From positions 1 through 64,000 of IMG/VR virus record IMGVR_UViG_3300020399_000132: a stretch of DNA of 64,000 bases. One strand, given 5' to 3'. The stretch comes from a virus. Its lineage: Duplodnaviria > Caudoviricetes. Position 1 is the first letter of the stretch. Each line of letters starts with the position of its first letter. Under the pieces are notes generated by a model. That model did no database searches. It was given only the letters and a program-made list of their open reading frames with translations, and was not told where the DNA came from. The position numbers were made by a program, and so were the translations under genes. This document shows, one piece after another, positions 1 to 64,000 of this stretch.

Positions 1-1
1 A

Positions 2-187
2 AAAGACGGTAATCCAAATATCTACTCCTTCAATTATAAAGAGGACAAGAATACTAAATGGAAAGGTGTAATGGCTCAAGAACTAATTGGTACTGAATTG
101 TCTGATGCAGTCATTACAGACGCAAAAGGGTTCTACATGGTAGACTACACCAGACTAGGATTTCCTATGATAGAAATTAAAGAATAA
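2..187 (+). CDS. 3' end of a tail fibre/tailspike-type protein with a peptidase S74-like intramolecular chaperone domain (partial, runs off the left edge)
   Basis: My translation of frame 2 gives KDGNPNIYSFNYKEDKNTKWKGVMAQELIG...KGFYMVDYTRLGFPMIEIKE*; IYxFxY, GxxAQE and GxxxVDY are typical of S74 chaperone domains. Confidence 0.65.
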   Translation, partial: KDGNPNIYSFNYKEDKNTKWKGVMAQELIGTELSDAVITDAKGFYMVDYTRLGFPMIEIKE

Positions 188-1111
188 TTATTCTTCGTCA
201 GCTAATTTTGCGAAATAAGAAAGACTACTATCTTCGCCTTCCTTAGACATTCCTTCATTACCACTTTGAGCACTTGCGGTTGGCTGCGGAGCAGGCCTAT
301 GAGGAACACCACCATCAAAAGGTGCTGTATTAACAGGACCAATTACAGTTTCTTCTGCTCTTTGCATACTAGGATCTATCCCACTACCAAGAACCTTATT
401 AAGTCTAGCTTTAAGATCTTCATAAGATTTAAAATTATCTGGCTTGAGGAAGTCTAGAAGAGGATATTGTTGTTTCCATGTGGTTTCAAGTTTTTCATCA
501 TCTTCAAATAATGGTGTAGGAGAAGCAAATTCAGCTTTATCGTAATTAGTAAAACCTTCTACCTTACGAATTTTTAATTTAAAATTTGCACCTTGCCAAA
601 AATCAAATGGATTAACAGAAGTTTCATCTTCGAATTGAGGATTCATTTGATCATTAATCTTATCAAATATTTTCTTTCCGAATTTAAACAAAAACGTTTT
701 GCCCTCATTCTCAGGACGTTTTGAATCTTCTATAACCATAATATTTGTATAATAAGTCAAGCGCCTTTTTTGTTTGCGAACAATATCTCTATTAGCTTCG
801 AGACCGGTATCCCAAAGTTTAGAATTATATTCAGAAACTGGATCTTTACTACCATTAGTAGTAAGACTATTTTCAATATACCATCCACCAGGTCCTTGAA
901 AACCATGATTAAAAACGCGTACCCATGGAATATCTTCTCCTTCAACAGGAGGAAGAAATCTAATAACAGCATAACCGTTACCAGCTTTATCTAGATCTGC
1001 TTTCCAGAATCTATCATCTACTCCAATTTGGGGACTGTTAATTTTATTAAGCTCTTCGGAGAGGCGGCTTAATGAGGAACCTCTTTTCTTTTTCATATCT
1101 GCAAACGACAT
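188..1111 (-). CDS. 32: T4 gp32-like single-stranded DNA-binding protein
   Basis: DDRFWK, GNGYAVIRFLP, HGFQGPGGWYIENS, FGKKIFDKI, NPFDFWQGANFKLKIRKVEG motifs; acidic YFAKLADEE tail; AAGGAG RBS. Confidence 0.97.
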   Translation of the reverse strand: MSFADMKKKRGSSLSRLSEELNKINSPQIGVDDRFWKADLDKAGNGYAVIRFLPPVEGEDIPWVRVFNHGFQGPGGWYIENSLTTNGSKDPVSEYNSKLWDTGLEANRDIVRKQKRRLTYYTNIMVIEDSKRPENEGKTFLFKFGKKIFDKINDQMNPQFEDETSVNPFDFWQGANFKLKIRKVEGFTNYDKAEFASPTPLFEDDEKLETTWKQQYPLLDFLKPDNFKSYEDLKARLNKVLGSGIDPSMQRAEETVIGPVNTAPFDGGVPHRPAPQPTASAQSGNEGMSKEGEDSSLSYFAKLADEE

Positions 1112-1177
1112 ATTTCTCCTTGTATCTGCTTTGTTTCGATTTTTTCGTTATATCCACGCTGTCATAATATAACTATT

Positions 1178-1206
1178 ATTATAACCTAAATCTTATTGAA
1201 TTTCAA
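1178..1206 (-). promoter_or_regulatory. sigma70-type promoter upstream of gene 32
   Basis: TTGAAA-17 nt-TATAAT on the minus strand. Confidence 0.65.
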
Positions 1207-1789
1207 GTACTTTTTTCAAAGTATCTTTACTACTATTAAGATTATGGTTAAAGAAAGGTTTATATTTCATACACATTTTGAAGTAGTCCGGCCACACTAT
1301 TGTGTCCTGCAACTCTTCATTAAATCTTGGCATAAAATTCAAGATATCATCCAATATAATAAATGTTTCAATATTTATTTTTTTCGCTAAAACATAACGA
1401 AATATTGGAGGATGTTGACCGTCAACTATTTCAAATAAACTGTTGAAATTATTAGGGTCGTCATCCATGATACTTGTACAATCGGAACGGAAGTTGTATT
1501 GTAAACTCTCAATACGTTTTTTCCATTCTCGATAAGTTGATACACACCTTTCACCAAATGCATCACCTATCCACATATTTATATTACTTGAAAAATTAGA
1601 TACTAAAAAATCTACTAATTCTTCACTATTATATTCTCGAGATAATTTTTTAAAAAAAAATTTCTCTTTTCGTTTATTAAAAGATGATAAAGACACGTTA
1701 CACTTTCCATTGTATTTGATATAATCATAATCAGAAGTAAAGTGTAATTTTAAAGCCGTGTAAGTACTATAACATTCAAATTCATTCAT
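1193..1789 (-). CDS. 59: T4 gp59-like helicase loader
   Basis: YxALKLHF..YDY.KYNGK N-terminus, IETFIILD; adjacent to gene 32 as in T4. Confidence 0.92.
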   Translation of the reverse strand: MNEFECYSTYTALKLHFTSDYDYIKYNGKCNVSLSSFNKRKEKFFFKKLSREYNSEELVDFLVSNFSSNINMWIGDAFGERCVSTYREWKKRIESLQYNFRSDCTSIMDDDPNNFNSLFEIVDGQHPPIFRYVLAKKINIETFIILDDILNFMPRFNEELQDTIVWPDYFKMCMKYKPFFNHNLNSSKDTLKKVLEIQ

Positions 1790-1971
1790 AATATAATTGC
1801 AATATAAAGTAAGATTACATTGGTTATAGCTAATTCAATCACGAGAAGAGTGTGATACCAAACCCATCTGGATTCATATGTTTTATCTCTTTCTAATTCT
1901 ACTTTTGTTTTACCATCTTGTAACTTAGGTAACCAAATTTTTTCCCAACTTTTTTTAATGCTTTGGAACAT
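1786..1971 (-). CDS. small hypothetical protein with C-terminal hydrophobic helix
   Basis: 61-aa ORF with stop overlapping the gp59 start (ATGA); hydrophobic C-terminus. Confidence 0.6.
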   Translation of the reverse strand: MFQSIKKSWEKIWLPKLQDGKTKVELERDKTYESRWVWYHTLLVIELAITNVILLYIAIIL

Positions 1972-1981
1972 TTGTTGTCTC

Positions 1982-2230
1982 TCATATTGGTAATTTAGAA
2001 GTTGTTTGAATAAAATTCAAATCTTCCGCTTCCTTTCTCAGCGATCTTTTAAGATCTGTTGAAATTAGAGAAGCAGCTGTTTCATACTCTAACATATGTA
2101 ATTCACAATAATGTAATATAGCATCCATTATAGGCATCTTATCTGCTAACTTTATAACATCTATATTAAATTTTTCAGGTGATAACATCTTAATCATATT
2201 TTTCTTATCAATATCAATTTTTTTCGCCAT
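1982..2230 (-). CDS. 33: T4 gp33-like late transcription coactivator
   Basis: MDAILHYCE..LEYETAASLIS..LKRSLRKEAEDLNF...KLPI; 33-59-32 synteny; start taken at MAKK (2230). Confidence 0.88.
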   Translation of the reverse strand: MAKKIDIDKKNMIKMLSPEKFNIDVIKLADKMPIMDAILHYCELHMLEYETAASLISTDLKRSLRKEAEDLNFIQTTSKLPI

Positions 2231-2684
2231 AATCCCCATCATATTTGTGAAGTGTTTCTGCCTTAGCTATAACTAAATGAGCAAACCGAGTATTTGGTTT
2301 TACAGTAGTTTCACCACCAATATTATACAAAGTCGCACCTGCATAATCTTTAAATCCTGAATCATATATTGAACTAATAATTAAAACTCCATTCCTATTA
2401 AAAGTACTCCTGCCGAGAAGAATTGCAATTTCACCTTCTGCTATATTTACATGTTGTTTAGACTGAATTTCATAACAAGCACCCTGATCTAAAACAAAGT
2501 TACCATTTTCATCGACTTTTTGTTCTATTGATTTTCTATGTTCTTTTTTATCTTCATCCATATGCATTGGTCCTCGACCAATTTTAAAAACCTTATCGAC
2601 TCGTAAATCAACAGTATTTGGTTGAATCATTGTTTCATCGATATTTGTAACCTCAGTAGAGGCATTCACGGGATGTATAAACAT
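2214..2684 (-). CDS. dUTPase/dCTP deaminase family protein
   Basis: QPNTVDLR, GRSTFNRNG, YDSGF motifs; terminal YDGDY. Confidence 0.8.
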   Translation of the reverse strand: MFIHPVNASTEVTNIDETMIQPNTVDLRVDKVFKIGRGPMHMDEDKKEHRKSIEQKVDENGNFVLDQGACYEIQSKQHVNIAEGEIAILLGRSTFNRNGVLIISSIYDSGFKDYAGATLYNIGGETTVKPNTRFAHLVIAKAETLHKYDGDYGEKN

Positions 2685-3295
2685 TATTCTCCAAAATGAT
2701 AGGGATTTTCTTTTGTTTCAAATTTCCACTTTTCTTCTAAAACATCAGTTCCATAATCTAACTTCCACATTATATTTGGTACTGCTGGTGTTGATCCTTC
2801 AAACTTAGTTGAAGAAAAAGAAGCACCGTCTTTAAACAAAGGACTGATTTCGTTACGAAAAACATATATTTGATTTTCATGATATAACATGCAAGCAAAA
2901 GTTCCATCTACTTCATTTAGATCTTCATTTAATGCTTGATCAAATAACCATTCCGTATCCCAATCACCTTCAAATTTTCCTTCTTTAATAATACCATTAT
3001 GCCACAAATATGATTTGTCTTTTTCAGCAGGATGAATAAATCTACCTGTTGCTAAATCAGTATTATTAACTTCTTTTGATGTTGGTGCTTGTTGATGCAC
3101 TACACAATAATCCCAATTTCCATCTAATAAATCTAAATCTAAAGGCCCGTAAGATTTTGTTTGAGATTTAAGGTCTAGACCATCATCGGTATACAAAAAC
3201 TGAGAAACCGAATGTGATTCTTCCCCGCGGTATCTATTTAGGTCAACTAATTTGAGTAAAAGCTTTTTATCTTTACTTGCTGAAATACTACACAT
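2684..3295 (-). CDS. class II (Ntn) glutamine amidotransferase-like protein; the GAT half of a Gat-QueC-like pair
   Basis: N-terminal MC nucleophile, NxYRG, HQQAPT, HP, LWHNGII, WDTE, DGTFAC, RNEISPL; coupled to queC. Confidence 0.8.
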   Translation of the reverse strand: MCSISASKDKKLLLKLVDLNRYRGEESHSVSQFLYTDDGLDLKSQTKSYGPLDLDLLDGNWDYCVVHQQAPTSKEVNNTDLATGRFIHPAEKDKSYLWHNGIIKEGKFEGDWDTEWLFDQALNEDLNEVDGTFACMLYHENQIYVFRNEISPLFKDGASFSSTKFEGSTPAVPNIMWKLDYGTDVLEEKWKFETKENPYHFGE

Positions 3296-4031
3296 GCCAG
3301 TCTATCTCTTTTTGATATGGAATTGGATCCGGATCACCAATATTCATAAATGCCTTAATACGTTCACTACATGAAGGACATACTCCACAACTTTTTCCTT
3401 CTACATCCGGATCATAACAAGTTAAAGTATGTTGTAATAAATTGTATGTTCTCAATTCTTTACAAATTTTAAGTTCTTCTGTTTTGCTCAATAAAGAAAA
3501 CGGTGCAATAATTTTTGTTTTAAATGTTCTATTTAAAACTGTGATCTCATTAAGTGCATCAACAAAAGCTTGACTAGTATCCCAATAACCATATTCATCA
3601 TGAACTTGAAGACCACAAAAAATATATTCCGCCTTTACCACTTCTGCAAAAGCACAAGCATTACTCAATAACATCATATTTCTAAATGGAACATATGTTA
3701 CGGGTTGAGGATCTCCTAATACTTCTTTAATGTCAGGCATATCAATATCAGTACCAGATATATTTGCACTAATAGGTTGAACTAATTCTCCAAAATAACC
3801 AATATCTAATTGTTTATGTGCCACCCCTAATTCTCGACATAAGTCTTTTGCTTTTCCGCATTCAGCTACTTGTTTTTGTCCGTAATTAAATGTTAAAGCA
3901 AATACTTTTTCTGGTCCATAATGCCGGGCCAACATCATTGTAACAATAGAACTATCCATGCCGCCTGATAATATAACAGCGACATTATTTTTAATCTCTG
4001 GAAGTTTATTTCTGGCTTCTTGTAAATTCAT
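3288..4031 (-). CDS. queC: 7-cyano-7-deazaguanine synthase QueC
   Basis: LSGGMDS PP-loop, FNYGQK, TYVPFRN, TLTCY...CGVCPSCSER zinc site; ATG start at 4031. Confidence 0.93.
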   Translation of the reverse strand: MNLQEARNKLPEIKNNVAVILSGGMDSSIVTMMLARHYGPEKVFALTFNYGQKQVAECGKAKDLCRELGVAHKQLDIGYFGELVQPISANISGTDIDMPDIKEVLGDPQPVTYVPFRNMMLLSNACAFAEVVKAEYIFCGLQVHDEYGYWDTSQAFVDALNEITVLNRTFKTKIIAPFSLLSKTEELKICKELRTYNLLQHTLTCYDPDVEGKSCGVCPSCSERIKAFMNIGDPDPIPYQKEIDWHV

Positions 4032-4032
4032 A

Positions 4033-4263
4033 TTAACCTTCTTCAACAGTCTTGATTAATCTTTCAAGATACCATTTTGATTTTTTTAAATCTTCTAATT
4101 GTTTTTCTTTATTTTCATAACCCTTTTCCGTTTTCTTACCAGCTCGTAATACATACTTAACAATATTACCACGATGAAAATTTAAATCAAACGCTTCTAT
4201 AACATCAATTGCTTCTAAGTTAGTATTACTTTGATAATGTTCGGGGTCTATTTTATTAGCCAT
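4033..4263 (-). CDS. DUF3310-like phage protein
   Basis: PEHY, EAIDVIE, GNIVKYVLRAGKK, EDLKKSKWYLERLI; start taken at MANK. Confidence 0.8.
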   Translation of the reverse strand: MANKIDPEHYQSNTNLEAIDVIEAFDLNFHRGNIVKYVLRAGKKTEKGYENKEKQLEDLKKSKWYLERLIKTVEEG

Positions 4264-5128
4264 GCGTTCCTGAATATGTAAAATATTTGTAATAATCCAA
4301 ATCCTTTGGATATTTTCTCTCGGGAAATTTACCTGTAACAATTTGTCTGAAGGTATCAACATTATAATATAAAAGATCTAAATTAATATCTTCTTCTTTC
4401 ATATTATAAACAGAATCAAATGTTGATTTCGGTTTTTGTGTCAATCCATGAATACCTGCATAAGGGGTACCATCTAATGCTGACATCACCGGATTAGAAG
4501 TATCTATACTATGAATCCAGTCATAGTCTCTATAATGCGCAAACTCTCTTGCTTGCCAAGTCCCCAATAAATGATGTCTGTATTCTTTCCTGATACATTC
4601 TCTATCCATTTTCTCAAGTAATTTAATTCTTTCATTTGCTTGAAGAGTCGGGTCTTTATCCTGCCAAGAATAAACAAAAGGAATACCAATTATTGGCCAG
4701 AGCTGACCACCTCCAGCTTTTCCTTCACCATATTCAATAAATGCATTATAACATTCAATCATTTCATCTGGTGTAGAACCTTGAATGACCGGCATAGCAT
4801 GAGTAGAAGTAATGGGATAATCATTAGCAAATTCAAGAGACCTTTCCAATGTTCTTTTTTTGTCTCCAAGGACATCTGGCAAAACAACATAGTTTGGTTC
4901 TAATCTTTCATACCAATCATAAAGAATATCATTATCTAATGATTCTCCTAATTCAAAACAACTATTATCAAGATAAGTAAATTCTCCACAACCTGCGAAT
5001 TCACAAACCATCTCTGCATAATTTTTATCTTCTAGAATTTTGTGAAGCAATACAAATTGATAATCGCTAATAAAATCTTGATGTTCATCAATTAAACATC
5101 TGGGAATTTCATGTGAAATATATGTCAT
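4256..5128 (-). CDS. TGT-fold guanine transglycosylase-like protein (DpdA candidate)
   Basis: LDNSCFELG, VLPD, PVIQG, HHLLG and SIDTS align in order with TGT barrel motifs; lies between folE and queC. Confidence 0.7.
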   Translation of the reverse strand: MTYISHEIPRCLIDEHQDFISDYQFVLLHKILEDKNYAEMVCEFAGCGEFTYLDNSCFELGESLDNDILYDWYERLEPNYVVLPDVLGDKKRTLERSLEFANDYPITSTHAMPVIQGSTPDEMIECYNAFIEYGEGKAGGGQLWPIIGIPFVYSWQDKDPTLQANERIKLLEKMDRECIRKEYRHHLLGTWQAREFAHYRDYDWIHSIDTSNPVMSALDGTPYAGIHGLTQKPKSTFDSVYNMKEEDINLDLLYYNVDTFRQIVTGKFPERKYPKDLDYYKYFTYSGTHG

Positions 5129-5129
5129 G

Positions 5130-5807
5130 TTAACTCATTAAAGATCTACATCCAGCTAAAAATTCTCTACGACATTCACCGTCTTCGAATTGCCCTGATG
5201 CTGAAAATGTAGCTGTTGAAGATCGAAGATCTTGTATGCCACGGGATTTGACACAAAAATGTAAACCATCAATTTGAACGGCAACATCTTCTGTTTCGGC
5301 AACAAGCGCAATCGTCGCGCGTATTTGTTCTGTTAGTCTTTCTTGAACTTGTGGTCTTTTAGAAAAGAATTGAACTATTCGATTTAATTTTGAAAGCCCC
5401 AAAACTACATCATTAGGAATATATGCTACAGACGCTACTCCATCAATAACAATAAAATGATGTTCACAATATGATTGAACATTAATATTTCTTTCAAGAA
5501 CAAAAGAACCCCTATAATTCATTGAATTTTTAATTTTTGTACATTTTGGAAATCTGTCATAATCCATACCCCAAAAAACCTCATTAACATACATCTGAGC
5601 AACTCTTTTTGGTGTATCACATAATGAATCATCTTCAAGATCTAATCCTAGATCATCCATAATTTTTTCAAAATGTCCTTCAATATTTTTAATAGATTTT
5701 TCAGAATTAAAATTTCCTCGCTTCATTGGAGTTTCTAATCCTAAAGAAATTAAATGCTCATTCACTTTTCGACCCAACTCTGGATCGCATTTTCTACGTA
5801 CTTCCAT
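5130..5807 (-). CDS. folE: GTP cyclohydrolase I
   Basis: DTPKRVA, SYCEHHF, GLSKLNRIV, RPQVQERLT, HFCVKSRG. Confidence 0.96.
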   Translation of the reverse strand: MEVRRKCDPELGRKVNEHLISLGLETPMKRGNFNSEKSIKNIEGHFEKIMDDLGLDLEDDSLCDTPKRVAQMYVNEVFWGMDYDRFPKCTKIKNSMNYRGSFVLERNINVQSYCEHHFIVIDGVASVAYIPNDVVLGLSKLNRIVQFFSKRPQVQERLTEQIRATIALVAETEDVAVQIDGLHFCVKSRGIQDLRSSTATFSASGQFEDGECRREFLAGCRSLMS

Positions 5808-5834
5808 TTTCTCCTTATTTTAATTTATTGTTAT

Positions 5835-5863
5835 ATTATATAATATTATAAGTACAATGTCAA
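5835..5863 (-). promoter_or_regulatory. perfect sigma70 consensus promoter driving folE and the downstream deazaguanine genes
   Basis: TTGACA-17 nt-TATAAT; AAGGAG RBS before folE. Confidence 0.85.
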
Positions 5864-5918
5864 GAACTTTTTAACAATTGTTTATTATATGGGGGGTATT
5901 ATGATAGGAATGTTTTTA

Positions 5919-6122
5919 TTATTTTTTGCACTCGTCGAATGATATAATGTTACCGCGGGCATCAAGTTTAATTTTTTTAATACCAAATCGGGTTTCCATA
6001 CTTTTCTTTTTTCGATCATCAGAAGCTATATGATCAAGGTCTTTCCAATAGTTATTCATCTGTGTGACTTTTTGTTTTGAAGTCATTAAACGTTCTAAAA
6101 AATTTTTAAAAGTTTTCATCAA
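5919..6122 (-). CDS. small basic hypothetical protein
   Basis: 67-aa ORF with MKTFKNFLE N-terminus, typical of T4-like head-associated small proteins. Confidence 0.6.
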   Translation of the reverse strand: MMKTFKNFLERLMTSKQKVTQMNNYWKDLDHIASDDRKKKSMETRFGIKKIKLDARGNIISFDECKK

Positions 6123-6631
6123 TCGTGCTCCAAAAATTTAACTCCATCTCGTTCTTCTAGAAGTTTTCTATTTTTCATATGTTCTGCTTCAATTTCCTCT
6201 TTACTTCCACCAAAATAGCCAACAGCATAACCATGTTCACACATCCATTTGTTTACATTGGTCCAGCCCGAAAACTCGTGGCCATCTTCGGTACAATTAA
6301 TCCAGAGTTCTCCGAGAATTCTTCCGAATTTACCTCTACTGTCTTTCTCTGGACATCTAACTTGAACTTCGATATCATCCCTGTCCGACACAATTGCCCA
6401 ATGTAACCACGACTTGAGGGCGGTCGAGGAGAGTTTTCCGTAAAACTTTTCTGCCAAATCACGAGTTCTTGATTCTGGTGTATCGATTCCCAACAAACGG
6501 ATTCGTCCACAATACCTAACATCGAACCCCAAATCAATAACTGCATCAACAGTATCTCCATCTACAACCCTCTCTATTGCCGTTATGTGGTAAATAAACT
6601 CACATGGATTATCGTTTTTATATTCAGCCAT
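6119..6631 (-). CDS. staphylococcal nuclease (thermonuclease) family protein
   Basis: VVDGDTVD, RIRLLGIDTPE, GKFGRILG. Confidence 0.9.
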   Translation of the reverse strand: MAEYKNDNPCEFIYHITAIERVVDGDTVDAVIDLGFDVRYCGRIRLLGIDTPESRTRDLAEKFYGKLSSTALKSWLHWAIVSDRDDIEVQVRCPEKDSRGKFGRILGELWINCTEDGHEFSGWTNVNKWMCEHGYAVGYFGGSKEEIEAEHMKNRKLLEERDGVKFLEHD

Positions 6632-6649
6632 TATCTTCCTTTTTCAAAT

Positions 6650-7002
6650 TTTGTAGCTGACCGTGCTTCTGTTCCCAAGTGACGGCCACAACTCGGCTAT
6701 ATTCTACGCAGCGATTGCGTAAGAGTATGCAGTATAATCGTCATTGTTTGCGATTAGTTTGATGGACCGTTACGGTGGTACCTCTGCCGGATATCTCTTT
6801 ATCTTACTTCACAATCAATCGAAATCTATTTCAGCCCCATCAACGAAAGTCATATCCAATAAAAAGTGTGGCATAAGTAATACCTAATGCGAGCAATATA
6901 ATTATTGCGAGCCACATTAATTTCTTTTCCATAACTTCCTTTGGTGGAGCTGATCGGAATCGCACCGATGTCTTAACTGTTATCTAGATATGTCAACGAT
7001 AT
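6650..7002 (-). ncRNA. ssrA: circularly permuted (two-piece) tmRNA: acceptor piece ~7002-6942, coding piece 6838-~6650
   Basis: Acceptor piece ends GACATCGGTGCGATTCCGATCAGCTCCACCA (T-arm, A discriminator, CCA). The downstream piece starts GGGGCTGAAATAGATTTCGA, forming the GGGGCUG/CAGCUCC stem with G3-U70. Tag frame 6751-6704 reads ANNDDYTAYSYAIAA*, followed by pseudoknot-forming pairings CCGAGT/ACTTGG and TGGCCGT/ACGGTCA. Outer ends are approximate. Confidence 0.9.
6840..6932 (-). CDS. 30-aa single-pass membrane peptide encoded inside the tmRNA intervening segment
   Basis: AAGGAAG RBS directly after CCA; MEKKLMWLAIIILLALGITYATLFIGYDFR*; stop lies 1 nt before GGGG of the coding piece. Confidence 0.65.
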   Translation of the reverse strand: MEKKLMWLAIIILLALGITYATLFIGYDFR

Positions 7003-7652
7003 CATCTATATTTATTAACCCATGGAACTCTCATAGAAATATCTTTTTTTTCAGATATTCCAGTTGATTGACCCTTATTAAAAAGAACTATGGGATAATC
7101 CAATTCTTCGTAATTAGAAAAATGTGCTGAATAATAAAATTGATCTGGTATACGAATAGGGTCTAATTTTTTCATCCAAAGATATGTATCAAAGCCGCCA
7201 TATTTTTCAATATCTTCAAATTCAAATTCTTCCCAAATTTTTAAACTTGTATTTGGTTTCCATCCTAATATTGAAGAATTATACGGAGTACATAATATAT
7301 TTCTATTTCTTTGATCTTCGAAATTATCCATATGTTCCCTCCAACGGGCCCACGGAGCACATAGATAATCTTGTTTTTCTACCCAATCAAATAAACTATC
7401 TATATTACCTTTTATTACAACATCTAAATCAAATGCTAAAACAACATCTTCTGTAAACTGTTCTATTATTGGTGAATGATATAAAACTTTGGTCCACCAT
7501 TTAGGAAGAATTGGTTCATCAAATACACGAAAATTTATATTATAAGTAGTATTTTTAAATACCATTTTTTCTAAACGTTGTATATCTTTAATAGTATATT
7601 TGTCTCCTACACATATACATGCAACGGCTCTTCGTATGCAATTTATTGCCAT
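7002..7652 (-). CDS. GT-A fold glycosyltransferase-like protein
   Basis: CVGDKY, KWWTKV, FDLDVVI (DxD), YNSSILGW, GGFD. Confidence 0.7.
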   Translation of the reverse strand: MAINCIRRAVACICVGDKYTIKDIQRLEKMVFKNTTYNINFRVFDEPILPKWWTKVLYHSPIIEQFTEDVVLAFDLDVVIKGNIDSLFDWVEKQDYLCAPWARWREHMDNFEDQRNRNILCTPYNSSILGWKPNTSLKIWEEFEFEDIEKYGGFDTYLWMKKLDPIRIPDQFYYSAHFSNYEELDYPIVLFNKGQSTGISEKKDISMRVPWVNKYR

Positions 7653-8335
7653 TGACCTATAACCATAAATCGTTTATAATTACCAAAATCTTTTTCACCT
7701 TTATACCATATATTTTTTATTTGATTTTTTTCAGTTAGCTCTTCAACATCCTTTACACAATTTATATGATCCGGCAAATCAATATAATCATTAGATTGTA
7801 AACAAACAAAAGGATTTCCCTTAAAAGAAAATTGATTTGTAAAATCTTGCATGTGCTCACAAGATGTACAAATAATTAAATGTCTTCTTCTGAGTTCTTT
7901 TCTTTCAAAATAATCATCATGTTGAATTACTTTATATTTTGGATTAAATATATTTTTATATTGAGCCATTACTTTTTGACATGCTTCATCTGGATCATAT
8001 AAATCAATTTGTGTTATTCTTCCTTTGGTGAAACTGTCAACTAATTCTATCAGGGGCCAACCGAACCAAGAACCTACAATTTCTATTAAAAGGGGATAAT
8101 CCCAATCCGGATGACCATGAGGAAATCTAATACTTTCAGAAGAATCTTTTGTATATTTTTTAATATTATCAGGAGAAGTTATTTTTAAATCATTTAAAAT
8201 ATCACACATCCATTTTTTGGATTCATATTGATCATCAGATATAGAATCATCAAAACTTTTTTCATATTCAGAATAATTATTTTTTATAAATCTTTGAACT
8301 TTATAATATGGAGAATTTCTAAAACTTTCTACCAT
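7643..8335 (-). CDS. putative class I SAM-dependent methyltransferase-like protein
   Basis: QYESKKWM, IVGSWFG, IDLYDPD, ICTSCEHM, LQSN, KRFMVIG; paralog of the next gene. Confidence 0.55.
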   Translation of the reverse strand: MVESFRNSPYYKVQRFIKNNYSEYEKSFDDSISDDQYESKKWMCDILNDLKITSPDNIKKYTKDSSESIRFPHGHPDWDYPLLIEIVGSWFGWPLIELVDSFTKGRITQIDLYDPDEACQKVMAQYKNIFNPKYKVIQHDDYFERKELRRRHLIICTSCEHMQDFTNQFSFKGNPFVCLQSNDYIDLPDHINCVKDVEELTEKNQIKNIWYKGEKDFGNYKRFMVIGQWQ

Positions 8336-9189
8336 CTGCCTATAACCATGAATCTCTTATAATTACCAAAATCTTTTTCCCCTTGATACATGATATCTGT
8401 AATTTGATTTTTTTCTGCTAATTCGGAAGAGCTCTCAACACAATTTTCATGTTCTGGTAAATCAATATAATCGTTGCTTTGTAAAACAAAAATCGGTTTA
8501 GGAGTTTCTTTATAATATTCTCTCATTTCACCAATATCAGGCATATGTTCACATGAAGTACATATTATCATATGTCGAATTCTTTTATCATTTCTTTCAA
8601 AATAGTCACCAAATTGATTTAAATTATAAGAAGGTTTAAAATGATACTTATATTTTTGAACTACTTCCTGACAAACTTCATCTGGGTCATATAAATCAAT
8701 TTGTTCAATTTTTTCAACAACTCCTTCTAACATTTCTATCAAAGGCCAACCAAACCAAGATCCAATTATTTCTATTTTAAAAGGATCTTTGCTTCCGAAG
8801 TGTTCAGGTCTTAAAATCTGGCACATCCATTTTTTAGATTCATATTGTCCATCTGTAATAGAATCTAAAAGATCAGAAGCATATTCCGGATAAGATTCAT
8901 CTAAGAATCTTTTAACTTTCATATATGGAGACCATTCCATAGTATTATTATAATTTACTTCATCTTTTTCAAATTGTCCCAAAGTTCTTTCCCATTCACC
9001 TTTAGTTCTTTCCCATTCAATCACATTCCGGCGTTTTTCAGCTGCACGTCTTGCTTCTTCCTTGTCCCATTGTCCTGAAGTTTTTTCCCATAAACCCTCA
9101 CAACGTTGCCATTCAATATTAGCTGCGCGTCTATCTCTTTGGAGAATTTTTAAATCAATTTCCGCTTTTTTAAAATCTTTTATGAACAT
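8329..9189 (-). CDS. putative methyltransferase-like protein with N-terminal GxWE repeat/coiled coil
   Basis: Same motifs as 7643-8335, with near-identical C-terminus GEKDFGNYKRFMVIG. Confidence 0.55.
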   Translation of the reverse strand: MFIKDFKKAEIDLKILQRDRRAANIEWQRCEGLWEKTSGQWDKEEARRAAEKRRNVIEWERTKGEWERTLGQFEKDEVNYNNTMEWSPYMKVKRFLDESYPEYASDLLDSITDGQYESKKWMCQILRPEHFGSKDPFKIEIIGSWFGWPLIEMLEGVVEKIEQIDLYDPDEVCQEVVQKYKYHFKPSYNLNQFGDYFERNDKRIRHMIICTSCEHMPDIGEMREYYKETPKPIFVLQSNDYIDLPEHENCVESSSELAEKNQITDIMYQGEKDFGNYKRFMVIGRW

Positions 9190-9755
9190 CCTACCACTAT
9201 TGAATATTTAACTTTTTGAAAATCATATTCTTCTTCAAATAAAACATCATTCAAATTATTCTGCTCTATTAATTGTTGGGTTGACATCACGGGATTGCAT
9301 GAATATAAACGTTGTCTATTATTCCCGGCTAAAATGAATTTTCCCTTATGTACTTTACCGATAGGATATGTATCTTCACAAAATTTGTGAATAATGGGTC
9401 CCTTAAATTTTATATCATCGAATATAACATCTGTGCAATAAATGTTATCACTTATGAGTTCACAATCTTCACATACATAAGGATCTGAATCATAATATGA
9501 TATATTATAACCTAATTTTTCTATTTTATCAACATGATAATTCATATACCAAGAACAGACGATATTCAAATCATCTTCATCAAAAAATTGAGTAATTAAA
9601 GAATGAATCTTATCATTTAAAACAATATTATATCGATTATTGGCTGAACCTAAATTATGTCGTCTATTTTCCAGTGTACTATACCACAAAGTATCGTATG
9701 AATTTTCCGTTCCATATTTTGAAATAGAAGCAGCGAACTTTTCAAATTCTATCAT
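9180..9755 (-). CDS. hypothetical protein, divergent relative of the methyltransferase-like pair
   Basis: IVCSWY, YDSDP, CED, QLIEQN echo the motifs of the pair; start taken at MIEF. Confidence 0.45.
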   Translation of the reverse strand: MIEFEKFAASISKYGTENSYDTLWYSTLENRRHNLGSANNRYNIVLNDKIHSLITQFFDEDDLNIVCSWYMNYHVDKIEKLGYNISYYDSDPYVCEDCELISDNIYCTDVIFDDIKFKGPIIHKFCEDTYPIGKVHKGKFILAGNNRQRLYSCNPVMSTQQLIEQNNLNDVLFEEEYDFQKVKYSIVVGCS

Positions 9756-10497
9756 AACTGCTCCACATGTCAAGAGCCCAACCTTTTGCTTCATGCAACT
9801 CTACATGAGTTTCATTAGGTTTCGCCCATTTTTTATGAGAAGTATTAAAAAGACATATCTTATAATCAGATCTATATTCTGTTGGATTTAAATCATCTGA
9901 ATATTTACAACCTATATTATAATTATATACATTTCCTGGTAACCAAAAATCTAAATTATTTTTTCTATGTTCCTGATAAAACAAATATTTGTCATATGAG
10001 GGATATGTAAAGAAAGCCTTTTCCTTATTTCTAACTAGCCTCTCATACATATCAAATCCAACATCGTCCTGCCAGGAAACAAAAGAAGAATTAATCGGAG
10101 TCGTCATATATCCATAATTAATTTTTGCTGCTTCATTGTTTCTCCAATAATTCCAAATATAAGTTACCTTATTCTTTTTTCTGTCTACTAGATCGGTTAT
10201 ATTATTTTGAATTAAGATATCTAAATCAAACCAAGCCTTAGGTCCGGAGACATGTTTATATCTATCGAAATAACACATCTTTTCGGATGTAAATATTTGT
10301 GTCCTTGGAAATTCGGAAAAATCATCTGGTATACTTTCTATTTTTATATCTGGATCTATACCAGTTGAATTATCAGTAAGACATGTAAAATTAAAAGGAT
10401 TATTATAATGTTTTTTAAGACTCTTGAAAAGCCTATTAACATATAATCTATTATACTTGGTTCCCCATTTCAAACAATAAAAATTTGTCATTTCCAT
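9742..10497 (-). CDS. GT-A fold glycosyltransferase-like protein
   Basis: CLKWGTKY...YVNRL, FTCLTD, FDLDILI, INSSFVSW; paralog of 7002-7652. Confidence 0.75.
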   Translation of the reverse strand: MEMTNFYCLKWGTKYNRLYVNRLFKSLKKHYNNPFNFTCLTDNSTGIDPDIKIESIPDDFSEFPRTQIFTSEKMCYFDRYKHVSGPKAWFDLDILIQNNITDLVDRKKNKVTYIWNYWRNNEAAKINYGYMTTPINSSFVSWQDDVGFDMYERLVRNKEKAFFTYPSYDKYLFYQEHRKNNLDFWLPGNVYNYNIGCKYSDDLNPTEYRSDYKICLFNTSHKKWAKPNETHVELHEAKGWALDMWSSYDRI

Positions 10498-11528
10498 TGA
10501 TCTCTAAAAGCATCAAAACCTGATCCACACTTCTCAGCACATACTGTAGATTTACCATCTGCACAAGAAGATATATTCCAACTTTTTTGTAATTTTTTAA
10601 AGAATCCACCTTCAATAATATTTCGGAGAGGTGTATGAAGTGCATTAATATCTTTTAAATCATCGAAATATGACCATATCTGATTTTCACCTATTTCTTG
10701 ATAAGCTTTATAAAATCTACCTGCTGTCCAACAACAGGGAGTTACTAAACCTTCAGCACTTATATATATTTCATTATTATCTAATGACTTACATGTAATT
10801 TTTGTTTGATCTAAATACTTTTGAAAGGAACCATGACTCTTAATCAATTTATCATAGCTGTTAACGCTCTTATTCTGATTTTCTGGATTAGTTGGTGGCT
10901 TAATCTCATTCCCCTTAGTGGTTATCTTTTTATCAACTTTCTTACCTTTATAGCTTTGTACCCACCTACCAGTTTTTTTTCTTACAAATTCGAGTCCGAA
11001 TAATTTAGCCATTCTTTCCGCTTCTTCGACTTGATGTTCATTATGTTCAAAAATTAAATATACCCAAATACCCTTACCGCCGGCTTGAGTAAATACATCC
11101 ATGGCATGTTCTACCTTTTTCCAATTTACATTAACTCGATATAAATGATTTGTATCTTCTAAGCCATCTACACTAAAAGTAACCTTTCCTCTAGATCCTA
11201 ATATTAAAACTAATTCTTTCCACCAATCATCATCTCTAGCTCCAGCATTTGTAGTCATATGAAGATACATTTTAGGATTATTAACTCTAAGATATCTAAA
11301 AATGGAAAGCGTATCATTAGACACAAGTGGGTCTCCATGATTACCACACATCAATAAAGAATTTAATTGATGAACAAAATCTATATCAACCATGCTCATG
11401 AAATTATTCAAAGATAATTCAGCATTTTTCATATGTCGATTATTTGTCCTGTCACACATCGGGCATTGTGCTTGACATCTTTGTGTTGGTTCTAAATGAA
11501 TATGTTTTATTTGATCCGAAATATACAT
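10488..11528 (-). CDS. radical SAM enzyme with C-terminal SPASM/Twitch-like domain
   Basis: CQAQCPMC, CGNHGDP, FSVDG; C-terminal C..YISAEG.V.PCC...C..KC. Confidence 0.92.
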   Translation of the reverse strand: MYISDQIKHIHLEPTQRCQAQCPMCDRTNNRHMKNAELSLNNFMSMVDIDFVHQLNSLLMCGNHGDPLVSNDTLSIFRYLRVNNPKMYLHMTTNAGARDDDWWKELVLILGSRGKVTFSVDGLEDTNHLYRVNVNWKKVEHAMDVFTQAGGKGIWVYLIFEHNEHQVEEAERMAKLFGLEFVRKKTGRWVQSYKGKKVDKKITTKGNEIKPPTNPENQNKSVNSYDKLIKSHGSFQKYLDQTKITCKSLDNNEIYISAEGLVTPCCWTAGRFYKAYQEIGENQIWSYFDDLKDINALHTPLRNIIEGGFFKKLQKSWNISSCADGKSTVCAEKCGSGFDAFRDQWK

Positions 11529-12647
11529 TTAATAAAAACTTTCAAACTCTGGCCACTCATTAAGTAAATTAGTTTTATTTCTTTTATCACATAATTTAAG
11601 AAAATTCATTCCTTCTATAAAAATATTATTATCAACCGGAATATTTAATTTTAATAAATTTTTTATATCATCAGAAATATATCTTTGATTTTTGCCTTGA
11701 TATAATTTTTTCACTCCGTTTGGCAAACAATCTATTGTAAAATAACCGGGAACAACTAATAAATTTGATAATGGTGATAATATATTAAAATTCTCTTTTA
11801 AATAAATTTGTATCTCATCTAAGTAACCAACATTTAATGTTTGAACCGTAACTTCAAATCCTATAGGATATGTTGATTGTAATTTTTTAATATTCTCGAT
11901 CTTTTTTTTCCAAACAGTTCCGGTTCTAATATATTCTTCTTTTTTATCAATCCCATCTATAGAAATATTAAAATATAATTTTTTAAATGCTTTTTTATAT
12001 TGAAATAAATGTCCGGGAATTTTTGTGGCGTTAGTAAGAGTAGATATTTTTATTTTTTTTGAAAATCCATGACCGATAAGCCACTCTAAAAAATCATAAT
12101 AACCATCGGTCATTAGCGGTTCGCCACCCGAAATAATTATTCTTGTTACAGAAGGTAAAATCTCTTTTAAATCTTCATAAGTTTTTTTATTAAAAGTATT
12201 TTCATATATTGGCCATTCTCCTTCATTATATTTTTCCTTATGTTGCGACCAGGCGGACGAAGATTGTGGACCGCACATCAAACATTTGAGATTACATAAA
12301 TTTCCAAATTTAATTTTAAAGGTTGGGTTATTGGGAATTAATTTTTTGCCTTGTTTAAATTTTTCTACTTGTCCCTCATAATCATTCTTTAAACTTTCTT
12401 TTCTTCTGGAATTCAATCCGCGATCTTCTCGTTTCCAACAGGATTGACAAATATCTAATCTTTTATTTTCTAAAAAAGCTTTTCTTTTATCGTTGATATA
12501 ATCAGAATTAAAATATTCTAAAATAGAATACTTATCACTGAACATTTTAGATTCACCTAGATTATCACAGCATAATTGATATTCATTAAATGAAGAAACA
12601 GTAAATTGTGTAAACGGGAGAGCGCAGAAATTTTTTAATTTTTCCAT
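11529..12647 (-). CDS. radical SAM enzyme with N-terminal Twitch-like Cys domain
   Basis: N-terminal FCALPF, CC, CQSCW..E; CNLKCLMC, SGGEP, TNAT, SIDG. Confidence 0.92.
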   Translation of the reverse strand: MEKLKNFCALPFTQFTVSSFNEYQLCCDNLGESKMFSDKYSILEYFNSDYINDKRKAFLENKRLDICQSCWKREDRGLNSRRKESLKNDYEGQVEKFKQGKKLIPNNPTFKIKFGNLCNLKCLMCGPQSSSAWSQHKEKYNEGEWPIYENTFNKKTYEDLKEILPSVTRIIISGGEPLMTDGYYDFLEWLIGHGFSKKIKISTLTNATKIPGHLFQYKKAFKKLYFNISIDGIDKKEEYIRTGTVWKKKIENIKKLQSTYPIGFEVTVQTLNVGYLDEIQIYLKENFNILSPLSNLLVVPGYFTIDCLPNGVKKLYQGKNQRYISDDIKNLLKLNIPVDNNIFIEGMNFLKLCDKRNKTNLLNEWPEFESFY

Positions 12648-13663
12648 AGAGGAAATTTATTTTCAGGTTTTCTTTTTGGAATTTTACTATCTGCAGAACT
12701 TACACAATTATCAGTTATGCAAGGCATGAGCTTATCAAATAATTTAAATCCGGTTTCAATATTTCCTAGAGGTACATCTGAGCAAGAATATGACCGCTTA
12801 ATGCTCCCACAAGGCTCGCGTATAATAATACTACGATACCCCGACGAACAGATCCAGCCTTTGAATTCATTAAAATTAAACGCATTAAATCTCTCAGCTT
12901 GATCCACTTCATATATATTTCCTTTTGAATCTACTAAATCTATTTCACGTTCTGTTGGTCTGGAATCATTATGTAAAATATCTAACTGTCCTTGTGTATA
13001 TCCATCTACAACTTTTGTAGCTGTCGGATTTGATTGTGGTTTTAGTGTTGTGTGTATACCACGATCTTTAAAATATAAAACATGTTCTGTTAGTTCCCAA
13101 AATCTTTCCGGAATCATCACCATATTAATTGTTATTCTAATTCCATTATCTTGAAGGAAAACTAATTTATCAGCAAAATCTGCTATCTTATCTTGTGTAT
13201 TTAAAGCTTCAAAATGTGCGGAAGCAGTAATAGAAGCCTTATCAAATTTATTCGCGTATTTAATATATGTTTCAAACCATTTTATTTTACGAGAACAATT
13301 TGAAGTCATATGTATGCGCTGACGATTACAATTATCTTCATCATCTGCAAGGTGTTGTAGTATATCCAAATAGCCGGGATGAAAGGTCGGCTCTCCTCCG
13401 GATAAAGACCAATTGAAAGAATTAAATCCTTGTTTTCTTGCTTGTTTTTTTATGCTATCAATTGTCTTAATACAAAGTTCAGTTGGTCTATGATCTTTTT
13501 TATCTGATCTAGCATACGGCCAACAATAGGAACATTTGTAATTACAAAATCTACCTAACAACCAAGATATTGTAAACGTATCTCGATACAACATTGTTTT
13601 AGTACCGAGAGCCTCAATATCCTTCCATGGTATTTTTGTAAAATCTTCTTCATTGTGTCGCAT
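12635..13663 (-). CDS. radical SAM enzyme with C-terminal Cys-rich domain
   Basis: CNYKCSYC, SGGEPT; FKGWIC...SC...PC...C. Confidence 0.92.
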   Translation of the reverse strand: MRHNEEDFTKIPWKDIEALGTKTMLYRDTFTISWLLGRFCNYKCSYCWPYARSDKKDHRPTELCIKTIDSIKKQARKQGFNSFNWSLSGGEPTFHPGYLDILQHLADDEDNCNRQRIHMTSNCSRKIKWFETYIKYANKFDKASITASAHFEALNTQDKIADFADKLVFLQDNGIRITINMVMIPERFWELTEHVLYFKDRGIHTTLKPQSNPTATKVVDGYTQGQLDILHNDSRPTEREIDLVDSKGNIYEVDQAERFNAFNFNEFKGWICSSGYRSIIIREPCGSIKRSYSCSDVPLGNIETGFKLFDKLMPCITDNCVSSADSKIPKRKPENKFPLWKN

Positions 13664-14561
13664 GAACAAAATCAAATTGTTTAGGTGTATAATTCATTAA
13701 ATTCATTTCATTATCCATATCCCATAAAGGGGCTGTCAATGTGTGAACATTTTTAAATTTTCCTTTAAATCTTGCATACACCTTTGTTATTAATTCTTCA
13801 TACTTTGGCAAATACATAATTTTAATTTTACAAGGTAAATTTACTTCTTCACAAAATCGTTCTAATTTATTAATATATCTATCATTAATAAATTCTGGAT
13901 GTATTGAAAAATTTATCAATGAAAGTTTATTTAATTCTTTTAAATAGGATACTTGCCTGGTGCCGTTAGTTAAAGTCCAAATTGTCGCTTCGGGTACTTT
14001 TTCTTTTAACCATTTTACAAAATCTATATAATGAGGAATAAGAGTTGGTTCTCCTCCTGAAATAGTTATTTTTTTAACATTTAAGGGATTAACTTTGGTC
14101 CAGGCTTCTTGCATTCTCTCCAAGGAAGTCCAGGAGCCTTTATAATCATGGCTACGAGGGTCACAATAAGTGCAGCTGAAATTACACCTACGATCAGTAT
14201 AATAATCAACGGCAACACCAACATCACTCGTAACAGCGTAAATTTTATCATGGGGTTCTAACTTTCCTTTTAGTCTCATATTGTCTATCATTAATAAATG
14301 ATCTTCGGTCCGACCTTTTGGCATCGCTATATCAGTACCACAAAAACAATTTTCATTAGGACATACTATTGTTTTAGGTTCTGTATATTCATCTATTGAA
14401 ACCGGATAAGGTGTCCTACATACCGCAGTGCCTACCTCCCACCATGCAGCATCAATAATATAATTCGTTTGTTTACAATGCCATCCTTTAAAATTAGTTC
14501 TATTTTTAATAGTTTGATCATCACAAGATTTTAAACCATGGTCGGTTAAAACTTTAAGCAT
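13650..14561 (-). CDS. radical SAM enzyme with N-terminal (permuted) Cys-rich domain
   Basis: FKGWHC...C...CPNENCFC at the N-terminus; CNFSCTYC, SGGEPT, TNG. Confidence 0.9.
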   Translation of the reverse strand: MLKVLTDHGLKSCDDQTIKNRTNFKGWHCKQTNYIIDAAWWEVGTAVCRTPYPVSIDEYTEPKTIVCPNENCFCGTDIAMPKGRTEDHLLMIDNMRLKGKLEPHDKIYAVTSDVGVAVDYYTDRRCNFSCTYCDPRSHDYKGSWTSLERMQEAWTKVNPLNVKKITISGGEPTLIPHYIDFVKWLKEKVPEATIWTLTNGTRQVSYLKELNKLSLINFSIHPEFINDRYINKLERFCEEVNLPCKIKIMYLPKYEELITKVYARFKGKFKNVHTLTAPLWDMDNEMNLMNYTPKQFDFVHATQ

Positions 14562-15568
14562 TTAGAGACCTCGTAATATATTTCTTCACATTTATTTGGA
14601 AGATAATCCCTTTTATTCATCCAGTTAATTAATTTAATGCAATAATTTTTATCGAATACATTTGTCTTTAAGAAATTTATTATTTCTTTCTGTAAAAAAT
14701 TATTATTATTATTTATTATAATATCTTTTACGCTAGAAGGTAAATAAGATGCGTTTAACCATTCTGGTGCGTCTAAAAAATCATATGATATAGTATTATT
14801 GGTTATCCCTTTTGATTCTATCCACTTAATCGTATCAGTTAAGTCTGTGCTATTAAGGGTATGAAAGACGTAATGAGGTATTACGAAAAAATGCTTTAAT
14901 TGTTTATCAAAATTTCTTTCAAATCGAGACCATTTAGTTCCATATCTAACGAATTCTGCTACATCACCAATTCCGTCAATACTAACATTATAATTCAAAC
15001 TCTTGAATCTGGTAAGATATTCTCTCCATTTTTCATTTGGGAAAATAGAATTATTTGTAACAATCATTAAATTAATATTTTCAATTTTAAGAGTATTAAA
15101 CAATTCTAAATACAGTGGATCCATAAATGGCTCACCACCAAGAATTTTTAAATCTTCTAACTCACTTAAATCTAAATCTGGTAATGAATTTTTATGTAAT
15201 TTTCCACCAATTGCCGAACTGAATTTGGAATTACAACCCATGCATTTAAAATTACATAAATTGGAAGCGGAAAATTCTAATTCCTTTATTTTTGGATTTT
15301 GAATATATTTTTTATCATATTTGCTATTGAAATTTTTGCGATAACTAGGTTTGCCTATTTCGTCATCTCTATAACATTTTTCGCAACCCTCAATCCATTC
15401 ATCTTTAAGCATTTTTGATCTAAGGTCTATATTTTCAGGACCATTAAATGCTTGAAATAGACTATCATATTTTGGATAAATTCTTTTATCAAAAATGCAA
15501 CATGGATTTATTTCTCCAGACGGATTCAATTGTATATGAGTAAAGGGCGCCATGCAAAAATGTTTCAT
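14546..15568 (-). CDS. radical SAM enzyme with N-terminal Twitch-like domain
   Basis: FCMAPF, PCC, CEKCY; CNFKCMGC, LGGEP, SIDG. Confidence 0.92.
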   Translation of the reverse strand: MKHFCMAPFTHIQLNPSGEINPCCIFDKRIYPKYDSLFQAFNGPENIDLRSKMLKDEWIEGCEKCYRDDEIGKPSYRKNFNSKYDKKYIQNPKIKELEFSASNLCNFKCMGCNSKFSSAIGGKLHKNSLPDLDLSELEDLKILGGEPFMDPLYLELFNTLKIENINLMIVTNNSIFPNEKWREYLTRFKSLNYNVSIDGIGDVAEFVRYGTKWSRFERNFDKQLKHFFVIPHYVFHTLNSTDLTDTIKWIESKGITNNTISYDFLDAPEWLNASYLPSSVKDIIINNNNNFLQKEIINFLKTNVFDKNYCIKLINWMNKRDYLPNKCEEIYYEVSKCLKF

Positions 15569-16968
15569 TTTACGCGGACCAATTCATTATGTTCATCTAT
15601 TTGATAATTTTGAAAATAGTCATTGAAATTTTGATTCCATACCATATCAGATTTTTTTCTATAAATTAAAAATCTATTATATTCATGATATCGTGGTTTA
15701 AAGCTTTTAATATATTTAACTATGCGATGTAATTTTTCCAGAGTCTGTTCATGCTTTACCCAATACATGTGTCCAGTTTTTTCGGAAACTCTGTCTATAG
15801 GTTTATCAAAATATGATTTAATTAGTTCCTCTGTTTTTTCTATATCTTTCATTGTTTCTTTTTCAAAATCTAATAATATCAATGAGGGATCTAAATATTT
15901 TGGGGATTGCACTATGGATATATTCACAGATGCTTCTAAACTTATAAAAGATTCAAATACATCATAAATGTCCAGCATTTGATATATTGATGTTGTACAT
16001 GTAATATCCAACCAGGTATAATCATTATGTTCTCTAAATTTTTTAATATTTTTTTCTAATTGATCCCATGTTCCACCATTCCTAAAATAAGAATAAAATG
16101 TCCTGCCGGCATCAACCGATATTGTAATGGTAGAGGTATTAAATGGTAATAATAATTCAGATAATTTAACAACATCAAAATCAGAATTAAAATTAGAATG
16201 GAAACTAAGATGTATATTAGAAGCATTAGGGTGATCAGCTAACTTTTTTAATACTGGAAGAAATTGTTTTTGGTATAAAAGTTCTCCACCTGCAAAATTA
16301 ATATGTTCCAGATAAGGAAAATTTTCATTCAAATCATCGACTATTTGCAAAGCTTGCTGGACAGTCAGAGCCATTTCATAATCATCATTAACATCTTTCC
16401 TATGCTCGGTTCCTAATAGTTGTTTTAAATCGTATAGGTGAGTTTCTTCATCTGGTATAAAATTTTGAAGCTTCTTTGACCATCCGGAAGAAAATACTTT
16501 AGAACAATGTATGCAAGCAAAATTGCAAGCATTACTAAATCTAAGTTCTATATGTCTCAATCCTTCATTTCTCACATAATGAGTTTCTGGATCGTAACAC
16601 TTTATTAAAAAATGCTCCTCTGGGCAATGTTCCTTATGAAATTCTTCATAAAATTGAACAGTATATATGTTAGCGTCTTTGGGAGGTTTTCCCTGATCCT
16701 TATAAAAACTACCATTCTTTTCTAAAGTAAAATCCTGCCTCATAGAAGGGACGCCAACCGCCTCCATTGATTCGCAAGTATCACACCCTTTAGGCCATTC
16801 ATCATTGTGAAGTTTTCTTCTCAACTCTTTAAAATTTTCATGATTATAAATTTCCGAAGGTAAAAAAGTATCTTTTTGGAAAACTAATTGATCTGCCTGC
16901 CTTGGACAACAAGAAACAGTTCCGTTTTTATAATTTATTCCACCCATTGCATAAAAACATTGTTTCAT
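15565..16968 (-). CDS. radical SAM enzyme with N-terminal Twitch-like domain
   Basis: SCC, GCDTC..E; CNFACIHC, AGGE, SVDA. Confidence 0.9.
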   Translation of the reverse strand: MKQCFYAMGGINYKNGTVSCCPRQADQLVFQKDTFLPSEIYNHENFKELRRKLHNDEWPKGCDTCESMEAVGVPSMRQDFTLEKNGSFYKDQGKPPKDANIYTVQFYEEFHKEHCPEEHFLIKCYDPETHYVRNEGLRHIELRFSNACNFACIHCSKVFSSGWSKKLQNFIPDEETHLYDLKQLLGTEHRKDVNDDYEMALTVQQALQIVDDLNENFPYLEHINFAGGELLYQKQFLPVLKKLADHPNASNIHLSFHSNFNSDFDVVKLSELLLPFNTSTITISVDAGRTFYSYFRNGGTWDQLEKNIKKFREHNDYTWLDITCTTSIYQMLDIYDVFESFISLEASVNISIVQSPKYLDPSLILLDFEKETMKDIEKTEELIKSYFDKPIDRVSEKTGHMYWVKHEQTLEKLHRIVKYIKSFKPRYHEYNRFLIYRKKSDMVWNQNFNDYFQNYQIDEHNELVRVK

Positions 16969-17390
16969 ATCATATCTCCATAAATTCTTTCACTATATCT
17001 ATACCAATCTGGTTTCATATCTATTTTTTCTTGAAGTCGAATTTTTATTATTTTAAGATCTTTATCATTTGGTTTCCAATTTTTATATAATTCATCTGGC
17101 CATTGTTCTCTTTTAAACACGCGCGATGGATCTGGTTTCATTCCTCGCATTTTCATTTCTTCAATTAGTTCCAAATATCTATCATGTAAATACTCACCTT
17201 TATTAAAAAAGAATTTAATGTGGCCCTTATTTAATGTATAATCTTTCGGTAACGTTTCTTTTGTTTCATTCCATTTTGGGGATTTTAATGAACGCTGCAA
17301 TGCCGAGCCTACCATAAAGATTTCTCTATATTCTGCAACTAAATGTTGGTCAGCTAATTCTTTTGGTTTTATTATATTAATTCTTGTCAT
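16965..17390 (-). CDS. denV: pyrimidine-dimer DNA glycosylase (T4 endonuclease V-like)
   Basis: MTRIN, L.DQHL.AEYRE, GHIKFFFNK..YL..RY..L..EM..RG, KPDWYRY. Confidence 0.93.
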   Translation of the reverse strand: MTRINIIKPKELADQHLVAEYREIFMVGSALQRSLKSPKWNETKETLPKDYTLNKGHIKFFFNKGEYLHDRYLELIEEMKMRGMKPDPSRVFKREQWPDELYKNWKPNDKDLKIIKIRLQEKIDMKPDWYRYSERIYGDMI

Positions 17391-18313
17391 ATCTCTTTAT
17401 CTATAAAAATATCTCTTTTTTTAACCTTACAAGTCTTCCAACATTTTTCTACTGGTGAGGGCCATGACCAAGATTTTTGTATAAGATCAAACATTTCACC
17501 ATCAATAACTTCTGATATAGTATTATATTTTAAATTGTTTGCTAAAATTCCTCCGGAGCCAGTCCAAATTTTTCCAAATTTAGTTTTTCCTTTTCTGGTA
17601 GCGGCTATTTCCAAAGCCTCGGAATTTAAATAACAACAAGGTAGCAATGCTCCGGTATGATTTATAAATAATCTTTTTTGATTACCATATTTACATTGAA
17701 TTTCTTTTTCTTCTTCCACTTCTTTTTTTACCTCTCCGCTTCCTCCTCTATGAGAAAATATTGCTCTGAATCTTTTAAACCCTTCCTCTTCCGACATTCT
17801 TTCTGCATCATCAAATAAGTGCTCGTTATGGTCAAACACAATAAACTGCCAAGTTGCATTGCCTCCTGCTCCTATAAAGGCTCTCCAATTTTCTTGCACT
17901 TTTTTAAAATTAGAACCGATTCGATATTTTACTAATGATTCCTGATCTGTTCCATCTAATCCAAAAAATACTGAGGCCCCTAGTTCACCCAACTCCTTCC
18001 AAAATTCTTTTGTTTTGGTAGACCCATTAGATGCAATATTAACATCTGTAAAAGATTTAAAATGTCTTACAATTTTTAATATATCTGGATGAAGGGTGGG
18101 CTCATCTACGGAACCACAAAAATTTAATAATTTAAGATTAGGAAATTCTTTAGAGGTAATCCATCTTTTAAGATCTTCAAAATCAATAATATTTTTATTT
18201 AAAATAGATTCAACTTGTTCTTTCTTTTCTTGCCTAAGACAACCGGGGCATGCTATATTACAAAAGCTAGTTAATTCTACATCAATCCACTCAATTGTTT
18301 TATTATTCCACAT
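17387..18313 (-). CDS. radical SAM enzyme with C-terminal SPASM/Twitch-like domain
   Basis: CNIACPGC, CGSVDEP, GLDG, WQFIVF.HNEH, PCC, C..TC. Confidence 0.92.
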   Translation of the reverse strand: MWNNKTIEWIDVELTSFCNIACPGCLRQEKKEQVESILNKNIIDFEDLKRWITSKEFPNLKLLNFCGSVDEPTLHPDILKIVRHFKSFTDVNIASNGSTKTKEFWKELGELGASVFFGLDGTDQESLVKYRIGSNFKKVQENWRAFIGAGGNATWQFIVFDHNEHLFDDAERMSEEEGFKRFRAIFSHRGGSGEVKKEVEEEKEIQCKYGNQKRLFINHTGALLPCCYLNSEALEIAATRKGKTKFGKIWTGSGGILANNLKYNTISEVIDGEMFDLIQKSWSWPSPVEKCWKTCKVKKRDIFIDKEI

Positions 18314-19289
18314 TTTTTATAACTGCACGTTTCCCATTATCTCCGCAAGTAAGATAACATCTCGGTAAATGCATAGGGTGCATTTTATTCCAACTCGCCT
18401 CTAACTCATTTTTATACCAATTACTTTCTATTATATCATTAATTGATCTTTTAGTCAAGTCATTAAAATCATGGCCGATTTTTTCATATAGGTGATCTAT
18501 ATCATTATTTTTATGGGCGACTGATTCATCATATAAATGACAACAAGGCCATAATCTTTTATTGGCCCCAATATAAAGTTCACCCTTTATTTTATGCCTG
18601 CACATAATCTTAGCATCTTCATATTGTTTTGTCCGCGCTCTTTTTTCAACCACTTCATATGAATCGGAATCTATTTTATTGGCAGCTTTAGAAGTTACTT
18701 TGTTTTTTTCAGAAGTGTTTCTCCAACTTACTCTAGTGGCAAATTTCATTCCGTTTTCTTTTGCTTTTTGCCTAGCCATTTCAACTTCGTCTTCATTATA
18801 ATCAAAAATGATATACTGCCAGATGCTATGGCCGCCAGTAGAATGGTAAGCACGTATATTATCCCAAACTCTATCCAAGATAACATTTTCCCTGTAATCA
18901 TTTCTTGTAACTCCATCAACCGCCCAATGAATATAAAATCTTTTATTAGATTGTTTAGATAGTACGCCTAAATCTTTCCAAAATTGAGCGGGGCGAGTTC
19001 CTCCATTTGTGGACATTTCAAGATCGCGAACATTTTTTTCATACAAAAAATAAAATATTATTTCATATAGTTCTGGATTAATCATTGGATCACCCAGAAC
19101 ACCACACATCTTTATTTTAGTATTAGATATATCAAGAGGTTCAAACCAATCTATTATATCATCTAAAAGAAGATTTCCTTTATAATAATATTTTCCTCGA
19201 TTATCAAGAATGGTTCTCATACATCCGGAACATTTTGCATTACAAAGAGAAGATAATTCTATTTCTATAATGTTTATATCAAATTGCAT
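18303..19289 (-). CDS. radical SAM enzyme with C-terminal SPASM/Twitch-like domain
   Basis: CNAKCSGC, CGVLGDP, AVDG, WQYIIF.YNE, WPCC, C.LTC. Confidence 0.92.
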   Translation of the reverse strand: MQFDINIIEIELSSLCNAKCSGCMRTILDNRGKYYYKGNLLLDDIIDWFEPLDISNTKIKMCGVLGDPMINPELYEIIFYFLYEKNVRDLEMSTNGGTRPAQFWKDLGVLSKQSNKRFYIHWAVDGVTRNDYRENVILDRVWDNIRAYHSTGGHSIWQYIIFDYNEDEVEMARQKAKENGMKFATRVSWRNTSEKNKVTSKAANKIDSDSYEVVEKRARTKQYEDAKIMCRHKIKGELYIGANKRLWPCCHLYDESVAHKNNDIDHLYEKIGHDFNDLTKRSINDIIESNWYKNELEASWNKMHPMHLPRCYLTCGDNGKRAVIKNVE

Positions 19290-20421
19290 CGAGTTCTTGA
19301 AAAACTTTTTTTGTTGTTATATCAATATCCCAATTACTTTCTTTTTGAGAAACAATATCATATGTAAGACCTTTAACCACATGCTTTGTAAACATAGGTT
19401 CAATATTTTGACTAGTTTTTGTTACACACATTCCACATCCGCAAAATGTCTTAGGGCACGTAATCATCGGCACTTTATTATGTACATATAATTCATGTTC
19501 TAAACTATCAATAATTTTATCAAATTCTGAAATCTTACCTAATGGCGCAACTTCTCCATTTAAATTAACCCCGCATGTTTGATGAGTCCAAACTCTATCA
19601 GCTTCGGAATTTATAAAAAGAAAATACCAATTGACCATACAATTCCAGCCCACAAAATTAGTGCTAGGAAGAAAATAAGTATCCACGCCATCAGCTTTGA
19701 AGCATCTACCCCCGCAGCAGGGTCGACCAAGCCCGGTTTGACTGTTTCCTTTTTCTGTGACAGATTGACCTTTCTGTTTCCAATAATTTCGAAACCATTT
19801 CATTTGTTCTCTATCATATATATGCGTATAGCCCAGCTTAATAGATCTTTTGTCATTTGGGTTATCATCTCCTATGATTCTGGGAATAAAATCTACAGCA
19901 TTTTTTTCTAACTTTTCACATACATCTACACATTCTTTAAAATAATCTTTATGGAACATTACATTAACTTTATACTTTTCTTTTAAAGCTATTGCATTTG
20001 ATATTACTTGTTCCTTTTGCTTCTTCGTTGATTCGCAATGATAAGACAGAGTGCCGCCTGTAGTCAATGATATAACTTTATCTGTGACCCTATCATTAAA
20101 CCATCCATTAGTTGTTAATCCTCTACTGAAATCTGGATATTCACTTTTTACGTATTTTAGAAATTTAAAAAAATCGGGATGAACAGTGGGCTCCCCTCCC
20201 GTAAAACTTAATTTTTTCTTAGCAGGTTTTTTTCTAAATGAATCATAAAGTAATGCATATTCCGCAACGCCATCCATAGACTTGCATAAAGTTTCATAAT
20301 TTACAAAAGCAGATGTCTTATTATTTCTATGGGGAGGGCAATAAGTACATGCATATGAACATCTTCTACCGAGATCCCATATTATCTGATAACGATTTGA
20401 TTTATCTTCTATACTATACAT
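19279..20421 (-). CDS. radical SAM enzyme with Cys-rich C-terminal domain
   Basis: CSYACTYC, TGGEPT, TTNG; GRPCCGGRC, GWNC, CPKTFCGCGMC; start taken at MYSIE to avoid a long overlap. Confidence 0.92.
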   Translation of the reverse strand: MYSIEDKSNRYQIIWDLGRRCSYACTYCPPHRNNKTSAFVNYETLCKSMDGVAEYALLYDSFRKKPAKKKLSFTGGEPTVHPDFFKFLKYVKSEYPDFSRGLTTNGWFNDRVTDKVISLTTGGTLSYHCESTKKQKEQVISNAIALKEKYKVNVMFHKDYFKECVDVCEKLEKNAVDFIPRIIGDDNPNDKRSIKLGYTHIYDREQMKWFRNYWKQKGQSVTEKGNSQTGLGRPCCGGRCFKADGVDTYFLPSTNFVGWNCMVNWYFLFINSEADRVWTHQTCGVNLNGEVAPLGKISEFDKIIDSLEHELYVHNKVPMITCPKTFCGCGMCVTKTSQNIEPMFTKHVVKGLTYDIVSQKESNWDIDITTKKVFQELDAI

Positions 20422-21226
20422 ATCTACCAAATGCCCAATATCGTTCCTGACACCACCAACACTTTTTACAATGTCGAGTATGATGTTTAGTGTCTTCTGC
20501 ATTCCCTTCACAACTATATGTTAACGGAAATAAAGAATCTAATAATTCTTTATCTTTATATGCTTCTGCTTCCCATTTTTTATTAACATTTATAAATGGA
20601 TTTATATAGTGTCTATATCCATTTCGTTGTTCAACAATTTTATCAACTCCATTGTCATCCCTAACACGTTCTTTGTTCTTAGATATTGTTGAATCATCCG
20701 TTGGTGGATTTGAAGTGATTCCTGAATATAATATTTCAAATTTGCGATGACGAAAATTATAATCATCCCGCTCCCAAAATATTTTTATTTCTCTCATATA
20801 TTCATCATCCAATGGTGGATAATAAACTTCGTGGGGTAAAATGAAATCAACTCCCAAATCTTCCTCTATAAAATCTATTACATTGCCGGCATATATAGGA
20901 TTATTAGGCCGACCTCTACGAACAGATATAGGTTGAAATTTAATATCTAATTCTTCATCTCGTATTTTTTTACATAATAGATAAGCCAATAAAGAACTAT
21001 CTGCCCCACCAGACATCCATTGTCCTATAACATTAACAGGAATTTCTTCTATATCTGAAGAACCTTCAAACGAACCCAATTTAAATAAAAATTCTTCATT
21101 TTCATATGGTTCTTTATCTGCATTTTTATATGAATCAAAAAAATCTTCTAAAACTTGTTGCTTTAATCGTTTTGTGGTTGATGGAATATTAATTTCAACT
21201 GTTTTATTTAAATATGTTAATTTCAT
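20414..21226 (-). CDS. second QueC-like PP-loop ATPase
   Basis: MSGGADS, PF.NVNK, LTYSCEG...CKKCWWCQER zinc motif. Confidence 0.78.
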   Translation of the reverse strand: MKLTYLNKTVEINIPSTTKRLKQQVLEDFFDSYKNADKEPYENEEFLFKLGSFEGSSDIEEIPVNVIGQWMSGGADSSLLAYLLCKKIRDEELDIKFQPISVRRGRPNNPIYAGNVIDFIEEDLGVDFILPHEVYYPPLDDEYMREIKIFWERDDYNFRHRKFEILYSGITSNPPTDDSTISKNKERVRDDNGVDKIVEQRNGYRHYINPFINVNKKWEAEAYKDKELLDSLFPLTYSCEGNAEDTKHHTRHCKKCWWCQERYWAFGRYV

Positions 21227-22650
21227 AATTTATTATACCATTCTAACCATTCTAAGTCTGGAAAAATTTTATTAAAATCTAAATCTCTTTTTTCTGATAC
21301 TTTATAACACCATTCAACTGTTTCTGGTAATCTTTCCGACCAATCTTCTGTATTCATAAAAGAAACTAGACCTTCTAATCTTTTAATTCCATATGGAAGT
21401 TCTTTCCATTCATTCCATGTTAAGCTTTCTACGCCATTACATTTTCGCCAATTACTTTTTAACCATTTTCCAAAATCTTGATACTTTAAAGTTGTTTCTT
21501 TTTTAAACCAATCCGGAAGTACTTTACAGTTCAATTGTGGTGGCCAATATGCAAGATGCAAATCTATCATGCCAGCACCGGCAGGAAATTTATTTAATAT
21601 CTTCCAATCTTCTTCTAATTTCCAAGTTATAAATTCGGGCAAATAAAAAATATTTAGTGCTGTAATACATGTTGCTGTTGTAAGTCTTAAATTATCATAA
21701 GGGTAATCATCCATTTTGTGTAATTGATTTACAACTCTTTTCCACTTTGCAGGATATCGAATAAAATAATTTTGTTCTCCGTATGCATCTATACTAAAAT
21801 GCATAATAACATTTTTAAATTCTTTCCAAAGATCAAATAAATTAGATTGCCATTCTATGCCATTTGAATTATATCTCAACTCAATATTTTTAGCATAACC
21901 CATTTCAATAATTTTTTCAAGAACATCATAATGTTCATCCATTATAAGTGATTCACCACCAGCCCAATATAACTGTCTTAATGTAGGAACTTGTTCGTAA
22001 AAGTCTTTCCAAAACTCTGGATTTTTTTTATGCCATGCATAACTTCCACCTGACCATGCTAATTTACCAGATTCTTTTTCCCACTCCATACTAGACTTGA
22101 GTCTTTTATTTTCTAGAGTAGGCCAAATTTCTTTATATTCTTTTACCCATTTGCTACTATCATGCGGACTACACATAACACATGCAAGATTGCACTTACT
22201 ACCAAGGCGAAGATCAATGTACCTTATTTTAGGTGGTATAGTGCCGTCAGTTTCAGTTTCTCCAACAATATCATCGAGTCCGAGCTCATTAATCCATTTG
22301 GCTGTTTCCCATTGTCTTTTACTTCTGTGTCCGGCATCTTCTTCCTTAAAACATTTTAAACAAGATGATGGTTTTTCGCCTCGCAACATCATTCTTCTGA
22401 CACCTTTCATATATTCATTATTCCAGGCATCTAATAATCTAGTTGTGGATAAATTTGCTGGTTTGCCGTCATCTCTTTTAAGTACTCCGGCTTCCGAAAC
22501 AGTTTTATTAGTAGAATCTTTATCTTGTACTGCCGAAGCATTTGCAGTACAGCATACTCTCATATGACCTGACGGTCGAGTCGAAATATGCATCCATGGT
22601 AATGCACAAAATGTTGAAGATGGAGTTGGTGGATCATTATCTATTTTCAT
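21223..22650 (-). CDS. radical SAM enzyme with N-terminal Twitch-like domain
   Basis: FCALPW, RVCC, CLKCFKEE; CNLACVMC, AGGE, YNSNG, SIDA. Confidence 0.93.
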   Translation of the reverse strand: MKIDNDPPTPSSTFCALPWMHISTRPSGHMRVCCTANASAVQDKDSTNKTVSEAGVLKRDDGKPANLSTTRLLDAWNNEYMKGVRRMMLRGEKPSSCLKCFKEEDAGHRSKRQWETAKWINELGLDDIVGETETDGTIPPKIRYIDLRLGSKCNLACVMCSPHDSSKWVKEYKEIWPTLENKRLKSSMEWEKESGKLAWSGGSYAWHKKNPEFWKDFYEQVPTLRQLYWAGGESLIMDEHYDVLEKIIEMGYAKNIELRYNSNGIEWQSNLFDLWKEFKNVIMHFSIDAYGEQNYFIRYPAKWKRVVNQLHKMDDYPYDNLRLTTATCITALNIFYLPEFITWKLEEDWKILNKFPAGAGMIDLHLAYWPPQLNCKVLPDWFKKETTLKYQDFGKWLKSNWRKCNGVESLTWNEWKELPYGIKRLEGLVSFMNTEDWSERLPETVEWCYKVSEKRDLDFNKIFPDLEWLEWYNKL

Positions 22651-22651
22651 A

Positions 22652-23827
22652 TTAACTGTCTAACCAGGATATTAAGTTGGGGTGAAGATAATCTCGGAAA
22701 TTCTGATTACGAGATGAATCAAACAATTTTATTTCTTTAATCATTTTTTGTTTATCTTCTTGATTATTATCAATAGCATCTTGAATCATATTTAATAACA
22801 TATGATCACTAAACTCTACATTAAGAATTTTATTATATAATTTTTTTAATAAAAATATAGGTAATCTTTTTATACCTATACCTCTGAGATTGGGATATAC
22901 TTCAGTAAAATAAATATTAAATGAATCATTATTCCAGTTTATCAATTCATCTATATAAAATATATTTAATGAACTTACTACACAATTATATTTAATTTCT
23001 CTTATATTATAACATTTTTTAATAAAATTAGCAATTGATTTTTCTACTTTTTTAAAAGTATATGGATATCTCACATATTCAAAATTTTTTCCTATTGAAT
23101 CAATCGATATTGTAAAATATAATCCCTTGAACTCGTTAAGAATATCACAAATTTTATTAGTAAATAAAGACCCATTCGTTGTTACATTTAAATTTAACCC
23201 ATCTTTTTTTAGCGGTATCATGGCATTAATAAATTGTTTATTAAAAAGAGGTTCCCCTCCAGTTACTTTTAATGCACCAATTTTGTGTATATTATTGATC
23301 ACCCACTCCCATTGGGGCAATTCTACTGAGCTTAATATATCACTAGAAGAAAAAAATCCATCAGTTACCGAAGTGATATCATCAATGCTTTCATGACGTT
23401 TGAAATAATTAAAATCTTTTTGAAGTAAGCTTGAAGCCATCGGGGAACACATTCGGCATGCCATATTACATTTATTATCTAATAAAAAATGTACCATTAA
23501 TCCGAGAGTGTCTTTATCAATTTTGTCAGGATTTAATCTGGGACTATGTGGTCCTGTTTTTTCTCGGTCCCAACAAAATTTACACCTTTTATCTTTTACG
23601 CCCTTTAGGTGGTTATCCTGCAGGGTTCGATAATTTGAAGAATCAATTATTTGTTCCGGATTTAATTCCGAATCATTGGATTGCCATTCAAGGGGATTTG
23701 GTATTTTTTGAATAGGGCAATGGCTTTCATTATTTTTAGTTATAGCCTCACAGGGCATAAAAAGAGGAAAATCTTTTTTTCGATTTATAAAAAAAACAGA
23801 TTTAAATGGTAAATCACAAAGAGGCAT
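22652..23827 (-). CDS. radical SAM enzyme with N-terminal Twitch-like domain
   Basis: CDLPF, CKFCW; CNMACRMC, TGGEP, TTNG, SIDS. Confidence 0.92.
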   Translation of the reverse strand: MPLCDLPFKSVFFINRKKDFPLFMPCEAITKNNESHCPIQKIPNPLEWQSNDSELNPEQIIDSSNYRTLQDNHLKGVKDKRCKFCWDREKTGPHSPRLNPDKIDKDTLGLMVHFLLDNKCNMACRMCSPMASSLLQKDFNYFKRHESIDDITSVTDGFFSSSDILSSVELPQWEWVINNIHKIGALKVTGGEPLFNKQFINAMIPLKKDGLNLNVTTNGSLFTNKICDILNEFKGLYFTISIDSIGKNFEYVRYPYTFKKVEKSIANFIKKCYNIREIKYNCVVSSLNIFYIDELINWNNDSFNIYFTEVYPNLRGIGIKRLPIFLLKKLYNKILNVEFSDHMLLNMIQDAIDNNQEDKQKMIKEIKLFDSSRNQNFRDYLHPNLISWLDS

Positions 23828-23830
23828 TTT

Positions 23831-24499
23831 CTAAACATAATTAACACTGATTTGCTTATTGCGCTTTAATGATGGAAATGTAAAAGTAGGATCGCTGTGA
23901 TGTTCTCGTCTATCTCTTTTTGTATCAGCAACACCAACACCCATTAACAATACAGGGCTCTCTCCTAAAATATCTTTAACAGCTTGAGAATCCATACACT
24001 TACAACAACCAGTGGAATAACCCATCTGCGTTGCTATAACATTTACATAGCCGGCTGAAATACCAATCGCCATTGCGCGATCTTCTTCATAATCATCATC
24101 CTCTTCTCTTACTTGAGTAGGTTCATTTTTGGTAAATGCCAATAGCATTTGTCCTAAAACTTGAGGATTAGTATACCAATCGCCCTCTCCATCACCTTCT
24201 TCAAAGTGAGCTCGACCGTCTTTAGATCTTTCATGAGGAGATTTGTTCGCATCATAGGTTTTATAGATTGGTCCAAAGCCTTCTGTGTGTGAATGAATTT
24301 TTTCAATCATATCTCGATCTTCAATAACGTGAAGATTAAAATAGTTAAGATTTTGTTTTGAAGGAGAATTAGTTGCGGCCTCAACAATTAAATCTTTATC
24401 TTCTTGAGGAATGTCTTTACTTAAATCCCAATTCCTCTGACACTTTTGAGATTCATGAATCGTTTCTCGCAGCATCTTATTAAATGAACCATGTGCCAT
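23831..24499 (-). CDS. nitroreductase-fold flavoprotein
   Basis: QRNWD, ATNSPSKQN, IGISAG..A..GY.TG, LLMGVG. Confidence 0.75.
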   Translation of the reverse strand: MAHGSFNKMLRETIHESQKCQRNWDLSKDIPQEDKDLIVEAATNSPSKQNLNYFNLHVIEDRDMIEKIHSHTEGFGPIYKTYDANKSPHERSKDGRAHFEEGDGEGDWYTNPQVLGQMLLAFTKNEPTQVREEDDDYEEDRAMAIGISAGYVNVIATQMGYSTGCCKCMDSQAVKDILGESPVLLMGVGVADTKRDRREHHSDPTFTFPSLKRNKQISVNYV

Positions 24500-24523
24500 A
24501 ATTATTTCCTTATTAAATTTTTA

Positions 24524-24853
24524 TTAATCAATAATCTGTTCCATAACATCTGAAACGGTATAACTTATATTATATTTATGCATTAATCTTTTTTGATCAT
24601 TTCTTAATTTTATACTATTATAATATTCTTCTTGTGTTTGATATATGTGTGTTAATATACCGATATTAGGCGGAGTAAAGGTTAAGAAAAAGTGTTCATG
24701 ACCATATTGCTCCATAAGTTTAAAATTATATATTCGTAAAGGATCCTTGTTTTGGGGCACCAACGATATTTCAAACCATTTTTTAAATTCATATTTATTT
24801 TTAAATGCTTTATCAGAACACGTTATTAATGTTTGTATAATATATCTATTCAT
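24524..24853 (-). CDS. hypothetical protein
   Basis: ORF with probable ATG at 24853, overlapping the upstream stop; no recognisable motif. Confidence 0.5.
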   Translation of the reverse strand: MNRYIIQTLITCSDKAFKNKYEFKKWFEISLVPQNKDPLRIYNFKLMEQYGHEHFFLTFTPPNIGILTHIYQTQEEYYNSIKLRNDQKRLMHKYNISYTVSDVMEQIID

Positions 24854-25370
24854 TATTCTCCGGAATAATCCATGGATAATCAATATTACTTGGTGCCGAA
24901 AAATAGTTAAGAGACCAACGATTATTCTTACATTCAACTTTATGTTCCATTGCCGGTTTATTAAATTGTTTTGCTCCCATATCGCCGAGCCAAATAAACA
25001 ATCCATAATCCAACTCTTCCCATTGTTCATTTATTTTAAGATACATTCCAGGATAAATGTTATAAAGAAAAGATAACATTCCTCTATCTGTATGCTCTCT
25101 AATATAACCTTTATTATATTTTAATATTGAAGCTTTAAAGTTTTTTGTATTTTCATATAAAGGATCATCTAAAATATCCATATTTAAATTATACATTTCA
25201 CTACACCATTTTTCAGCCTTCATTTCTAGAAATGGAGTCCAATCATACATTTCCATTTTCCAATAGTTATCGTGAAAGTTATTCCATTCTACATTATCAA
25301 ATTCTTTAATAGGGATATCAATTTGATAATCTATTTTACAATACCCTTTTTCTAATATTTTATCTATCAT
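24846..25370 (-). CDS. 2OG-Fe(II) oxygenase, IPNS/flavonol-synthase-like
   Basis: HTDRGMLS, GD, distal H in HKV, RWS. Confidence 0.75.
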   Translation of the reverse strand: MIDKILEKGYCKIDYQIDIPIKEFDNVEWNNFHDNYWKMEMYDWTPFLEMKAEKWCSEMYNLNMDILDDPLYENTKNFKASILKYNKGYIREHTDRGMLSFLYNIYPGMYLKINEQWEELDYGLFIWLGDMGAKQFNKPAMEHKVECKNNRWSLNYFSAPSNIDYPWIIPENNE

Positions 25371-25842
25371 AAAATTCTTTAAAAAGTTTTTTACCTACTT
25401 CTAAATTATTAAATAAATCTTTTATATTATTATTACCTACTTCATCGGTAATATATTTGTAACATTCAAACCCTACGAGAAATTCATCACATATTTCTTT
25501 TAAGAAAAAGGCTTCACAATCTACTAAATCTGGATTTATAATATTTTGAGAAATAACTTTTTTTGTAACATACTCACCTTGAGATAAGAGAGTCAATCCT
25601 ATATTGTTACCTAAAATTTTGTTTCCATGTTTAAATGAAGTAATTTGATGTAAGCCTCTTAGACCTGAAACATATGTTCCACAAGAACCATAATTTACTA
25701 TTCGAGTTAATAACTGTTGGGTCAGCGATAAAGATTGTAAATAATTTCTTAAACTTTCTTTACATTTTTTTTCGCCGATTCCTAATAAAATATCCGGATT
25801 ATCATATTCCTCCGGCATTGCTACTGCTAATATGTTTCGCAT
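25360..25842 (-). CDS. MTA/SAH nucleosidase-like (nucleoside phosphorylase fold) protein
   Basis: AMPEE, GIG, VNYGSCG, VDCEA, KYITD. Confidence 0.68.
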   Translation of the reverse strand: MRNILAVAMPEEYDNPDILLGIGEKKCKESLRNYLQSLSLTQQLLTRIVNYGSCGTYVSGLRGLHQITSFKHGNKILGNNIGLTLLSQGEYVTKKVISQNIINPDLVDCEAFFLKEICDEFLVGFECYKYITDEVGNNNIKDLFNNLEVGKKLFKEFYDR

Positions 25843-26936
25843 ACACTATTATAAATGGTTTGACATTCTTCCGGCATTCCCCATTTTTGAAAATGCTTAT
25901 AGAATTTTATATATTGATTTGTATATTCAGGATTATTTTTTTCACTAAACATAAATTCAGAAACCTTGTCTAATTTTTTATCTAATTTATTTGATATTAA
26001 TTCTTTTGTAATATCTGGTAAATGTAAAATACTTAAATAATAAGGTTTTAATATTAAATCTAATGCGTGGTTTTCACCTTCCATACCGTAATGAATTGGA
26101 AGATCTATCCAATCAATTAAATCATTTAAACCTAGAACAGAAAAATTATGAATCACAGAATTATAAGAAATGTTTGTTGTATAATTCATCCATTTTGCAG
26201 AATTAATTTTAAAATCTTTTATATTTAAACCACGTCTATTCCACTCACCTAATTTACCAATAGAATCTATACTTAATACTAAAGAAATCTTTTTAAATTT
26301 GGGCAAATAATATTGCCATTTTTTATTTGGAAAAACAGAATTATTTGTATTAATAAACAATTCAACATTTTGAATAATTTTTTGATCTTCTAAAACTTTA
26401 AAAACTTTTAAAAAATTATCTTCTATCAGTGGTTCTCCTCCAAGAATTCTTAATAATGTTAAATTTTCTAGATTTACATTGAACAAATCATATGGAGAAG
26501 TTAAATGTTTTTGAGGAGCTATTTGTCCAACTTTATCTACTCCAATATTATTTAATGCTATATCATCGTCATACCAATTCTGACTAAAATGACTGTTGCA
26601 CATAATACATTGAAAATTACATTTATTACTTAAACATAATTCTAATTCTCTTATAGAAGGAGTAACAACATGAGGATATTTTTCATTCCAATAATCTCTA
26701 TGACTAGGATTACCGTTTTTAGCATCGACTTTACATTCTATGCATCCTGGAATATCTTCATTGGTAACCATTCGCATACGAAAATTATAGTATTCTTTAC
26801 CATCAAAAAATTCTTGAAGATTTTTATGGGTTTCGCCAATTTTTACATTCTTAAATCTATCAAAATATGTTGAACAAGGAACAACCATTCCGTTTTCATC
26901 TTGTCTTATTGTAACCCATGGCGCAGAGCATCTCAT
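25827..26936 (-). CDS. radical SAM enzyme with N-terminal Twitch-like domain
   Basis: CSAPW, PC, GCIEC; CNFQCIMC, LGGEP, TNNS, SIDS; ATGA coupling at 26936. Confidence 0.92.
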   Translation of the reverse strand: MRCSAPWVTIRQDENGMVVPCSTYFDRFKNVKIGETHKNLQEFFDGKEYYNFRMRMVTNEDIPGCIECKVDAKNGNPSHRDYWNEKYPHVVTPSIRELELCLSNKCNFQCIMCNSHFSQNWYDDDIALNNIGVDKVGQIAPQKHLTSPYDLFNVNLENLTLLRILGGEPLIEDNFLKVFKVLEDQKIIQNVELFINTNNSVFPNKKWQYYLPKFKKISLVLSIDSIGKLGEWNRRGLNIKDFKINSAKWMNYTTNISYNSVIHNFSVLGLNDLIDWIDLPIHYGMEGENHALDLILKPYYLSILHLPDITKELISNKLDKKLDKVSEFMFSEKNNPEYTNQYIKFYKHFQKWGMPEECQTIYNSVCETY

Positions 26937-27682
26937 GACCAATCCCCCATGGTATTTGGGTCTGGACATAAACGAAATTGTCTATCATATTCTTTATAAT
27001 TCTCTAAAGCTCTTTCTGTTAATCCACTTTCAAGTTTTATCATATCTTGTAATCGATTAATCTTAGTGCTTCTTACAATGGGATTAACACCTTTAGATAA
27101 TAACCAATCAAGCATAACACCTGATGAGATTGATGTCTCACCCGGCAAAGACGGAGGTTTACCTCTACAAATAGAAGAATAAGACTGTACTTCAATGTTA
27201 TGACGTTTACATTCATTAATTAATTCATCATTCTGACAAAATATATTCAATTCAAATTGGTTTATATCGGGGGGTATTTCACATATATCTAATAATTTTT
27301 GAAGATGTTTAATTGTAAAATTGCAGACACCTATTTTTTCAACTTGGCCTTGATTTTTAAGATGTTCAAACGCTCTCCATGTTTCTTTTAACTCTTTTAA
27401 TGGTAAAACGGGCCAATGTATTAAATATGTTGTTATACTTAAATGTTCGCTGGAATTTTCAAACTCTTCAATAACATTTTCATATCCCCATTTAAAATAA
27501 TCTAATTTGGACTGGACTTGAAAGTAGCCCTCAAGATCATTACCAACTTCTTTCTCATTTAAATATCCAGGTGCAGAATCAAAAGTATCAAAGCCGGCTT
27601 TTACTGCATTTTTAATTCCAGTATCTTTACCTTTTAAAGCGTGGCCATCATCGCCCCACTTTTCAACTGTTCCAAATATCAT
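26933..27682 (-). CDS. aldo/keto reductase
   Basis: FGT, FDSA..Y.NE, SKL, YLIHWP, IGVCNF, NQFE. Confidence 0.9.
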   Translation of the reverse strand: MIFGTVEKWGDDGHALKGKDTGIKNAVKAGFDTFDSAPGYLNEKEVGNDLEGYFQVQSKLDYFKWGYENVIEEFENSSEHLSITTYLIHWPVLPLKELKETWRAFEHLKNQGQVEKIGVCNFTIKHLQKLLDICEIPPDINQFELNIFCQNDELINECKRHNIEVQSYSSICRGKPPSLPGETSISSGVMLDWLLSKGVNPIVRSTKINRLQDMIKLESGLTERALENYKEYDRQFRLCPDPNTMGDWS

Positions 27683-28746
27683 ATATTATACATTATAATG
27701 GGTGGGACATTGTCAGTTATTTTACCCATATCCTCTAAGAGATATTCAGAAGGTAGAGCTCGCTTATATTCATCTTCAAATTCCGGTAAAAAATCTAATA
27801 ATGATTTATTATATTGAACATCGCGCACTTTTAAAAAACTCATGGCTGATTTAAATTTGCCTAAATCTGGTTCAGCATGTTTAAAAGATTTTGTTAACTG
27901 GTGACTTTCACTATTTTGAAGCTTATATGGAATAGGTAAATTTATAGCATCTAAAATACTAGGTATCATCAATCTATTAACCGTAGTTAATGTTTTCCCA
28001 AATTCACCGGACACATAATTTTTAATATCATTTAAATACTTATAATTCATCATTTGCATGGTACAGTAGAAATCTATATCAAAGTATTCCGCATATTTTT
28101 TTATATTTAAATGTTTTTTAGTAAAATTGGAACCTTGGCGAATATAATCATCTAATTGTCCGACGCCATCTATCGAAACTATAAATTTAATTTTTTTCTT
28201 AGTTAATTTATATAACCATTTGGGAAAAGTAGTGGCATTAGTTATGAGTTGGAATTCTGCATCAAGATTAAACAGGACATCTTTTACACTTTTCATTAAT
28301 AATGCTTCACCCCCTATAAACCCAATTTTTTTAATATTTTTGAACTCATCAATATTATAATTCCAATTATCTATTAATGGTCCATATCTGGAAGACCTTT
28401 CAGGACCACAACCAGCGCATCGTAGGTTGCATTGATTACCAATTTGATTTAAATTAATGTGAGTTAATTCTTCCTTAGGTGGCTTAATAAAAGGAATTCT
28501 AGGAGACGTTTCATTAGAGTTTTCTAATTTTATACAATAACGGCACATGTCTTGGACATCGGAAGAAAATATGCCATTAGCCATATCTGATCGAATATTT
28601 TTTAATAAAGAACTATTAAAGAAATTATTCGGCGATGAATTATGATATTTTGGATATACTTTAGACCAAGAACAAGTTTGATAGTCCCCTTCCATGGTCA
28701 TGTTTAACATGCTATATGGAAATTCACATGTGAAATTTTTAGTCAT
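27679..28746 (-). CDS. radical SAM enzyme with N-terminal Twitch-like domain
   Basis: CEFPY, CRYC..E; CNLRCAGC, IGGE, TNAT, SIDG. Confidence 0.9.
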   Translation of the reverse strand: MTKNFTCEFPYSMLNMTMEGDYQTCSWSKVYPKYHNSSPNNFFNSSLLKNIRSDMANGIFSSDVQDMCRYCIKLENSNETSPRIPFIKPPKEELTHINLNQIGNQCNLRCAGCGPERSSRYGPLIDNWNYNIDEFKNIKKIGFIGGEALLMKSVKDVLFNLDAEFQLITNATTFPKWLYKLTKKKIKFIVSIDGVGQLDDYIRQGSNFTKKHLNIKKYAEYFDIDFYCTMQMMNYKYLNDIKNYVSGEFGKTLTTVNRLMIPSILDAINLPIPYKLQNSESHQLTKSFKHAEPDLGKFKSAMSFLKVRDVQYNKSLLDFLPEFEDEYKRALPSEYLLEDMGKITDNVPPIIMYNI

Positions 28747-28747
28747 A

Positions 28748-29605
28748 TTAATCGGGGACAGCTATCCTATACTTCATATTCCACTTTGAAAAAGTATCCA
28801 CTATTGAGACAGAATATCCTAAACTAGCAAAAAGATTATTAACCGTAGTAATATTTATATTGAAAGGTTCATTTGCTTTATCTGTACCGGGACCAAAATT
28901 AACAGAATCTGATGCATGACCATAATAACCCATTTGATCTTCGTATACTTGGTATATTATAGCGGGCCTGTGTGTTTGTATAGTATTAATGGCTCCCATA
29001 ATAGCAAGATATTCACTACCATTAGTATGTAAATTAATTAAATCAACATCGGAGAACTCATGTTCATCAATTTCTTTCATTGGAAGAGTAGCATCATCCG
29101 GAAGAGTATATTTAGCCGCATTTGCTGCTATATCATTTCTGACAAATCTAAAAGAACTATGGTCAGCGTCATCAGTTAATTCTATGAGACCTAACTCGCC
29201 CCCTTTATACTGTCCTCCCATTGAACCATCTTTTAAAAATACGTTCACATTATATTCCTGACCATCCGACAGAGCAATTTGTTTACTAAATCGGTGTGAA
29301 ATAATAACTTTGTATATTTCTATATTGGATAGGCTTTCGGTATTTTTCTGAAAACAATCAATGTTAGATGCAGAAGGTTCAAATGCTTGCACTATGTTGA
29401 AATCTTTACTCAATACAGTTGACCAGGCCCCCGTATATGCTCCAATATCTATTGCTGTTCTTTTATTAGATAAATTTAAATCATCTAATATTTTCTGATG
29501 AAGACTAAGAGACGCATCATTATCTCCAATGGGAAAGTCATCAGCTAGCTTGTCTCTAAGTGCTGTATCGTCTTCGTGTCTATACCATCCGTTATCTTTT
29601 ATCAT
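28748..29605 (-). CDS. FkbM-family SAM-dependent methyltransferase
   Basis: AIDIGAYTG.W, AFEP; degenerate KxDxEG motif (NLHTNGSE). Confidence 0.75.
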   Translation of the reverse strand: MIKDNGWYRHEDDTALRDKLADDFPIGDNDASLSLHQKILDDLNLSNKRTAIDIGAYTGAWSTVLSKDFNIVQAFEPSASNIDCFQKNTESLSNIEIYKVIISHRFSKQIALSDGQEYNVNVFLKDGSMGGQYKGGELGLIELTDDADHSSFRFVRNDIAANAAKYTLPDDATLPMKEIDEHEFSDVDLINLHTNGSEYLAIMGAINTIQTHRPAIIYQVYEDQMGYYGHASDSVNFGPGTDKANEPFNINITTVNNLFASLGYSVSIVDTFSKWNMKYRIAVPD

Positions 29606-29620
29606 TTAATTCCCTTTTGA

Positions 29621-30700
29621 TTAATAAGAATTGAACGCTGGAATTCTTTCATCAGTATATCCTAAAATATTGTTCATTTCATTAATTTCTTTTATATATT
29701 GTGATTTCCATGGTTCTTTTAAATATAGACTATCAACTCTTTGAATATATCTTAAATTATGTTGGATCCTATATCCTAATCTGCCAGTAGATAAATCTCC
29801 TTGACGCCTATGTAGAGAAATAGTATTATCAAGAAAAATTAAATCACTGGACTTATACCAATGATCGTAAATATATTTATCTACTAATAATGTTTTATTT
29901 ATATTATCGGTTATTTTTTTAAATTCAGAATCAGTCGCGCCTTTAATTCCGGCAACAGTGCTGGTAATAGTATAATGTAAACCCTTTATTCCGCCGGGAG
30001 ACTGCATAACCATGGGCAGTTCACTTCTTTCGGGGCACATATTATTTTTAATTATTACTTGTTGTTCATCTTCCGATAATTCGGGAGTAAATCTATTTTT
30101 AGTAAAATCATGAATGAGAATCATATCATCGAGCTCACTTCTAAAAGATTCTGTCTGTTCTTCATACCAATCGGCCGTAGTCAAAAACCCGGTAGAGGAT
30201 CCTATGACATCTGCATATCCATAAAAAGATACGCTAGGCGCGAATAAAAAATTGCCGGATTCATTAGCATGCCAAAGCAGGTCTCCATCGGGAAACATTC
30301 CCATAAAATCACCATTGGAATCTCTTCTAGATGTTACTCTAACTGCTGCAGCTTTTTCCTTATCTATATCGGTAGCCTTAATCTTATCTACTGCTCTAAA
30401 CCATTGCTTCTCTTCATCAGTTAAGTTTAATTTCGACATATTTTCAGCAAATTGAAAAACATCTGCGAACCCATATTTTTTGGTAATATTAAATAAAAAA
30501 GTACTAGTGCCATCGCCCCATTTCAAGGTTAGCTCTTCGAATTGTGGTAAAGTAAAATCACAATTGCGTATTATAATTACTAAATTGTCCAAATATAAAG
30601 TGGCGATTTCACTCCATAATTCTGGGGTAATATCTTTATAATATAGATCATCTATGAATAGGCCAAATCTTCCTAATCCAGGAATTTTACTTGTTTTCAT
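29621..30700 (-). CDS. TauD/TfdA-like 2OG-Fe(II) dioxygenase
   Basis: WHANE, Y.H.W...DLIFLDN...HRR. Confidence 0.75.
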   Translation of the reverse strand: MKTSKIPGLGRFGLFIDDLYYKDITPELWSEIATLYLDNLVIIIRNCDFTLPQFEELTLKWGDGTSTFLFNITKKYGFADVFQFAENMSKLNLTDEEKQWFRAVDKIKATDIDKEKAAAVRVTSRRDSNGDFMGMFPDGDLLWHANESGNFLFAPSVSFYGYADVIGSSTGFLTTADWYEEQTESFRSELDDMILIHDFTKNRFTPELSEDEQQVIIKNNMCPERSELPMVMQSPGGIKGLHYTITSTVAGIKGATDSEFKKITDNINKTLLVDKYIYDHWYKSSDLIFLDNTISLHRRQGDLSTGRLGYRIQHNLRYIQRVDSLYLKEPWKSQYIKEINEMNNILGYTDERIPAFNSY

Positions 30701-30707
30701 ATATTTT

Positions 30708-31724
30708 TTAAAATTGAGTAGTGTGGCTCATAATATTGTTTGTTGTTTCGTCTATTTCTTCTGAGGACATAAACTTTGATTCTAAGTGAGACCAATACCA
30801 TTGATAATCTGTACTGTCCCAATCTTCATATATTTCATCCCACGTATACTCGGTCATATGAGGTATAAAAAAATAATCTGCTAAAGGATCAGATAATGGT
30901 ATAAATCTAAAATCAGCAGAAAGTCTTAAATGATTCGTTGTATTGGTTGTACTAAAATGGGTAGTCAGATTATGAAAAAAGAATACATCGCCGCTTTCAA
31001 AATCATTGGTTAACCATTCATGATCATCTTTTTTTAGTTTAAAAGTTATCTGATCGGATTGGTCATAAAATCTATCTTCATTTGGAATAAAACCCAAATT
31101 TAAATGACTATCCTTCGCAGTTACTATAACACCCTTATCCATGGGAGTATCGCCTAATGGGACCCACGCGGTCCACATATTTTGCGCAACTCCGGAATAC
31201 CAAAAATCCTGATGTAATTTAGAAAATTCACCATTATTTTTAAAAAATCTAAAAAGTACTCTAGGCAATAAAACAAATTCTTCGCCATACATATGAGAAA
31301 ATAATTTAAGTACAGAAGGTTCTTTATGTAAATATTCATTAAAAGATTGTAATTTAACGCATTTTTCCCAAAATGCATGTGGCCCAGATCCGGAATTAAC
31401 ATCTACATCATCGCGTAAAATATCATCTTTTAATAATAAATTTTGTTCATTACATATACGCAAAACATCATCCCTTAAAGATATGTTTCTTTCTACATCC
31501 ACTATTCCTTTTATATATAAGTAACCGTCTAACTTAGCCCTTTTTTTAATCTCGTCAAAATCGCCATCATGAAATGCCTCACTGGAATCTGTATATGGAG
31601 ACATATCATAATCATTAATATCACCAGACCAATCATTATGAACGGTTTCATATAAACCATGCATTACAGCGCTGTCCGTAGCATTATGTTGAATTCGTTT
31701 TTCTACGTCATGCATAGATTTCAT
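30708..31724 (-). CDS. phytanoyl-CoA dioxygenase (PhyH)-like 2OG-Fe(II) oxygenase
   Basis: DGYL, HQD, WVPLGD, GDVFFFH..T.H, RLS.D.RF. Confidence 0.85.
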   Translation of the reverse strand: MKSMHDVEKRIQHNATDSAVMHGLYETVHNDWSGDINDYDMSPYTDSSEAFHDGDFDEIKKRAKLDGYLYIKGIVDVERNISLRDDVLRICNEQNLLLKDDILRDDVDVNSGSGPHAFWEKCVKLQSFNEYLHKEPSVLKLFSHMYGEEFVLLPRVLFRFFKNNGEFSKLHQDFWYSGVAQNMWTAWVPLGDTPMDKGVIVTAKDSHLNLGFIPNEDRFYDQSDQITFKLKKDDHEWLTNDFESGDVFFFHNLTTHFSTTNTTNHLRLSADFRFIPLSDPLADYFFIPHMTEYTWDEIYEDWDSTDYQWYWSHLESKFMSSEEIDETTNNIMSHTTQF

Positions 31725-33537
31725 TCCTCTCCGCCAATCCGGATTGCTCCGTGATATTTTTTGTTACATCTCGATAGTAAAAATCCGAATCGGATTTAGA
31801 TTTTATCATTTCAATCACCTCGGCGAACTGTTCATCATTTAAAGTATTTATATATGCTTCAGAAATAAATGTTGTGACATCGTGGAAAAAAAACATATGA
31901 TGTTCCTTGAAAAATTTAACATCTTGAAATTTTAAAGATTTCATATCATATGCAAAATAACTCTTGTTTATTAAAGACTCCAATTCTGAATATCTTTCAT
32001 GTATTATTCCATGAGAATTAATAATATATGTTTGCAATTTTTTAAAAACTTCAACTAGTGGAACATTGATACATTTGCTTATATAACTTACAACGTCTTT
32101 TAGAATAATATGATACCAAAAACATTCTATTATCCAATAAAACATCCAACACTTAATAACATCAGATTCTGACATTGAAGCGGTTTCTACTATTATATCA
32201 GCATATTCTAAATGTTCATTTTTATATTTGTCTAAGCTGGTATATATACGCCTCTCGGAAAATTCCTTACTTACAAAATAATTATATGGCATATTTCTAA
32301 CTTTGATTTTATATTTTTTTTGATATTCCGGCGCACCAAATTCGGAATTAGGAAGAACCATGGCTGGATATATCATCCCATCAGACGAATCATTTTGTAA
32401 AAAATATTCCCAATCAGAAATAAAACTATTATATGTCATTCCCGGTAAAGGAATTATAAGTTCAACTTCAAAAGGCACATCATTTTGCTTTTGATTATCT
32501 ACTATTAGATCTAGATCAGCTATGCTTAAATTATCTCGCCTAATATTAGCTAATGTATCATGATCAAAACTTTGTATAGCTACTCTGGGCGATGGTGTTT
32601 TATCAAAGGGTAATGCCTCTCTGATTAATTTCTGAATTTCCGCAACTCCATTTTTTTTCGGTGGCGTCTTGGCATACCCTAAGGTTGGAAAAAATTCAGG
32701 ATAGCCCTCTTTTTTGTAAACATCAACCAAATGTTGCACGAGTTCAATATCTCTTTTTTTAAATATACCAAAATTTGCATCAGATATCCACATTGCAAAC
32801 ATTTTTTTATCCGCAATGTATGTAATTTCATCCTTACACCGATCTATATCAAATATTTTTACTTTTTGATAAGTTAATCCTCCCCAATCACAAAAAGAAC
32901 ATCTAAAGGGGCATCCTCTATTAGATTCCCATGTAGCATGGAATTTTACATTGGGATGATCTGTCATTAATTTTTCAAAAAATCCAGTGAGATAAGGACT
33001 TGGTATTACATCAAGATCTTTCATTCTAGGATGGGAAGAAGTTCTCAGAATATCATTAGTATCATTTAATATGATCCCATTTATTTTAGAATAGTCTGGA
33101 ATATCATTAATTCCTTCTAATAAAACATTTTCAAAAATTTCTTCGCCTTCATTTACAACAGCAATATCAATATATGGGTGATCTTTAAACCACTTATCCT
33201 GTTTAATTGGTATATGAGGACCGCCAACAATAATAAGACAATTAGGATATAGTTCTTTAATTTTTTTTGCTATAATACATTGAAAGCTTGTATTCCAAAC
33301 ATAACAGCAAAATGCTACCACATCTGGATGATCTAAGGAATCTAATATATCATTTAAAGGTTCCCTAAACACAATAGTGTCTTTAAGAATATAATTATTT
33401 TTAATCAATTCATTGCGGTAAGCATATTCCCACAATACCCCTGCCGTATAAGGCAAGAAGGCCCACTCACATTCTGACATGCCCCCTATAGTTTCGTCAG
33501 CAGGGGTTATTTGACACATGTATAAATTTTTATTCAT
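31708..33537 (-). CDS. cobalamin-dependent radical SAM enzyme
   Basis: B12-binding N-terminal domain (YVWN, IIVGGPH, GE), PSPYL.G, RGCPFRCSFCDWG, DANFG. Confidence 0.92.
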   Translation of the reverse strand: MNKNLYMCQITPADETIGGMSECEWAFLPYTAGVLWEYAYRNELIKNNYILKDTIVFREPLNDILDSLDHPDVVAFCCYVWNTSFQCIIAKKIKELYPNCLIIVGGPHIPIKQDKWFKDHPYIDIAVVNEGEEIFENVLLEGINDIPDYSKINGIILNDTNDILRTSSHPRMKDLDVIPSPYLTGFFEKLMTDHPNVKFHATWESNRGCPFRCSFCDWGGLTYQKVKIFDIDRCKDEITYIADKKMFAMWISDANFGIFKKRDIELVQHLVDVYKKEGYPEFFPTLGYAKTPPKKNGVAEIQKLIREALPFDKTPSPRVAIQSFDHDTLANIRRDNLSIADLDLIVDNQKQNDVPFEVELIIPLPGMTYNSFISDWEYFLQNDSSDGMIYPAMVLPNSEFGAPEYQKKYKIKVRNMPYNYFVSKEFSERRIYTSLDKYKNEHLEYADIIVETASMSESDVIKCWMFYWIIECFWYHIILKDVVSYISKCINVPLVEVFKKLQTYIINSHGIIHERYSELESLINKSYFAYDMKSLKFQDVKFFKEHHMFFFHDVTTFISEAYINTLNDEQFAEVIEMIKSKSDSDFYYRDVTKNITEQSGLAERNEIYA

Positions 33538-34460
33538 TGCAATGTATCATTAAAATCTATTTTTATAGTTGCATGATTATCATGAACGGCGCTGGATAAC
33601 GATTCATCCGGAACAATATTTAAATTATATCTATCCCAATAAAAACATTTTGATTTATCTTTAAAATTTGAATATATATCTTTCCATTCCAAATCTTTAG
33701 AATGTGTATCAAAAAATAAATCAAAAAATCTCTCATCTATGGGTTGGTATCTAACGTCTAAGGTACTCCGAACTTTAGATGATATATTATGATTGTTTCC
33801 ATGTTGAGTGAGGACATTGAACATTAAAAAATCTCCTGTTTGAAAATTATCAGAAACCCATTCTTCAAAGTTAGTTGGATGAAATGCAATCATCTGATTT
33901 TTTTCATGAAAATATCTTTGTTCTGGAGGAATTTCTCCAAGAATATGAGATTGAGAATTTATTTTCATGGTACCAAGCTCTATAGGAACGTCTCCAAAAG
34001 GAACCCATATCGTCCACAAATCATTTGACATTCCAGCATACCAATGATCTTGATGTGGTAATGTTGTCAATCTGGGATTATTAGGAAAAATTGTCCTTTG
34101 AACTAATCTGGGTATAGGTATGCAATCTTTGCCAGTAATTATTTTCATTACATCATAAAACATTTTTTGATGCATATATGAATGTAAATCTTCCAGATAA
34201 TTAATATCAGTAAAATATTCATCCGGCCCCACTCCGCCCGCATAAAACATATCTTGAAAATCTGTATTAAAATCTCCAGTTTCATCAATATAATTATATT
34301 TTAATAAAATTTCGTCTATTTGACGTTTAACATTTAAATTCTCTTCTACATCTAAACATTGTTTGAAAAAAAGATATCCATACTCATCTGCAAAATTTTT
34401 AATTTCTGAAACATTTCCATTTTTCCAATGCTCACTACAATCTATGAATTTTTTTACCAT
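33534..34460 (-). CDS. PhyH-like 2OG-Fe(II) oxygenase
   Basis: GYLFF, HQD, WVPFGD, GDFLMF...T.H, RS.LD.RY; paralog of 30708-31724. Confidence 0.85.
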   Translation of the reverse strand: MVKKFIDCSEHWKNGNVSEIKNFADEYGYLFFKQCLDVEENLNVKRQIDEILLKYNYIDETGDFNTDFQDMFYAGGVGPDEYFTDINYLEDLHSYMHQKMFYDVMKIITGKDCIPIPRLVQRTIFPNNPRLTTLPHQDHWYAGMSNDLWTIWVPFGDVPIELGTMKINSQSHILGEIPPEQRYFHEKNQMIAFHPTNFEEWVSDNFQTGDFLMFNVLTQHGNNHNISSKVRSTLDVRYQPIDERFFDLFFDTHSKDLEWKDIYSNFKDKSKCFYWDRYNLNIVPDESLSSAVHDNHATIKIDFNDTLQ

Positions 34461-35149
34461 AAAACATCCAGTGCTCGAGGATTCAATGATATAAAAAACT
34501 GATATACATCATCAGCAAAGGCTAGCCCTTCGTGAGGTTTAATGGAATCATGTAAATAAAACCGGCCTTGTTCTATATGCGATTCGCTTACCATTTTACC
34601 ATCTTTTTCATAACGTATAACCATGCCGTCGGGATTAGTAGTGCCCCATAATTTAATCCATTGTGTTGGATGCCATGTATCTATATGTTTTTTAAAATGG
34701 CCCAAATAATCCCATTTGAGTATGCAGCTTCTATACATATAAGGCGATAATTCACTTAATGCAGATAGGCTAGAAATCTTTAATGCATCGGTTGGCACTT
34801 TAAAATGTTTTTCATTCACAATGCTGTCCATATCAATTTCCCGAGAATTCCATTCTTTCCATTTAATTAGATGATCATCTGTCCATTCTTTATATTTAAA
34901 TTGTGGATATTCTAATAAAAAATTCCATCTATCTAATGGATAACACGCAGGGTCATCTTTTTTAAAAATACCATCTTCATTGATTAAAGGAACCGCGGAT
35001 CTTGGAAATTCTAGGTGAACATCTCCCCACGGTAGAAAATTAAATTTGGATATTTCTTTTACAAATATTTCACTATCTATTTTTAACTTTGTGGGAACTA
35101 AATTTTGGGTATGATATGTGTAATATTCTTTTTCCGTTAAGACTTCCAT
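34454..35149 (-). CDS. putative cupin/2OG-Fe(II) oxygenase (Asp/Asn hydroxylase-like)
   Basis: GHF..HID, GRFY..D...PH. Confidence 0.55.
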   Translation of the reverse strand: MEVLTEKEYYTYHTQNLVPTKLKIDSEIFVKEISKFNFLPWGDVHLEFPRSAVPLINEDGIFKKDDPACYPLDRWNFLLEYPQFKYKEWTDDHLIKWKEWNSREIDMDSIVNEKHFKVPTDALKISSLSALSELSPYMYRSCILKWDYLGHFKKHIDTWHPTQWIKLWGTTNPDGMVIRYEKDGKMVSESHIEQGRFYLHDSIKPHEGLAFADDVYQFFISLNPRALDVLW

Positions 35150-35757
35150 GTATCATTCTTTATCTGAGTTGATCTAGTCAAAAATTCTCCTGTGTCAAGG
35201 TCAAATGTATCACCTGTATTTACACCATCAACAAATAATGTATCTTCGTGTTCCAAATAATATGGTGATTCTTGAAAATTAAAAATAGAATTATTTGACA
35301 TCATTACGGGCGGAATACATTCTGTTGAGCCATATATGTTCCAAATCTTTTCCGCGCCAGTTGCTTTCATTAATGAAATATCTTCATCGGTAACTGGAGC
35401 AGAGCCTGTAGAAAAATTTTTAACAAATTCAAGATTTGGTTTTCTTCTTTTAACAAGAATCCTCCATGTTCCAACTGCTAATGTAAGAACTGTTGGTTTA
35501 ACTTCTTCTACAACATCCCAGAATTTCAAAGGTTCCATTTTAATATTTACTATTTCACAATGTGTAATTTTTGCAGGTATTATACAAAACGCCCAACTTG
35601 CTATAGTCCATGTCGGAAAGGGATTTAGGATAACATCTCGATTATCTATTCCCCATTTTTCAACTAACCAATTTCCTGCTTTATAAAAATCCCCCATGTG
35701 GTGCGTAACTTTTTTTTGTTTTCCTGTGGAGCCGCTACTATACATAGATATTTTCAT
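35137..35757 (-). CDS. minimal ANL-superfamily adenylation (AMP-binding) protein
   Basis: YSSGSTGKQKKV.H P-loop, GSAP, YGSTE, TGD; only 206 aa. Confidence 0.78.
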   Translation of the reverse strand: MKISMYSSGSTGKQKKVTHHMGDFYKAGNWLVEKWGIDNRDVILNPFPTWTIASWAFCIIPAKITHCEIVNIKMEPLKFWDVVEEVKPTVLTLAVGTWRILVKRRKPNLEFVKNFSTGSAPVTDEDISLMKATGAEKIWNIYGSTECIPPVMMSNNSIFNFQESPYYLEHEDTLFVDGVNTGDTFDLDTGEFLTRSTQIKNDTWKS

Positions 35758-37952
35758 AAATTATATCTCCAAATATTTTGTTTTACGTTATTAAATATTT
35801 TGCATTCTACTAAATCCACAATACCTTTTTGGGATAACTTTTTCATAATGTTTGAAAATTTATAACTCCTGACACCGGTTTTAGAATCTACATTATTTGT
35901 TAAATAATATGGACCGACACCACCAGTAATTTCCTTTTGGATGTTTATATGGCTCCATTGATACGAACTTTGTGTAATATCTCTCGATACTTTTTTTACA
36001 TATCCAGGAAGAGAAGCGCCTCTGAATAATAAGCGGTATCCTTTTAATTCTTCCTCCCATTTAACCCCACTCATAGAAATTAAAGTTGAACCTATAAAAG
36101 TTCCCACCCATTTGGCTTCATTATATTTGATACTTTTTAAACTCACATTATTATTGTATCTTGAATATGAACATTCAACTAAAAATTCCAATATTATCAG
36201 TAAATCATCATCATTTAATAATCTATTCCCACATACCATACTACTTCCAAACCGGTTCGGATGCAGCCGACCATAACCCGCACTTAAATTATATATATGT
36301 TTATTAAAATATATGGATATAAAATTTTCAATGTCCTTTAAAACTAAAATAATATTTTGTCGAAGATACTTGATGGAACGTGTATTATCAACCACATGAT
36401 CATAGTCATCATATGTATTATGAATATTATTTTTTATTTGATTATATAATACGCCTATGGTTGTTGTTTGCATATCTTGAAACTTGGAAGTGATGAATAT
36501 CGGATCACTTTCTAAATAATCTTGAAATTTAACAAAAAAATCTTTTAATGTAACTTCATCTTTTAAATAATCATAATATATGTATTTTAATATTCGTTGT
36601 TCTCCAAACCAAAAATTCATAACAATCCATGCGAACATCCAGCCTTTAACAACATCTTCATAAGACATAGATTTCAAAGAAGTAATTATTTCACATTCTT
36701 CCATGTCGACATTAAAAGGGATAATTTTTGTTTTTATTTTAAAACGTTCCCTATAAGATTTATCATTAAGTTCCGCGTTAGGTAAAATCAAACAAGGATA
36801 TACGTTTATTTTTAATTTTTTAACAGGCATTAACGCGGATAACTCATCAACCCACCCATCATACGTAGTACCTGGTAAGGGGTATATTAATTCAACTTCT
36901 CTCTCTGTAGAATCCATCTTATCTGCATTGACAATGCTCATATTTTTTCTTTTAATATTAGATAAAACTTCTGGATTGGTAGATTGTAAAGCTACTCTAG
37001 GAACAGTATTATTATTCTCAACACCCTCTAATAATCGTTGTTGTATTTGTAATGAAGAATTTTTACTTGGTGGTGTTTTTGCATAACCTGAGTGTGCTAT
37101 TTTTTTGGGATAGCCTGTGGCTTCATGATATCCCACTGCCTTATCTATTATATTATAATCTCTTTCTTTAAATATGCCCAAATTACTATTTGTGAACCAA
37201 AGATAATTTATTTTATTACGACTAACCCATTCGAATTCTTTAAATAATCGCGGCTCATCAAATTTTATCATTTTTTGTGCAGTTAAACTACCCCAATCAC
37301 AAAAAGTACATTTAAATGGACAACCTCTATCCATCTCAACGGTAGCGTGAAAATTAACCGAAGGATTTTTTAATATAATATTATTAAAAAGACCCGACAA
37401 ATATGGACTAGGGATTGTATTAATATCTTTAATTCTGGAAGCCGGCTTCGTTTTAAAAATTTTATTATTTTTTCTAAAAATAAGACCCGGTATCTCAGAA
37501 AAATCTTTTTTATTAAAATATTCTAATAAAATTTGTTCAAAGACTTTTTCTCCTTCTCCCACAACACCAATATCTACATAGTCATGCGAATTATACCATT
37601 TGCTATCATTAGAATTAGGCACATGTGGTCCGCCACAAATAATCAAACAATTAGGATACTTTTTTTTTATTTTTTTTAATATATAAAGGTGCTTATTAGA
37701 ATTCCACATATAATTACTAGTAGCAACTATATCTGGTTGTCCCATATTATCAATATAATAATCTAAATTATCTATATTAAACACTAAATCTTTTAATATA
37801 AAATTATCGGATATTATTTTATTTTGTAAACAATAAGACCAAAGAAGGCCGACGGAATATGGTAAAAATGCCGATTTATTACTTGACATTTCAGTGCCAG
37901 TTGAAGAGTCTATTAAAGGAGCCGTTAATTGTAATAGATATATATTTTTCAT
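35754..37952 (-). CDS. cobalamin-dependent radical SAM enzyme with an extra C-terminal domain
   Basis: YMWN, ICGGPH, GEGE, PSPYL.G, RGCPFKCTFCDWG; C-terminal extension absent from the paralog at 31708. Confidence 0.9.
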   Translation of the reverse strand: MKNIYLLQLTAPLIDSSTGTEMSSNKSAFLPYSVGLLWSYCLQNKIISDNFILKDLVFNIDNLDYYIDNMGQPDIVATSNYMWNSNKHLYILKKIKKKYPNCLIICGGPHVPNSNDSKWYNSHDYVDIGVVGEGEKVFEQILLEYFNKKDFSEIPGLIFRKNNKIFKTKPASRIKDINTIPSPYLSGLFNNIILKNPSVNFHATVEMDRGCPFKCTFCDWGSLTAQKMIKFDEPRLFKEFEWVSRNKINYLWFTNSNLGIFKERDYNIIDKAVGYHEATGYPKKIAHSGYAKTPPSKNSSLQIQQRLLEGVENNNTVPRVALQSTNPEVLSNIKRKNMSIVNADKMDSTEREVELIYPLPGTTYDGWVDELSALMPVKKLKINVYPCLILPNAELNDKSYRERFKIKTKIIPFNVDMEECEIITSLKSMSYEDVVKGWMFAWIVMNFWFGEQRILKYIYYDYLKDEVTLKDFFVKFQDYLESDPIFITSKFQDMQTTTIGVLYNQIKNNIHNTYDDYDHVVDNTRSIKYLRQNIILVLKDIENFISIYFNKHIYNLSAGYGRLHPNRFGSSMVCGNRLLNDDDLLIILEFLVECSYSRYNNNVSLKSIKYNEAKWVGTFIGSTLISMSGVKWEEELKGYRLLFRGASLPGYVKKVSRDITQSSYQWSHINIQKEITGGVGPYYLTNNVDSKTGVRSYKFSNIMKKLSQKGIVDLVECKIFNNVKQNIWRYNL

Positions 37953-38962
37953 GCCGCGGCATCATTTAAAAATTTATAAGAATAGTTTTCCCTAAAAAAA
38001 TTAATTTGATATTTGGGTTTATTCAATGTATGATATTTTTTTAAAGATCTCCAATATTCAGTATGATCATTTTTAGAAGAAGTGTAAAACAATTCTAAAA
38101 AATCATATACATGCCGACACAATCTAACATATGAACGATTAAATATTTCCTCTTTATTTTTTTTATATTTTAATTTTTCAATAGTTTCTATCGCCCATGT
38201 TATTAGAAAAAGTCCTGTAGCTTCAAGAGGTTCTGCAAATCCACAACTTAATCCCACAGATACGGTATTCCCCAACCACGGAGTTAAACAATATCTATTA
38301 TTAAAGGGAATGGCGTGAATGTCTTCGGCTTTAACATTACCTACATTTTTATTTTTAAATTCTTCAATGGCATCATTTACACTTATAAAATTATTATTAA
38401 AAACATACCCATTACCACTCCTTGATCTTAAATCTACATTCCACATCCACCCATAATCCATAGCGAAAGTGTTTGTTATAGATTGACAATTAGAATCACC
38501 AGGCGCGAAGAGGGCCATATTATTAGACAGAGTTTTATAAGAACCAAATTGTTTATTTTTAGAAAAATCACTATTGAATCCAGTACAATCTATTACTAGA
38601 TCAGGATTATCCACTTTACATAATCTAGGTCGCGTTATTTCTTCTAGAAGAATAATCATTTTTAACGCATCTAAATGATAAGCATGCATATTATTGGGAA
38701 ACGGGTGTATCCAATCAGTTTTATGCCAACCATGATGTTTAATACCATATTTAATTACGCCGTCACACTTATTAATTACATCATCTTCAGATATTCCACA
38801 ATAATCAAAGAATTTAACTAGTCCAGGTAATGTACTTTCTCCAACACCTATAGGTTTGGAATTTTTAGGAAGTTTTATTTCAACTTTATTAGTTTGGGAT
38901 AAATATGCGGCAGCTAACCAACCGGCGCTTCCACCTCCTAAAATTATTATGTTCATAGACAA
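37949..38962 (-). CDS. flavin-dependent (tryptophan halogenase-like) enzyme, shortened
   Basis: GGGSAGW, IGVGEST, KYGI, DCTGF, GWMW, F.EPLEATG. Confidence 0.85.
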   Translation of the reverse strand: MSMNIIILGGGSAGWLAAAYLSQTNKVEIKLPKNSKPIGVGESTLPGLVKFFDYCGISEDDVINKCDGVIKYGIKHHGWHKTDWIHPFPNNMHAYHLDALKMIILLEEITRPRLCKVDNPDLVIDCTGFNSDFSKNKQFGSYKTLSNNMALFAPGDSNCQSITNTFAMDYGWMWNVDLRSRSGNGYVFNNNFISVNDAIEEFKNKNVGNVKAEDIHAIPFNNRYCLTPWLGNTVSVGLSCGFAEPLEATGLFLITWAIETIEKLKYKKNKEEIFNRSYVRLCRHVYDFLELFYTSSKNDHTEYWRSLKKYHTLNKPKYQINFFRENYSYKFLNDAAA

Positions 38963-39594
38963 AGCTTCGTCCTTCTATAAGTTATATCCCATGACTTAAA
39001 TTCTTGCAATGATTCTATCTTATAACCAAAACTATTTAAATATACTTCAATATCTTCTTCACTATGTCCATACTGTTTTAATTGATGAGGATATGCTTGA
39101 TATACTATTGTAGGTAAATATTTTTCAATAGTTCTTTCTAATCCTAACAATGCTTCATATTCCATACCTTTTATATGCATTTGTATAAAAGTAATATTTT
39201 TAAAATCGAAATCATCAATAACTTTTACTATTACTTCTTCGCCTTCTTCTTCATTTAATTGATAACCTCCATAATTACCTTCTTGATCAGGCTTAGCAAA
39301 TTTTTTGCTTTGTTTAGAAGCTGCGGCAAATGGAAATATTTTTACATCGGGTACATTTTGTCTTAAACATTCACAATTACTTTCTATAGGTTCCCAAGCA
39401 TACACTTCATCAAACTTTTTAGTTAATTGCCTACTCCAAATACCAACATGAGCTCCTACATCAATAGCATTACCCTTAGGTACTGATTTAAGTATTTCTC
39501 TATGAATACTACCATCCATAGGAAAACCGCTTGAATGCATATATTCAAAAAATGAATCATCATCTTGTATGTAAAAGTTGCCTATCTTCTTCAT
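38953..39594 (-). CDS. FkbM-family methyltransferase
   Basis: AIDVGAHVGIW, AWEP; degenerate motif QMHIKGME; ATGA coupling at 39594. Confidence 0.78.
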   Translation of the reverse strand: MKKIGNFYIQDDDSFFEYMHSSGFPMDGSIHREILKSVPKGNAIDVGAHVGIWSRQLTKKFDEVYAWEPIESNCECLRQNVPDVKIFPFAAASKQSKKFAKPDQEGNYGGYQLNEEEGEEVIVKVIDDFDFKNITFIQMHIKGMEYEALLGLERTIEKYLPTIVYQAYPHQLKQYGHSEEDIEVYLNSFGYKIESLQEFKSWDITYRRTKLCL

Positions 39595-39761
39595 TTCCCT
39601 CCGCGCTTCTTCCACTGCTCAGGATACTTTTCTCGTAATATCTCATCTATAGAATCTTCAAATGCTTTGCTGTTTCTGCCTGGTTTATAAGTACAAGGAA
39701 ATTTAAAATCTTTATTCCCAAAGTTTTTTTTCCAAAAGTTAACTATCTTGTTTATTATCAT
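39591..39761 (-). CDS. 56-aa basic small protein (not in the ORF track)
   Basis: MIINKIVNFWKKNFGNKDFKFPCTYKPGRNSKAFEDSIDEILREKYPEQWKKRGGK*; ATGA overlaps at both ends. Confidence 0.7.
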   Translation of the reverse strand: MIINKIVNFWKKNFGNKDFKFPCTYKPGRNSKAFEDSIDEILREKYPEQWKKRGGK

Positions 39762-41182
39762 ACATGTACCATAGTCAAAAAATCATCATGTGTAATATTG
39801 TTTGAATAATCTATATCGTAATCAGGCTCTGTCCAATCTACATATTTCATATTTTTTGTTTTGTTTAAGTACGGTTTTTCGTAACCAATTAACATTGATG
39901 CAAGGTTAAAATGATTAAAAATGGTTTCTCCTTTTTTACAATATCTCTTTTTAGAAAGAAACATATTCAAATAATCATTATATTCTTCAATGTTTTGTTG
40001 ATTATTCCAATATCTCCAAAATTCGGAATCAGTTCTGTCACTCAATGTATAATGATATTTTACAAATTCTTTTGAATGTTTGAGAAATCTTTTAAGATGC
40101 CTAGATAAAACTTTAGATTCTTTTGAAGTCCATTTCTTTTTCTTTTTATATTGGTCTACAAAATTAATTACCGTCACACAGGTTAACATCAATGAAGTCG
40201 CTTCCATAGGTTCTATAAAACTCTGTGCCAGCCCATTTGATATGCAATTATCGACCGCAACAGTTTTCATAGATCCATTTTCATATTTTATGCAATCAAA
40301 TACAAAATCTATTTGGCCATTCCAAGCATCCTTTAAAATTTTTCTTGCCTCATCATCAGTAGTAAAATAATCTGAATAGATAAATCCCCCCGCAGTTCTA
40401 TTACGTGTGTTCACATCCCACAACCATCCATCAGGTTTTGCAGTCAATTCCGTATAAATTTTATGTTGTTTAGGAACACCTCTGACTTTTCCAGCAACAA
40501 ATTTATTACAAATCATGTCATCATAACTTTCATAATCAGACAATTTTGAAATCAAAACTCTATTAAAACCAGAGCAATCAAAAAATACATCACCATATAC
40601 GGTTTGACCATTTTCTAAACGTAAAAATTCTATACCATTTTCATTTATGCAAACATCTTTTACACCACTGGGAATTAATGTGTAATCTTTGAGATGTTTC
40701 TGTAATGTCGCTCCAAATTTATCTGCTAATATTTGATATGCATGTCCTGGTCGATCACTAATTGTTTTTGGATAAGGAGTTAAATTTTTATCAAGCAAAT
40801 ATTGTTGAGGACCGTGAAATAAATTAAAATATTTTGTGGACATATCTAAATTATTAATACAATACTCAACAGAATCTACTTTTGTTTCTGAAAATTCGAA
40901 AGCATCTTCAAATAAATGATACCACACGCTACCTGAATAATTCCAATCATTAAATTTAATTCCATATTTAAATGTAGCATCACTATCTTTTAACCAAACA
41001 TTTTCTGAAATATTTGCATTTTCGGCTATCAAACGCAATGTCGGTGTTACTGTTTCGCCAACACCAATCGGGTTATTTTGCTCTTCATGAATAACTGTCA
41101 ACTCACAATCAATAGAATTTTTTATATAACTAGCAGTTGTCCAACCTGCGGAACCACCACCGACTACTACGATTCTAACCAT
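39758..41182 (-). CDS. flavin-dependent tryptophan halogenase-like enzyme
   Basis: GGGSAGW, IGVGET, ATFKYGI (catalytic Lys position), DCSGF, GWLW, FIEPMEATS, FW. Confidence 0.9.
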   Translation of the reverse strand: MVRIVVVGGGSAGWTTASYIKNSIDCELTVIHEEQNNPIGVGETVTPTLRLIAENANISENVWLKDSDATFKYGIKFNDWNYSGSVWYHLFEDAFEFSETKVDSVEYCINNLDMSTKYFNLFHGPQQYLLDKNLTPYPKTISDRPGHAYQILADKFGATLQKHLKDYTLIPSGVKDVCINENGIEFLRLENGQTVYGDVFFDCSGFNRVLISKLSDYESYDDMICNKFVAGKVRGVPKQHKIYTELTAKPDGWLWDVNTRNRTAGGFIYSDYFTTDDEARKILKDAWNGQIDFVFDCIKYENGSMKTVAVDNCISNGLAQSFIEPMEATSLMLTCVTVINFVDQYKKKKKWTSKESKVLSRHLKRFLKHSKEFVKYHYTLSDRTDSEFWRYWNNQQNIEEYNDYLNMFLSKKRYCKKGETIFNHFNLASMLIGYEKPYLNKTKNMKYVDWTEPDYDIDYSNNITHDDFLTMVHV

Positions 41183-42312
41183 TGTGTTAAATATGGATGT
41201 AAATAATTTTGAAATTGTTGATTTCGGGAAAAATCAAATAATGTAATTTCTTTAAGCATTTTCTTTTTATTTTCCACATTTCTTTTAAAATATGAATTGC
41301 GTATTTGATTAAACTTTTTCGAATCTATCCGAGGAACTTTTTCTAACAATTGTCTACTTAGATGAATCGGACTTATACCTCGATTATCTGGATATACTTC
41401 ACAATATGAAACATAAACTTTTTTAGGTAAGGTGCAACACCATTGCCAATGATTAAGTAAATCTAAAATATTTAAAGCAGAAACAACAACTGCAATATTA
41501 ACTCTTCCTAAATTTGTAGAAGTTCTTAAAAATAATCTTATAGATTTATCTAGGTCATCAAATGATTGAGGATATCTTATATATTCGTAACCTTCTTCTA
41601 CCGAATCTATACTTAATTTAGGATGTTGCTTTTTAAATTTATTTAATTTTTCAATTAATTGATCGTTAAATAATGTCCCATTAGTATGATATGCGAGAAT
41701 GGTATTTTTAGCCCAACCTTCACTAATATATTTATCAAGGAGTTTTAAAACTTGTGCATCAAAAAAAGGTTCCCCTCCGCTGAATCTAAGTTCCTTTAAG
41801 GGATTATTTAAAAGCCAATTATATTGTTTTGAATTAGAAGTTTTGGGAATTTCAATTCGCCCTCTAAATTTACCAGATGTAGACTCTTCAACTTCATGAA
41901 GTAAACCTTCTCTGCTAAAGAATTCATAATCTAACATTAATCTATGACTCGTTTGGGGATCACACATTCTACATGCCAGATTGCATTTATTAGAAAAAAT
42001 GAAATCAACTACATCTAATTTTCCTCTAGGAATAGTATCATCATTATGGATTCTGAAAGATTCTATACCTCTTTCTTCCATATCCCAACAAGTTTTACAA
42101 AATGGATGTTTTTTATTATTAGATAAAGCTTCACGTAATTCTTTAAATTGTTTTGAATTAAAAGCTTCTTCGGGGGTAAGATCTGTCTCTTCCCATTCCA
42201 TTGGATCTTCCCAATCAGGGCGCGACATATTACAACAAGGATGAAACCATTTAATTTTGTCTCCATCCCAATCTCTAATTGTAATTTGTTTAAAGGGATA
42301 ACTACATAACAT
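41167..42312 (-). CDS. radical SAM enzyme with N-terminal Twitch-like domain
   Basis: CSYPF, PCC, CKTCW; CNLACRMC, SGGEP, TNG; closest paralog is 22652-23827. Confidence 0.92.
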   Translation of the reverse strand: MLCSYPFKQITIRDWDGDKIKWFHPCCNMSRPDWEDPMEWEETDLTPEEAFNSKQFKELREALSNNKKHPFCKTCWDMEERGIESFRIHNDDTIPRGKLDVVDFIFSNKCNLACRMCDPQTSHRLMLDYEFFSREGLLHEVEESTSGKFRGRIEIPKTSNSKQYNWLLNNPLKELRFSGGEPFFDAQVLKLLDKYISEGWAKNTILAYHTNGTLFNDQLIEKLNKFKKQHPKLSIDSVEEGYEYIRYPQSFDDLDKSIRLFLRTSTNLGRVNIAVVVSALNILDLLNHWQWCCTLPKKVYVSYCEVYPDNRGISPIHLSRQLLEKVPRIDSKKFNQIRNSYFKRNVENKKKMLKEITLFDFSRNQQFQNYLHPYLTQWLES

Positions 42313-43097
42313 TATTCTACATTAAAATCATCACTCGCGAAGCCGGCTTCCCAACCAAACTTTTTAATTTCAGTAGGATCAGCACAAGTCTCTTCGCTCT
42401 CGCCAGTTACATTTTTAAAATCAATTGAATCGATATCAAAATCTTTCGGTGAATGTTCTTTAGCAAAATCATAAACAGATTTTGGTGTTCCATATCCAAT
42501 ATCAAAAACCTTAGGAAATTTTTTCCATACAGGAGTTTCAGTCATTAGTAAATATATAGCTTTTACACAATCTTTTACATATAACCAATCTCTCGTATGA
42601 GTTGTTAAATAATTAATATTTCCTTCTTGTAATTGTCTATAAAACATATCAGGTCGCGATTGAGGTCCCCATACTGTGAAGAATCTCATTCCTATAGCAT
42701 TAGTTGGTGCCATTGCTTCACAGGCCCCTTTAGTCATTGCGTAAGGACTTTTCATATCTGAAACAGAAGAACTCGATGCATATAAGATTTTAGAATTTTT
42801 ATAAGTATCAAAAATACGTTTTGTTCCCTTAATATTTACTTCATAATATTCTTTTAAATATTTTGGATCCCAACTATTACGAACACCGGCTCTTGCGGCT
42901 AAATGAACTACAACTTTTGCATCGGTATGGGGTAGGGGGTCTGTAGTGATGTCACAATCAGAGTGAGGAACTTCGCGATCTTCCCAACCTAATCCGGAAC
43001 AATTATCAATACCATAAACATCATGGCCCTCTTCAGATAAAAAATTATATAAATGATGGCCAATAAATCCTTTGACACCTGTTATTAATATTTTCAT
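42312..43097 (-). CDS. NAD-dependent nucleotide-sugar epimerase/dehydratase
   Basis: ITGVKGFIG, HLAA.AGVR.S, YASSS, YAMTK, RFFTV.GP. Confidence 0.9.
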   Translation of the reverse strand: MKILITGVKGFIGHHLYNFLSEEGHDVYGIDNCSGLGWEDREVPHSDCDITTDPLPHTDAKVVVHLAARAGVRNSWDPKYLKEYYEVNIKGTKRIFDTYKNSKILYASSSSVSDMKSPYAMTKGACEAMAPTNAIGMRFFTVWGPQSRPDMFYRQLQEGNINYLTTHTRDWLYVKDCVKAIYLLMTETPVWKKFPKVFDIGYGTPKSVYDFAKEHSPKDFDIDSIDFKNVTGESEETCADPTEIKKFGWEAGFASDDFNVE

Positions 43098-43741
43098 TAT
43101 AACCATTCCTTTAATGTTGTTTCAAGTAATCGCCAATATTCAAAAGATTTCTCTTCAAAGATTTGAGGTTCTTCATTCTCAACTGCTATTACTATAACAA
43201 TATTATTTATTGGGATTTTGGTTCTTTCTTCAAACATTATTGAATAAGCAGTCGCCTGAAGAAAATATTCTTCAACCCATTCTCTTTTTTTATATTTTCC
43301 TGAAGTCTTCCAATCTAAAATTGCTTTTTGGCCTTTCCAATCGGCAACGCAATCGCAACGACCAGCAACTCCTAATTGTTTGCTCCATAACGGAATTTCA
43401 ATGCCGGCAATATTAGCAAGATTATTATCTAGGTGGGGTTTGATAGTATTGAACATCTCTTGAACATTTGGTTGAGAATCTTCAAAATAATTTTCTTTAT
43501 TTGAAATATAATTTTCTACAACTTTATGTACTTTTGTTCCACGACGAGTGGCTTGAGTTGTTATTTTGTTGGCTTCTTCTTCACCAATTCTAGCTCTCCA
43601 CTCTTTAAAGAATTGAGCTTTTTTTCTACCTAATACTGTTGTAATGGATGGAAATGATCCGTCGGGGGTTTGATAAACTCTGGATCCGTTTGTGGTGGTT
43701 GCATCTAATTCTTCAAATTCAAGTTCTACATGATCAAACAT
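43097..43741 (-). CDS. PD-(D/E)XK exonuclease
   Basis: PSITTVL, RGT.VH, AGRCDC, DWKTS, QATAY. Confidence 0.88.
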   Translation of the reverse strand: MFDHVELEFEELDATTTNGSRVYQTPDGSFPSITTVLGRKKAQFFKEWRARIGEEEANKITTQATRRGTKVHKVVENYISNKENYFEDSQPNVQEMFNTIKPHLDNNLANIAGIEIPLWSKQLGVAGRCDCVADWKGQKAILDWKTSGKYKKREWVEEYFLQATAYSIMFEERTKIPINNIVIVIAVENEEPQIFEEKSFEYWRLLETTLKEWL

Positions 43742-43997
43742 TCATCTTACTTCCCGGATAATTCCTTTTCATTTGTTTCAGATGATCTGTGAAAGCTTCA
43801 TCGGGTTTTTTTCGATGACCCTTAGCAGTTGTACCTGAAATATTATCATAAACAAACGTCGGGCATGCAACTTTCATTTTTATCTTCCCATTGCATTCAG
43901 GACATTGGCTTTCCAAAGGCTCATTCCTTCTTGCAATAGGAAGAATATCTTCAAATTCAAAATCACATTCCTCACATTCATAATCATATGTTGGCAT
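43734..43997 (-). CDS. FmdB-family zinc-ribbon protein
   Basis: MPTYDYECEEC...CPEC. Confidence 0.85.
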   Translation of the reverse strand: MPTYDYECEECDFEFEDILPIARRNEPLESQCPECNGKIKMKVACPTFVYDNISGTTAKGHRKKPDEAFTDHLKQMKRNYPGSKMNV

Positions 43998-44000
43998 AAT

Positions 44001-44618
44001 CTACCTATAAAATATATGCGTATCTATTTTTACTGTTTTTTTCTTATATTTTGCCCATCTAGGGTCATCGATATAATCAGCGTGATAATATGTTGCTCCA
44101 TCTGTTATATCTCTTAAATCTTCAGCATTTTTATAATAGTAATTTGCTAAATCTTGAACCTTATTCCAAGTTGGTCCTGGATATGGAGAATCATGTCTTC
44201 CGTCACAATACCAACTGAATTGGCATCGATCTCGTTTAGGAAAACCACTTGCGAAGTGTTTTCCTTCATAAACTACTTTGCAATAAGAATTAGGAAAATA
44301 CTTACTACTTACTCTATTATGAGTTACATGGGCAACCGCTAATTTTCCAGCCGTACTTTCTACAGCAGCTTCAAAATATATATTTAAAGCTAGACAAGCT
44401 ATTTCATCTTGTGCTGCAGATATTAGAGTAGACGGATCCATTAGTTGTGGGGCCACGCGCATTAAATTTTTCTTTTCAATAATTTCAGGAAGTATTTGAT
44501 GCTCAAAGCGAGGTATATTTATTTTCGCTGCATTAGCATCTGATTCCTGAATAATTATTTTTACTGGGTAAGTAATTACTACTACTACCGCCATAACAAA
44601 AACTATTAAAAATTTCAT
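44001..44618 (-). CDS. cell wall hydrolase (SleB/Hydrolase_2 family)
   Basis: N-terminal signal/TM segment; CLALNIYFEA, NRV, CQFSWYCDG, GATYYHA, HIFY. Confidence 0.9.
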   Translation of the reverse strand: MKFLIVFVMAVVVVITYPVKIIIQESDANAAKINIPRFEHQILPEIIEKKNLMRVAPQLMDPSTLISAAQDEIACLALNIYFEAAVESTAGKLAVAHVTHNRVSSKYFPNSYCKVVYEGKHFASGFPKRDRCQFSWYCDGRHDSPYPGPTWNKVQDLANYYYKNAEDLRDITDGATYYHADYIDDPRWAKYKKKTVKIDTHIFYR

Positions 44619-44673
44619 ATAATCCTTGATTAGAAGTTAGTAAATCACACTTCCATAATTATTATAATAAATT

Positions 44674-45138
44674 TTATGTATTGCTGTTGCTGGTTTTTTG
44701 CATAGGTGGTATAAGATGGGGAAAAGTCTCACTTACGAGCTTATAAGTTAAACCACGAATACCGAGATCTTTCTTCTTCATGTTCACAAGATACTCAGCT
44801 TCTCTTGGTGTAATACTCTCTAACATTGATATATACATTGTCTCTCTTCTAGCTGGTTCTATGGTATTTCCTGTGCAAAAAGTTACACCCCCCGGACCTT
44901 CAACAAAATATCTTAATTTGCGAATTTGTCCGTAAAGCAGTGTTGAACCCGGATCTTCTGCACCGGCGTTAAATGGAGGTCTTCCCTCAGGTAACAAAAA
45001 CTTTACATCTGGATGAAATGTATACCACAATAAGTTTTCCAAATGGTCAGTTTGATTTTGTTTGAGTAAGTCTCCTCTTTCTTTTTGACTCTTTGCTTTG
45101 TCAACCAATTCCAATAATTGCATTAATGATAAAGCCAT
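44674..45138 (-). CDS. conserved T4-like phage hypothetical protein
   Basis: LPEG.PP and RRE.MYI.MLE...P.EA motifs, of a type usually found beside rnh. Confidence 0.65.
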   Translation of the reverse strand: MALSLMQLLELVDKAKSQKERGDLLKQNQTDHLENLLWYTFHPDVKFLLPEGRPPFNAGAEDPGSTLLYGQIRKLRYFVEGPGGVTFCTGNTIEPARRETMYISMLESITPREAEYLVNMKKKDLGIRGLTYKLVSETFPHLIPPMQKTSNSNT

Positions 45139-45140
45139 AA

Positions 45141-45998
45141 TTAAAACTCCTGTATCGATTCAGTCATATCTTTAAGTCGATGCTTAATAAAATAATTGAG
45201 CATTCTGTCGCGACCCAAATATTGGTCGCTTTCATACTTTGTTCTTATATTTATAGCGATCTTATCTGGTATACAGCCAAGATCTATTAAAACCTCATTG
45301 CGTTTAAAGTTCCTTAAAATCTCCCCTTCAAATGCCTTTTCCGGTACTATATTTAGCCAATCCATGATCTTCTTCTTCGACATTGGCTTCTGTCTTAATC
45401 CTTCTACCAAACAAGCGTCATTTGAAAGAATGTTAGGTATACCGTCACTTCTGTCTCCTTTTACTATCAAAGCACGCAATTGGCCAGCCGGATCTGGCTC
45501 TTTAATAAATTTTTTAGTTCGGGGCGACCATTGAAAAACATTAGGATATTTTTGCAATTGGATAAAATCTTTATCAGAAGAAACTATCAATATATTATAA
45601 TCTCTATGAGAATATTCTTTACAAATAACTCCGATAATATCATCTGCTTCACATCCTTCCAAAGTAACTACTCTGTAAGGCATATTTTCTGCTATTTCAT
45701 TTCGTATAAGATCCATACTATCAAATAGCACTTGCCAATCTACATTTTGTTTATTTTCTTCTCTTGCTTTCTTTCTATTGGCCTTATAAAAAGGATAAAT
45801 GTCTTTGCGCCAATTTTTTTTATTATCACAACAAAAAACAACTTCTTTTCCATACTTATTGCTAAATTTATTCTTGATCATTTTAATATTATTAAGAACC
45901 ATATGCCTCATCGTGGCATCTTCTTTACCTGGTTCAAATAGTTTACGGAATCCCATAAAATTAGCAATTACCATCTGGTTATAATCAATTAATATCAT
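45141..45998 (-). CDS. rnh: T4-like RNase H (5'-3' exonuclease)
   Basis: MILIDYNQ, WRK...YKANR, EADDII, SSDKDF.QLQ, GDRSDGIPN. Confidence 0.95.
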   Translation of the reverse strand: MILIDYNQMVIANFMGFRKLFEPGKEDATMRHMVLNNIKMIKNKFSNKYGKEVVFCCDNKKNWRKDIYPFYKANRKKAREENKQNVDWQVLFDSMDLIRNEIAENMPYRVVTLEGCEADDIIGVICKEYSHRDYNILIVSSDKDFIQLQKYPNVFQWSPRTKKFIKEPDPAGQLRALIVKGDRSDGIPNILSNDACLVEGLRQKPMSKKKIMDWLNIVPEKAFEGEILRNFKRNEVLIDLGCIPDKIAINIRTKYESDQYLGRDRMLNYFIKHRLKDMTESIQEF

Positions 45999-45999
45999 A

Positions 46000-46770
46000 T
46001 TATTTTTTTCGTTTTTTAATTTTAATTTTCGGCCCCAGTTTTATTTTCTCTTTCTTCTTTTTTGTTGTGATTATTATTTCACATTCTTCTATCATCATAT
46101 CATAAAATTTAATTAATCTATTTTGTTGGTGGCCGCTCATATGGCTATATGCCTCTTTAAAATCTACATCTCCTGCTTTGGCTAATTTTATTTCACTGGC
46201 TAGATCTTCAATATGTGGTTTTAAATGTTTAGCAACCGGTTTTGAAACTTTATTACGTTCTAAAAACTGTTTGAAATTAAATTTCTTTTTAAATTCTTCT
46301 TCAACTTGTTCATCAATAACATCTTCTATATCATATTTTAATTTTTTCGCTGCATCTCGAATTCTTTGCTGAATATCTGGCTTTATTCTTTCCTTTGACT
46401 CTACTATTACTTTACGTTGCTTAGCAATCTCTTCTATCTTTTTTAATTTTTGAATAAAGAGCTCTTCATATTCTTCTGGTAAACTCTTTAATCCTCTTAT
46501 TTTCATTCGAGCAATATAACCAACATGATTTCCAACCTCGATTAAATCGGTAATTTTAAGTTTTCCGGGAGATTTACTTTTTACTTTATTTTTTTTATAA
46601 TATTCTTGAACAAAATTCATACTCTCTTTAAAATCAAAAAATTTATAATACCATCTAAAGGCTCCATGAATTTCAGATTTTAATTCTTCGTCCGGTAAAC
46701 TATCCCAATCAATTGGATCCGGTTCGTCTCCCATATATTTTGCATTAATACTTCTTTTTGAAAAAGCCAT
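46000..46770 (-). CDS. hypothetical protein
   Basis: 256-aa lysine-rich ORF in operon context. Confidence 0.6.
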   Translation of the reverse strand: MAFSKRSINAKYMGDEPDPIDWDSLPDEELKSEIHGAFRWYYKFFDFKESMNFVQEYYKKNKVKSKSPGKLKITDLIEVGNHVGYIARMKIRGLKSLPEEYEELFIQKLKKIEEIAKQRKVIVESKERIKPDIQQRIRDAAKKLKYDIEDVIDEQVEEEFKKKFNFKQFLERNKVSKPVAKHLKPHIEDLASEIKLAKAGDVDFKEAYSHMSGHQQNRLIKFYDMMIEECEIIITTKKKKEKIKLGPKIKIKKRKK

Positions 46771-47460
46771 TTAACTACTTTCATACTCTCCGAGTGTTAC
46801 GTTATATAATTCTTTTAGCTCACACATTATATAATGTAATATAACAGACATAATTCCTTCACATTTTTCCATATGATTTAAATTAATATGTATATAATTT
46901 GAGAGTTCATCTTTCAAAATTCCTCCATCATATCCCAAAATGCCGTAAGTTGCTAGCCCGTTTAAATGTGCCCATTCAACGGCCTCTATAAGATTTTTAC
47001 TATTACCACTGCCACTGAGTACTAATAATCCATCACCTTTATTAGCATAAGCTACAAGTTGATGCTTAAATATATTATCGTAAGAATCATCGTTAGATGT
47101 AGCAGTAATGAAACCGATATCGTTACAAAGAGATATAGCTTTGATTCTAGGTCTTGAAATTCCATTTTCAATTGTCCCTTTAGTTAAATCTTGTGCGAAA
47201 TGATTGGAATTACATGCACTTCCTCCATTTCCGCATATAAAAAATTGGTTTTCATTTATATATATGTTCCAAATGCCCTTTAATAGTTCATCAAGTTGAC
47301 TTTCCGAAACTAAATGCAGAGAATTACTTATAGAAGTAACATGTGATCTCCATCCGGATGTATCCTTTAATAATTCTATTTCTGAATTTGCTTTCATTTC
47401 AGGCATACTTTCTGATAAAGTGTTATCTGACCATTTTACTGATATATTTTTATTTTTCAT
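46771..47460 (-). CDS. gmhA: phosphoheptose isomerase (SIS domain)
   Basis: CGNGGSA..S.HFA.D, TA.SND..Y..IF..Q, SGSGNS.N. Confidence 0.88.
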   Translation of the reverse strand: MKNKNISVKWSDNTLSESMPEMKANSEIELLKDTSGWRSHVTSISNSLHLVSESQLDELLKGIWNIYINENQFFICGNGGSACNSNHFAQDLTKGTIENGISRPRIKAISLCNDIGFITATSNDDSYDNIFKHQLVAYANKGDGLLVLSGSGNSKNLIEAVEWAHLNGLATYGILGYDGGILKDELSNYIHINLNHMEKCEGIMSVILHYIMCELKELYNVTLGEYESS

Positions 47461-47543
47461 AGCGCCACACTTTGCATATAACCAGCATAAATCATGATCC
47501 CAATCAGAAAGAGTGTGATAAAAAGGACAATATAATCATTCAT
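47457..47543 (-). CDS. 28-aa hydrophobic peptide (not in the ORF track)
   Basis: MNDYIVLFITLFLIGIMIYAGYMQSVAL*; fills the gap and overlaps both neighbours. Confidence 0.5.
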   Translation of the reverse strand: MNDYIVLFITLFLIGIMIYAGYMQSVAL

Positions 47544-48495
47544 TGTAAAACACTATTCTTGTTCCCTGATTATCAAATCCGACATCAAATGTATCTAAAG
47601 TTCTATTTTTCATATGTATCTCTTTAGCATGATCCGTCATGAAAAGTATATATCCTCCACCGCCAGCTCCACATATTTTACATCCTGTTGCCCAAGAAAT
47701 AGAATTTTGCATAATAGCATTAATTGCATCATTAGTAATTCCTTTAGCAAGAGTATTTTTAATTTGCATGGATTCTGTCATGAGTATACCAAAATCATCG
47801 TACTGTCTATCCTCAAATGCGTCTAAACCCTTAGTACAAAGGTCATATATTTTATTATATTTTTTTAATTTTTTTTCAATAGTATTTTTCTGAGAAGTAA
47901 GAATTGAAGATGATTGTCTATGCTGACCAGTATTAACCAGAACAAACTTTCTTTCAAACTCTGCATCATATTGTAATTCTTCAATTTCTACACTACTATC
48001 TTTAAAAAACCGAAAGTGGTTAAAACCGCCGTAACTAACCGCAAATTGATCTTGTTTGCCAATCGGCTTATCTAAGATTTCAAGCTCAATATGACATGCT
48101 AGATGAGCTATATCGACCTGATTCATTGGCTCTCCGATCCAAGTACTTATAGCATTTATTAATCCAACCAGAATACTTGAAGAGGAAGCTAAGCCAGATC
48201 CCTCAGAAGGGATGTCTGCTAATGTTGTAATTTCGAGTCCGGGACTTACATTAAAATGTCTGAGAACTTCGCGAATATATTCATGCTCGATTTCTTCAAC
48301 ATAACTGACATTTTCTTTTTTAGTATAATTACAAACAAATTGATCTCGATATAATCTATTTAATATAACATAAGTAGATTTATCGATAGCAGCACTTATG
48401 ACTTGACCGCCATTGGGTGATGTAATATAATATTCTGGAATATCGGTTCCGCCCCCGAAAAAACTAATCCGTAGGGGTGTTTGACATACTAACAA
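47536..48495 (-). CDS. GHMP kinase, heptose-7-phosphate 1-kinase (HddA-like)
   Basis: PLRISFFGGGTD, P.GSGLASSS, GKQDQ...YGG, K.CGAGGGG. Confidence 0.88.
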   Translation of the reverse strand: MLVCQTPLRISFFGGGTDIPEYYITSPNGGQVISAAIDKSTYVILNRLYRDQFVCNYTKKENVSYVEEIEHEYIREVLRHFNVSPGLEITTLADIPSEGSGLASSSSILVGLINAISTWIGEPMNQVDIAHLACHIELEILDKPIGKQDQFAVSYGGFNHFRFFKDSSVEIEELQYDAEFERKFVLVNTGQHRQSSSILTSQKNTIEKKLKKYNKIYDLCTKGLDAFEDRQYDDFGILMTESMQIKNTLAKGITNDAINAIMQNSISWATGCKICGAGGGGYILFMTDHAKEIHMKNRTLDTFDVGFDNQGTRIVFYNE

Positions 48496-48883
48496 TTCTT
48501 TTCTTCAGTTCGGTAGATGAATAAGGATGAAATCTCTTGCAATAATATAGTTCAATATTTTTTAAGATACATGTATTATAACCTGTTATGAATTTTTTGT
48601 CACGTAAATAATCATCACCTAAAAATCTAATATTAATTTCTATTGTTTTTAATATATTTTTAAGATCTTTTTCTGATTCATAAGGAATAATTTCATCAAC
48701 ATATTTACATCCTTTTAATTGTATGAATCGTTCAAAGACTGACTGTACTAAATCTTTTTTGTGAGCGGGACTAGTGTGAAGACCAACAATTAAATAATCA
48801 CAATTTTTCCTCGCTTCTTCTAACATTACAATATGCCCTGCATGTAATAAATCAAAAGCGGATGCTGCAAATCCTTTTTTCAT
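48464..48883 (-). CDS. cytidylyltransferase-like nucleotidyltransferase (TagD/RfaE-II type)
   Basis: FDLLHAGH, LIVGL, YVDEIIPY, SSTELK. Confidence 0.85.
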   Translation of the reverse strand: MKKGFAASAFDLLHAGHIVMLEEARKNCDYLIVGLHTSPAHKKDLVQSVFERFIQLKGCKYVDEIIPYESEKDLKNILKTIEINIRFLGDDYLRDKKFITGYNTCILKNIELYYCKRFHPYSSTELKKRIVSMSNTPTD

Positions 48884-49893
48884 AAGACCGTTGCTATTCT
48901 TTCGGCATCTAATTGTTCTTCGAGTTCATCTTCAATATCCATTAATTCAAACATCTCTATCCATTTAGGAGCTCTATAATCCCAACTATAATATTTGTCC
49001 GCATGTTTTTTAGCTCGATCTATAATATCCTGAGTTTCATCGTTCCAATATGTATCCATTAATTTATCTATTTCATCAGCAAATCTATAACAATGTTCTA
49101 TTTCATCTTTAATATAAGGATACATAAATGCATGATCAGAACAAGTCTCTGGTAACGCTCCTAAACTATTTGTAAGCATTAATGTTCTGGAAGACATTGC
49201 TTCCATAGCAGTTCTACAAGAAGTTTCTTCCCATATACATGGATAAGCCCAAATATGCATATCTTTCCATTCTTCTCTTAAAGGCCTTCCTTTAACAATT
49301 TTATGTAAGGTCATATTAGGATTTTTTTCAATATGATCAAATAATTCTCCGAATGGTTGATCGTTTTCTTTCCACCCATAAATTTGAAAACTTGAATATA
49401 CATGTAAATGCCAATCATCTCTTTCGAGTTCATGTAAGGCATTACATAATACATGTAAACCTCTTTGAGGTGTAGAAGCATAAATTAAATTTATTTTGTC
49501 TTCTCTAGGTTTTTCATAATGTTCAAATGGAAATATTGCTGTTTTTTGAACTTCACAACGATCCATTGGTAAATCATATATTTCTAGAAAAGTATGCATT
49601 TGCCAATAACTCGAAAATATTAATTTCTCAAATTCTTTTGCACCATCTTTATTTTTTAAAAAATCATGACATGGATCTTTTGCTAAATCATGAAACCACC
49701 AAATTCTGGGCAAAATGGTTTGAATATTTTCTGGGTATAATCTCGAAATTATCCATTGATAATCTGTTTTATATTTTTTAGGTAAATGTGACCATAATTC
49801 TAAGGTTGTTAATTCTGTTCCCCCAAAAGAATTCTTGGCTGCATTTTTTTCACCTCTTTGAGGTATTGATTTATCTTTATAAATGTCTTTCAT
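48880..49893 (-). CDS. GT-B glycosyltransferase (family 4-like)
   Basis: GGTE, W.HD, Y.STP.RGL, YP..W.ETSC...MEAM, GALPET. Confidence 0.85.
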   Translation of the reverse strand: MKDIYKDKSIPQRGEKNAAKNSFGGTELTTLELWSHLPKKYKTDYQWIISRLYPENIQTILPRIWWFHDLAKDPCHDFLKNKDGAKEFEKLIFSSYWQMHTFLEIYDLPMDRCEVQKTAIFPFEHYEKPREDKINLIYASTPQRGLHVLCNALHELERDDWHLHVYSSFQIYGWKENDQPFGELFDHIEKNPNMTLHKIVKGRPLREEWKDMHIWAYPCIWEETSCRTAMEAMSSRTLMLTNSLGALPETCSDHAFMYPYIKDEIEHCYRFADEIDKLMDTYWNDETQDIIDRAKKHADKYYSWDYRAPKWIEMFELMDIEDELEEQLDAERIATVL

Positions 49894-50753
49894 ACTTCGA
49901 TCTTGAATATCCTAGGGCTATTTAAAATATGTTCTTTTAATTCTTTATGGAAATTTATATTTGCTTCTCTACATTCTCCTAAAGAACTTTTATACTGCCT
50001 TTGTTCTCTATCTTGAATAGTTTTCCACCAATCGGTTGTGGGGCAATATAAAGGTTTATGTTTTAAACCATAAAATTTAGAACACCAAGGAAAAACTACA
50101 ACAACCTTTCCTAAAAGTGTTGCCCAATAAGCACCGTGATAAGAATTTGTAACAACAATATCTCCACTTGCGATAAATTCTATTGTTTCTTCAAAATTGA
50201 TTTCATTGTTCATTTTATGGGGATAATCCCAAGTTTCCGGAGGCATACCATGAATAACATTCATTGGGAGTGAAGCATGAGTAAAAAATACAATATCATA
50301 TTTGACTTCATATTCTTTATCAAAAGCTTCATGCATACAACTCGCGCAGGGAACCCATCTTGCAGCTGGTATTGATTGATATATATGTGGATGATGATCA
50401 CGTAAGCCCAATAAATCAAATGATCTTATATAACCTGGATAAGTTATATTCATTGGTGGAATACATTGTACTTGTTCATCTAAACAAATATACATATGTT
50501 CACCAAGGCCCCATCCATATATTCTATAATTAGTATTTTTTTGATGTCTCAGAACATGAGACATTGGTCTCATTTGGCCTATGAGTCCTCCGCCACCGTA
50601 AATGACATTTTCATGAGGTGGTGTATAATCATGATCTAATTTAAAGATGTCTTTTTGATTTCCAGGTAGATCAAAATATTTTGTAGGAGTACTATATGAA
50701 TCGCCTATGTTAGTTTCATCTGTCCTAAATATATTAGTAAACTGTAATTTCAT
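49890..50753 (-). CDS. polysaccharide pyruvyltransferase-like protein
   Basis: NIGD, YGGGG, WGLG, GLRD, VVTNSYHG...A.LLGK. Confidence 0.7.
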   Translation of the reverse strand: MKLQFTNIFRTDETNIGDSYSTPTKYFDLPGNQKDIFKLDHDYTPPHENVIYGGGGLIGQMRPMSHVLRHQKNTNYRIYGWGLGEHMYICLDEQVQCIPPMNITYPGYIRSFDLLGLRDHHPHIYQSIPAARWVPCASCMHEAFDKEYEVKYDIVFFTHASLPMNVIHGMPPETWDYPHKMNNEINFEETIEFIASGDIVVTNSYHGAYWATLLGKVVVVFPWCSKFYGLKHKPLYCPTTDWWKTIQDREQRQYKSSLGECREANINFHKELKEHILNSPRIFKIEV

Positions 50754-50768
50754 AGAAAAGGTATTAAC

Positions 50769-51152
50769 ATGGATTTAAATGATTTTGGTTTTAGCACAGT
50801 CAGTGAACAAGAATTTACTTCGGCTGCAAAAGAACCTGAAGAGAAAGTAGTTACTGCTGCGGTCGAAAAAGCCAAAGCCGGACAAATTAAAGAAGTTGAA
50901 GGAACTGTAAATAAAATTTGGAGTTTGTTGGATTATCATTATGAAGATATTGATAAGCATAAAGAAAAATTAAATAAAGAATATGAACGACAGATGAAAG
51001 AGGTTGAAAATTTAATCGTTCCTTTGTTAAATAATTTGGCAAAATCTTCCACTAATGAATACATATATTGGCCAGGAAGACGAGAGATTCTAGAAACACA
51101 AATTGAGAAAATTACTGCACATACTCGAGACATTAATATATTCACTGAGTAA
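50769..51152 (+). CDS. hypothetical protein (only convincing complete plus-strand gene in the window)
   Basis: 127 aa filling the intergenic gap; AAAGG RBS; DFGFS, PLLNNL and YIYWP motifs. Confidence 0.75.
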   Translation: MDLNDFGFSTVSEQEFTSAAKEPEEKVVTAAVEKAKAGQIKEVEGTVNKIWSLLDYHYEDIDKHKEKLNKEYERQMKEVENLIVPLLNNLAKSSTNEYIYWPGRREILETQIEKITAHTRDINIFTE

Positions 51153-51681
51153 CTCCATATTTACAAAGGAAGTAAGAATCAATAATATCGGTTGCAGGGT
51201 TGCCAGTTTCTTGAACTAATTCAAAATTATTCGACTCTGCCTTCCAAGCTTCTAACATAGCTTCTTTATTAGAATTTCCCTTACCTGTTGCGAACTTCTT
51301 AATAACAGTTGGAGGAACTGTTTCATAGCGGAAACCATTCTGTTTTAATTTTAATTTTAAAATACCAACATTTTCCGCGATGTTAAAAACTCTACCAGTA
51401 GACCCATAAGAATAATCTTCTAATATAACTTTCTCAGCTCTACCATTATGCCAGCGTAATGCTTCTATGGTCCAATCTGCTAAAAAGTTATACTTATCTA
51501 TAAATGTTAAATCTTTTGGTAGTTTATAACAATTTACATTTTGAAGGGCGGACCACCGAGGCCTCCACTTATCCAAAGCAAAAAAACTAAAATTACAATC
51601 AATAGGATTAATTGTTCCATCTTTTTTAAATATACAAATACATGGGCTGGTTGTAGAATAATCTATTCCTGCGCAAATCAA
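51142..51681 (-). CDS. RuvC-like Holliday junction resolvase
   Basis: GIDYS, LEDYS, AEN.G, P...KKFATGKGN..K, D..DS. Confidence 0.85.
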   Translation of the reverse strand: MICAGIDYSTTSPCICIFKKDGTINPIDCNFSFFALDKWRPRWSALQNVNCYKLPKDLTFIDKYNFLADWTIEALRWHNGRAEKVILEDYSYGSTGRVFNIAENVGILKLKLKQNGFRYETVPPTVIKKFATGKGNSNKEAMLEAWKAESNNFELVQETGNPATDIIDSYFLCKYGVTQ

Positions 51682-52146
51682 TTAAAATCCTAACTGCTGC
51701 AATTCTCTAATACTATCTCTTGCAGATGTATGTAAGATTGCAATGCCGCCTTTTGACTTCCAATCGGCTACGTTTCGTTCAGAATCATCAATTAAAATAT
51801 TCGGAGATAAATTTTCTTCAACGGCATAATATAGTTTTTCTCTCTGAAAAACACAATGAATCCTTACGGGAAATATTTTATAATATTTAAAAATCCATTG
51901 CATTTTTTGCACGCGACATTCAGGAAAACCAGAGTCGTTAGGAATCGCGGTCAAAACATGCCAATCAAATTGTCCGGAAATATGATTTATTAATTCATCC
52001 GCATCGGGCATTTTGGGAAGAGAAAAGAAAAAATCTTCGGGGAGAAGTTCCCATCTGTTTGCCCATTCTTTTTTAGTATTAAATTTGTCAATGATGGGTT
52101 TATCAAAATCTGATAAAACACCATCCATATCAATAAAAACTTTCAT
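51682..52146 (-). CDS. HAD-family 5'(3')-deoxyribonucleotidase-like protein
   Basis: FIDMDGVL.DF, LTA, K..W, LIDD...N...W...GG. Confidence 0.85.
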   Translation of the reverse strand: MKVFIDMDGVLSDFDKPIIDKFNTKKEWANRWELLPEDFFFSLPKMPDADELINHISGQFDWHVLTAIPNDSGFPECRVQKMQWIFKYYKIFPVRIHCVFQREKLYYAVEENLSPNILIDDSERNVADWKSKGGIAILHTSARDSIRELQQLGF

Positions 52147-52148
52147 AA

Positions 52149-52361
52149 TTAATCGTATATAAAATTCATTTCGCCTTCAAGGCCTACTTTTTCTTTATAT
52201 GCTTTATCAAGAATATCCTCTAACCAAAGTTTACCTGTAAATGCCGGAGCATTTTCAATCTCTTTCCACACTTCTTGAATCGCAGTAACACCTAATGATT
52301 CAGTATGTTTTTCAAGAACCTTAACACACTCATCAACATATTTTTCAAATGTTGTTTTCAT
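52149..52361 (-). CDS. hypothetical protein
   Basis: 70-aa ORF with GAGGG RBS and an upstream promoter. Confidence 0.65.
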   Translation of the reverse strand: MKTTFEKYVDECVKVLEKHTESLGVTAIQEVWKEIENAPAFTGKLWLEDILDKAYKEKVGLEGEMNFIYD

Positions 52362-52371
52362 AATACCCTCT

Positions 52372-52400
52372 ATTATACATCATTAATAAGAAAATTTCAA
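52372..52400 (-). promoter_or_regulatory. sigma70-type promoter
   Basis: TTGAAA-17 nt-TATAAT. Confidence 0.65.
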
Positions 52401-52409
52401 CAAAAAAAT

Positions 52410-54374
52410 TTAAATCAAATCTACAACCTCACATCCACCATCACTTCCACAAGCTTGTGTTTGTGCTCCGGCTGTATGATCTTCTTTTTCATAATCACTT
52501 AATTTATCCCAATTTACATTTTTGGGCATTTTTAATAATAATTCTTTATACTGTTCTTCATCACAATCTTGATAAGGAGCTTGTTTATATGTATGTTCAC
52601 TAAATGGTAAAAATGAAATACCGCTAATAGAATCAAAATTTTCCCAAACCCATGAACCCACAACCATCCATTCGTGTTCTTTAACTGATACTGTAATAGA
52701 TGGTTTATGTTCACACCAATGATCTTGATATATTTTCCACAATTCTAATTGATCTATAGCTGTCATATCCGTTCTACATATAGCCCCTTTTGGACTTTTT
52801 TGTGGAAAAGAAAATACTGCAGTATGAGTTGGTTTTGTTATATCTGGTTCATTTGGAAATTTGGCATCTTTCATAAACTTACATAAAGGATCTTTATTAT
52901 CCGCTCTTACTGTGCGGATGTAATAAGGATTATGTCGAGCATGAATACCAGAAGAACTATCAACCAGCTGAGATACCGTTCCAGAAGGTTTGATACAAGT
53001 AATTGCCGCTGATCTTGGGATACCGAGTTTAGTAGACCATTCTTTATTTGTTTCAATAGCGACATTTCGGAGCTCCTCTAAAAGTTTGCCAGTTTTTTCT
53101 TTTCCTTTTTTTCCATTTGTTAATTCGTTATCCATTATTCCGGTAAGAGACACTCCCAAAAGTCGTTCTTCCTCACAATTTCTGGCCCATTCTTTGGTGA
53201 TGTATTTGAAGTTAATGAGCGTTGATTGGAATGTTCCAAGTATGGTAGCATTGCGAACTTTATCTTTGAGAGATTGGCGAGTGTCCCGTCCTCGGACAAC
53301 GACTTCAGATAAGTTGCAAAATTCCCGTGACCGTAAAATGATCTCGCTGCACGGATTTGTACCAAAGTCTTCTCTGGGATCTCGTCTTCGAATAAATCCT
53401 CCATGTTCATCATCTTGTTCCCTTTCATTTAGTTTTTGAACTTGTCGATTAGCTGAATCTCCATTATATATTCCTCGCTCTCCAGATTTTGAATCATAAA
53501 GAGATAACCACTCTCTCATAAAAGTACCAACATCTGGTTTTTCTTTATAATTAACAGAATTATTTGCTAAAGCACGTTGAACATTAAATTTATACCATTC
53601 CCCATGTTTTGCGAATCGCATTTCACGATCATTAAGATCACTAAGGCTGATAAGAGCACTTCTTCGAACACCACCCACAACAACTACTTCTGCTGTCTTA
53701 CAAATAATATCATGACATTCAATTGGTTTAAGTTGTCTTCCCGCGGCAGTTGTAAACATTCCCGTTACAAAATTAAATAAATCTACTAACGGTTCCGGGC
53801 CTGAAGCTCTACCTCCAAATGTTTTTAAAGGCATGCCTGCAGCCCTTACTTTACTCATATCCCATTTAGGAGAAAGTCCTTGATATAATAATGAAACTAA
53901 TTCTTTAAAAGCCTTGCACCAACCCAATTTACTATCTGCAACTACTATGGTAGTATCTGTGGGAAAAAATTCTTCCGCGATAACTGGCATTTGTTTTGTG
54001 TATTCTTCTTCAACAGAAAAACCAACACCTGTTCCGTTCATTAAAACATACATAACTTCATCAAACGTTCTTTGATTATCACATTTTAAATACGAACAAT
54101 TATATCCAGCAACATTTTCTTTTTTGAGAGGTTCACCAGCCGTCATTAGGCACCGCATAGATGGCATAACTTCTAAATTTAAAACTGATTCTTCTAATTC
54201 TTTTCTTTCTTCATCAGAAAAATTATAATCGCATTTCTCTTTTAAATCTTCTTTAAAAAAATCAAAATATCTTCCAATTGTTTCGGACCATTTTTCTCTT
54301 CTCTCTTCATTATACTTCCATCTCGCATATCTTGAAAGATGTATAAATGATTGATATTCTGTGGGCAGGCTCAT
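52410..54374 (-). CDS. nrdJ: class II adenosylcobalamin-dependent ribonucleotide reductase
   Basis: YNCS, GTGVGFS, GGVRRSA, TNPCSEI, IKPSGT, C-terminal C....C pair; no nrdB in the window. Confidence 0.92.
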   Translation of the reverse strand: MSLPTEYQSFIHLSRYARWKYNEERREKWSETIGRYFDFFKEDLKEKCDYNFSDEERKELEESVLNLEVMPSMRCLMTAGEPLKKENVAGYNCSYLKCDNQRTFDEVMYVLMNGTGVGFSVEEEYTKQMPVIAEEFFPTDTTIVVADSKLGWCKAFKELVSLLYQGLSPKWDMSKVRAAGMPLKTFGGRASGPEPLVDLFNFVTGMFTTAAGRQLKPIECHDIICKTAEVVVVGGVRRSALISLSDLNDREMRFAKHGEWYKFNVQRALANNSVNYKEKPDVGTFMREWLSLYDSKSGERGIYNGDSANRQVQKLNEREQDDEHGGFIRRRDPREDFGTNPCSEIILRSREFCNLSEVVVRGRDTRQSLKDKVRNATILGTFQSTLINFKYITKEWARNCEEERLLGVSLTGIMDNELTNGKKGKEKTGKLLEELRNVAIETNKEWSTKLGIPRSAAITCIKPSGTVSQLVDSSSGIHARHNPYYIRTVRADNKDPLCKFMKDAKFPNEPDITKPTHTAVFSFPQKSPKGAICRTDMTAIDQLELWKIYQDHWCEHKPSITVSVKEHEWMVVGSWVWENFDSISGISFLPFSEHTYKQAPYQDCDEEQYKELLLKMPKNVNWDKLSDYEKEDHTAGAQTQACGSDGGCEVVDLI

Positions 54375-54388
54375 TCATTTTCCTTATG

Positions 54389-55174
54389 TTAAATTTTTTC
54401 TAGGAATTCTTTTTGTTCTCGTTTTGATAGCCCTTCAAGGGCAAATGCTTTACTATCTGCTAATTCATACTTTATTACTTCCATTTCCTGTTTAGAAAAT
54501 GTAACGGCATCTTTATCATAATCTTCAAATGCCTCACAGCACAAAGGAAATTCAGGTTTAACTAACTGATACATTGCCGTAGTATAATCTTGAGTTTCTT
54601 TCTGTGTATGATTATCCATTCTTAATTTACAAAAATGGAAAAAATTGTGTAAATCTATTTTCCAAATAACTTCAGTATAATTACCTACTGGCAGCACAGA
54701 TCTAGCTAATTCTCGAGCTAAATCAAGATCTAATAAATTGTGATAGGAGTGAATGGCATTATCATATATGCGATTAAATTCGAATTTAACAAGGCCTTTT
54801 TGCTCAATGTCTTCACCTCTACCCTGATTGTTTTGGGTCGATTGTTTTTGTATATCATCGTCATGAGGAACGTAAAAGTCTTCACTCATCAACGAATATC
54901 GACCTGAATATTCATTTAAATTCGCCGTCCGATGCCGAACTATTTGTCTCATAACAAAGATGGGTAATTTTAAATAGAATTTTACTTCACACATTTCAAA
55001 AGGAGATGTGTGTTTATGTCTCATTAAATATCGAATTAAATTACGCGTCTCACTAACTTTTTTTGTGCCTTTGCCATAACTTATTCGTGCTGCGTCGACT
55101 ACATCGTCATCACTTCCCATAATATCTAATAATCTAACTAGTCCATCTTCATGAACTTTCACCTCTTCATTCAT
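54389..55174 (-). CDS. thyX: flavin-dependent thymidylate synthase
   Basis: AARISY, HTSPFE, RHRTANLNEYSGRY, ELARSVLP. Confidence 0.95.
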   Translation of the reverse strand: MNEEVKVHEDGLVRLLDIMGSDDDVVDAARISYGKGTKKVSETRNLIRYLMRHKHTSPFEMCEVKFYLKLPIFVMRQIVRHRTANLNEYSGRYSLMSEDFYVPHDDDIQKQSTQNNQGRGEDIEQKGLVKFEFNRIYDNAIHSYHNLLDLDLARELARSVLPVGNYTEVIWKIDLHNFFHFCKLRMDNHTQKETQDYTTAMYQLVKPEFPLCCEAFEDYDKDAVTFSKQEMEVIKYELADSKAFALEGLSKREQKEFLEKI

Positions 55175-56169
55175 ATTCTTTTCCACTGGTTAAATTTTAT
55201 TCTTGCGGGAAGGCCGCGATAAGTATTCATATTTATTATATCAATAATCTCCAAAATTTCTATTTCACCTATGACCATATCATTAATATCTTTAAATTTA
55301 ACTGTGTCCGGCCATATGCAAACCGCGAATCCCTTTTTAATAGATTTTTCAATTTTTAGTACAATTTCAGTATTTCTTGGTTCATTATCATATACAAAAA
55401 CAACGTTCTTAGCATAAAACATACTAACATCATCTAAATCGCTGCCGGCCATGGCAAGAGAATTTGGAAGAAACATGCTATCAAACGGGCCTTCAACAAT
55501 GTATATTAATTCATCTTCTTTTATTTTATCTAATCCGAATATTTTTGTGGCGCTCTTATCTATTTTAATAGTAAAATATCTTAATGTATTATTTTCTAAA
55601 CTTCTACCCTGAGCAGCAATTAGTTTTCGATCTTTACTAAAAAATGGAATAATTATTCTGGGGTCGTTTTCTTTTAATCGTGCGGCTAAATCTACATCAT
55701 ATTTGCTTACCCAACTTTTAAAACAATTCGCAAAGTATAAATCACTATAGCGCTCTTTGGGTAACAGTCTTACATCACAAAATTTTACAGCTGGATGATC
55801 TGGTTCTAAATCAGTTAATCTTGGTGCATCTATTTTTGAAAAAACAGGTTTTCTAAAAATAGGAACTTTTTCTTGTTGTACTGGCTCACCTTTTTCTTCC
55901 TTATAATTTTCAAACGAATATTGTCTTGATAATGTGGGATCTAATTTGTCTAATAAAAATTTTAATGATCCACCAATACCGCAATTATGACATTTAAAAA
56001 TTAAACTATTTTTTTTATTGAAAAGATATCCTCTTGCCTTATATAAATTTTTTTGAGAATCTCCACATATTGGACATCTAAAATTATATAAGTCTCTGGA
56101 TTTCCGGGCAAAACGAGATAGGCGAGAAGAAAGTAAATTCGTGTACTTATGGTCAATATATAGACTCAT
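55171..56169 (-). CDS. 61: T4 gp61-like DNA primase
   Basis: RCPICGDS, CHNC, RIIIPF, QGR, VEGPFDS, DNEPRN, KDINDM. Confidence 0.95.
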   Translation of the reverse strand: MSLYIDHKYTNLLSSRLSRFARKSRDLYNFRCPICGDSQKNLYKARGYLFNKKNSLIFKCHNCGIGGSLKFLLDKLDPTLSRQYSFENYKEEKGEPVQQEKVPIFRKPVFSKIDAPRLTDLEPDHPAVKFCDVRLLPKERYSDLYFANCFKSWVSKYDVDLAARLKENDPRIIIPFFSKDRKLIAAQGRSLENNTLRYFTIKIDKSATKIFGLDKIKEDELIYIVEGPFDSMFLPNSLAMAGSDLDDVSMFYAKNVVFVYDNEPRNTEIVLKIEKSIKKGFAVCIWPDTVKFKDINDMVIGEIEILEIIDIINMNTYRGLPARIKFNQWKRI

Positions 56170-56204
56170 TGTGCTCTATATTTTAGAGTTTAATTTAATA
56201 ATAT

Positions 56205-56233
56205 ATTATAGTATGATTTAAAAGAAATGTCAA
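56205..56233 (-). promoter_or_regulatory. perfect sigma70 consensus promoter for the primase-thyX-nrdJ operon
   Basis: TTGACA-17 nt-TATAAT. Confidence 0.85.
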
Positions 56234-56234
56234 G

Positions 56235-56263
56235 AAAAAAAAAGGGACCAAAAGTCCCTTTTT
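56235..56263 (-). terminator. rho-independent terminator closing the upstream late gene block
   Basis: Minus strand AAAGGGAC-TTTTG-GTCCCTTT followed by a T run. Confidence 0.8.
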
Positions 56264-56280
56264 ACTTGCCGAGGATTTTA

Positions 56281-56616
56281 TTAAGAATTTTTAAATATTC
56301 TTATAATTTTCATAATTTCTACACCAGCATTAATTGCTTCTTCAACTATTACTTCAAGATCTTCTGTAAGATCTTGTACTCCAAATTCATCTTTAACAAA
56401 TTGAATTAATTCTGCGAATTCGGCATCATCAAAATCTTGTAATTCAACTAAAACATCTTCAACGTGATCTATAGTTGATCCTAACCTTTTCAAAGGATCA
56501 ATAAACTTCTTTGCATCAGACCACCCAATATCACTTGTTTCCATTGCGGTAACAGATACTTCACTTAATGCAAAAACGAAAGCTAAAACATCTTTCGTTT
56601 CTTGTATTCCTGCCAT
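56281..56616 (-). CDS. hypothetical protein
   Basis: 111-aa acidic ORF with AAAGG RBS. Confidence 0.65.
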   Translation of the reverse strand: MAGIQETKDVLAFVFALSEVSVTAMETSDIGWSDAKKFIDPLKRLGSTIDHVEDVLVELQDFDDAEFAELIQFVKDEFGVQDLTEDLEVIVEEAINAGVEIMKIIRIFKNS

Positions 56617-56627
56617 AATATACCTTT

Positions 56628-57320
56628 CTAAATGTTATGATCGGGGTGCGAAGGAAAAATTCTTCTTTGTTCCCCAATTCCCATAGGTTCAAGTCTTTTT
56701 AAAACTTCCCCTTTCTTCTTCTTTTTTCTTACGGGTGGATCATCGCCAGCTTCTGCACTTCCTGCGATTCCACCTGCGGCCATAGACATGGCTGGAGCAT
56801 CTTCTTTAACTTCCTTATGTTTAAGAAAATCTTTAACCATTTGAAGATCCATATCATGTAATTTTTTCCAATTTGGGTCATCAACCCATTTAATACCTAC
56901 TTCACGATCAGCTTCCATATCGCCTTCTGCTAGAAAATCTCCTTCTCCCCACTCATGAAGTATATCTTCATATAAATTTGAAAATTTTTCTTCCAATATT
57001 TTTTCATCTGCTAATATTTTTAGATTTTTTTCTTCGCGAAGGAGTAATAAAGCTGCGGCATAGGTAGCTATTGTTGTTTTTCCAAAAGGTATCTTACCTA
57101 ACAATTTTTTCAAATTGAAGATAAGAGTATCCATCATAGTATAGGCATTTCTTTGTTCTATAGTAGTAAAGTCTCTTTTTTTAATGAGAACTTTACCATT
57201 CTTATCGATAATACCTAACTTATAAGCATCTGTTTTTTCAAATTTGGTAACTAATCGTTTTAGGAAGGAAAATAGAAAATATAATTCTGAACCCTGTATT
57301 AATACATTTTTTAAACCCAT
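56628..57320 (-). CDS. conserved T4-like hypothetical protein (possible virion protein)
   Basis: F....AYKLGIIDKNG, LIFNLKKLL.K.P, EDAP motifs. Confidence 0.65.
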   Translation of the reverse strand: MGLKNVLIQGSELYFLFSFLKRLVTKFEKTDAYKLGIIDKNGKVLIKKRDFTTIEQRNAYTMMDTLIFNLKKLLGKIPFGKTTIATYAAALLLLREEKNLKILADEKILEEKFSNLYEDILHEWGEGDFLAEGDMEADREVGIKWVDDPNWKKLHDMDLQMVKDFLKHKEVKEDAPAMSMAAGGIAGSAEAGDDPPVRKKKKKGEVLKRLEPMGIGEQRRIFPSHPDHNI

Positions 57321-57327
57321 GAAAATC

Positions 57328-57720
57328 CTATAACCATCTTAATTGCTTTACTACGTGTTGATCTAGTGTTATATCACTTTCTCTGATATTTGCACCTCTT
57401 ATACTGGGGACAACTTTTGGCATTCTTTTTAAATATATTAAAAAAGGTTTTAACACATGCCAACTATTTTCATCAATTTTATAAAATAATATTCGAGTCG
57501 CGGCTTCGTTCTCGAATAAATTATATATCATAATCAAGTGGTTAAGAATTAATCTTTGTTTTAATTCATGAGTTGTTAGATAATGATTTAAAAGCCTTTT
57601 TAAATATTTAAACCTTTTCATATCATCTCTATAATCCTCGGTACCGATACATTGAGGATTATCGTAAAACTTCATGCAATATAATTCTATATTATTCTCA
57701 TTTATATCATTAAAATTCAC
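57328..57720 (-). CDS. conserved T4-like hypothetical protein
   Basis: YDNPQC, D.KRFKYLKRLL, LILNHLI. Confidence 0.7.
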   Translation of the reverse strand: MNFNDINENNIELYCMKFYDNPQCIGTEDYRDDMKRFKYLKRLLNHYLTTHELKQRLILNHLIMIYNLFENEAATRILFYKIDENSWHVLKPFLIYLKRMPKVVPSIRGANIRESDITLDQHVVKQLRWL

Positions 57721-57932
57721 TTTTTCACTTTTTTCACTTTATCAGTATCTTTTTCTTTATTTTCAATCATACTTAAATAATGATTCGAAACTTGAATTGC
57801 ACCGTCAAGAGAAGAAAGCGTCCGATCCAATTGTTTAATTTCGTCAGACGCTTGATCTAATCTTGTTTGAACTTGCAATCTATCTTTTTGTAAGAAGTCT
57901 AATTGCTTTTCAATTTCACCTTTATCTATCAT
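57717..57932 (-). CDS. small coiled-coil protein
   Basis: Heptad pattern; GAIQ motif shared with 59614-59856. Confidence 0.6.
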   Translation of the reverse strand: MIDKGEIEKQLDFLQKDRLQVQTRLDQASDEIKQLDRTLSSLDGAIQVSNHYLSMIENKEKDTDKVKKVKK

Positions 57933-57953
57933 AATATAACCATTAATTAAATG

Positions 57954-58673
57954 TTAAGCAACGTCGTCCCAAAGTAAAAGATACTTAGTCAAGCCAGATA
58001 CACATACTTTTATAGCACCATTTGCTGGTCCGGTATTTGTACTAACAGTATTTTCACCGGTAGTTAAAAATGGTCCAACATTAGCACCAGGTGCAGCACT
58101 ATATCCACCTCCTGGAGTTGCATCCCAAGCAAAGGCAACATTTTGTGAAGTGCCTGTTAATGTGCTTGAAACATCAAACTTAATGAATGCGGTAGGACTC
58201 GCGCTAGGCGAAGCATAAGTATTAGCATGAGATAAAATCATGACATATGAATTACCAGAATCGGCACTATCCCACGTATTTAAATCAAGTGTGGCTCTCG
58301 TGGCTGATGTTTCTGCGGTAAAGGCAACATTAGCATCATGTATTAAAACTTTTGCGGAAGAAGCCGTTAAAGTTCCAACATTAGCCTGAGTTGCTCCCGT
58401 GCCCATAGGTGAAACACAGATTTGCGATGTAGTAATATTATCAAAAACATCGGTAGATGAAGGTGAAATATTAGCGGTATGCAAAGTTTTGTGAACTATT
58501 TCTTCAGTAGCCGCTGCTGTACCAGTGACGGTATGAGTAACGTTTGCTAAGAAATCTTTAACTGTGAGTTTCTTGTTCACAGGTGATCCACTTGGATCAT
58601 CTATAATATGAAGTAAATCTTCGGACGCCGCTTCTGACGCGGGCGTTAATGCGGTTATTTTCTTATCAGCCAT
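57954..58673 (-). CDS. putative virion fibre/decoration protein
   Basis: [24 protein letters not shown]-terminal module; Ala/Thr/Ser-rich body. Confidence 0.65.
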
Positions 58674-58684
58674 TTTTCTCCTTG

Positions 58685-58762
58685 CTGGCTTTTGCAGTGG
58701 GACTCACCACCAGTTAAAATCATGCTGAGAATCGCTCTTGCGAAGGGTCTGTTCTCAGACAT
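58685..58762 (-). promoter_or_regulatory. structured 5' leader (two hairpins) between a late-promoter-like CATAAATA and the RBS
   Basis: ATGTCTGAGAA/TTCTCAGCAT stem with inner GCAA-capped hairpin; CTGG/CCAG stem with inner GTGG/CCAC; AAGGAG follows. Confidence 0.5.
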
Positions 58763-58770
58763 CCAAATAT

Positions 58771-59613
58771 TTATGATACCAATCCTAAGCGTTCTAATTC
58801 ATCTATAATGTCCGCGGCAGTTGTTGCGCCGGCGACAAAAGTAGAATTAGCTGCAACAGGAGCTGTACCATAAAATCCAACTATATCGGTCGCGCTTCCT
58901 ATTTGTACGCCACCTCTAAATCTCATTACTGTAGTATTAGCGGAAATATACATATCTTTTTCGACACCATCTTCGAGTGCCATATCAATGCCAGATTCTA
59001 ATTGCATATTTCCGGTTTCAGAAAAGTTACTAGTAAAAGAACCATTATCTGGAACGCTATCTTCTATTAGTAGACTACCTTGAAAATCAATTCTTGATTC
59101 TATTAAACCAACAATTTGCCATCGATCGGTCGCCTTATGGCCGGTAACTGTATCAAATTTAATACTAACGCCATTGGCAAGGGCTTGATTAGTTCCATCA
59201 ATATCAACAGTTGTCGCGCCGGATGAAGTATCTCCATCTCTCCACCATTTAAAAGTGTCATTGGCGGTTATGGAAGTACCATCAATTTCAACATGCCATA
59301 CTGAATTTTCTTCTAAATCAAGGGTTCCTAAAATAACTGTTAAATCATCAACTTCACCTTTTATTATTTCAGGTTGTAAAGCAGTTTTAGAATTTCTTAA
59401 ATTTATGTCTCTGGCAACATTTGTATCAGCGCGGGATTGAATTTTATTAGCAACACTTCTTGTGGTTTTATCCGTAGATAAAGCTGATAATAAATTATCT
59501 AACCTTATCTTTTTATTAACTGGATTACCAATTGGATCATCTACTATGATTAATAAATCTTCGGAGGTAGGCGATTCATGAGTATTCAAAGCTGGTATAG
59601 TTTTGTCTGCCAT
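58771..59613 (-). CDS. putative virion fibre/decoration protein, N-terminal paralog of 57954-58673
   Basis: MADKTIPAL..EDLLIIVDDP.GNPVNKK. Confidence 0.65.
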   Translation of the reverse strand: MADKTIPALNTHESPTSEDLLIIVDDPIGNPVNKKIRLDNLLSALSTDKTTRSVANKIQSRADTNVARDINLRNSKTALQPEIIKGEVDDLTVILGTLDLEENSVWHVEIDGTSITANDTFKWWRDGDTSSGATTVDIDGTNQALANGVSIKFDTVTGHKATDRWQIVGLIESRIDFQGSLLIEDSVPDNGSFTSNFSETGNMQLESGIDMALEDGVEKDMYISANTTVMRFRGGVQIGSATDIVGFYGTAPVAANSTFVAGATTAADIIDELERLGLVS

Positions 59614-59856
59614 TTATTTCTTCGATTCTGGTTCAAGTTCTTTCAGTTCGGGTACTTCAACGTCCACAGATTCAGCTGTCGTTAAAATATCATCGCAAGC
59701 ACTAATTGCACCTGCGTAAGCTTGTATATTAGCTTTTGTTTGCTCAACTTCTTGAAGCTGCTGCGAAAGCTGTTTTTCAAACTCGACTTTCGCAGCTACA
59801 TGTTGATTGCGTTTTTCAACAATTGTGCTCACATTTATATTTTCAATATATTCCAT
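59614..59856 (-). CDS. small coiled-coil protein
   Basis: Gln/Glu heptads; GAIS motif. Confidence 0.6.
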   Translation of the reverse strand: MEYIENINVSTIVEKRNQHVAAKVEFEKQLSQQLQEVEQTKANIQAYAGAISACDDILTTAESVDVEVPELKELEPESKK

Positions 59857-59870
59857 AATTTAATTAATTA

Positions 59871-60464
59871 TTAAGCAACTGTAATTTGTGAATAACCAAT
59901 TGCTGTTTTAACTGCTGCAGTTAACCTACCTGATGCTAATTCTAGGGCAGTTCCTGATACTGCATCTTTTAGATCTGATCGATTACCCATTGATACATTA
60001 GCCGCAAGATCATAAGTTGTTGCTTGTGAACTTGTTGCGGTAAACCTTAACACGTTTCCTGATACGCCGTCAGCTATTGCTGTTCCAGAAATATGTGTGA
60101 CAGTTGCAGTTACGTTTGAACCAGCTCCTGCTGTGAGTAACAGAGTCGCGGCCGAACCAGCTGTATAAGTTATACGTTCATCATAGGCAATTTCAAATAC
60201 GATATTACCTGCAGAACCGTGTGCTGTAGAAGTCACAATTCTATGATTTGACATTGTTGGATGTTTCAATCCTACGGATGCAGTTGCACCAGCGAGACCG
60301 CCAATTGCAACTAAAATTTCTGGTGCGTCACTTCCCGGAAGTTTAGTTTCCCAACCTCGATTAGTTGCGTAGACCCCAGTTTTGTCATACGTATGACCTG
60401 CCGAATCGGGCAACCATTTAGGTTTATTGGAAGCCGCATCGTGAGTTGTTCCCCATAAAGGCAT
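59871..60464 (-). CDS. putative virion structural protein
   Basis: MPLWG...KPKWL...GW...E.LVAIG N-terminus; Ala/Thr/Gly-rich; AAGGAG RBS; late promoter upstream. Confidence 0.65.
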   Translation of the reverse strand: MPLWGTTHDAASNKPKWLPDSAGHTYDKTGVYATNRGWETKLPGSDAPEILVAIGGLAGATASVGLKHPTMSNHRIVTSTAHGSAGNIVFEIAYDERITYTAGSAATLLLTAGAGSNVTATVTHISGTAIADGVSGNVLRFTATSSQATTYDLAANVSMGNRSDLKDAVSGTALELASGRLTAAVKTAIGYSQITVA

Positions 60465-60494
60465 CTTGTTCTCCTTAATTTGTTAGTTATTTAA

Positions 60495-60502
60495 TATTTA
60501 TA
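60495..60502 (-). promoter_or_regulatory. T4-type late promoter TATAAATA
   Basis: Exact gp55 consensus about 30 nt upstream of the 60464 start. Confidence 0.7.
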
Positions 60503-61241
60503 ATAATTTTTTAAATTCATTTATAGATATTGTATCTATATTAGAAATTTCTTTATTAAAACACCATTCTTCCTGAACATGAATAAAGTCAACTTCAGGA
60601 AAATAATCTGTAAATATTACTTCAAAATTCTGAATCCATCCTTTTGCCTTGACGGGTAAAGCATAACTCGGAGCATAACAATAAGTATCTTTATATATAT
60701 TATTTACTTTTCCATTATTTATGTTAAAATCAAAACCCATTAAATAAACCTTGTCGGGTTTTTCATTCTCACAACATAGCCAAGTCGCAAGAGGTCCTGA
60801 ATCTAACAAAGGTATATGTTTTAAATCATCAACTACATTTATCTTATCTTCTTCCGATATCCATGTGAACCAATAGCATGGTTTTTCTTGTAAATCCATT
60901 GTATGGGTATCATCATGAAAAACTCTACTAATTTCTTGTCCGTAATGCGCGAATTTATAATCTGTTTTTTTATTCTCTATTACTTTTATTCCGGGCTCTA
61001 ACGTTGACCGAAAAACTGGATACATATCTGGATCCAGTAACTGAAAATTTCTAAACCAGCATTGTTGTAACTTAGGATAATCAGAAGTAACAAGTTCATG
61101 TAACATCTTATTATCTATGCATATAAGATTAGTTGGAGTCCAATCTCTATACATCGCATTGCAACCATATGTTATATGATTTAATAATAAATCTAAATTA
61201 AATTCTTTACGACTTTCACCGTTTCCTATCACTACATACAT
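60498..61241 (-). CDS. hypothetical protein with a Rossmann-like GNGES motif (glycosyltransferase/sialyltransferase-like)
   Basis: VIGNGESR, YGCNA.YRD, SGP.A, VYLMGFD, NNIYKDT. Confidence 0.55.
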   Translation of the reverse strand: MYVVIGNGESRKEFNLDLLLNHITYGCNAMYRDWTPTNLICIDNKMLHELVTSDYPKLQQCWFRNFQLLDPDMYPVFRSTLEPGIKVIENKKTDYKFAHYGQEISRVFHDDTHTMDLQEKPCYWFTWISEEDKINVVDDLKHIPLLDSGPLATWLCCENEKPDKVYLMGFDFNINNGKVNNIYKDTYCYAPSYALPVKAKGWIQNFEVIFTDYFPEVDFIHVQEEWCFNKEISNIDTISINEFKKLL

Positions 61242-61253
61242 TACTATATTTTA

Positions 61254-63998
61254 CTATACAGTTGGATTAATTTCCACTCCATAGCCGGGTTCTGCTACTT
61301 TAGGTGATGCATATGAATAAGCATCTCCAACCCTAGTAATTTGTCCTGCTTGAACCATGTCATCTAAGAGTTTTTGCACTTTTGATGGGCTACATCTTAA
61401 TGTTCTGGCAATAGTTGAGGCAGAAGCGGGTTCATCGGAAACAGCGAATTCAGCGCCAACTGGTTCGCCATCGGTACTAGCAAAAGAACTTCGGAACAAT
61501 TCTAAAATTTGATCCTGTAATGAAGTATCTTCATTTGTTTCAGACATTTTGTTCTTAAATTTTCGAACAAAAGCTAATCCTGTACTTTCTTTCATATTCT
61601 TCTCTTCTGGTTCCATTTTTATTTTATTATTAATTTTACCATTTTCTTTTACTTTGGAATCATTTTCATCATCTTCTTTCTTCATTGCTTTAGAAACTGC
61701 TTTCCTTTTTTTATGTAAAAATTTATCAGAATCATCCGCGTCACCATCATTATCAATATCTTTATCTTTACGATTTTTAAACTTCTTTTGAACAGCATCC
61801 GGTTGAACTGCATCTAATCCTTCGCCATCATCAGCAGTATTATTCTTATTAGTTTCTTTAGTTATTATCGGTTCTACTGGCTGTCTCTTACCTAGAATTT
61901 CTTTGGCTTTTTCGTAAGCTAATTTTTTAATTTTTTCTTTAAAAATTCTACGTCTGGCATCGAGTCTTTCGGGTGTTTGATCTTCAAAGTCTTCAACCAT
62001 TTCTCCGTCTGGATCATAACTTCCACCAATTAAAGCAGAACCAACCGCACCTAATACTTTTCCTCTTGTTGATGTCGCCGCGGCCTTTTTAAGACCAGGA
62101 TCATCTGCTAACTTTGTTTGAGTTAGTTTCTTTCTGGCTCTTTCTTTGGCTTCCGCATCCATTCTTTTCTGTTGTGCTTTGTCTGCATCAGCTCCAACTG
62201 CAGCTCGTCCCTGATCAGCTTTAGTTTGAACTTGTTTTGTTTGTTGAGTTTGGGTTTGCGCCTTTTTCTTTTGATCTTTTACGGCTTTATCTGCGATTTT
62301 ATCTGCATCAGATGTCACAGTCCGAACTCCAGCAGTTTTGACTGCTTGAGAGGGCCCGCTAGCGAGATCCTTTACGCCCCTCTTTACAGCACCTCCAATT
62401 TTTTTCAATAGGCCCGGTTTTTGTTTAGCTTTCAGTGATGCTATTCTTTCTTTCTCTGTCTCAATATTTGCTAAATTATCATGATGTGTCTGCATTGCAT
62501 CGGCTTTACGTGTCAGTTTATCTGATTTGTTTTGAACCCTACCAGTGTGCGTCATGAAGTTCGGTAATTCTGCTAACACTTCCTCATCTTCTAATTGATT
62601 TACAAAAGACGCGAATGAAGTTTGTTCATCTTCATTAAGAGAATTATACATTTCGATGACCTCGTCAACAACTCGTTCGGTTATATCTGAATCATCCGTA
62701 ATCATTTGACCACAAGCTTTTTCTAAATCTTCTAATTCACATTCATCTGCTAATTTTTGAACTTCGGGTGAAGGAGCATCAATTGTTCCCATTTTAGTAG
62801 CATAAGCAAGAGAAACTAATCTGCGCTCTGTATTTTTAATTAACCTCTCACCAATTTCTCCCCATGTTAATTCATGATATTTTTTATACATTCCTTCAAG
62901 AATAAATTTATGAGAAGGTATGAAACATTCATCATATTGCTCTGTTTTCATTTTTTTCATAACCGAATTAGCTACTTTTTGATCGGTCATTAGAACCATC
63001 AAAACACTTTGTCGAGCATCTTCTGACATCTTATCTAGATAAGGTGCTAATTTAGCATAATCTTTTTTAGATACTAGCGAAGCGGCACCTTCGATTGAAA
63101 GTCTATCTTTTCCTCTAACAGCTTTGGCTAATTCTTTAATTTGTTGAGCTATTCCTTTTGATGTGGGAAGTTCTTTTGATTCGGTTTGTGCTCCTTGATC
63201 ACACCACCCACAATGTTCTTCGATATCATGATAATTATTAAATATATTTTTAGCCCATTCCATATTTGTTACTGTATCTTGTTTCTTGGAAAAATCTGGC
63301 TCTTCTATTCCTTTAACCCTCTTCTTCAAATTGTCATCCCTGTAATCTTTTTTATTCAAACTTTTTTTCTGCTTTAATCTTTTTTCATCAACTGGCATCC
63401 AACTTTCTTTTTTGGCGCGAATAGCTTTTTTGTAAGGTGAGTCGTTGACATCAGCTGCCGCTCTGAATTTGCTGGCTTGGTTCGCCCTCTTTAGTGCTTG
63501 CTGTTTGCTGTCCCGCCGTATCCTCTCGTCTCCTCTGTCCGCGGACGTATGACGATCTACTTCGGCTCTTTGTGTTGCGGCGTCATCGTCTGCTTTCTTG
63601 GCTGCGCGCTTTAAAAGTTCAGTTGAGAGTTCATCAACTGGCCTCCAACTTTCTTTTTTAGCGTACCAGTCGTCCTTTCTCCTCTCTTGGTCGCTTTTTG
63701 GAGCCGGCAATGAAACTTTTTTCTTTACAGGTGCTTTTTTGTGCATTTGAGGATTTGCGTCTTTGTGAGCTGCATAAGCATCATCTCCTTTATACCAGGC
63801 AGCCCGGACATCATCTTGATAATCTTCCGATTGTCGCTTTTTCTCTGCTTCTTTTTTCTGAAGGGCCGCGGCGAATTTGTTGCCTTGTTTCTCTCTCTTT
63901 TCGCCTTCTTTCTTTTCTCTTGCCTTTGGTGTGGGATTGAAGTAGCTCTTTTCCGCGTCTCTTGCGTCTGATGCTTTATTATAGGCTGCGTTTCTTGC
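61254..63998 (-). CDS. large charged low-complexity protein, probable internal head protein (partial; frame stays open to the right edge)
   Basis: No in-frame stop between 63746 and the edge; K/E/A-rich; DIDNDGDADDSD.FLHK.RKA motif; many (L/I/V/M)xE sites. Confidence 0.65.
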   Translation of the reverse strand, partial: ARNAAYNKASDARDAEKSYFNPTPKAREKKEGEKREKQGNKFAAALQKKEAEKKRQSEDYQDDVRAAWYKGDDAYAAHKDANPQMHKKAPVKKKVSLPAPKSDQERRKDDWYAKKESWRPVDELSTELLKRAAKKADDDAATQRAEVDRHTSADRGDERIRRDSKQQALKRANQASKFRAAADVNDSPYKKAIRAKKESWMPVDEKRLKQKKSLNKKDYRDDNLKKRVKGIEEPDFSKKQDTVTNMEWAKNIFNNYHDIEEHCGWCDQGAQTESKELPTSKGIAQQIKELAKAVRGKDRLSIEGAASLVSKKDYAKLAPYLDKMSEDARQSVLMVLMTDQKVANSVMKKMKTEQYDECFIPSHKFILEGMYKKYHELTWGEIGERLIKNTERRLVSLAYATKMGTIDAPSPEVQKLADECELEDLEKACGQMITDDSDITERVVDEVIEMYNSLNEDEQTSFASFVNQLEDEEVLAELPNFMTHTGRVQNKSDKLTRKADAMQTHHDNLANIETEKERIASLKAKQKPGLLKKIGGAVKRGVKDLASGPSQAVKTAGVRTVTSDADKIADKAVKDQKKKAQTQTQQTKQVQTKADQGRAAVGADADKAQQKRMDAEAKERARKKLTQTKLADDPGLKKAAATSTRGKVLGAVGSALIGGSYDPDGEMVEDFEDQTPERLDARRRIFKEKIKKLAYEKAKEILGKRQPVEPIITKETNKNNTADDGEGLDAVQPDAVQKKFKNRKDKDIDNDGDADDSDKFLHKKRKAVSKAMKKEDDENDSKVKENGKINNKIKMEPEEKNMKESTGLAFVRKFKNKMSETNEDTSLQDQILELFRSSFASTDGEPVGAEFAVSDEPASASTIARTLRCSPSKVQKLLDDMVQAGQITRVGDAYSYASPKVAEPGYGVEINPTV
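63384..63663. repeat. 34-bp direct repeat pair (63384-63417 and 63630-63663, 2 mismatches)
   Basis: TTCATCAACTGGC(A/C)TCCAACTTTCTTTTTT(G/A)GCG; encodes AKKESW(M/R)PVDE twice. Confidence 0.85.
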
Positions 63999-64000
63999 GC

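Follow-up and report, generated by a model that had tools for sequence, protein, structure and literature searches.

Two of the described systems close to the present locus come from T4-like phages. In pelagimyophages and cyanomyophages, a hypervariable "host recognition cluster" is located between VrlC and the neck gene gp14 together with tail fibres (Zaragoza-Solas et al., 2020, PMC7029224), and 12 radical SAM genes have been reported from an environmental T4-like genome (Nishimura, 2017, PMC5332604). Radical SAM cassettes were noticed in passing in both papers, in which the radical SAM genes were neither analyzed nor given a function.

The stretch of DNA analyzed in the present study (the window) comprises the first 64 kb of a 177,419-bp IMG/VR virus record that CheckV rates as complete; its source is a marine T4-like phage with a complete 177-kb genome, from which psbA is absent, and its tmRNA, permuted and of the alpha type, is a hint that the host is an alphaproteobacterium. 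An earlier note on this DNA claimed a 36-kb island of about 39 co-directional, overlapping tailoring genes. This island is real: 38 ORFs, every one on the minus strand, were counted between 7002 and 43106, most of them overlapping; neighbors share up to 185 nt or stand up to 24 nt apart, besides a single gap of 142 nt. The island is flanked by an endonuclease, the tmRNA, and gp59/gp32 on one side and by PD-(D/E)XK and gp47-like genes on the other. It belongs to the module for replication and nucleotide metabolism, in which the gp59/gp32 side precedes or follows it and the gp46/47-like genes lie at its opposite end. The described marine T4-like systems also have large plastic islands, GT8 and LPS-type genes, and radical SAM cassettes, and there as here close relatives differ through cassette gain. 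Unlike that cluster, the present island lies in the replication module and not between VrlC and gp14, whereas a relative of its GT8-like protein 9742 does sit in a host-recognition-cluster-type region. The features of the island and its surroundings are as follows, single proteins being referred to by their first coordinate.

46771..50753, minus strand: SIS isomerase, GHMP kinase, cytidylyltransferase-like protein, GT1 glycosyltransferase, and pyruvyl-transferase-like protein (Pfam, PHROG glycosyltransferase)
42312..43106, minus strand: SDR nucleotide-sugar epimerase/dehydratase-like protein, 264 aa, first island gene (Pfam Epimerase 1.8e-24, GDP_Man_Dehyd)
41167..42312, minus strand: N-terminal-twitch radical SAM protein (NF033640; CNLACRMC motif)
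37949..41182, minus strand: halogenase/FkbM segment (PF04820, PF05050)
39758-41182, minus strand: flavin-dependent halogenase (Trp_halogenase, PF04820)
38953-39615, minus strand: FkbM methyltransferase (PF05050)
37949-38962, minus strand: shortened halogenase paralogue (PF04820)
31708..37952, minus strand: B12 block (PF02310 and CxxxCxxC)
35754-37952, minus strand: B12-dependent radical SAM methylase-like protein (PF02310, CxxxCxxC)
35137-35757, minus strand: AMP-binding (ANL) fragment, 206 aa (Pfam)
34454-35149, minus strand: cupin/2OG-like protein (HxD...H pattern by eye alone)
33534-34460, minus strand: PhyH oxygenase (Pfam)
31708-33537, minus strand: B12-dependent radical SAM methylase-like protein (PF02310, CxxxCxxC)
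28748..31724, minus strand: PhyH oxygenase, TauD oxygenase, and FkbM methyltransferase (Pfam)
27679-28746, minus strand: N-terminal-twitch radical SAM protein under the family cut-off (Pfam, NCBIfam)
26933-27682, minus strand: short AKR, 249 aa (Pfam)
25827-26969, minus strand: N-terminal-twitch radical SAM protein (Pfam, NCBIfam)
25360-25842, minus strand: small protein
24846-25370, minus strand: weakly 2OG-like small protein (2OG-FeII_Oxy E 0.025)
24524-25030, minus strand: small protein
23831-24499, minus strand: nitroreductase (Pfam)
10488..23827, minus strand: core radical SAM array (motif, Pfam, and NCBIfam evidence)
22652, 21223, 15565, 14546, 11529, minus strand: N-terminal-twitch enzymes of the core array
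20414-21226, minus strand: QueC-type PP-loop ATPase (SGGADSS PP-loop, QueC C-terminal motif; homologues carry PF06508)
19279, 12635, minus strand: W.LGR.C..C.YC-type enzymes
18303, 17387, 10488, minus strand: C-terminal SPASM-type enzymes
16965-17390, minus strand: DenV-like pyrimidine-dimer DNA glycosylase, an insert within the core array (Pfam)
13650, minus strand: Fer4_12-type enzyme with a Cys-rich N-terminus
9742-10497, minus strand: GT8-like glycosyltransferase (GT-A, GT8/GT6-like fold)
9180-9794, minus strand: methyltransferase-like protein (weak BLAST match to 8329 alone)
8329-9189, minus strand: methyltransferase-like protein (class I methyltransferase fold)
7643-8335, minus strand: methyltransferase-like protein (class I methyltransferase fold)
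7002-7652, minus strand: second GT8-like protein, a paralogue of 9742-10497
2684-5807: FolE/QueC/glutamine-amidotransferase-like set, outside the island, approximately 1.2 kb away

The motif CxxxCxxC is present in exactly 16 island ORFs and in none of the 35 flanking ORFs, and all 16 are backed by Pfam Radical_SAM, SPASM, or B12-binding matches or by NCBIfam, which bears out the claim of 16 radical SAM enzymes including two dependent on B12. They consist of seven or eight N-terminal-twitch proteins of NF033640, three with a C-terminal SPASM domain, three others, and two B12-dependent TokK/CysS-like proteins. Over the full length of the NF033640 HMM (N_Twi_rSAM, twitch domain-containing radical SAM protein; curated cut-off 170 bits), seven island proteins scored 173-406 bits (21223, 406.5; 11529, 275.9; 14546, 217.9; 15565, 208.6; 25827, 203.9; 41167, 203.8; 22652, 172.9), and 27679 reached 133.5 bits, below the cut-off. 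The eight paralogues have an N-terminal motif CX13GX4C...CxxC, in which C15, C33, C97, and C100 are invariant, followed by CNxxCxxC, and the Pfam SPASM matches of these proteins fall at residues 5-100. Against PDB sequences, the N-terminal-twitch profile matched the RiPP enzyme TigE best (4e-12), followed by viperins, with BlsE also among the matches; BtrN did not show up as similar at the sequence level. Protein 13650 showed weak similarity to QueE, MoaA, and viperin. Most of the island radical SAM enzymes belong to a largely viral family: the NF033640-type relatives found in the ESM Atlas were 97-100% viral, and 300 genomes of one bacterial phylum yielded none except on one 1.9-kb contig, apparently phage-derived. 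We found no characterized member of NF033640 in the literature.

The SPASM and twitch enzymes characterized to date are mostly peptide maturases, and RiPP radical SAM/SPASM systems (TigE/TigB, SuiB, CteB, PqqE) share with the island a radical SAM core with an auxiliary cluster domain as well as multiple tailoring enzymes per operon. The SPASM/twitch, B12, halogenase, and hydroxylase enzymes may carry out a RiPP-like modification of a peptide encoded by the phage or of a protein of the virion or the host. The TigE match, the weaker matches of the B12 enzymes to RiPP C-methyltransferases, and the Asp/Asn beta-hydroxylase genes found near arrays are consistent with such a target, as is a 74-aa ORF directly upstream of a SPASM-type enzyme in 41 of 80 loci of a jumbo-phage lineage. 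However, unlike RiPP systems, the island showed no RRE/PqqD-like domain on any ORF by Pfam at E<=0.01 and no protease or exporter in any scan, and its intergenic gaps of <=142 nt leave no room for a precursor peptide gene. Furthermore, the 74-aa protein is conserved end to end (77% mean column identity) with no variable core and has no homologue in the present genome, and the twitch domain fills the N-terminal site where a leader-binding domain usually sits. A peptide or protein target is considered to be quite improbable.

Regarding the remaining enzymes named in the earlier note, the QueC-like ATPase, nitroreductase, short AKR, and SDR epimerase are supported by Pfam or motifs, and the adenylation enzyme by an AMP-binding match to what is a fragment. 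Among five proposed 2OG-Fe(II)-type oxygenases, TauD and the two PhyH proteins stand, and 24846-25370 and 34454-35149 are weak; among the methyltransferases, the FkbM pair and the folds of 8329 and 7643 stand, and 9180 is weak. The nucleosidase was not recovered: no PNP_UDP-type protein was detected in the genome, in which the DenV-like protein is the only glycosylase-type match.

The position of the island in the replication and nucleotide module, approximately 1.2 kb from a set in which FolE and QueC are present at 3288-5807 (phrog_2197, phrog_1550), raises the possibility that a nucleotide or DNA base, such as a 7-deazaguanine derivative, is modified for protection against host restriction. 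In a relative (L108), the array likewise adjoins a FolE/QueC-type set, together with a formyltransferase. The array holds a second QueC-family ATPase, and such ATPases recur in arrays; QueE is not evident in the small set, while 13650 is weakly QueE-like. Each of the three related, near-complete genomes in which FolE was sought (G001, G002, and G017) has it; nevertheless, it occurred on 9 of 42 fragments, which is approximately the chance expectation. Against a nucleotide target, the genome had no PF01702 match for TGT/DpdA (a divergent phage DpdA may escape this model, and the gene at 4256-5128 has no family assignment) and no ThyA/gp42-type hydroxymethylase, a DNA-binding or base-exchange enzyme was not found in the island, and the GT8-like, FkbM, and SDR enzymes would be left unexplained. 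We consider this target to be distinctly unlikely.

The island is not a chimeric assembly: four other assemblies have it in the same gene order, with 88-98% identity, and its genes are intact and under purifying selection, with dN/dS values of 0.03-0.3 for most of them; pseudogenes and misassembly, on which the earlier note had made its claim depend, do not account for these conserved tailoring-type enzymes. At least 192 viral contigs of IMG/VR, from uncultured phages, contain the core radical SAM cassette, and a single contig may hold as many as 24 radical SAM genes; a jumbo phage with a complete 382-kb genome and without a gp32 match is among the carriers. Orthologues of the core array were present in 17-79 of 80 IMG/VR loci, and for every paralogue a separate set of orthologues exists in distant phages. 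The proposal of an undescribed system holds in that no characterized pathway matches the island gene set, but not in that the cassettes are widespread and were mentioned in PMC5332604 and PMC7029224.

The island is also a modular, hyperplastic region, which does not agree with the single hypermodification line originally proposed. In one relative (L015), the SDR gene and 41167 are joined straight to 24524, 34454, 21223, and 19279, and the approximately 17 kb that separate 41167 from 23827 are missing from both this relative and L028. In relatives, the 24524 and 34454 families occur as a pair next to the 21223 orthologue. G005 has mainly the core array in common, and G003 deviates in the halogenase/FkbM segment. 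These subsets are also expected if the island has no common substrate and is an accumulation zone of independent auxiliary cassettes (the radical SAM core, halogenase/FkbM, B12 methylase/oxygenase, and glycosyltransferase/methyltransferase units), each with a different host or phage target. DenV was found only in the present phage among the relatives compared, the genome region that holds the island differs from phage to phage, and radical SAM cassettes have been gained between close pelagimyophages (Zaragoza-Solas et al., PMC7029224). On the other hand, tight translational coupling across module borders suggests co-expression, and the recurrence of the same enzyme classes together in unrelated phage lineages suggests a functional linkage. 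The absence of a common substrate appears unlikely to us.

We tentatively favor, at somewhat less than an even chance, the tailoring of sugars or glycans. Protein 9742 had no Pfam glycosyltransferase match even at E<=5; however, its AF2 model (pLDDT 91.5) resembles LARGE1, alpha-3GalT, LgtC, and glycogenin in Foldseek (E 2e-9 to 1e-6) and has an invariant DxD (D91, D93), which, with its paralogue 7002, supports the two GT-A glycosyltransferases of the earlier note. This reading also rests on the FkbM methyltransferases and the SDR protein, the nearest PDB sequences of which are dTDP-glucose 4,6-dehydratase, UDP-GlcA 4-epimerases, and MoeE5, and on a methyltransferase-like AF2 model (pLDDT 74.6, class I fold) with the TDP-sugar C3-methyltransferases KijD1, TcaB9, and MtmC as its lowest-rmsd PDB matches. 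The genes at 46771-50753, which lie outside the coordinates originally given but in the same continuous gene run, are a candidate sugar activation and transfer set. As previously stated, NRPS, PKS, YcaO, LanB/C, transporter, and regulator families were absent from all Pfam scans; the lack of any scaffold is nevertheless doubtful in view of this set, the GT8-like pair, and the SDR protein. Elsewhere in the genome, a DegT-like gene is located 4.5 kb from another B12 radical SAM gene. In a 335-kb contig, a UDP-glucose/GDP-mannose dehydrogenase and a weak DegT match lie directly upstream of the array, and in a 176-kb T4-like contig, GT25 and a carbamoyltransferase, which is also found among array loci, stand beside the 9742 family. 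Further arguments are the number of radical SAM genes, of which seven exceed the NF033640 cut-off, the invariant N-terminal Cys motif of the eight paralogues, the low dN/dS of most genes, and the separate orthologues of the paralogues. Sugars or cyclitols are the substrates of BtrN, a twitch enzyme, and of the radical SAM enzymes BlsE, AprD4, GenK, and DesII.

At the center of the island is a cassette, largely viral, whose radical SAM enzymes (N-terminal-twitch, C-terminal-SPASM, and a third type) are old and each conserved in its own right; the QueC-type ATPase and a class I methyltransferase-like protein travel with it, and in the present lineage it has been joined to GT8-like glycosyltransferases, methyltransferases, SDR, AKR, 2OG oxygenases, B12 C-methylases, and halogenases. 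An activated sugar, or a sugar already on its acceptor, would undergo a series of radical reactions, for instance oxidation, epimerization, deoxygenation, or C-methylation, before its methylation and transfer. The virion or the host envelope would thereby acquire an unusual glycan, the variability of which among related phages may reflect an arms race. The analysis establishes the enzyme families and folds, the gene order, the conservation with purifying selection, and the modularity, and from these we infer the action of the radical SAM enzymes on sugars, the acceptor, and the cooperation of the modules. Several observations count against sugars. Of 45 related records, 6 contained the GT8-like family, and these, with one exception, appear to belong to the T4-like lineage (assigned by at least 78% identical 21223 orthologues, with gp32 checked in G001 only). 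In the jumbo lineage this family does not adjoin the array, and most of the recurrent non-radical-SAM partners there have no recognizable sugar function. Some arrays adjoin tail-fibre-like, ferredoxin, or transporter genes. The Trp-type halogenases, nitroreductase, ANL fragment, and TokK/CysS-like methylases typify small-molecule or peptide pathways, TigE is the best PDB match, and NF033640 has no member with a known substrate.

A bolder proposal is that the cassette, which T4-like phages have in common with a jumbo phage, is a virus-specific pathway with no cellular counterpart, in which at least a dozen radical enzymes produce a hypermodified sugar or nucleoside that is installed on phage DNA (e.g., on 7-deazaguanine), virions, or the host surface. 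We regard this as doubtful, though worth stating: if true, the product would belong to a class of molecules not previously seen from phages, and a new radical sugar/nucleoside chemistry would be performed by the N-terminal-twitch family.

Concerning known enzymes, the B12 pair shares with TokK, CysS, and KedN5 an N-terminal B12-binding domain and a radical SAM core (PF02310, 33.8 and 32.2 bits against a cut-off of 32.1; motif CPF[RK]C[ST]FC). In the PDB comparison, made with 31708-33537, to which 35754-37952 is 36% identical, TokK matched at 2e-66 and CysS at 2.5e-47. The island differs in having no aminoglycoside, carbapenem, or NRPS scaffold genes, and the pair scored 234 and 203 bits against NF033712 (the KedN5 family), short of its cut-off of 700. 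The two flavin halogenases claimed previously are confirmed by PF04820 (250 and 210 bits, above its cut-off), the second being approximately 130 residues shorter, and resemble Thal, PrnA, and RebH (approximately 1e-42 to 1e-36) and VirX1 (8e-31), which is likewise viral, being from a cyanophage. They have the FAD motif GxGxxG as GGGSAG; in contrast, WxWxIP is replaced by GW[LM]W[DN]V (GWLWDV, GWMWNV). Lys/Glu-containing motifs were spotted by eye, which we take to resemble the catalytic ones. The N-terminal-twitch proteins keep the CxxxCxxC and N-terminal four-Cys motifs of NF033640, a catalogued family without a defined reaction, the relatives of which found here are mostly viral. They have an auxiliary four-Cys cluster domain in common with BtrN and BlsE, in which the twitch is C-terminal, whereas in the island enzymes it is N-terminal.

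The CxxxCxxC motif was found in 16 ORFs of the island and in none of the 35 flanking ORFs, and each of the 16 had independent family support, which upholds the number of radical SAM enzymes proposed in the earlier note. Seven proteins scored above the cut-off of NF033640, the NCBIfam family of N-terminal-twitch (N-twitch) radical SAM proteins, and 27679 (ORFs are named by their lower coordinates) was a sub-threshold eighth; the N-terminal domain carries a twitch signature, CX13GX4C...CxxC, that is invariant among these paralogues. The remaining enzymes were of the following types.

10488, 17387 and 18303: C-terminal SPASM type
12635 and 19279: third type, with the common pattern W.LGR.C..C.YC / GGEPT.HP and Cys-rich C-termini
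13650: single outlier, with a Cys-rich N-terminus and a Fer4_12 match
31708 and 35754: B12-dependent type, with B12-binding domains

The closest solved relatives of 31708 were TokK (2e-66) and CysS, and no informative match to 12635 or 17387 was found in the PDB. Since the mutual identity of the radical SAM paralogues is only 21-36%, their duplications are old. The N-twitch profile matched TigE, viperins, GDGT-MAS, BlsE, and MoaA; TigE acts on a peptide, viperins on nucleotides, GDGT-MAS on a lipid, and BlsE on a sugar nucleoside. The substrate of the N-twitch enzymes is not settled by sequence similarity, and a literature search found no paper characterising NF033640. Beyond the window, the same genome encodes a further N-twitch radical SAM protein (226 bits, G000:C1:105076-106362) and, at G000:C1:127252-132221, a B12-type radical SAM protein separated by 4.5 kb from a fragment of a DegT-like aminotransferase, a gene content that points to a second tailoring cluster.

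The record is 177,419 bp long and rated complete (CheckV; IMG/VR); its first 64 kb make up the window, in which the minus strand carries every gene. From 43106 down to 7002, 38 ORFs have overlapping or abutting junctions, with a single 142-nt gap. The only sizeable gap lies at 39594-39757, where the start of the FkbM gene is probably an ATG near 39594 with a GGAGG site ahead, rather than the listed GTG at 39615, and where an internal promoter may be located. Sigma-70-like promoters and terminators did not occur above the level of shuffled sequence, counts of TATAAATA on the coding strand were close to a rough base-composition expectation, and an N-terminal NSSS-type tag was not found in the coding frames here. 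A DenV-like pyrimidine-dimer DNA glycosylase is encoded at 16965-17390 (minus strand), midway along the radical SAM array (10488-23827); it looks like a recent insertion because no homologue was present in the array-region loci examined of the related genomes G001, G003, and G005.

The possibility that the island is a chimeric assembly, raised earlier, is excluded by its uniform composition (GC 29-35% over 1-58 kb of the window, island included) and by the 25000-44000 segment, which is collinear over its entire extent or the greater part of it, at 88-98% nucleotide identity, with four assemblies obtained independently from other metagenomes (two of them near-complete genomes). The dN/dS values against three relatives were 0.03-0.3 for nearly all genes, the AKR, the ANL fragment, and the truncated-looking halogenase among them, and indicate purifying selection. 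One flank contains gp32 (52-55% identity to cyanomyophages among the matches listed) and a gp59 loader, and the other primase, ThyX, ribonucleotide reductase, and a gp47-like exonuclease, a gene content typical of T4-like phages. A cell-wall hydrolase (Hydrolase_2, 44001-44618, minus strand) and a DUF6433 protein are encoded between the island and the exonuclease. A megablast search of the flank against cultured phages gave no match, and no psbA was found in the genome. The last island gene is abutted or slightly overlapped by the following RNA gene.

6658-7043, minus strand: permuted two-piece tmRNA (Rfam RF04321, 109 bits; alpha_tmRNA RF01849, 62 bits)

This tmRNA was not called by ARAGORN; its alpha type hints at an alphaproteobacterial host, which is plausible.

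The other enzyme families listed in the earlier note were largely recovered, except for the nucleosidase, as no PNP_UDP nucleosidase was found. The 9742 protein adopts a GT-A transferase fold (pLDDT 91.5) with an invariant DxD, matching LARGE1, alpha-3GalT, LgtC, and glycogenin. The fold of 8329 is that of a class I methyltransferase; the profile of the methyltransferase-like family gave no meaningful match among PDB sequences. An SGGADSS PP-loop is present in the QueC-type protein 20414, whose homologues bear the QueC Pfam family. The first gene of the island encodes a nucleotide-sugar SDR, and its far end two GT8-like transferases and three methyltransferase-like proteins. The same uninterrupted gene run contains, at 46771-50753, genes for a SIS isomerase, a GHMP kinase, a cytidylyltransferase-like protein, a GT1 transferase, and a pyruvyl-transferase-like protein, and this candidate sugar-activation and transfer set makes the earlier claim that no scaffold is provided doubtful.

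Based on this set, the SDR, and the GT8-like and methyltransferase-like genes, we tentatively favor a pathway in which an activated or attached sugar would be edited stepwise by radical chemistry and then methylated and transferred. Sugar genes also accompany arrays elsewhere, which favors the same reading: a 335-kb contig has a UDP-sugar dehydrogenase gene together with a weak DegT match, a 176-kb T4-like contig has a GT25 transferase and a carbamoyltransferase, and the other B12 radical SAM gene of the present genome has the DegT-like gene in its vicinity. For the universal core, the sugar link is not as strong; the GT8-like family is missing from fragments of the jumbo lineage (relatives of a 382-kb phage) and occurs in six of 45 related records, all but one apparently T4-like, and many partners of the jumbo-lineage arrays lack a recognised function.

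A QueC paralogue inside the array, together with FolE, QueC, and amidotransferase-like genes close to the island, would fit an array that elaborates a nucleotide or DNA base. These nearby genes form a likely 7-deazaguanine set (2214-5807, minus strand).

within 2214-5807, minus strand: dCTP-deaminase-like protein
2684-3295, minus strand: protein with MCS as its first residues, judged by eye to resemble Ntn amidotransferases
3288-4046, minus strand: QueC
5130-5807, minus strand: FolE

The unassigned ORF at 4256-5128 (290 aa) may encode a divergent DpdA, and neither QueD nor QueE was evident near the set. However, no transglycosylase (TGT family) or hydroxymethylase (ThyA/gp42 family) was detected, and FolE was not co-located with arrays above chance on fragments. 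We regard this base-directed role as improbable. Modification of a peptide or protein is the least probable of the roles considered: searches for an RRE, a precursor, a protease, and an exporter gave nothing, and a 74-aa ORF located ahead of the SPASM enzyme gene in jumbo relatives shows conservation over its full length and was not found in this genome. This small gene (L031:4525-4749, plus strand, and 40 other loci) always lies between a methyltransferase-like gene and a SPASM-type radical SAM gene in its carriers, which have 21223 orthologues of approximately 52-56% identity and apparently belong to the jumbo lineage. Its product shows 77% mean column identity with invariant HH, W, and Y residues, and had no Pfam match and no meaningful PDB match by profile.

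Homologues of the N-twitch enzyme 21223 were detected on at least 192 viral contigs of IMG/VR and in more than 3,200 metagenomic protein clusters at E<=1e-10, all unnamed; in the ESM Atlas, the 21223 and 8329 families were 97-100% viral. All 45 related records had at least four radical SAM Pfam matches (median approximately 12), with a maximum of 24 on a 76-kb fragment. A tblastn search of 50,697 phage records with 21223 gave only four weak matches (Ralstonia RsoM2USA, Vibrio K566, Vibrio K567, and one marine SAG virus), and the Vibrio K566 region is annotated only as hypothetical or radical SAM. The only match of 11529 among genome contigs was a 1.9-kb phage-like contig in a Mycoplasmataceae MAG (JABSQC010000110.1, 1,922 bp). 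This contig encodes a protein with 90% identity to 11529 and almost certainly represents mis-binned phage DNA, and 300 genomes of the phylum of that MAG had no other NF033640 match. The plasmid collection gave no match. The complete 381,886-bp jumbo phage IMGVR_UViG_3300043399_000877 carries 14 radical SAM genes and a 21223 orthologue of 54% identity, and a search of it for gp32 gave no homologue (E<=0.001); therefore, the cassette has apparently passed from one phage lineage to another.

Orthologues specific to each of several island enzymes (10488, 19279, 12635, 15565, 17387, and 14546) were found in 17-66 of 80 loci; the roles of these enzymes are separate and conserved, and the copies are not redundant. 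The proposal of a single modification line fits poorly with relatives that carry subsets: in loci L015 and L028, the SDR and 41167 are joined directly to 24524, 34454, and 21223, and genome G005 has mainly the core array in common with the island. The island is modular, judging from these gene arrangements. A pile of independent cassettes with no common substrate is unlikely, albeit less so than the base-directed or peptide-directed roles.

Some of the most difficult biological reactions are catalysed by radical SAM enzymes, and the retention of 16 of them under purifying selection, with even higher numbers in relatives, implies that the phage must gain something important. Once the product is identified, a large part of the viral dark matter would gain a function, new radical chemistry on sugars or nucleosides would probably come to light, and a major variable region in abundant marine phages would be explained; on the basis of the tmRNA, these phages may have alphaproteobacterial hosts such as SAR11. 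For the halogenases and the methylases resembling TokK, the island also provides a defined genetic context. Passing mention has been made of an environmental T4-like genome in which 12 radical SAM genes occur (PMC5332604) and of the variation in radical SAM cassettes among pelagimyophages (PMC7029224), in both cases without a function being given. There is a real, if minor, chance that the core represents a categorically new viral biosynthetic pathway; the island itself, large and composite, exemplifies a viral system that recurs.

Follow-up and report, generated by a model that had tools for sequence, protein, structure and literature searches.

The closest described counterparts of the locus analysed here are the two-piece tmRNAs of marine phages and the permuted tmRNA of the alphaproteobacterial Caulobacter type (Keiler, Shapiro and Williams 2000, cited in PMC9004378; Rfam RF01849). 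A two-piece tmRNA was described in phage Melnitz, which infects a gammaproteobacterium (OM43) and in which a glutamine riboswitch follows the tmRNA gene (Buchholz et al. 2022; PMC9004378). In the same work, ARAGORN predicted 53 two-piece tmRNAs, mostly from marine phages and 50 of them aquatic, in a set of 18,146 phage genomes; Melnitz and the pelagimyophages are included, and 17 of the 47 contigs of the Melnitz cluster have such an RNA (PMC9004378). A tmRNA database published in 2025 holds 79 phage sequences (PMC11915505). Since phage two-piece tmRNAs have already been published, the tmRNA presented below is in itself of a known kind. A preliminary description of this DNA had named Alphaproteobacteria, some marine cyanobacteria and some Betaproteobacteria as the carriers of permuted tmRNAs; the list leaves out the published phage cases.

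The locus lies in an IMG/VR virus record of 177,419 bp (G+C 33.6%, four tRNA genes), complete according to CheckV, whose first 64 kb make up the window, that is, the whole stretch of DNA that was analysed. The minus-strand genes around the tmRNA are T4-like and comprise gp32, gp59, a dCTP-deaminase-like protein, QueC, GTP cyclohydrolase I and an SNase-like endonuclease. The major capsid protein (gp23) is 67–70% identical to the homologues of cyanomyoviruses, Melnitz and HTVC008M, all Kyanoviridae; for the phages with a described two-piece tmRNA the identity is 67–69%. Neither psbA nor a tyrosine integrase was found in the phage genome, and SmpB, whose absence from the window had already been remarked on in the preliminary description, was not found in the whole record either. 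From this capsid kinship and the lack of SmpB, psbA and an integrase, the phage is classed as a lytic T4-like marine myophage that has no close relative in culture. The host is probably not a cyanobacterium. In the window, positions 2214–5807 (minus strand) contain the clustered genes of the dCTP-deaminase-like protein, QueC and GTP cyclohydrolase I, interspersed with unassigned ORFs, a grouping that suggests 7-deazaguanine synthesis.

Like Melnitz and the pelagimyophages HTVC008M and Mosig, this virus is a T4-like marine myophage of the same family-level group with a permuted tmRNA of the alpha type. The phage gene shares with those of Melnitz and HTVC008M a UGAU leader before G1, an AACAGAA 3′ loop, a non-canonical T-loop and a tag of the -YALAA type. 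As a whole, the locus is very probably a functional gene for a circularly permuted tmRNA in two pieces, alphaproteobacterial in structural type and borne by a lytic T4-like (Kyanoviridae-like) marine myophage, as judged from sequence comparison. Its predicted parts and the gene that follows it are, in the order of transcription:

7009–7016, minus strand: tentative T4-late-promoter-like box AATAAATA, separated by 5 nt from the first tmRNA helix that follows.
6942–7003, minus strand: acceptor piece of 62 nt, with the 5′ strands of the inter-piece helices, the T-arm, the acceptor 3′ strand, the discriminator A and an encoded CCA; RF04321 positions 1 to ~64; helices 1–5 covary.
7003–6999 with 6794–6790, minus strand: inter-piece helix GATAT/ATATC.
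6979–6973 with 6818–6812, minus strand: inter-piece helix CAGTTAA/TTGATTG.
6953–6969, minus strand: T-arm ATCGG/TGCGATT/CCGAT; 98.9% paired cells and 5 of 5 pairs changed on both sides in 35 homologues.
6952–6946, minus strand: acceptor 3′ strand CAGCTCC, followed by the discriminator A (6945) and CCA (6944–6942).
6839–6941, minus strand: intervening segment of 103 nt, an insertion relative to both RF04321 and RF01849.
6840–6932, minus strand: mini-ORF in the intervening segment, with a Shine–Dalgarno sequence (SD) AAGGAAG at 6941–6935, ATG at 6932, 30 codons and TGA at 6842–6840; encodes a hydrophobic single-helix peptide.
6654–6838, minus strand: coding piece of ~185 nt, with the acceptor 5′ strand, the 3′ strands of the inter-piece helices, the pseudoknot region, the tag ORF and the 3′ terminal structure, as placed by the RF04321 and RF01849 alignments.
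6838–6832, minus strand: acceptor 5′ strand GGGGCTG, 103 nt downstream of the CCA end.
6764–6789, minus strand: pseudoknot-1-like element upstream of the tag, with the stem CGG/CCG and a loop pairing of GG-AC with GUCC.
6704–6756, minus strand: resume context UAAUC (6756–6752) and tag ORF from GCA to TAG (6751–6704; TAG at 6706–6704).
6654–6699, minus strand: hairpin at the 3′ terminus, whose loop CUUGGGAACAGAAG is invariant; aligned to the 3′ end of alpha_tmRNA.
6119–6631, minus strand: SNase-like endonuclease gene (Pfam SNase, E 5.7e-10; PHROG 452 endonuclease, E 9e-31).

The gene order is permuted, with the T-arm, the acceptor 3′ strand and the CCA preceding the acceptor 5′ strand and the tag. 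The acceptor stem of 7 bp (GGGGCUG/CAGCUCC) has the G3–U70 pair at 6836–6948. The permuted order, with the CCA ending at 6942 and G1 at 6838, as well as the T-arm, the alanine-type acceptor stem with its G3–U70 pair and the two inter-piece helices listed above, had all been pointed out in the preliminary description, and each is present as it was read there. The second T-loop position carries G in place of U (TGCGATT), and the same G is found in HTVC008M (TGCAATA); in tRNAs, U55 is nearly universal at this site. When the two presumed mature pieces were folded together with RNAcofold (ViennaRNA), 26 of the 27 model pairs were recovered, at −66.0 kcal/mol.

The Rfam model of permuted tmRNAs (RF04321, tmRNA_permuted) matches positions 7003–6704 on the minus strand over its entire length (model positions 1–213 of 213), with 109.1 bits against a cut-off of 47 and an E value of 2.3e-20 over the 64-kb window, a match far beyond chance. 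The same model gives 113.4 bits for Melnitz and 90.6 bits for HTVC008M. Among the subtype models that had been proposed as a check, alpha_tmRNA (RF01849) matches 7043–6658 on the minus strand with 61.7 bits against a cut-off of 50, whereas the beta model (RF01850; 39.0 bits against 84) and the cyano model (RF01851; a partial match of 31.7 bits against 70) both fall short. In the alpha_tmRNA alignment, one 7-bp model helix is missing here and 20 model positions are deleted. By these models the tmRNA is of the alpha subtype in structural type only, with one helix of the alpha model missing. A cyanophage origin of the tmRNA was considered and discarded, given the failure of the cyano model and the lack of psbA.

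The gene shares with the Caulobacter type the permuted order, the pairing of acceptor and coding pieces, the G3–U70 pair, a non-canonical T-loop and a similar 3′ loop (...GGCAACAGAA). It differs from that type in being encoded by a virus without SmpB, in the missing helix and in its protein-coding spacer, and it exceeds the RF01849 cut-off by just 12 bits. From the described marine phage tmRNAs it differs in its tag, and from Melnitz also in that the glutamine riboswitch was not found here even at an E value of 1.

ARAGORN, the other check that had been proposed, found no tmRNA in the 64-kb window or in the whole genome. Across the family assembled below, ARAGORN 1.2.41 called 51 of 84 copies (61%) as permuted tmRNAs, with tags of the same kind, so that counts of phage tmRNAs made with ARAGORN come out too low for this family. 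The long spacer was rejected as the cause of the miss, detection being independent of spacer length, and so was the T-loop variant, since 12 of the 35 copies with TGCGATT were called.

Homologues were gathered in two ways. The protein of the downstream nuclease gene, used as a query, returned 80 viral loci, many with the same RNA upstream, and a scan of IMG/VR with the 3′ motif of the family gave at least 120 stretches. In total, at least 125 copies of the tmRNA were collected, of which at least 88 are distinct. A pattern scan with a TTCGA T-loop brought up mostly unrelated tmRNA-like loci, which served as an outgroup only. In a blastn search of the tmRNA gene against 50,697 phage records, no match was obtained even at an E value of 1. 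This result, together with the lack of the glutamine riboswitch, sets the present tmRNA apart, at the level of sequence, as a subfamily distinct from the Melnitz/HTVC008M kind.

Covariation was counted on an alignment of 35 diverged copies from marine viral contigs, with an Rfam-type structure. The acceptor stem is paired in 100% of the cells, and the third pair is G–U in 35 of the 35 homologues. The three inter-piece helices (helices 1–3), two of which had been proposed beforehand, are 77–91% paired, and 14 of their 15 pairs have changed on both sides; over the whole structure this applies to 28 of 35 pairs. The covariation score was 0.427, against 0.166 in shuffled alignments (none of 500 reached 0.427) and 0.05–0.13 in slid registers. 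In the pseudoknot region, helices 6 and 7 are 63% and 45% paired over the whole 35-copy alignment, a low overall value because other subgroups have a different element there; within the subgroup that shares the layout, compensatory changes in the pseudoknot-1-like element can be seen by eye. The stem sequence that flanks the loop of the 3′ hairpin varies between relatives, with complementarity kept.

The tag at 6751–6704 (minus strand) reads ANNDDYTAYSYAIAA*, as had been noticed at the outset. Tags of the family come in 32 variants of 15–17 amino acids and the form AN(N/D)xDY...YA(L/I)AA*, all of them in frame. All end in A(L/I)AA or nearly so, the present copy in AIAA and the majority of the family in ALAA; -YALAA is the end of the E. 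coli tmRNA degron. The tag ORF is intact wherever a family member has a recognisable resume context, and changes in its length are of whole codons. The sequence TAATCGCA around the resume codon (UAAUC-GCA context) is invariant in 35 sequences, and UAAUC is one base off the E. coli UAGUC element that sets the resume frame. Judged from these comparisons, sequence, fold and tag are under strong purifying selection. The RF04321 match, the covariation and the retained tag frame together bear out the core of the preliminary description, a phage-encoded, permuted two-piece tmRNA.

The apparently unpublished and unusual part of the gene is its protein-coding spacer. The intervening segment starts with AAGGAAG right after the CCA, and the TGA of the mini-ORF lies one base before G1. 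This SD is identical to the ribosome-binding sequence of the downstream nuclease gene. An ATG-initiated ORF of at least 26 amino acids is present in 58 of 59 distinct spacers of 88–117 nt, whereas 10.5% of shuffles of matched composition have one. The 25 variants of the present spacer-peptide class have a dN/dS of 0.40, and the two other frames are always closed. No match for the spacer peptide was found in PHROG. In relatives, the length of the spacer ranges from 15 to 205 nt, and its contents elsewhere in the family are unrelated hydrophobic peptides of 26–32 amino acids, a basic protein of 50–59 amino acids, remnants, or ORF-free stretches of 15–33 nt. The spacers of 176–205 nt (seven copies) encode this strongly basic protein of 50–59 amino acids, which ends in ...HEHFxKDWDxDLWD and is conserved across several contigs. 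Deletion-remnant spacers of 42 nt (two copies) and 58 nt (five copies) have also been observed, with the spacer ORF truncated and the tmRNA intact. For the RNA, the peptide gene is therefore dispensable.

The spacers of the described relatives are organised differently. In HTVC008M the spacer is a 49-nt hairpin, whereas here it is a closed ORF of 30 codons for a membrane peptide. The Melnitz spacer, of 142 nt, has an SD (GGAGAAG) and an ATG that open a frame of ~50 codons running into the 5′ acceptor strand, unlike the closed ORF of the present gene. In the GenBank record of Melnitz (MZ577097), the only feature annotated over this spacer (~46077–46218) is the tmRNA. A full-text literature search for tmRNAs with an intervening segment gave nothing relevant, and such a layout was not described in what it covered. 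As contents of intervening sequences, the paper on the tmRNA database names no more than a tRNA gene and a repeat element (PMC11915505). A partial parallel is offered by tmRNA genes with a group I intron, which may carry a homing endonuclease gene (PMC11915505) and so likewise place a protein gene in a stretch removed from the pre-tmRNA. That case, however, involves self-splicing in the T-loop and a selfish nuclease (PMC11915505), in contrast to the putative tRNA end-processing and the 30-amino-acid membrane peptide considered here.

By analogy with known permuted tmRNAs, the intervening segment would be absent from the mature RNA. Ribosomes initiating and terminating on the mini-ORF would cover both acceptor strands, so any one precursor molecule should either be translated or adopt the tRNA-like fold, and the peptide would then come from the spacer after its excision or be produced ahead of folding. 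It is on balance favoured, by a small degree, that the pre-tmRNA serves two purposes, with the same tRNA end-processing that cuts out the mature tmRNA also freeing the 103-nt spacer as a minimal mRNA for a membrane peptide, and that the spacer is a slot for swappable small genes in this lineage. As read, this minimal mRNA has its SD at the 5′ end, 30 codons and a stop 1 nt from the 3′ end. With practically nothing left beyond the stop codon of such a freed mRNA, the tmRNA could in turn act on the translation of this message.

Scans for sigma-70 promoters and intrinsic terminators found none on the minus strand near the tmRNA, and no U-tract follows the 3′ hairpin. The SD of the nuclease gene starts 12 nt past the 3′ structure of the tmRNA. 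Taken together, the lack of a flanking promoter or terminator and this close spacing suggest that the RNA is cut from a polycistron. In 33 of 72 family loci that were found independently, a homologue of the nuclease follows on the same strand, which suggests a recurrent, not an obligatory, association with the tmRNA. Of 77 distinct upstream contexts, 74 have TAAATA ahead of the tmRNA, its distance taking a few fixed values. It is kept in these contexts though the upstream genes differ, which suggests a T4-type late promoter. The assignment of the AATAAATA box as such a promoter is tentative, and the region upstream of gp23 in the same genome, which has CTAAAATA only, gives it no support.

The working of the gene can be outlined by analogy with the Caulobacter-type tmRNA. 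A single precursor would be transcribed within the minus-strand polycistron, host RNase P would cut before G6838, and 3′ processing would trim the RNA to the CCA at 6942. The 62-nt acceptor piece and the ~185-nt coding piece would be held together by the acceptor stem and three further helices, and the host AlaRS would charge the RNA via G3–U70. Host SmpB, assumed to be compatible, none being encoded by the phage, would take the RNA into stalled ribosomes. Translation would resume at GCA6751, adding ANNDDYTAYSYAIAA, a degron-type tag of the -YA(L/I)AA form. The likely gain, as a conjecture, would be that ribosomes are kept free while host and phage mRNAs are degraded during infection. The idea of the preliminary description that the RNA may offset RNA-cleaving defences of the host is speculative.

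The subtype of the tmRNA does not identify the host of the phage. The preliminary description had taken the permuted form as a possible hint at the host, a suggestion that proves weak, since Melnitz combines an alpha-type tmRNA with a gammaproteobacterial host and any host inference from the subtype is unsafe. In the genomes of 185,579 species, the 3′ motif of the family was found in three contigs only, all from MAGs and of taxa unrelated to one another (Pacearchaeota, Nitrosopelagicus and Acidimicrobiaceae). Two of them (Nitrosopelagicus and Acidimicrobiaceae contig 32) belong to this phage family, one having the nuclease gene downstream and the other a 103-nt spacer; from these features they look like mis-binned phage DNA. 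In the Pacearchaeota MAG contig (221,868 bp), the 3′ motif is present and the tRNA-like domain was not found. Some of the ‘archaeal tmRNAs’ of PMC11915505 may have their origin in such mis-binning.

Three other accounts of the locus have been weighed against a functional tmRNA that supplements the trans-translation of the host. The RNA could mainly compete with or reprogram the host system, taking up SmpB and stalled ribosomes and attaching a tag chosen by the phage that meets a different fate, namely slower or faster proteolysis. SmpB is not encoded by the phage, so that of the host must be shared, and the tag is longer than and unlike the ANFNEYALAA of HTVC008M, with AIAA at its end where ALAA prevails in the family. 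The tmRNA of mycobacteriophage DS6A, which consists of the tRNA-like domain only, is likewise phage-borne and in need of host SmpB, and it is reported to inhibit the host tmRNA (PMC11915505); it has no tag ORF, however, whereas the tag is complete and conserved here. The tag also has the canonical AN..Y...A(L/I)AA layout of an ordinary degron, and sequence cannot tell competition from supplementation. This account is considered improbable.

It could also be argued that the tRNA-like fold serves chiefly as punctuation for RNA processing, with RNase P and 3′-end trimming acting at both acceptor strands to free the spacer mini-mRNA and the nuclease mRNA from a polycistron, and with trans-translation secondary or lost. 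The position of the spacer ORF, right after the CCA and up to 1 nt from G1, its strong retention and the fact that no terminator separates the tmRNA from the nuclease gene would all fit. For such a role, however, the conserved tag ORF, the invariant resume context, the covarying inter-piece helices and the 3′ structure would be superfluous, and the full tmRNA is kept in relatives with ORF-free spacers of 15–49 nt, which leaves this proposal very improbable. Hardly any credence is given to the view that the phage acquired a tmRNA gene from a host and that the locus is what is left of it, no longer active, even though the authors of the Melnitz study suggested that tmRNA genes may reach lytic phages through prophage exchange (PMC9004378). 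Against it stand the compensatory changes, intact tag and invariant G3–U70 pair in at least 88 distinct variants, the absence of the family 3′ motif from the genomes of 185,579 species save the three MAG contigs, two of them phage, and the lack of an integrase in the genome. The same lack of an integrase eliminated an attachment-site remnant, a further candidate for the locus. A functional two-piece tmRNA thus remains the preferred reading.

The tmRNA alone adds little to what is known. What emerges is that marine T4-like phages include a large group, uncultured and present in more than 120 IMG/VR contigs, with an alpha-type two-piece tmRNA of their own and without SmpB, in which one standard tool (ARAGORN) misses ~40% of the tmRNAs. 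Furthermore, the tmRNA subtype of a phage is an unreliable marker of its host, and where a tmRNA gene turns up in an ‘archaeal’ MAG or another one in which it is not expected, its source can be phage DNA that was mis-binned. If the spacer ORF is expressed, the gene would provide a compact route to a small protein and a ribosome-rescue RNA from one processing event.

What the first reader, a model, noticed from the sequence alone, without database searches (positions are those of the whole stretch)
6839..6941. The tmRNA intervening segment is itself a mini-mRNA for a 30-aa membrane peptide
Seen: the 103 nt between CCA and GGGG are used almost entirely by AAGGAAG (RBS), ATG, MEKKLMWLAIIILLALGITYATLFIGYDFR and TGA. 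The peptide has a basic N-terminus and an uninterrupted ~20-residue hydrophobic helix. Known: intervening segments of permuted tmRNAs are generally regarded as short non-coding spacers removed during processing. Inference: one precursor yields an acceptor RNA, a tag-coding RNA and a peptide mRNA, so translation could compete with or be coupled to tmRNA maturation. I do not know of a described precedent.
Basis: partly seen in the sequence, partly recalled or inferred. Interest (0 to 1): 0.85.

Follow-up and report, generated by a model that had tools for sequence, protein, structure and literature searches.

The report
Peptide gene inside phage tmRNA spacer
The 103-base spacer that is cut out when this marine phage's two-piece ribosome-rescue RNA (tmRNA) matures carries a conserved 30-codon gene for a small membrane peptide inside a conserved hairpin, and related phages use the same spacer as a slot for other small genes, which no paper I could find describes.

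Summary
Confirmed. A circularly permuted tmRNA lies on the minus strand (7003..6704; Rfam RF04321, 109 bits). Its 103-nt intervening segment (IVS, 6941..6839) holds a ribosome-binding site, an ATG (6932) and a 30-codon ORF ending in TGA (6842-6840), one base before the coding piece.

Twenty-two distinct 103-nt relatives all keep the frame. pN/pS is 0.42, against 1.0 and 1.4 in the other frames. Synonymous changes number 54 against 31±5 expected (0 of 5000 shuffles reach this).

Its 5' strand contains the ribosome-binding site and the AUG.

The ORF is exchangeable, dispensable cargo:
- Other phage tmRNAs carry unrelated ORFs in the same slot, including a 50-59-aa family that also occurs as a free-standing phage gene.
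- Some phages keep only the helix.
- A sample of 97 bacterial IVS is short (median about 30 nt) and has no such ORF.

I found no paper describing this. The closest published analogue is the ORF-bearing IVS of 23S rRNA. Earlier notes of this scan record the same phenomenon in at least 35 other genomes.

The parts
6942..7003 (-). tmRNA acceptor piece (T-arm and 3' acceptor strand, ending CCACCA at 6942). The alpha_tmRNA model extends the 5' end to 7043.
   Evidence: Rfam RF04321 109.1 bits and RF01849 61.7 bits; sequence
6839..6941 (-). Intervening segment (IVS), 103 nt, absent from the mature two-piece tmRNA by analogy with other permuted tmRNAs
   Evidence: Treated as an insertion between CCA and G1 in the Rfam alignment; homologous IVS found in 40+ viral contigs
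6935..6941 (-). Shine-Dalgarno-like AAGGAAG directly after CCA. The neighbouring nuclease gene has the same motif in front of its ATG.
   Evidence: Sequence. Variable in relatives (AAGAAAG, AGGAATG, AGGGAAG).
6930..6939 (-). 5' strand of the IVS closing helix (GGAAGUUAUG). It contains most of the SD and the AUG.
   Evidence: MFE fold z -2.85; 95% of cells paired in 36 distinct IVS against 40-51% when slid; 6 of 10 pairs with changes on both sides; RNAalifold
6845..6854 (-). 3' strand of the closing helix (UAUGACUUUC). It overlaps codons 27-29 of the ORF.
6840..6932 (-). 30-codon ORF plus TGA: a small single-pass membrane peptide (basic N-terminus, about 21 hydrophobic residues, C-terminal GYDFR)
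   Evidence: conservation and synonymous excess; alignment A1
6839..6844 (-). Conserved 5' leader GUUGAU before G1, the expected RNase P site between 6839 and 6838. Its UGA serves as the ORF's stop codon.
   Evidence: The leader TTGAN is kept in all cargo classes, whether or not it is used as a stop
6658..6838 (-). tmRNA coding piece. It starts GGGGCUG (G3-U70 with the acceptor strand). The tag frame is 6751-6704 (resume codon GCA, tag ending AIAA, stop UAG).
   Evidence: Rfam alignments; sequence
7002..7652 (-). Upstream 216-aa ORF of unknown function. Its stop codon (7004-7002) abuts the tmRNA 5' end. No strong promoter lies between them, so the two are probably co-transcribed.
6119..6631 (-). 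Downstream SNase-like nuclease gene, syntenic with the tmRNA in many related contigs
   Evidence: Pfam PF00565, PHROG 452; related loci

Best explanation
The window holds a phage-encoded, circularly permuted (two-piece) tmRNA gene. Its excised spacer is a stem-closed slot that carries a genuine small protein-coding gene, here for a 30-residue single-pass membrane peptide. Shown by sequence comparison: (a) the tmRNA is real; (b) a 10-bp helix joins the two ends of the spacer and covaries across all relatives; (c) the ORF inside evolves under purifying selection on the protein; (d) the cargo is exchangeable and dispensable. Inferred: the gene sits in a long leftward polycistronic transcript. Ribosomes load on AAGGAAG/AUG while the RNA is being made, before the 3' strand of the helix (about 85 nt downstream) is transcribed and locks the SD and AUG away. 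The peptide inserts into the host inner membrane. tRNA-type processing (RNase P at U6839|G6838, trimming to CCA6942) then releases the spacer. The helix mainly insulates folding of the tRNA-like domain from whatever cargo lies in the loop. As a side effect it makes translation of the cargo and folding or processing of the tmRNA mutually exclusive on any one molecule. The peptide's own role (host membrane takeover, exclusion, or a toxin-like or lysis-timing function) is unknown.
For: The tmRNA is real: RF04321 109 bits, G3-U70, tag ANNDDYTAYSYAIAA.
Coding selection: 22 distinct 103-nt IVS keep the frame; pN/pS is 0.42 against 1.03 and 1.43 in the other frames; entropy by codon position is 0.43/0.28/0.63. 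There are 54 synonymous changes among 138 inferred substitutions against 30.9+-4.8 expected (0 of 5000 shuffles). The excess also holds outside the helix (46 against 27.8+-4.4).
More divergent IVS (L125/L144, L025, L139, L037) keep a 27-29-aa hydrophobic peptide with the same W7/small-17/Y20 pattern, although the DNA has diverged.
RNAalifold finds no conserved structure inside the loop, only the closing helix.
Helix: 95% of cells are paired against 40-51% in slid controls, and 6 of 10 pairs have compensatory double changes. The precursor folds into one long irregular hairpin of acceptor stem plus helix.
Cargo nature: the same slot holds a 50-59-aa basic protein family in L005, L027, L036, L051 and L053. 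That family has 20 representative clusters. Its members P0012, P0003, P0017 and P0020 are free-standing genes on contigs with no tmRNA. A second tmRNA lineage, which includes the cultured phage Melnitz, carries further families. One of these, a 38-aa membrane peptide, has pN/pS 0.28. L009 and three other contigs keep the helix with a 12-nt loop and no ORF.
Of 67 phage IVS of at least 100 nt, 65 have a sense ORF covering at least 60%, against a mean of 10 (maximum 16) in shuffles. All 18 representative loci tested have full RF04321 hits.
Bacterial IVS: median about 30 nt, with no such ORF.
Against: There is no direct evidence of transcription, processing sites, ribosome occupancy or the peptide itself.
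The peptide matches no Pfam or PHROG family. No gene with this product is on record. I found no free-standing homologue of this particular peptide family, because the tools refuse queries under 40 aa.
pN/pS of 0.42 is only moderate constraint. Part of the conservation at both ends of the ORF comes from the RNA helix and leader, not the protein.
The SD varies and is weak in some relatives (AAGAAAG). The SD and AUG are predicted to be base-paired in the folded RNA, so translation could be very inefficient.
The distinct sequences are related, so counts are not independent.
Confidence: 0.8

Rival explanations
1. Cis-acting 'leader' ORF. What matters is the act of translating through the spacer: ribosomes melt the closing helix and so time or tune RNase P access and tmRNA maturation. 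The peptide itself is a by-product.
For: The SD and AUG lie in the 5' strand of the helix, and the last codons and the stop lie in the 3' strand and leader, 1 nt from the RNase P site. Unrelated peptides occupy the same slot with the same start position. In one family the frame runs through G1 into the tmRNA.
Against: Amino-acid-level constraint is visible (pN/pS 0.42 and 0.28). One cargo family lives as an ordinary gene elsewhere. Many functional-looking phage and bacterial permuted tmRNAs have short or helix-only spacers with no ORF, so maturation does not need one.
Confidence: 0.1
2. Non-coding spacer. The open frame is a by-product of AT-rich, U-rich composition and RNA-level constraints, and is never translated, like the decaying S23p ORF in the Coxiella 23S rRNA IVS.
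For: A single 30-codon ORF is not improbable in this composition. The ends of the ORF are constrained by the helix and leader. The SD is sequestered in the fold. The ORF has been lost in L009-type variants, and one class C copy (L016) is frameshifted. No expression data exist.
Against: The synonymous excess is specific to one frame and persists outside the helix. No in-frame stop occurs in 22 variants, against 84 and 22 in the other frames. There is no conserved internal RNA structure. Of 67 long phage IVS, 65 are filled by a sense ORF, against about 10 in shuffles.
Confidence: 0.07
3. Type I toxin-like module. The hydrophobic peptide is a membrane-damaging toxin whose translation is held off by 5'-3' fold-back pairing (as in hok or tisB mRNAs) and released by RNA processing.
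For: About 30 aa, one hydrophobic helix and a charged N-terminus. The SD and AUG are occluded by long-range pairing with the 3' end of the same RNA. The Atlas feature search places it among small membrane proteins (YoaK, score 0.85, below the trust threshold).
Against: No antisense promoter or RNA is evident. Other cargo in the same slot is hydrophilic and basic. The helix is kept even without any ORF (L009), so it did not evolve to control a toxin. Toxicity is untested.
Confidence: 0.12

Closest known systems
Circularly permuted (two-piece) tmRNA genes of Alphaproteobacteria and of marine myophages (Rfam RF04321/RF01849; Melnitz and pelagimyophages, PMC9004378; tmRNA database, PMC11915505)
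   Same: Gene order is acceptor piece-CCA, spacer, then GGGG-coding piece. It has a G3-U70 pair and an alanine-resuming tag ending in AA, and it scores as alpha-type. The phage-borne, marine setting also matches.
   Different: Published descriptions treat the spacer as non-coding. The database paper notes only a tRNA-Ala gene and a repeat element in two unusual spacers. Here the spacer is 3-4 times the usual bacterial length and is filled by a selected ORF inside a covarying helix. Melnitz's own spacer also holds an unannotated ORF.
Intervening sequences of bacterial 23S rRNA that carry the S23p ORF (Coxiella burnetii, Leptospira; PMC4990558)
   Same: A stem-closed segment is excised from the precursor of a stable RNA and contains an ORF. 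It is mobile and patchy among relatives.
   Different: The host RNA (rRNA helix 45) and the nuclease (RNase III, shown experimentally) are different. The abstract states that S23p appears not to be made in vivo and is decaying. The tmRNA-spacer ORFs here show frame-specific purifying selection. There is no sequence relation: no Pfam hit.
Homing-endonuclease ORFs in group I introns of tmRNA genes (PMC11915505)
   Same: A protein gene is nested in a part of the tmRNA gene that is removed from the mature RNA and extruded from the structural core.
   Different: There is no intron here. Removal is by tRNA-type end processing of a permuted gene, not self-splicing. The cargo is tiny peptides or small basic proteins, not endonucleases that mobilise the element.
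Type I toxin mRNAs with fold-back inhibition (hok, tisB)
   Same: A short hydrophobic peptide whose SD is hidden by pairing between the 5' and 3' regions of the RNA.
   Different: No antitoxin RNA is seen. The pairing is a feature of the tmRNA spacer irrespective of cargo. This comparison is from general knowledge, not tested here.

Membership tests
Permuted two-piece tmRNA (Rfam RF04321 / RF01849) | Covariance-model score above the curated threshold over the full model | tested here: met
   RF04321 109.1 bits (cut-off 47), model positions 1-213; RF01849 61.7 bits (cut-off 50)
Permuted two-piece tmRNA (Rfam RF04321 / RF01849) | Acceptor piece ending CCA lies upstream of a coding piece beginning GGGG; acceptor stem with G3-U70 | tested here: met
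   CCACCA ends at 6942. GGGGCUG starts at 6838 and pairs with CAGCUCC, giving G-U at the third pair.
Permuted two-piece tmRNA (Rfam RF04321 / RF01849) | Tag reading frame with an alanine resume codon and a hydrophobic ...AA end | tested here: met
   GCA at 6751; the 15-residue tag ends AIAA; UAG at 6706-6704
Permuted two-piece tmRNA (Rfam RF04321 / RF01849) | Precursor is cut into two pieces and the spacer is discarded | not testable with these tools
Protein-coding small gene | Frame kept open in diverged relatives, with an excess of synonymous change specific to that frame | tested here: met
   22 of 22 distinct 103-nt IVS are open; pN/pS 0.42 against 1.03 and 1.43; synonymous 54 against 30.9+-4.8, 0 of 5000 shuffles
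Protein-coding small gene | Ribosome-binding site at the proper distance from the start | tested here: met
   AAGGAAG lies 2 nt before the ATG. The same motif precedes the neighbouring nuclease gene. It is weaker in some relatives, and it is predicted to be base-paired in the folded RNA.
Protein-coding small gene | Evidence of translation (footprints, peptide) | not testable with these tools
23S rRNA-type ORF-bearing IVS (S23p) | Stem-closed segment within a stable-RNA precursor | tested here: met
   Covarying 10-bp closing helix
23S rRNA-type ORF-bearing IVS (S23p) | ORF homologous to S23p; located in 23S rRNA; excised by RNase III | tested here: not met
   No Pfam family matches the peptide. 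The host RNA is tmRNA. The nuclease is untested. This is an analogue only.
Type I toxin-antitoxin | Small hydrophobic toxic peptide plus a cis- or trans-encoded antisense RNA | tested here: inconclusive
   A hydrophobic peptide and a sequestered SD are present. There is no convincing antisense promoter. Toxicity is untested.
Group I intron with nested ORF in tmRNA | Self-splicing intron in the T-loop | tested here: not met
   The Rfam scan of the window gives only the two permuted-tmRNA models. The T-arm is uninterrupted.

The most novel reading that the evidence does not exclude
Phage permuted tmRNA genes are dual-output genes in which RNA processing and translation of the spacer are mechanistically coupled. 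The closing helix hides the SD and AUG and pairs the CCA end with the 5' leader, so a translating ribosome and RNase P compete for each precursor. RNase P cleavage leaves the spacer message ending 1 nt after its stop codon (this window and the 159-nt family). In the Melnitz-type family the frame runs through G1 and stops 42 nt inside the coding piece, so cleavage leaves no stop codon at all. That would be a non-stop message, the natural substrate of the very tmRNA being matured. The phage could thereby set the ratio of peptide to rescue RNA, or destroy the peptide once tmRNA is mature.
Probability: 0.2. Interest if true: 0.85.

Novelty: new variant of a known kind. Interest (0 to 1): 0.7.

Why it matters
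tmRNA is one of the best-studied stable RNAs, and the spacer of its permuted gene form is treated as throw-away sequence. If these spacers encode proteins, then:
- Phage genome annotation systematically misses a class of small genes hidden inside an RNA gene. The GenBank record of the cultured phage Melnitz annotates only the tmRNA there.
- A stable-RNA precursor doubles as a messenger. This gives a natural system in which ribosome loading, RNase P cleavage and RNA folding act on the same 100 nt.
- The slot is a compact, highly expressed, exchangeable site where abundant marine phages keep tiny membrane peptides and basic proteins of unknown role, which are candidates for host takeover functions.
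- Melnitz and its OM43 host are in culture, so the question is directly testable.

Tried and rejected
- ARAGORN found no tmRNA in the window; Rfam did.
- blastn of the locus, and of the Melnitz tmRNA, against cultured phages found nothing beyond Melnitz itself. The phage has no close cultured relative; the best protein hits are 44-63% identical.
- nhmmer with the two tmRNA pieces missed loci that the pattern search found, so I used anchored patterns and later confirmed 18 representatives with Rfam.
- My first two anchoring patterns were too strict and were corrected. One script failed on an empty set.
- Searches for relatives of the 30-aa peptide outside tmRNA spacers could not be run. The search for homologous proteins needs at least 40 aa. 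The search for related loci found no conserved stretch or judged the query too short.
- The exact-product look-up found no record. There is no paralogue in the 177-kb genome.
- Pfam and PHROGs gave no family for any cargo.
- The Atlas feature search gave only a sub-threshold lead (YoaK, 0.85), which I do not use as evidence.
- Two classic papers on two-piece tmRNA (PMC16621, PMC516066) are not held.
- One Rfam call exceeded the size limit and was repeated with fewer loci.
- I considered that conserved internal RNA structure explains the conservation. I rejected this because RNAalifold finds only the closing helix and the synonymous excess is frame-specific.

Full report
WHAT IS THERE. The window is the first 64 kb of a 177,419-bp IMG/VR virus record. 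Genes around the finding all run on the minus strand. Rfam finds a full-length circularly permuted tmRNA at 7003..6704: RF04321 at 109.1 bits against a cut-off of 47, and the alphaproteobacterial model RF01849 at 61.7 bits. ARAGORN finds nothing.

Reading the minus strand:
- The acceptor piece ends CCACCA at 6942.
- The coding piece begins GGGGCUG at 6838. It pairs with CAGCUCC and gives the G3-U70 alanine determinant.
- The tag frame runs 6751-6704 (resume codon GCA, 15 residues ending AIAA, stop UAG).

The peptide has a basic N-terminus and about 21 consecutive hydrophobic residues. The phage has no SmpB gene, so its tmRNA would depend on the host's. It has no close cultured relative.

IS THE ORF MORE THAN CHANCE? 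One such ORF in AT-rich DNA is not remarkable, so I collected relatives. An exact 20-mer from the coding piece, a degenerate version of it, and the neighbouring nuclease protein brought in about 170 viral contigs. Anchoring on CCACCA and GGGG gave 45 distinct spacers.

Twenty-two distinct 103-nt versions all keep the 30-codon frame. Two 104-nt versions carry their extra base between the SD and the ATG.
- In-frame stops: 0, against 84 and 22 in the other two frames.
- Pooled pN/pS: 0.42, against 1.03 and 1.43.
- Column entropy by codon position: 0.43/0.28/0.63.

To allow for relatedness I built a tree of 21 full sequences, mapped 138 substitutions in codons 2-30 by parsimony, and re-dealt each to a random site with the same base. 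Fifty-four are synonymous against 30.9+-4.8 expected (0 of 5000 shuffles). In codons 5-25, outside the helix described below, the count is 46 against 27.8+-4.4 (0 of 5000).

More distant spacers (L125/L144, L025, L139, L037) have diverged in DNA. They still encode 27-29-residue hydrophobic peptides that share a Trp near position 7, a small residue near 17 and an aromatic residue at 20. RNAalifold on 27 of these spacers finds no conserved structure in the interior. RNA folding therefore does not explain the pattern. I conclude that the ORF evolves as a protein-coding gene.

The spacer folds with z = -2.85. IVS positions 3-12 (GGAAGUUAUG, that is most of the SD plus the AUG; 6939-6930) pair with positions -16 to -7 (UAUGACUUUC; 6854-6845).

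Across 36 distinct spacers of all classes, 95% of cells are standard pairs, against 40-51% when the partner is slid by 1-3 nt. Six of the ten pairs show compensatory changes on both sides. RNAalifold recovers the same ten pairs.

In the whole precursor the acceptor stem, three further pairs between CAA and UUG, and this helix stack into one long irregular hairpin with the ORF in the distal loop. The last six nucleotides (GUUGAU) are a leader conserved in every class, and its UGA is borrowed as the stop codon.

THE ORF IS CARGO. The same slot, with the same helix and leader, holds other things in relatives:
- A 50-59-residue basic protein with a conserved C-terminal motif (EHF-K-WD-DLWD) in six spacers of 189-205 nt. 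One copy (L016) is frameshifted.
- A 42-nt spacer in four contigs (L009 type). This is just the helix with a 12-nt loop, and the ORF has been deleted.
- Spacers of 15-45 nt without any ORF.

A profile of the basic protein finds 20 representative clusters among 1.8 billion proteins. Four that I looked up (P0012, P0003, P0017, P0020) are ordinary, tightly packed genes on phage-like contigs with no tmRNA nearby. That cargo is therefore a bona fide gene family that has been captured in the spacer.

A second lineage was reached from the tmRNA of the cultured OM43 phage Melnitz and gives 61 further distinct spacers of 8-304 nt:
- Short spacers without ORFs.
- Helix-only spacers of 50-101 nt.
- A 159-nt family encoding a 38-residue membrane peptide. 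Its stop is again the leader's UGA, and its pN/pS is 0.28 against 1.05 and 1.77.
- 78- and 83-residue proteins.
- A family that includes Melnitz, whose frame runs through G1 and stops 42 nt inside the coding piece. It stays in the same frame across six different spacer lengths.

GenBank annotates only the tmRNA at that place in Melnitz. Overall, 65 of 67 distinct phage spacers of at least 100 nt are at least 60% filled by a sense ORF. The antisense strand gives 18, and shuffles give a mean of 10.4 (maximum 16). All 18 representative loci I tested carry a full RF04321 match.

As a baseline, 97 distinct spacers of bacterial permuted tmRNAs, mostly Alphaproteobacteria, are 3-132 nt with a median of about 30. 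Only seven reach 57 nt or more, and none has a convincing SD-ATG ORF of 25 codons.

HOW IT MOST LIKELY WORKS. Shown:
- a real permuted tmRNA;
- a covarying closing helix;
- frame-specific purifying selection on the ORF;
- exchangeable and dispensable cargo.

Inferred: no strong promoter or terminator separates the tmRNA from its neighbours, and the upstream ORF's stop codon abuts it. It therefore probably lies in a long polycistronic transcript. Ribosomes could load on the SD and AUG during transcription, before the 3' strand of the helix appears about 85 nt later. Once folded, the SD and AUG are occluded. RNase P at 6839|6838 and trimming to CCA would release the spacer.

The helix most plausibly exists to hold the two halves of the acceptor stem together and insulate the tRNA-like domain from the loop's contents. 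Its persistence without any ORF supports that view. A consequence is that translation and folding or processing exclude each other on a given molecule. Whether the phage exploits this is open. The peptide's function is unknown. It is a typical small single-pass membrane peptide, and no family matches it.

COMPARISON AND NOVELTY. Two-piece tmRNAs in marine myophages are known (PMC9004378). The 2025 tmRNA database paper mentions a tRNA gene and a repeat element in two spacers, but no protein genes (PMC11915505). Seven full-text searches and six papers gave no description of a protein-coding tmRNA spacer.

The nearest published analogue is the RNase III-excised intervening sequence of 23S rRNA with its S23p ORF. 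According to its authors, that ORF is probably not expressed and is decaying (PMC4990558). Homing-endonuclease genes in tmRNA introns are a second analogue. I therefore rate this a new variant of a known kind.

After my own analysis I looked at this scan's notes. The same phenomenon has been noted by other readers and follow-up agents in at least 35 other genomes, including one with the same 30-residue family. Their 'stem-closed, swappable slot' reading agrees with what I had found independently. The S23p comparison came from them, and I checked it in the paper's abstract.

LIMITS. The peptide is too short for the homology tools, so I could not ask whether this particular family also lives outside tmRNA genes. 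Sequences within a family are related. The tree-aware test addresses this for the window's family only.

Noticed in passing
L180:1564-1705 (Melnitz-3, MZ577098.1 about 46076-46217): The cultured OM43 phage Melnitz has a 142-nt tmRNA spacer with a 9-bp closing helix and a GGAG plus ATG. Its ORF reads through the RNase P site and stops 42 nt inside the coding piece. GenBank annotates only the tmRNA. After processing this message would have no stop codon.
   Followed up: partly
L184:1501-1677, L188:580-759, L189:148-300, L190:1320-1487: A family of about 50-60-aa basic phage proteins ending EHF-K-WD-DLWD occurs both as free-standing genes and inside tmRNA spacers (L005, L027, L036, L051, L053). 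It has no Pfam or PHROG family.
   Followed up: partly
L009 (42-nt spacer; 4 contigs): A natural deletion variant of the window's spacer keeps the closing helix with a 12-nt loop but has lost the ORF. The tmRNA still scores 116 bits.
   Followed up: yes
L193, L255, L215 and others (159-nt spacers): A second tmRNA-spacer membrane-peptide family (38 aa, conserved WSICAD core) has pN/pS 0.28. 304-nt spacers (L219, L246) hold an 83-aa extended version.
   Followed up: partly
window 1-64000: ARAGORN reports no tmRNA or tRNA in the window, although Rfam scores the permuted tmRNA at 109 bits. Annotation pipelines that rely on ARAGORN alone would miss it.
   Followed up: yes
window 2684-5863 and 10488-23827: A GTP cyclohydrolase I gene and many radical SAM genes lie near the tmRNA (a 7-deazaguanine-type cluster and a large radical-SAM array). 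A perfect sigma-70 consensus promoter lies at 5863-5835 on the minus strand.
   Followed up: no
L180:1886-1934; L212:13402-13456: A glutamine riboswitch aptamer lies directly after the tmRNA in Melnitz (already published) and in one related contig. There is none after the window's tmRNA.
   Followed up: no
G000 (whole 177-kb record): No SmpB gene (PF01668) is present in the phage, so its tmRNA would need the host's SmpB.
   Followed up: yes
L312-L431 (bacterial genome contigs): Bacterial permuted tmRNA spacers of 57 nt or more (for example L379, L366) also begin and end with complementary stretches. A closing helix may therefore be a general feature of longer spacers.
   Followed up: no
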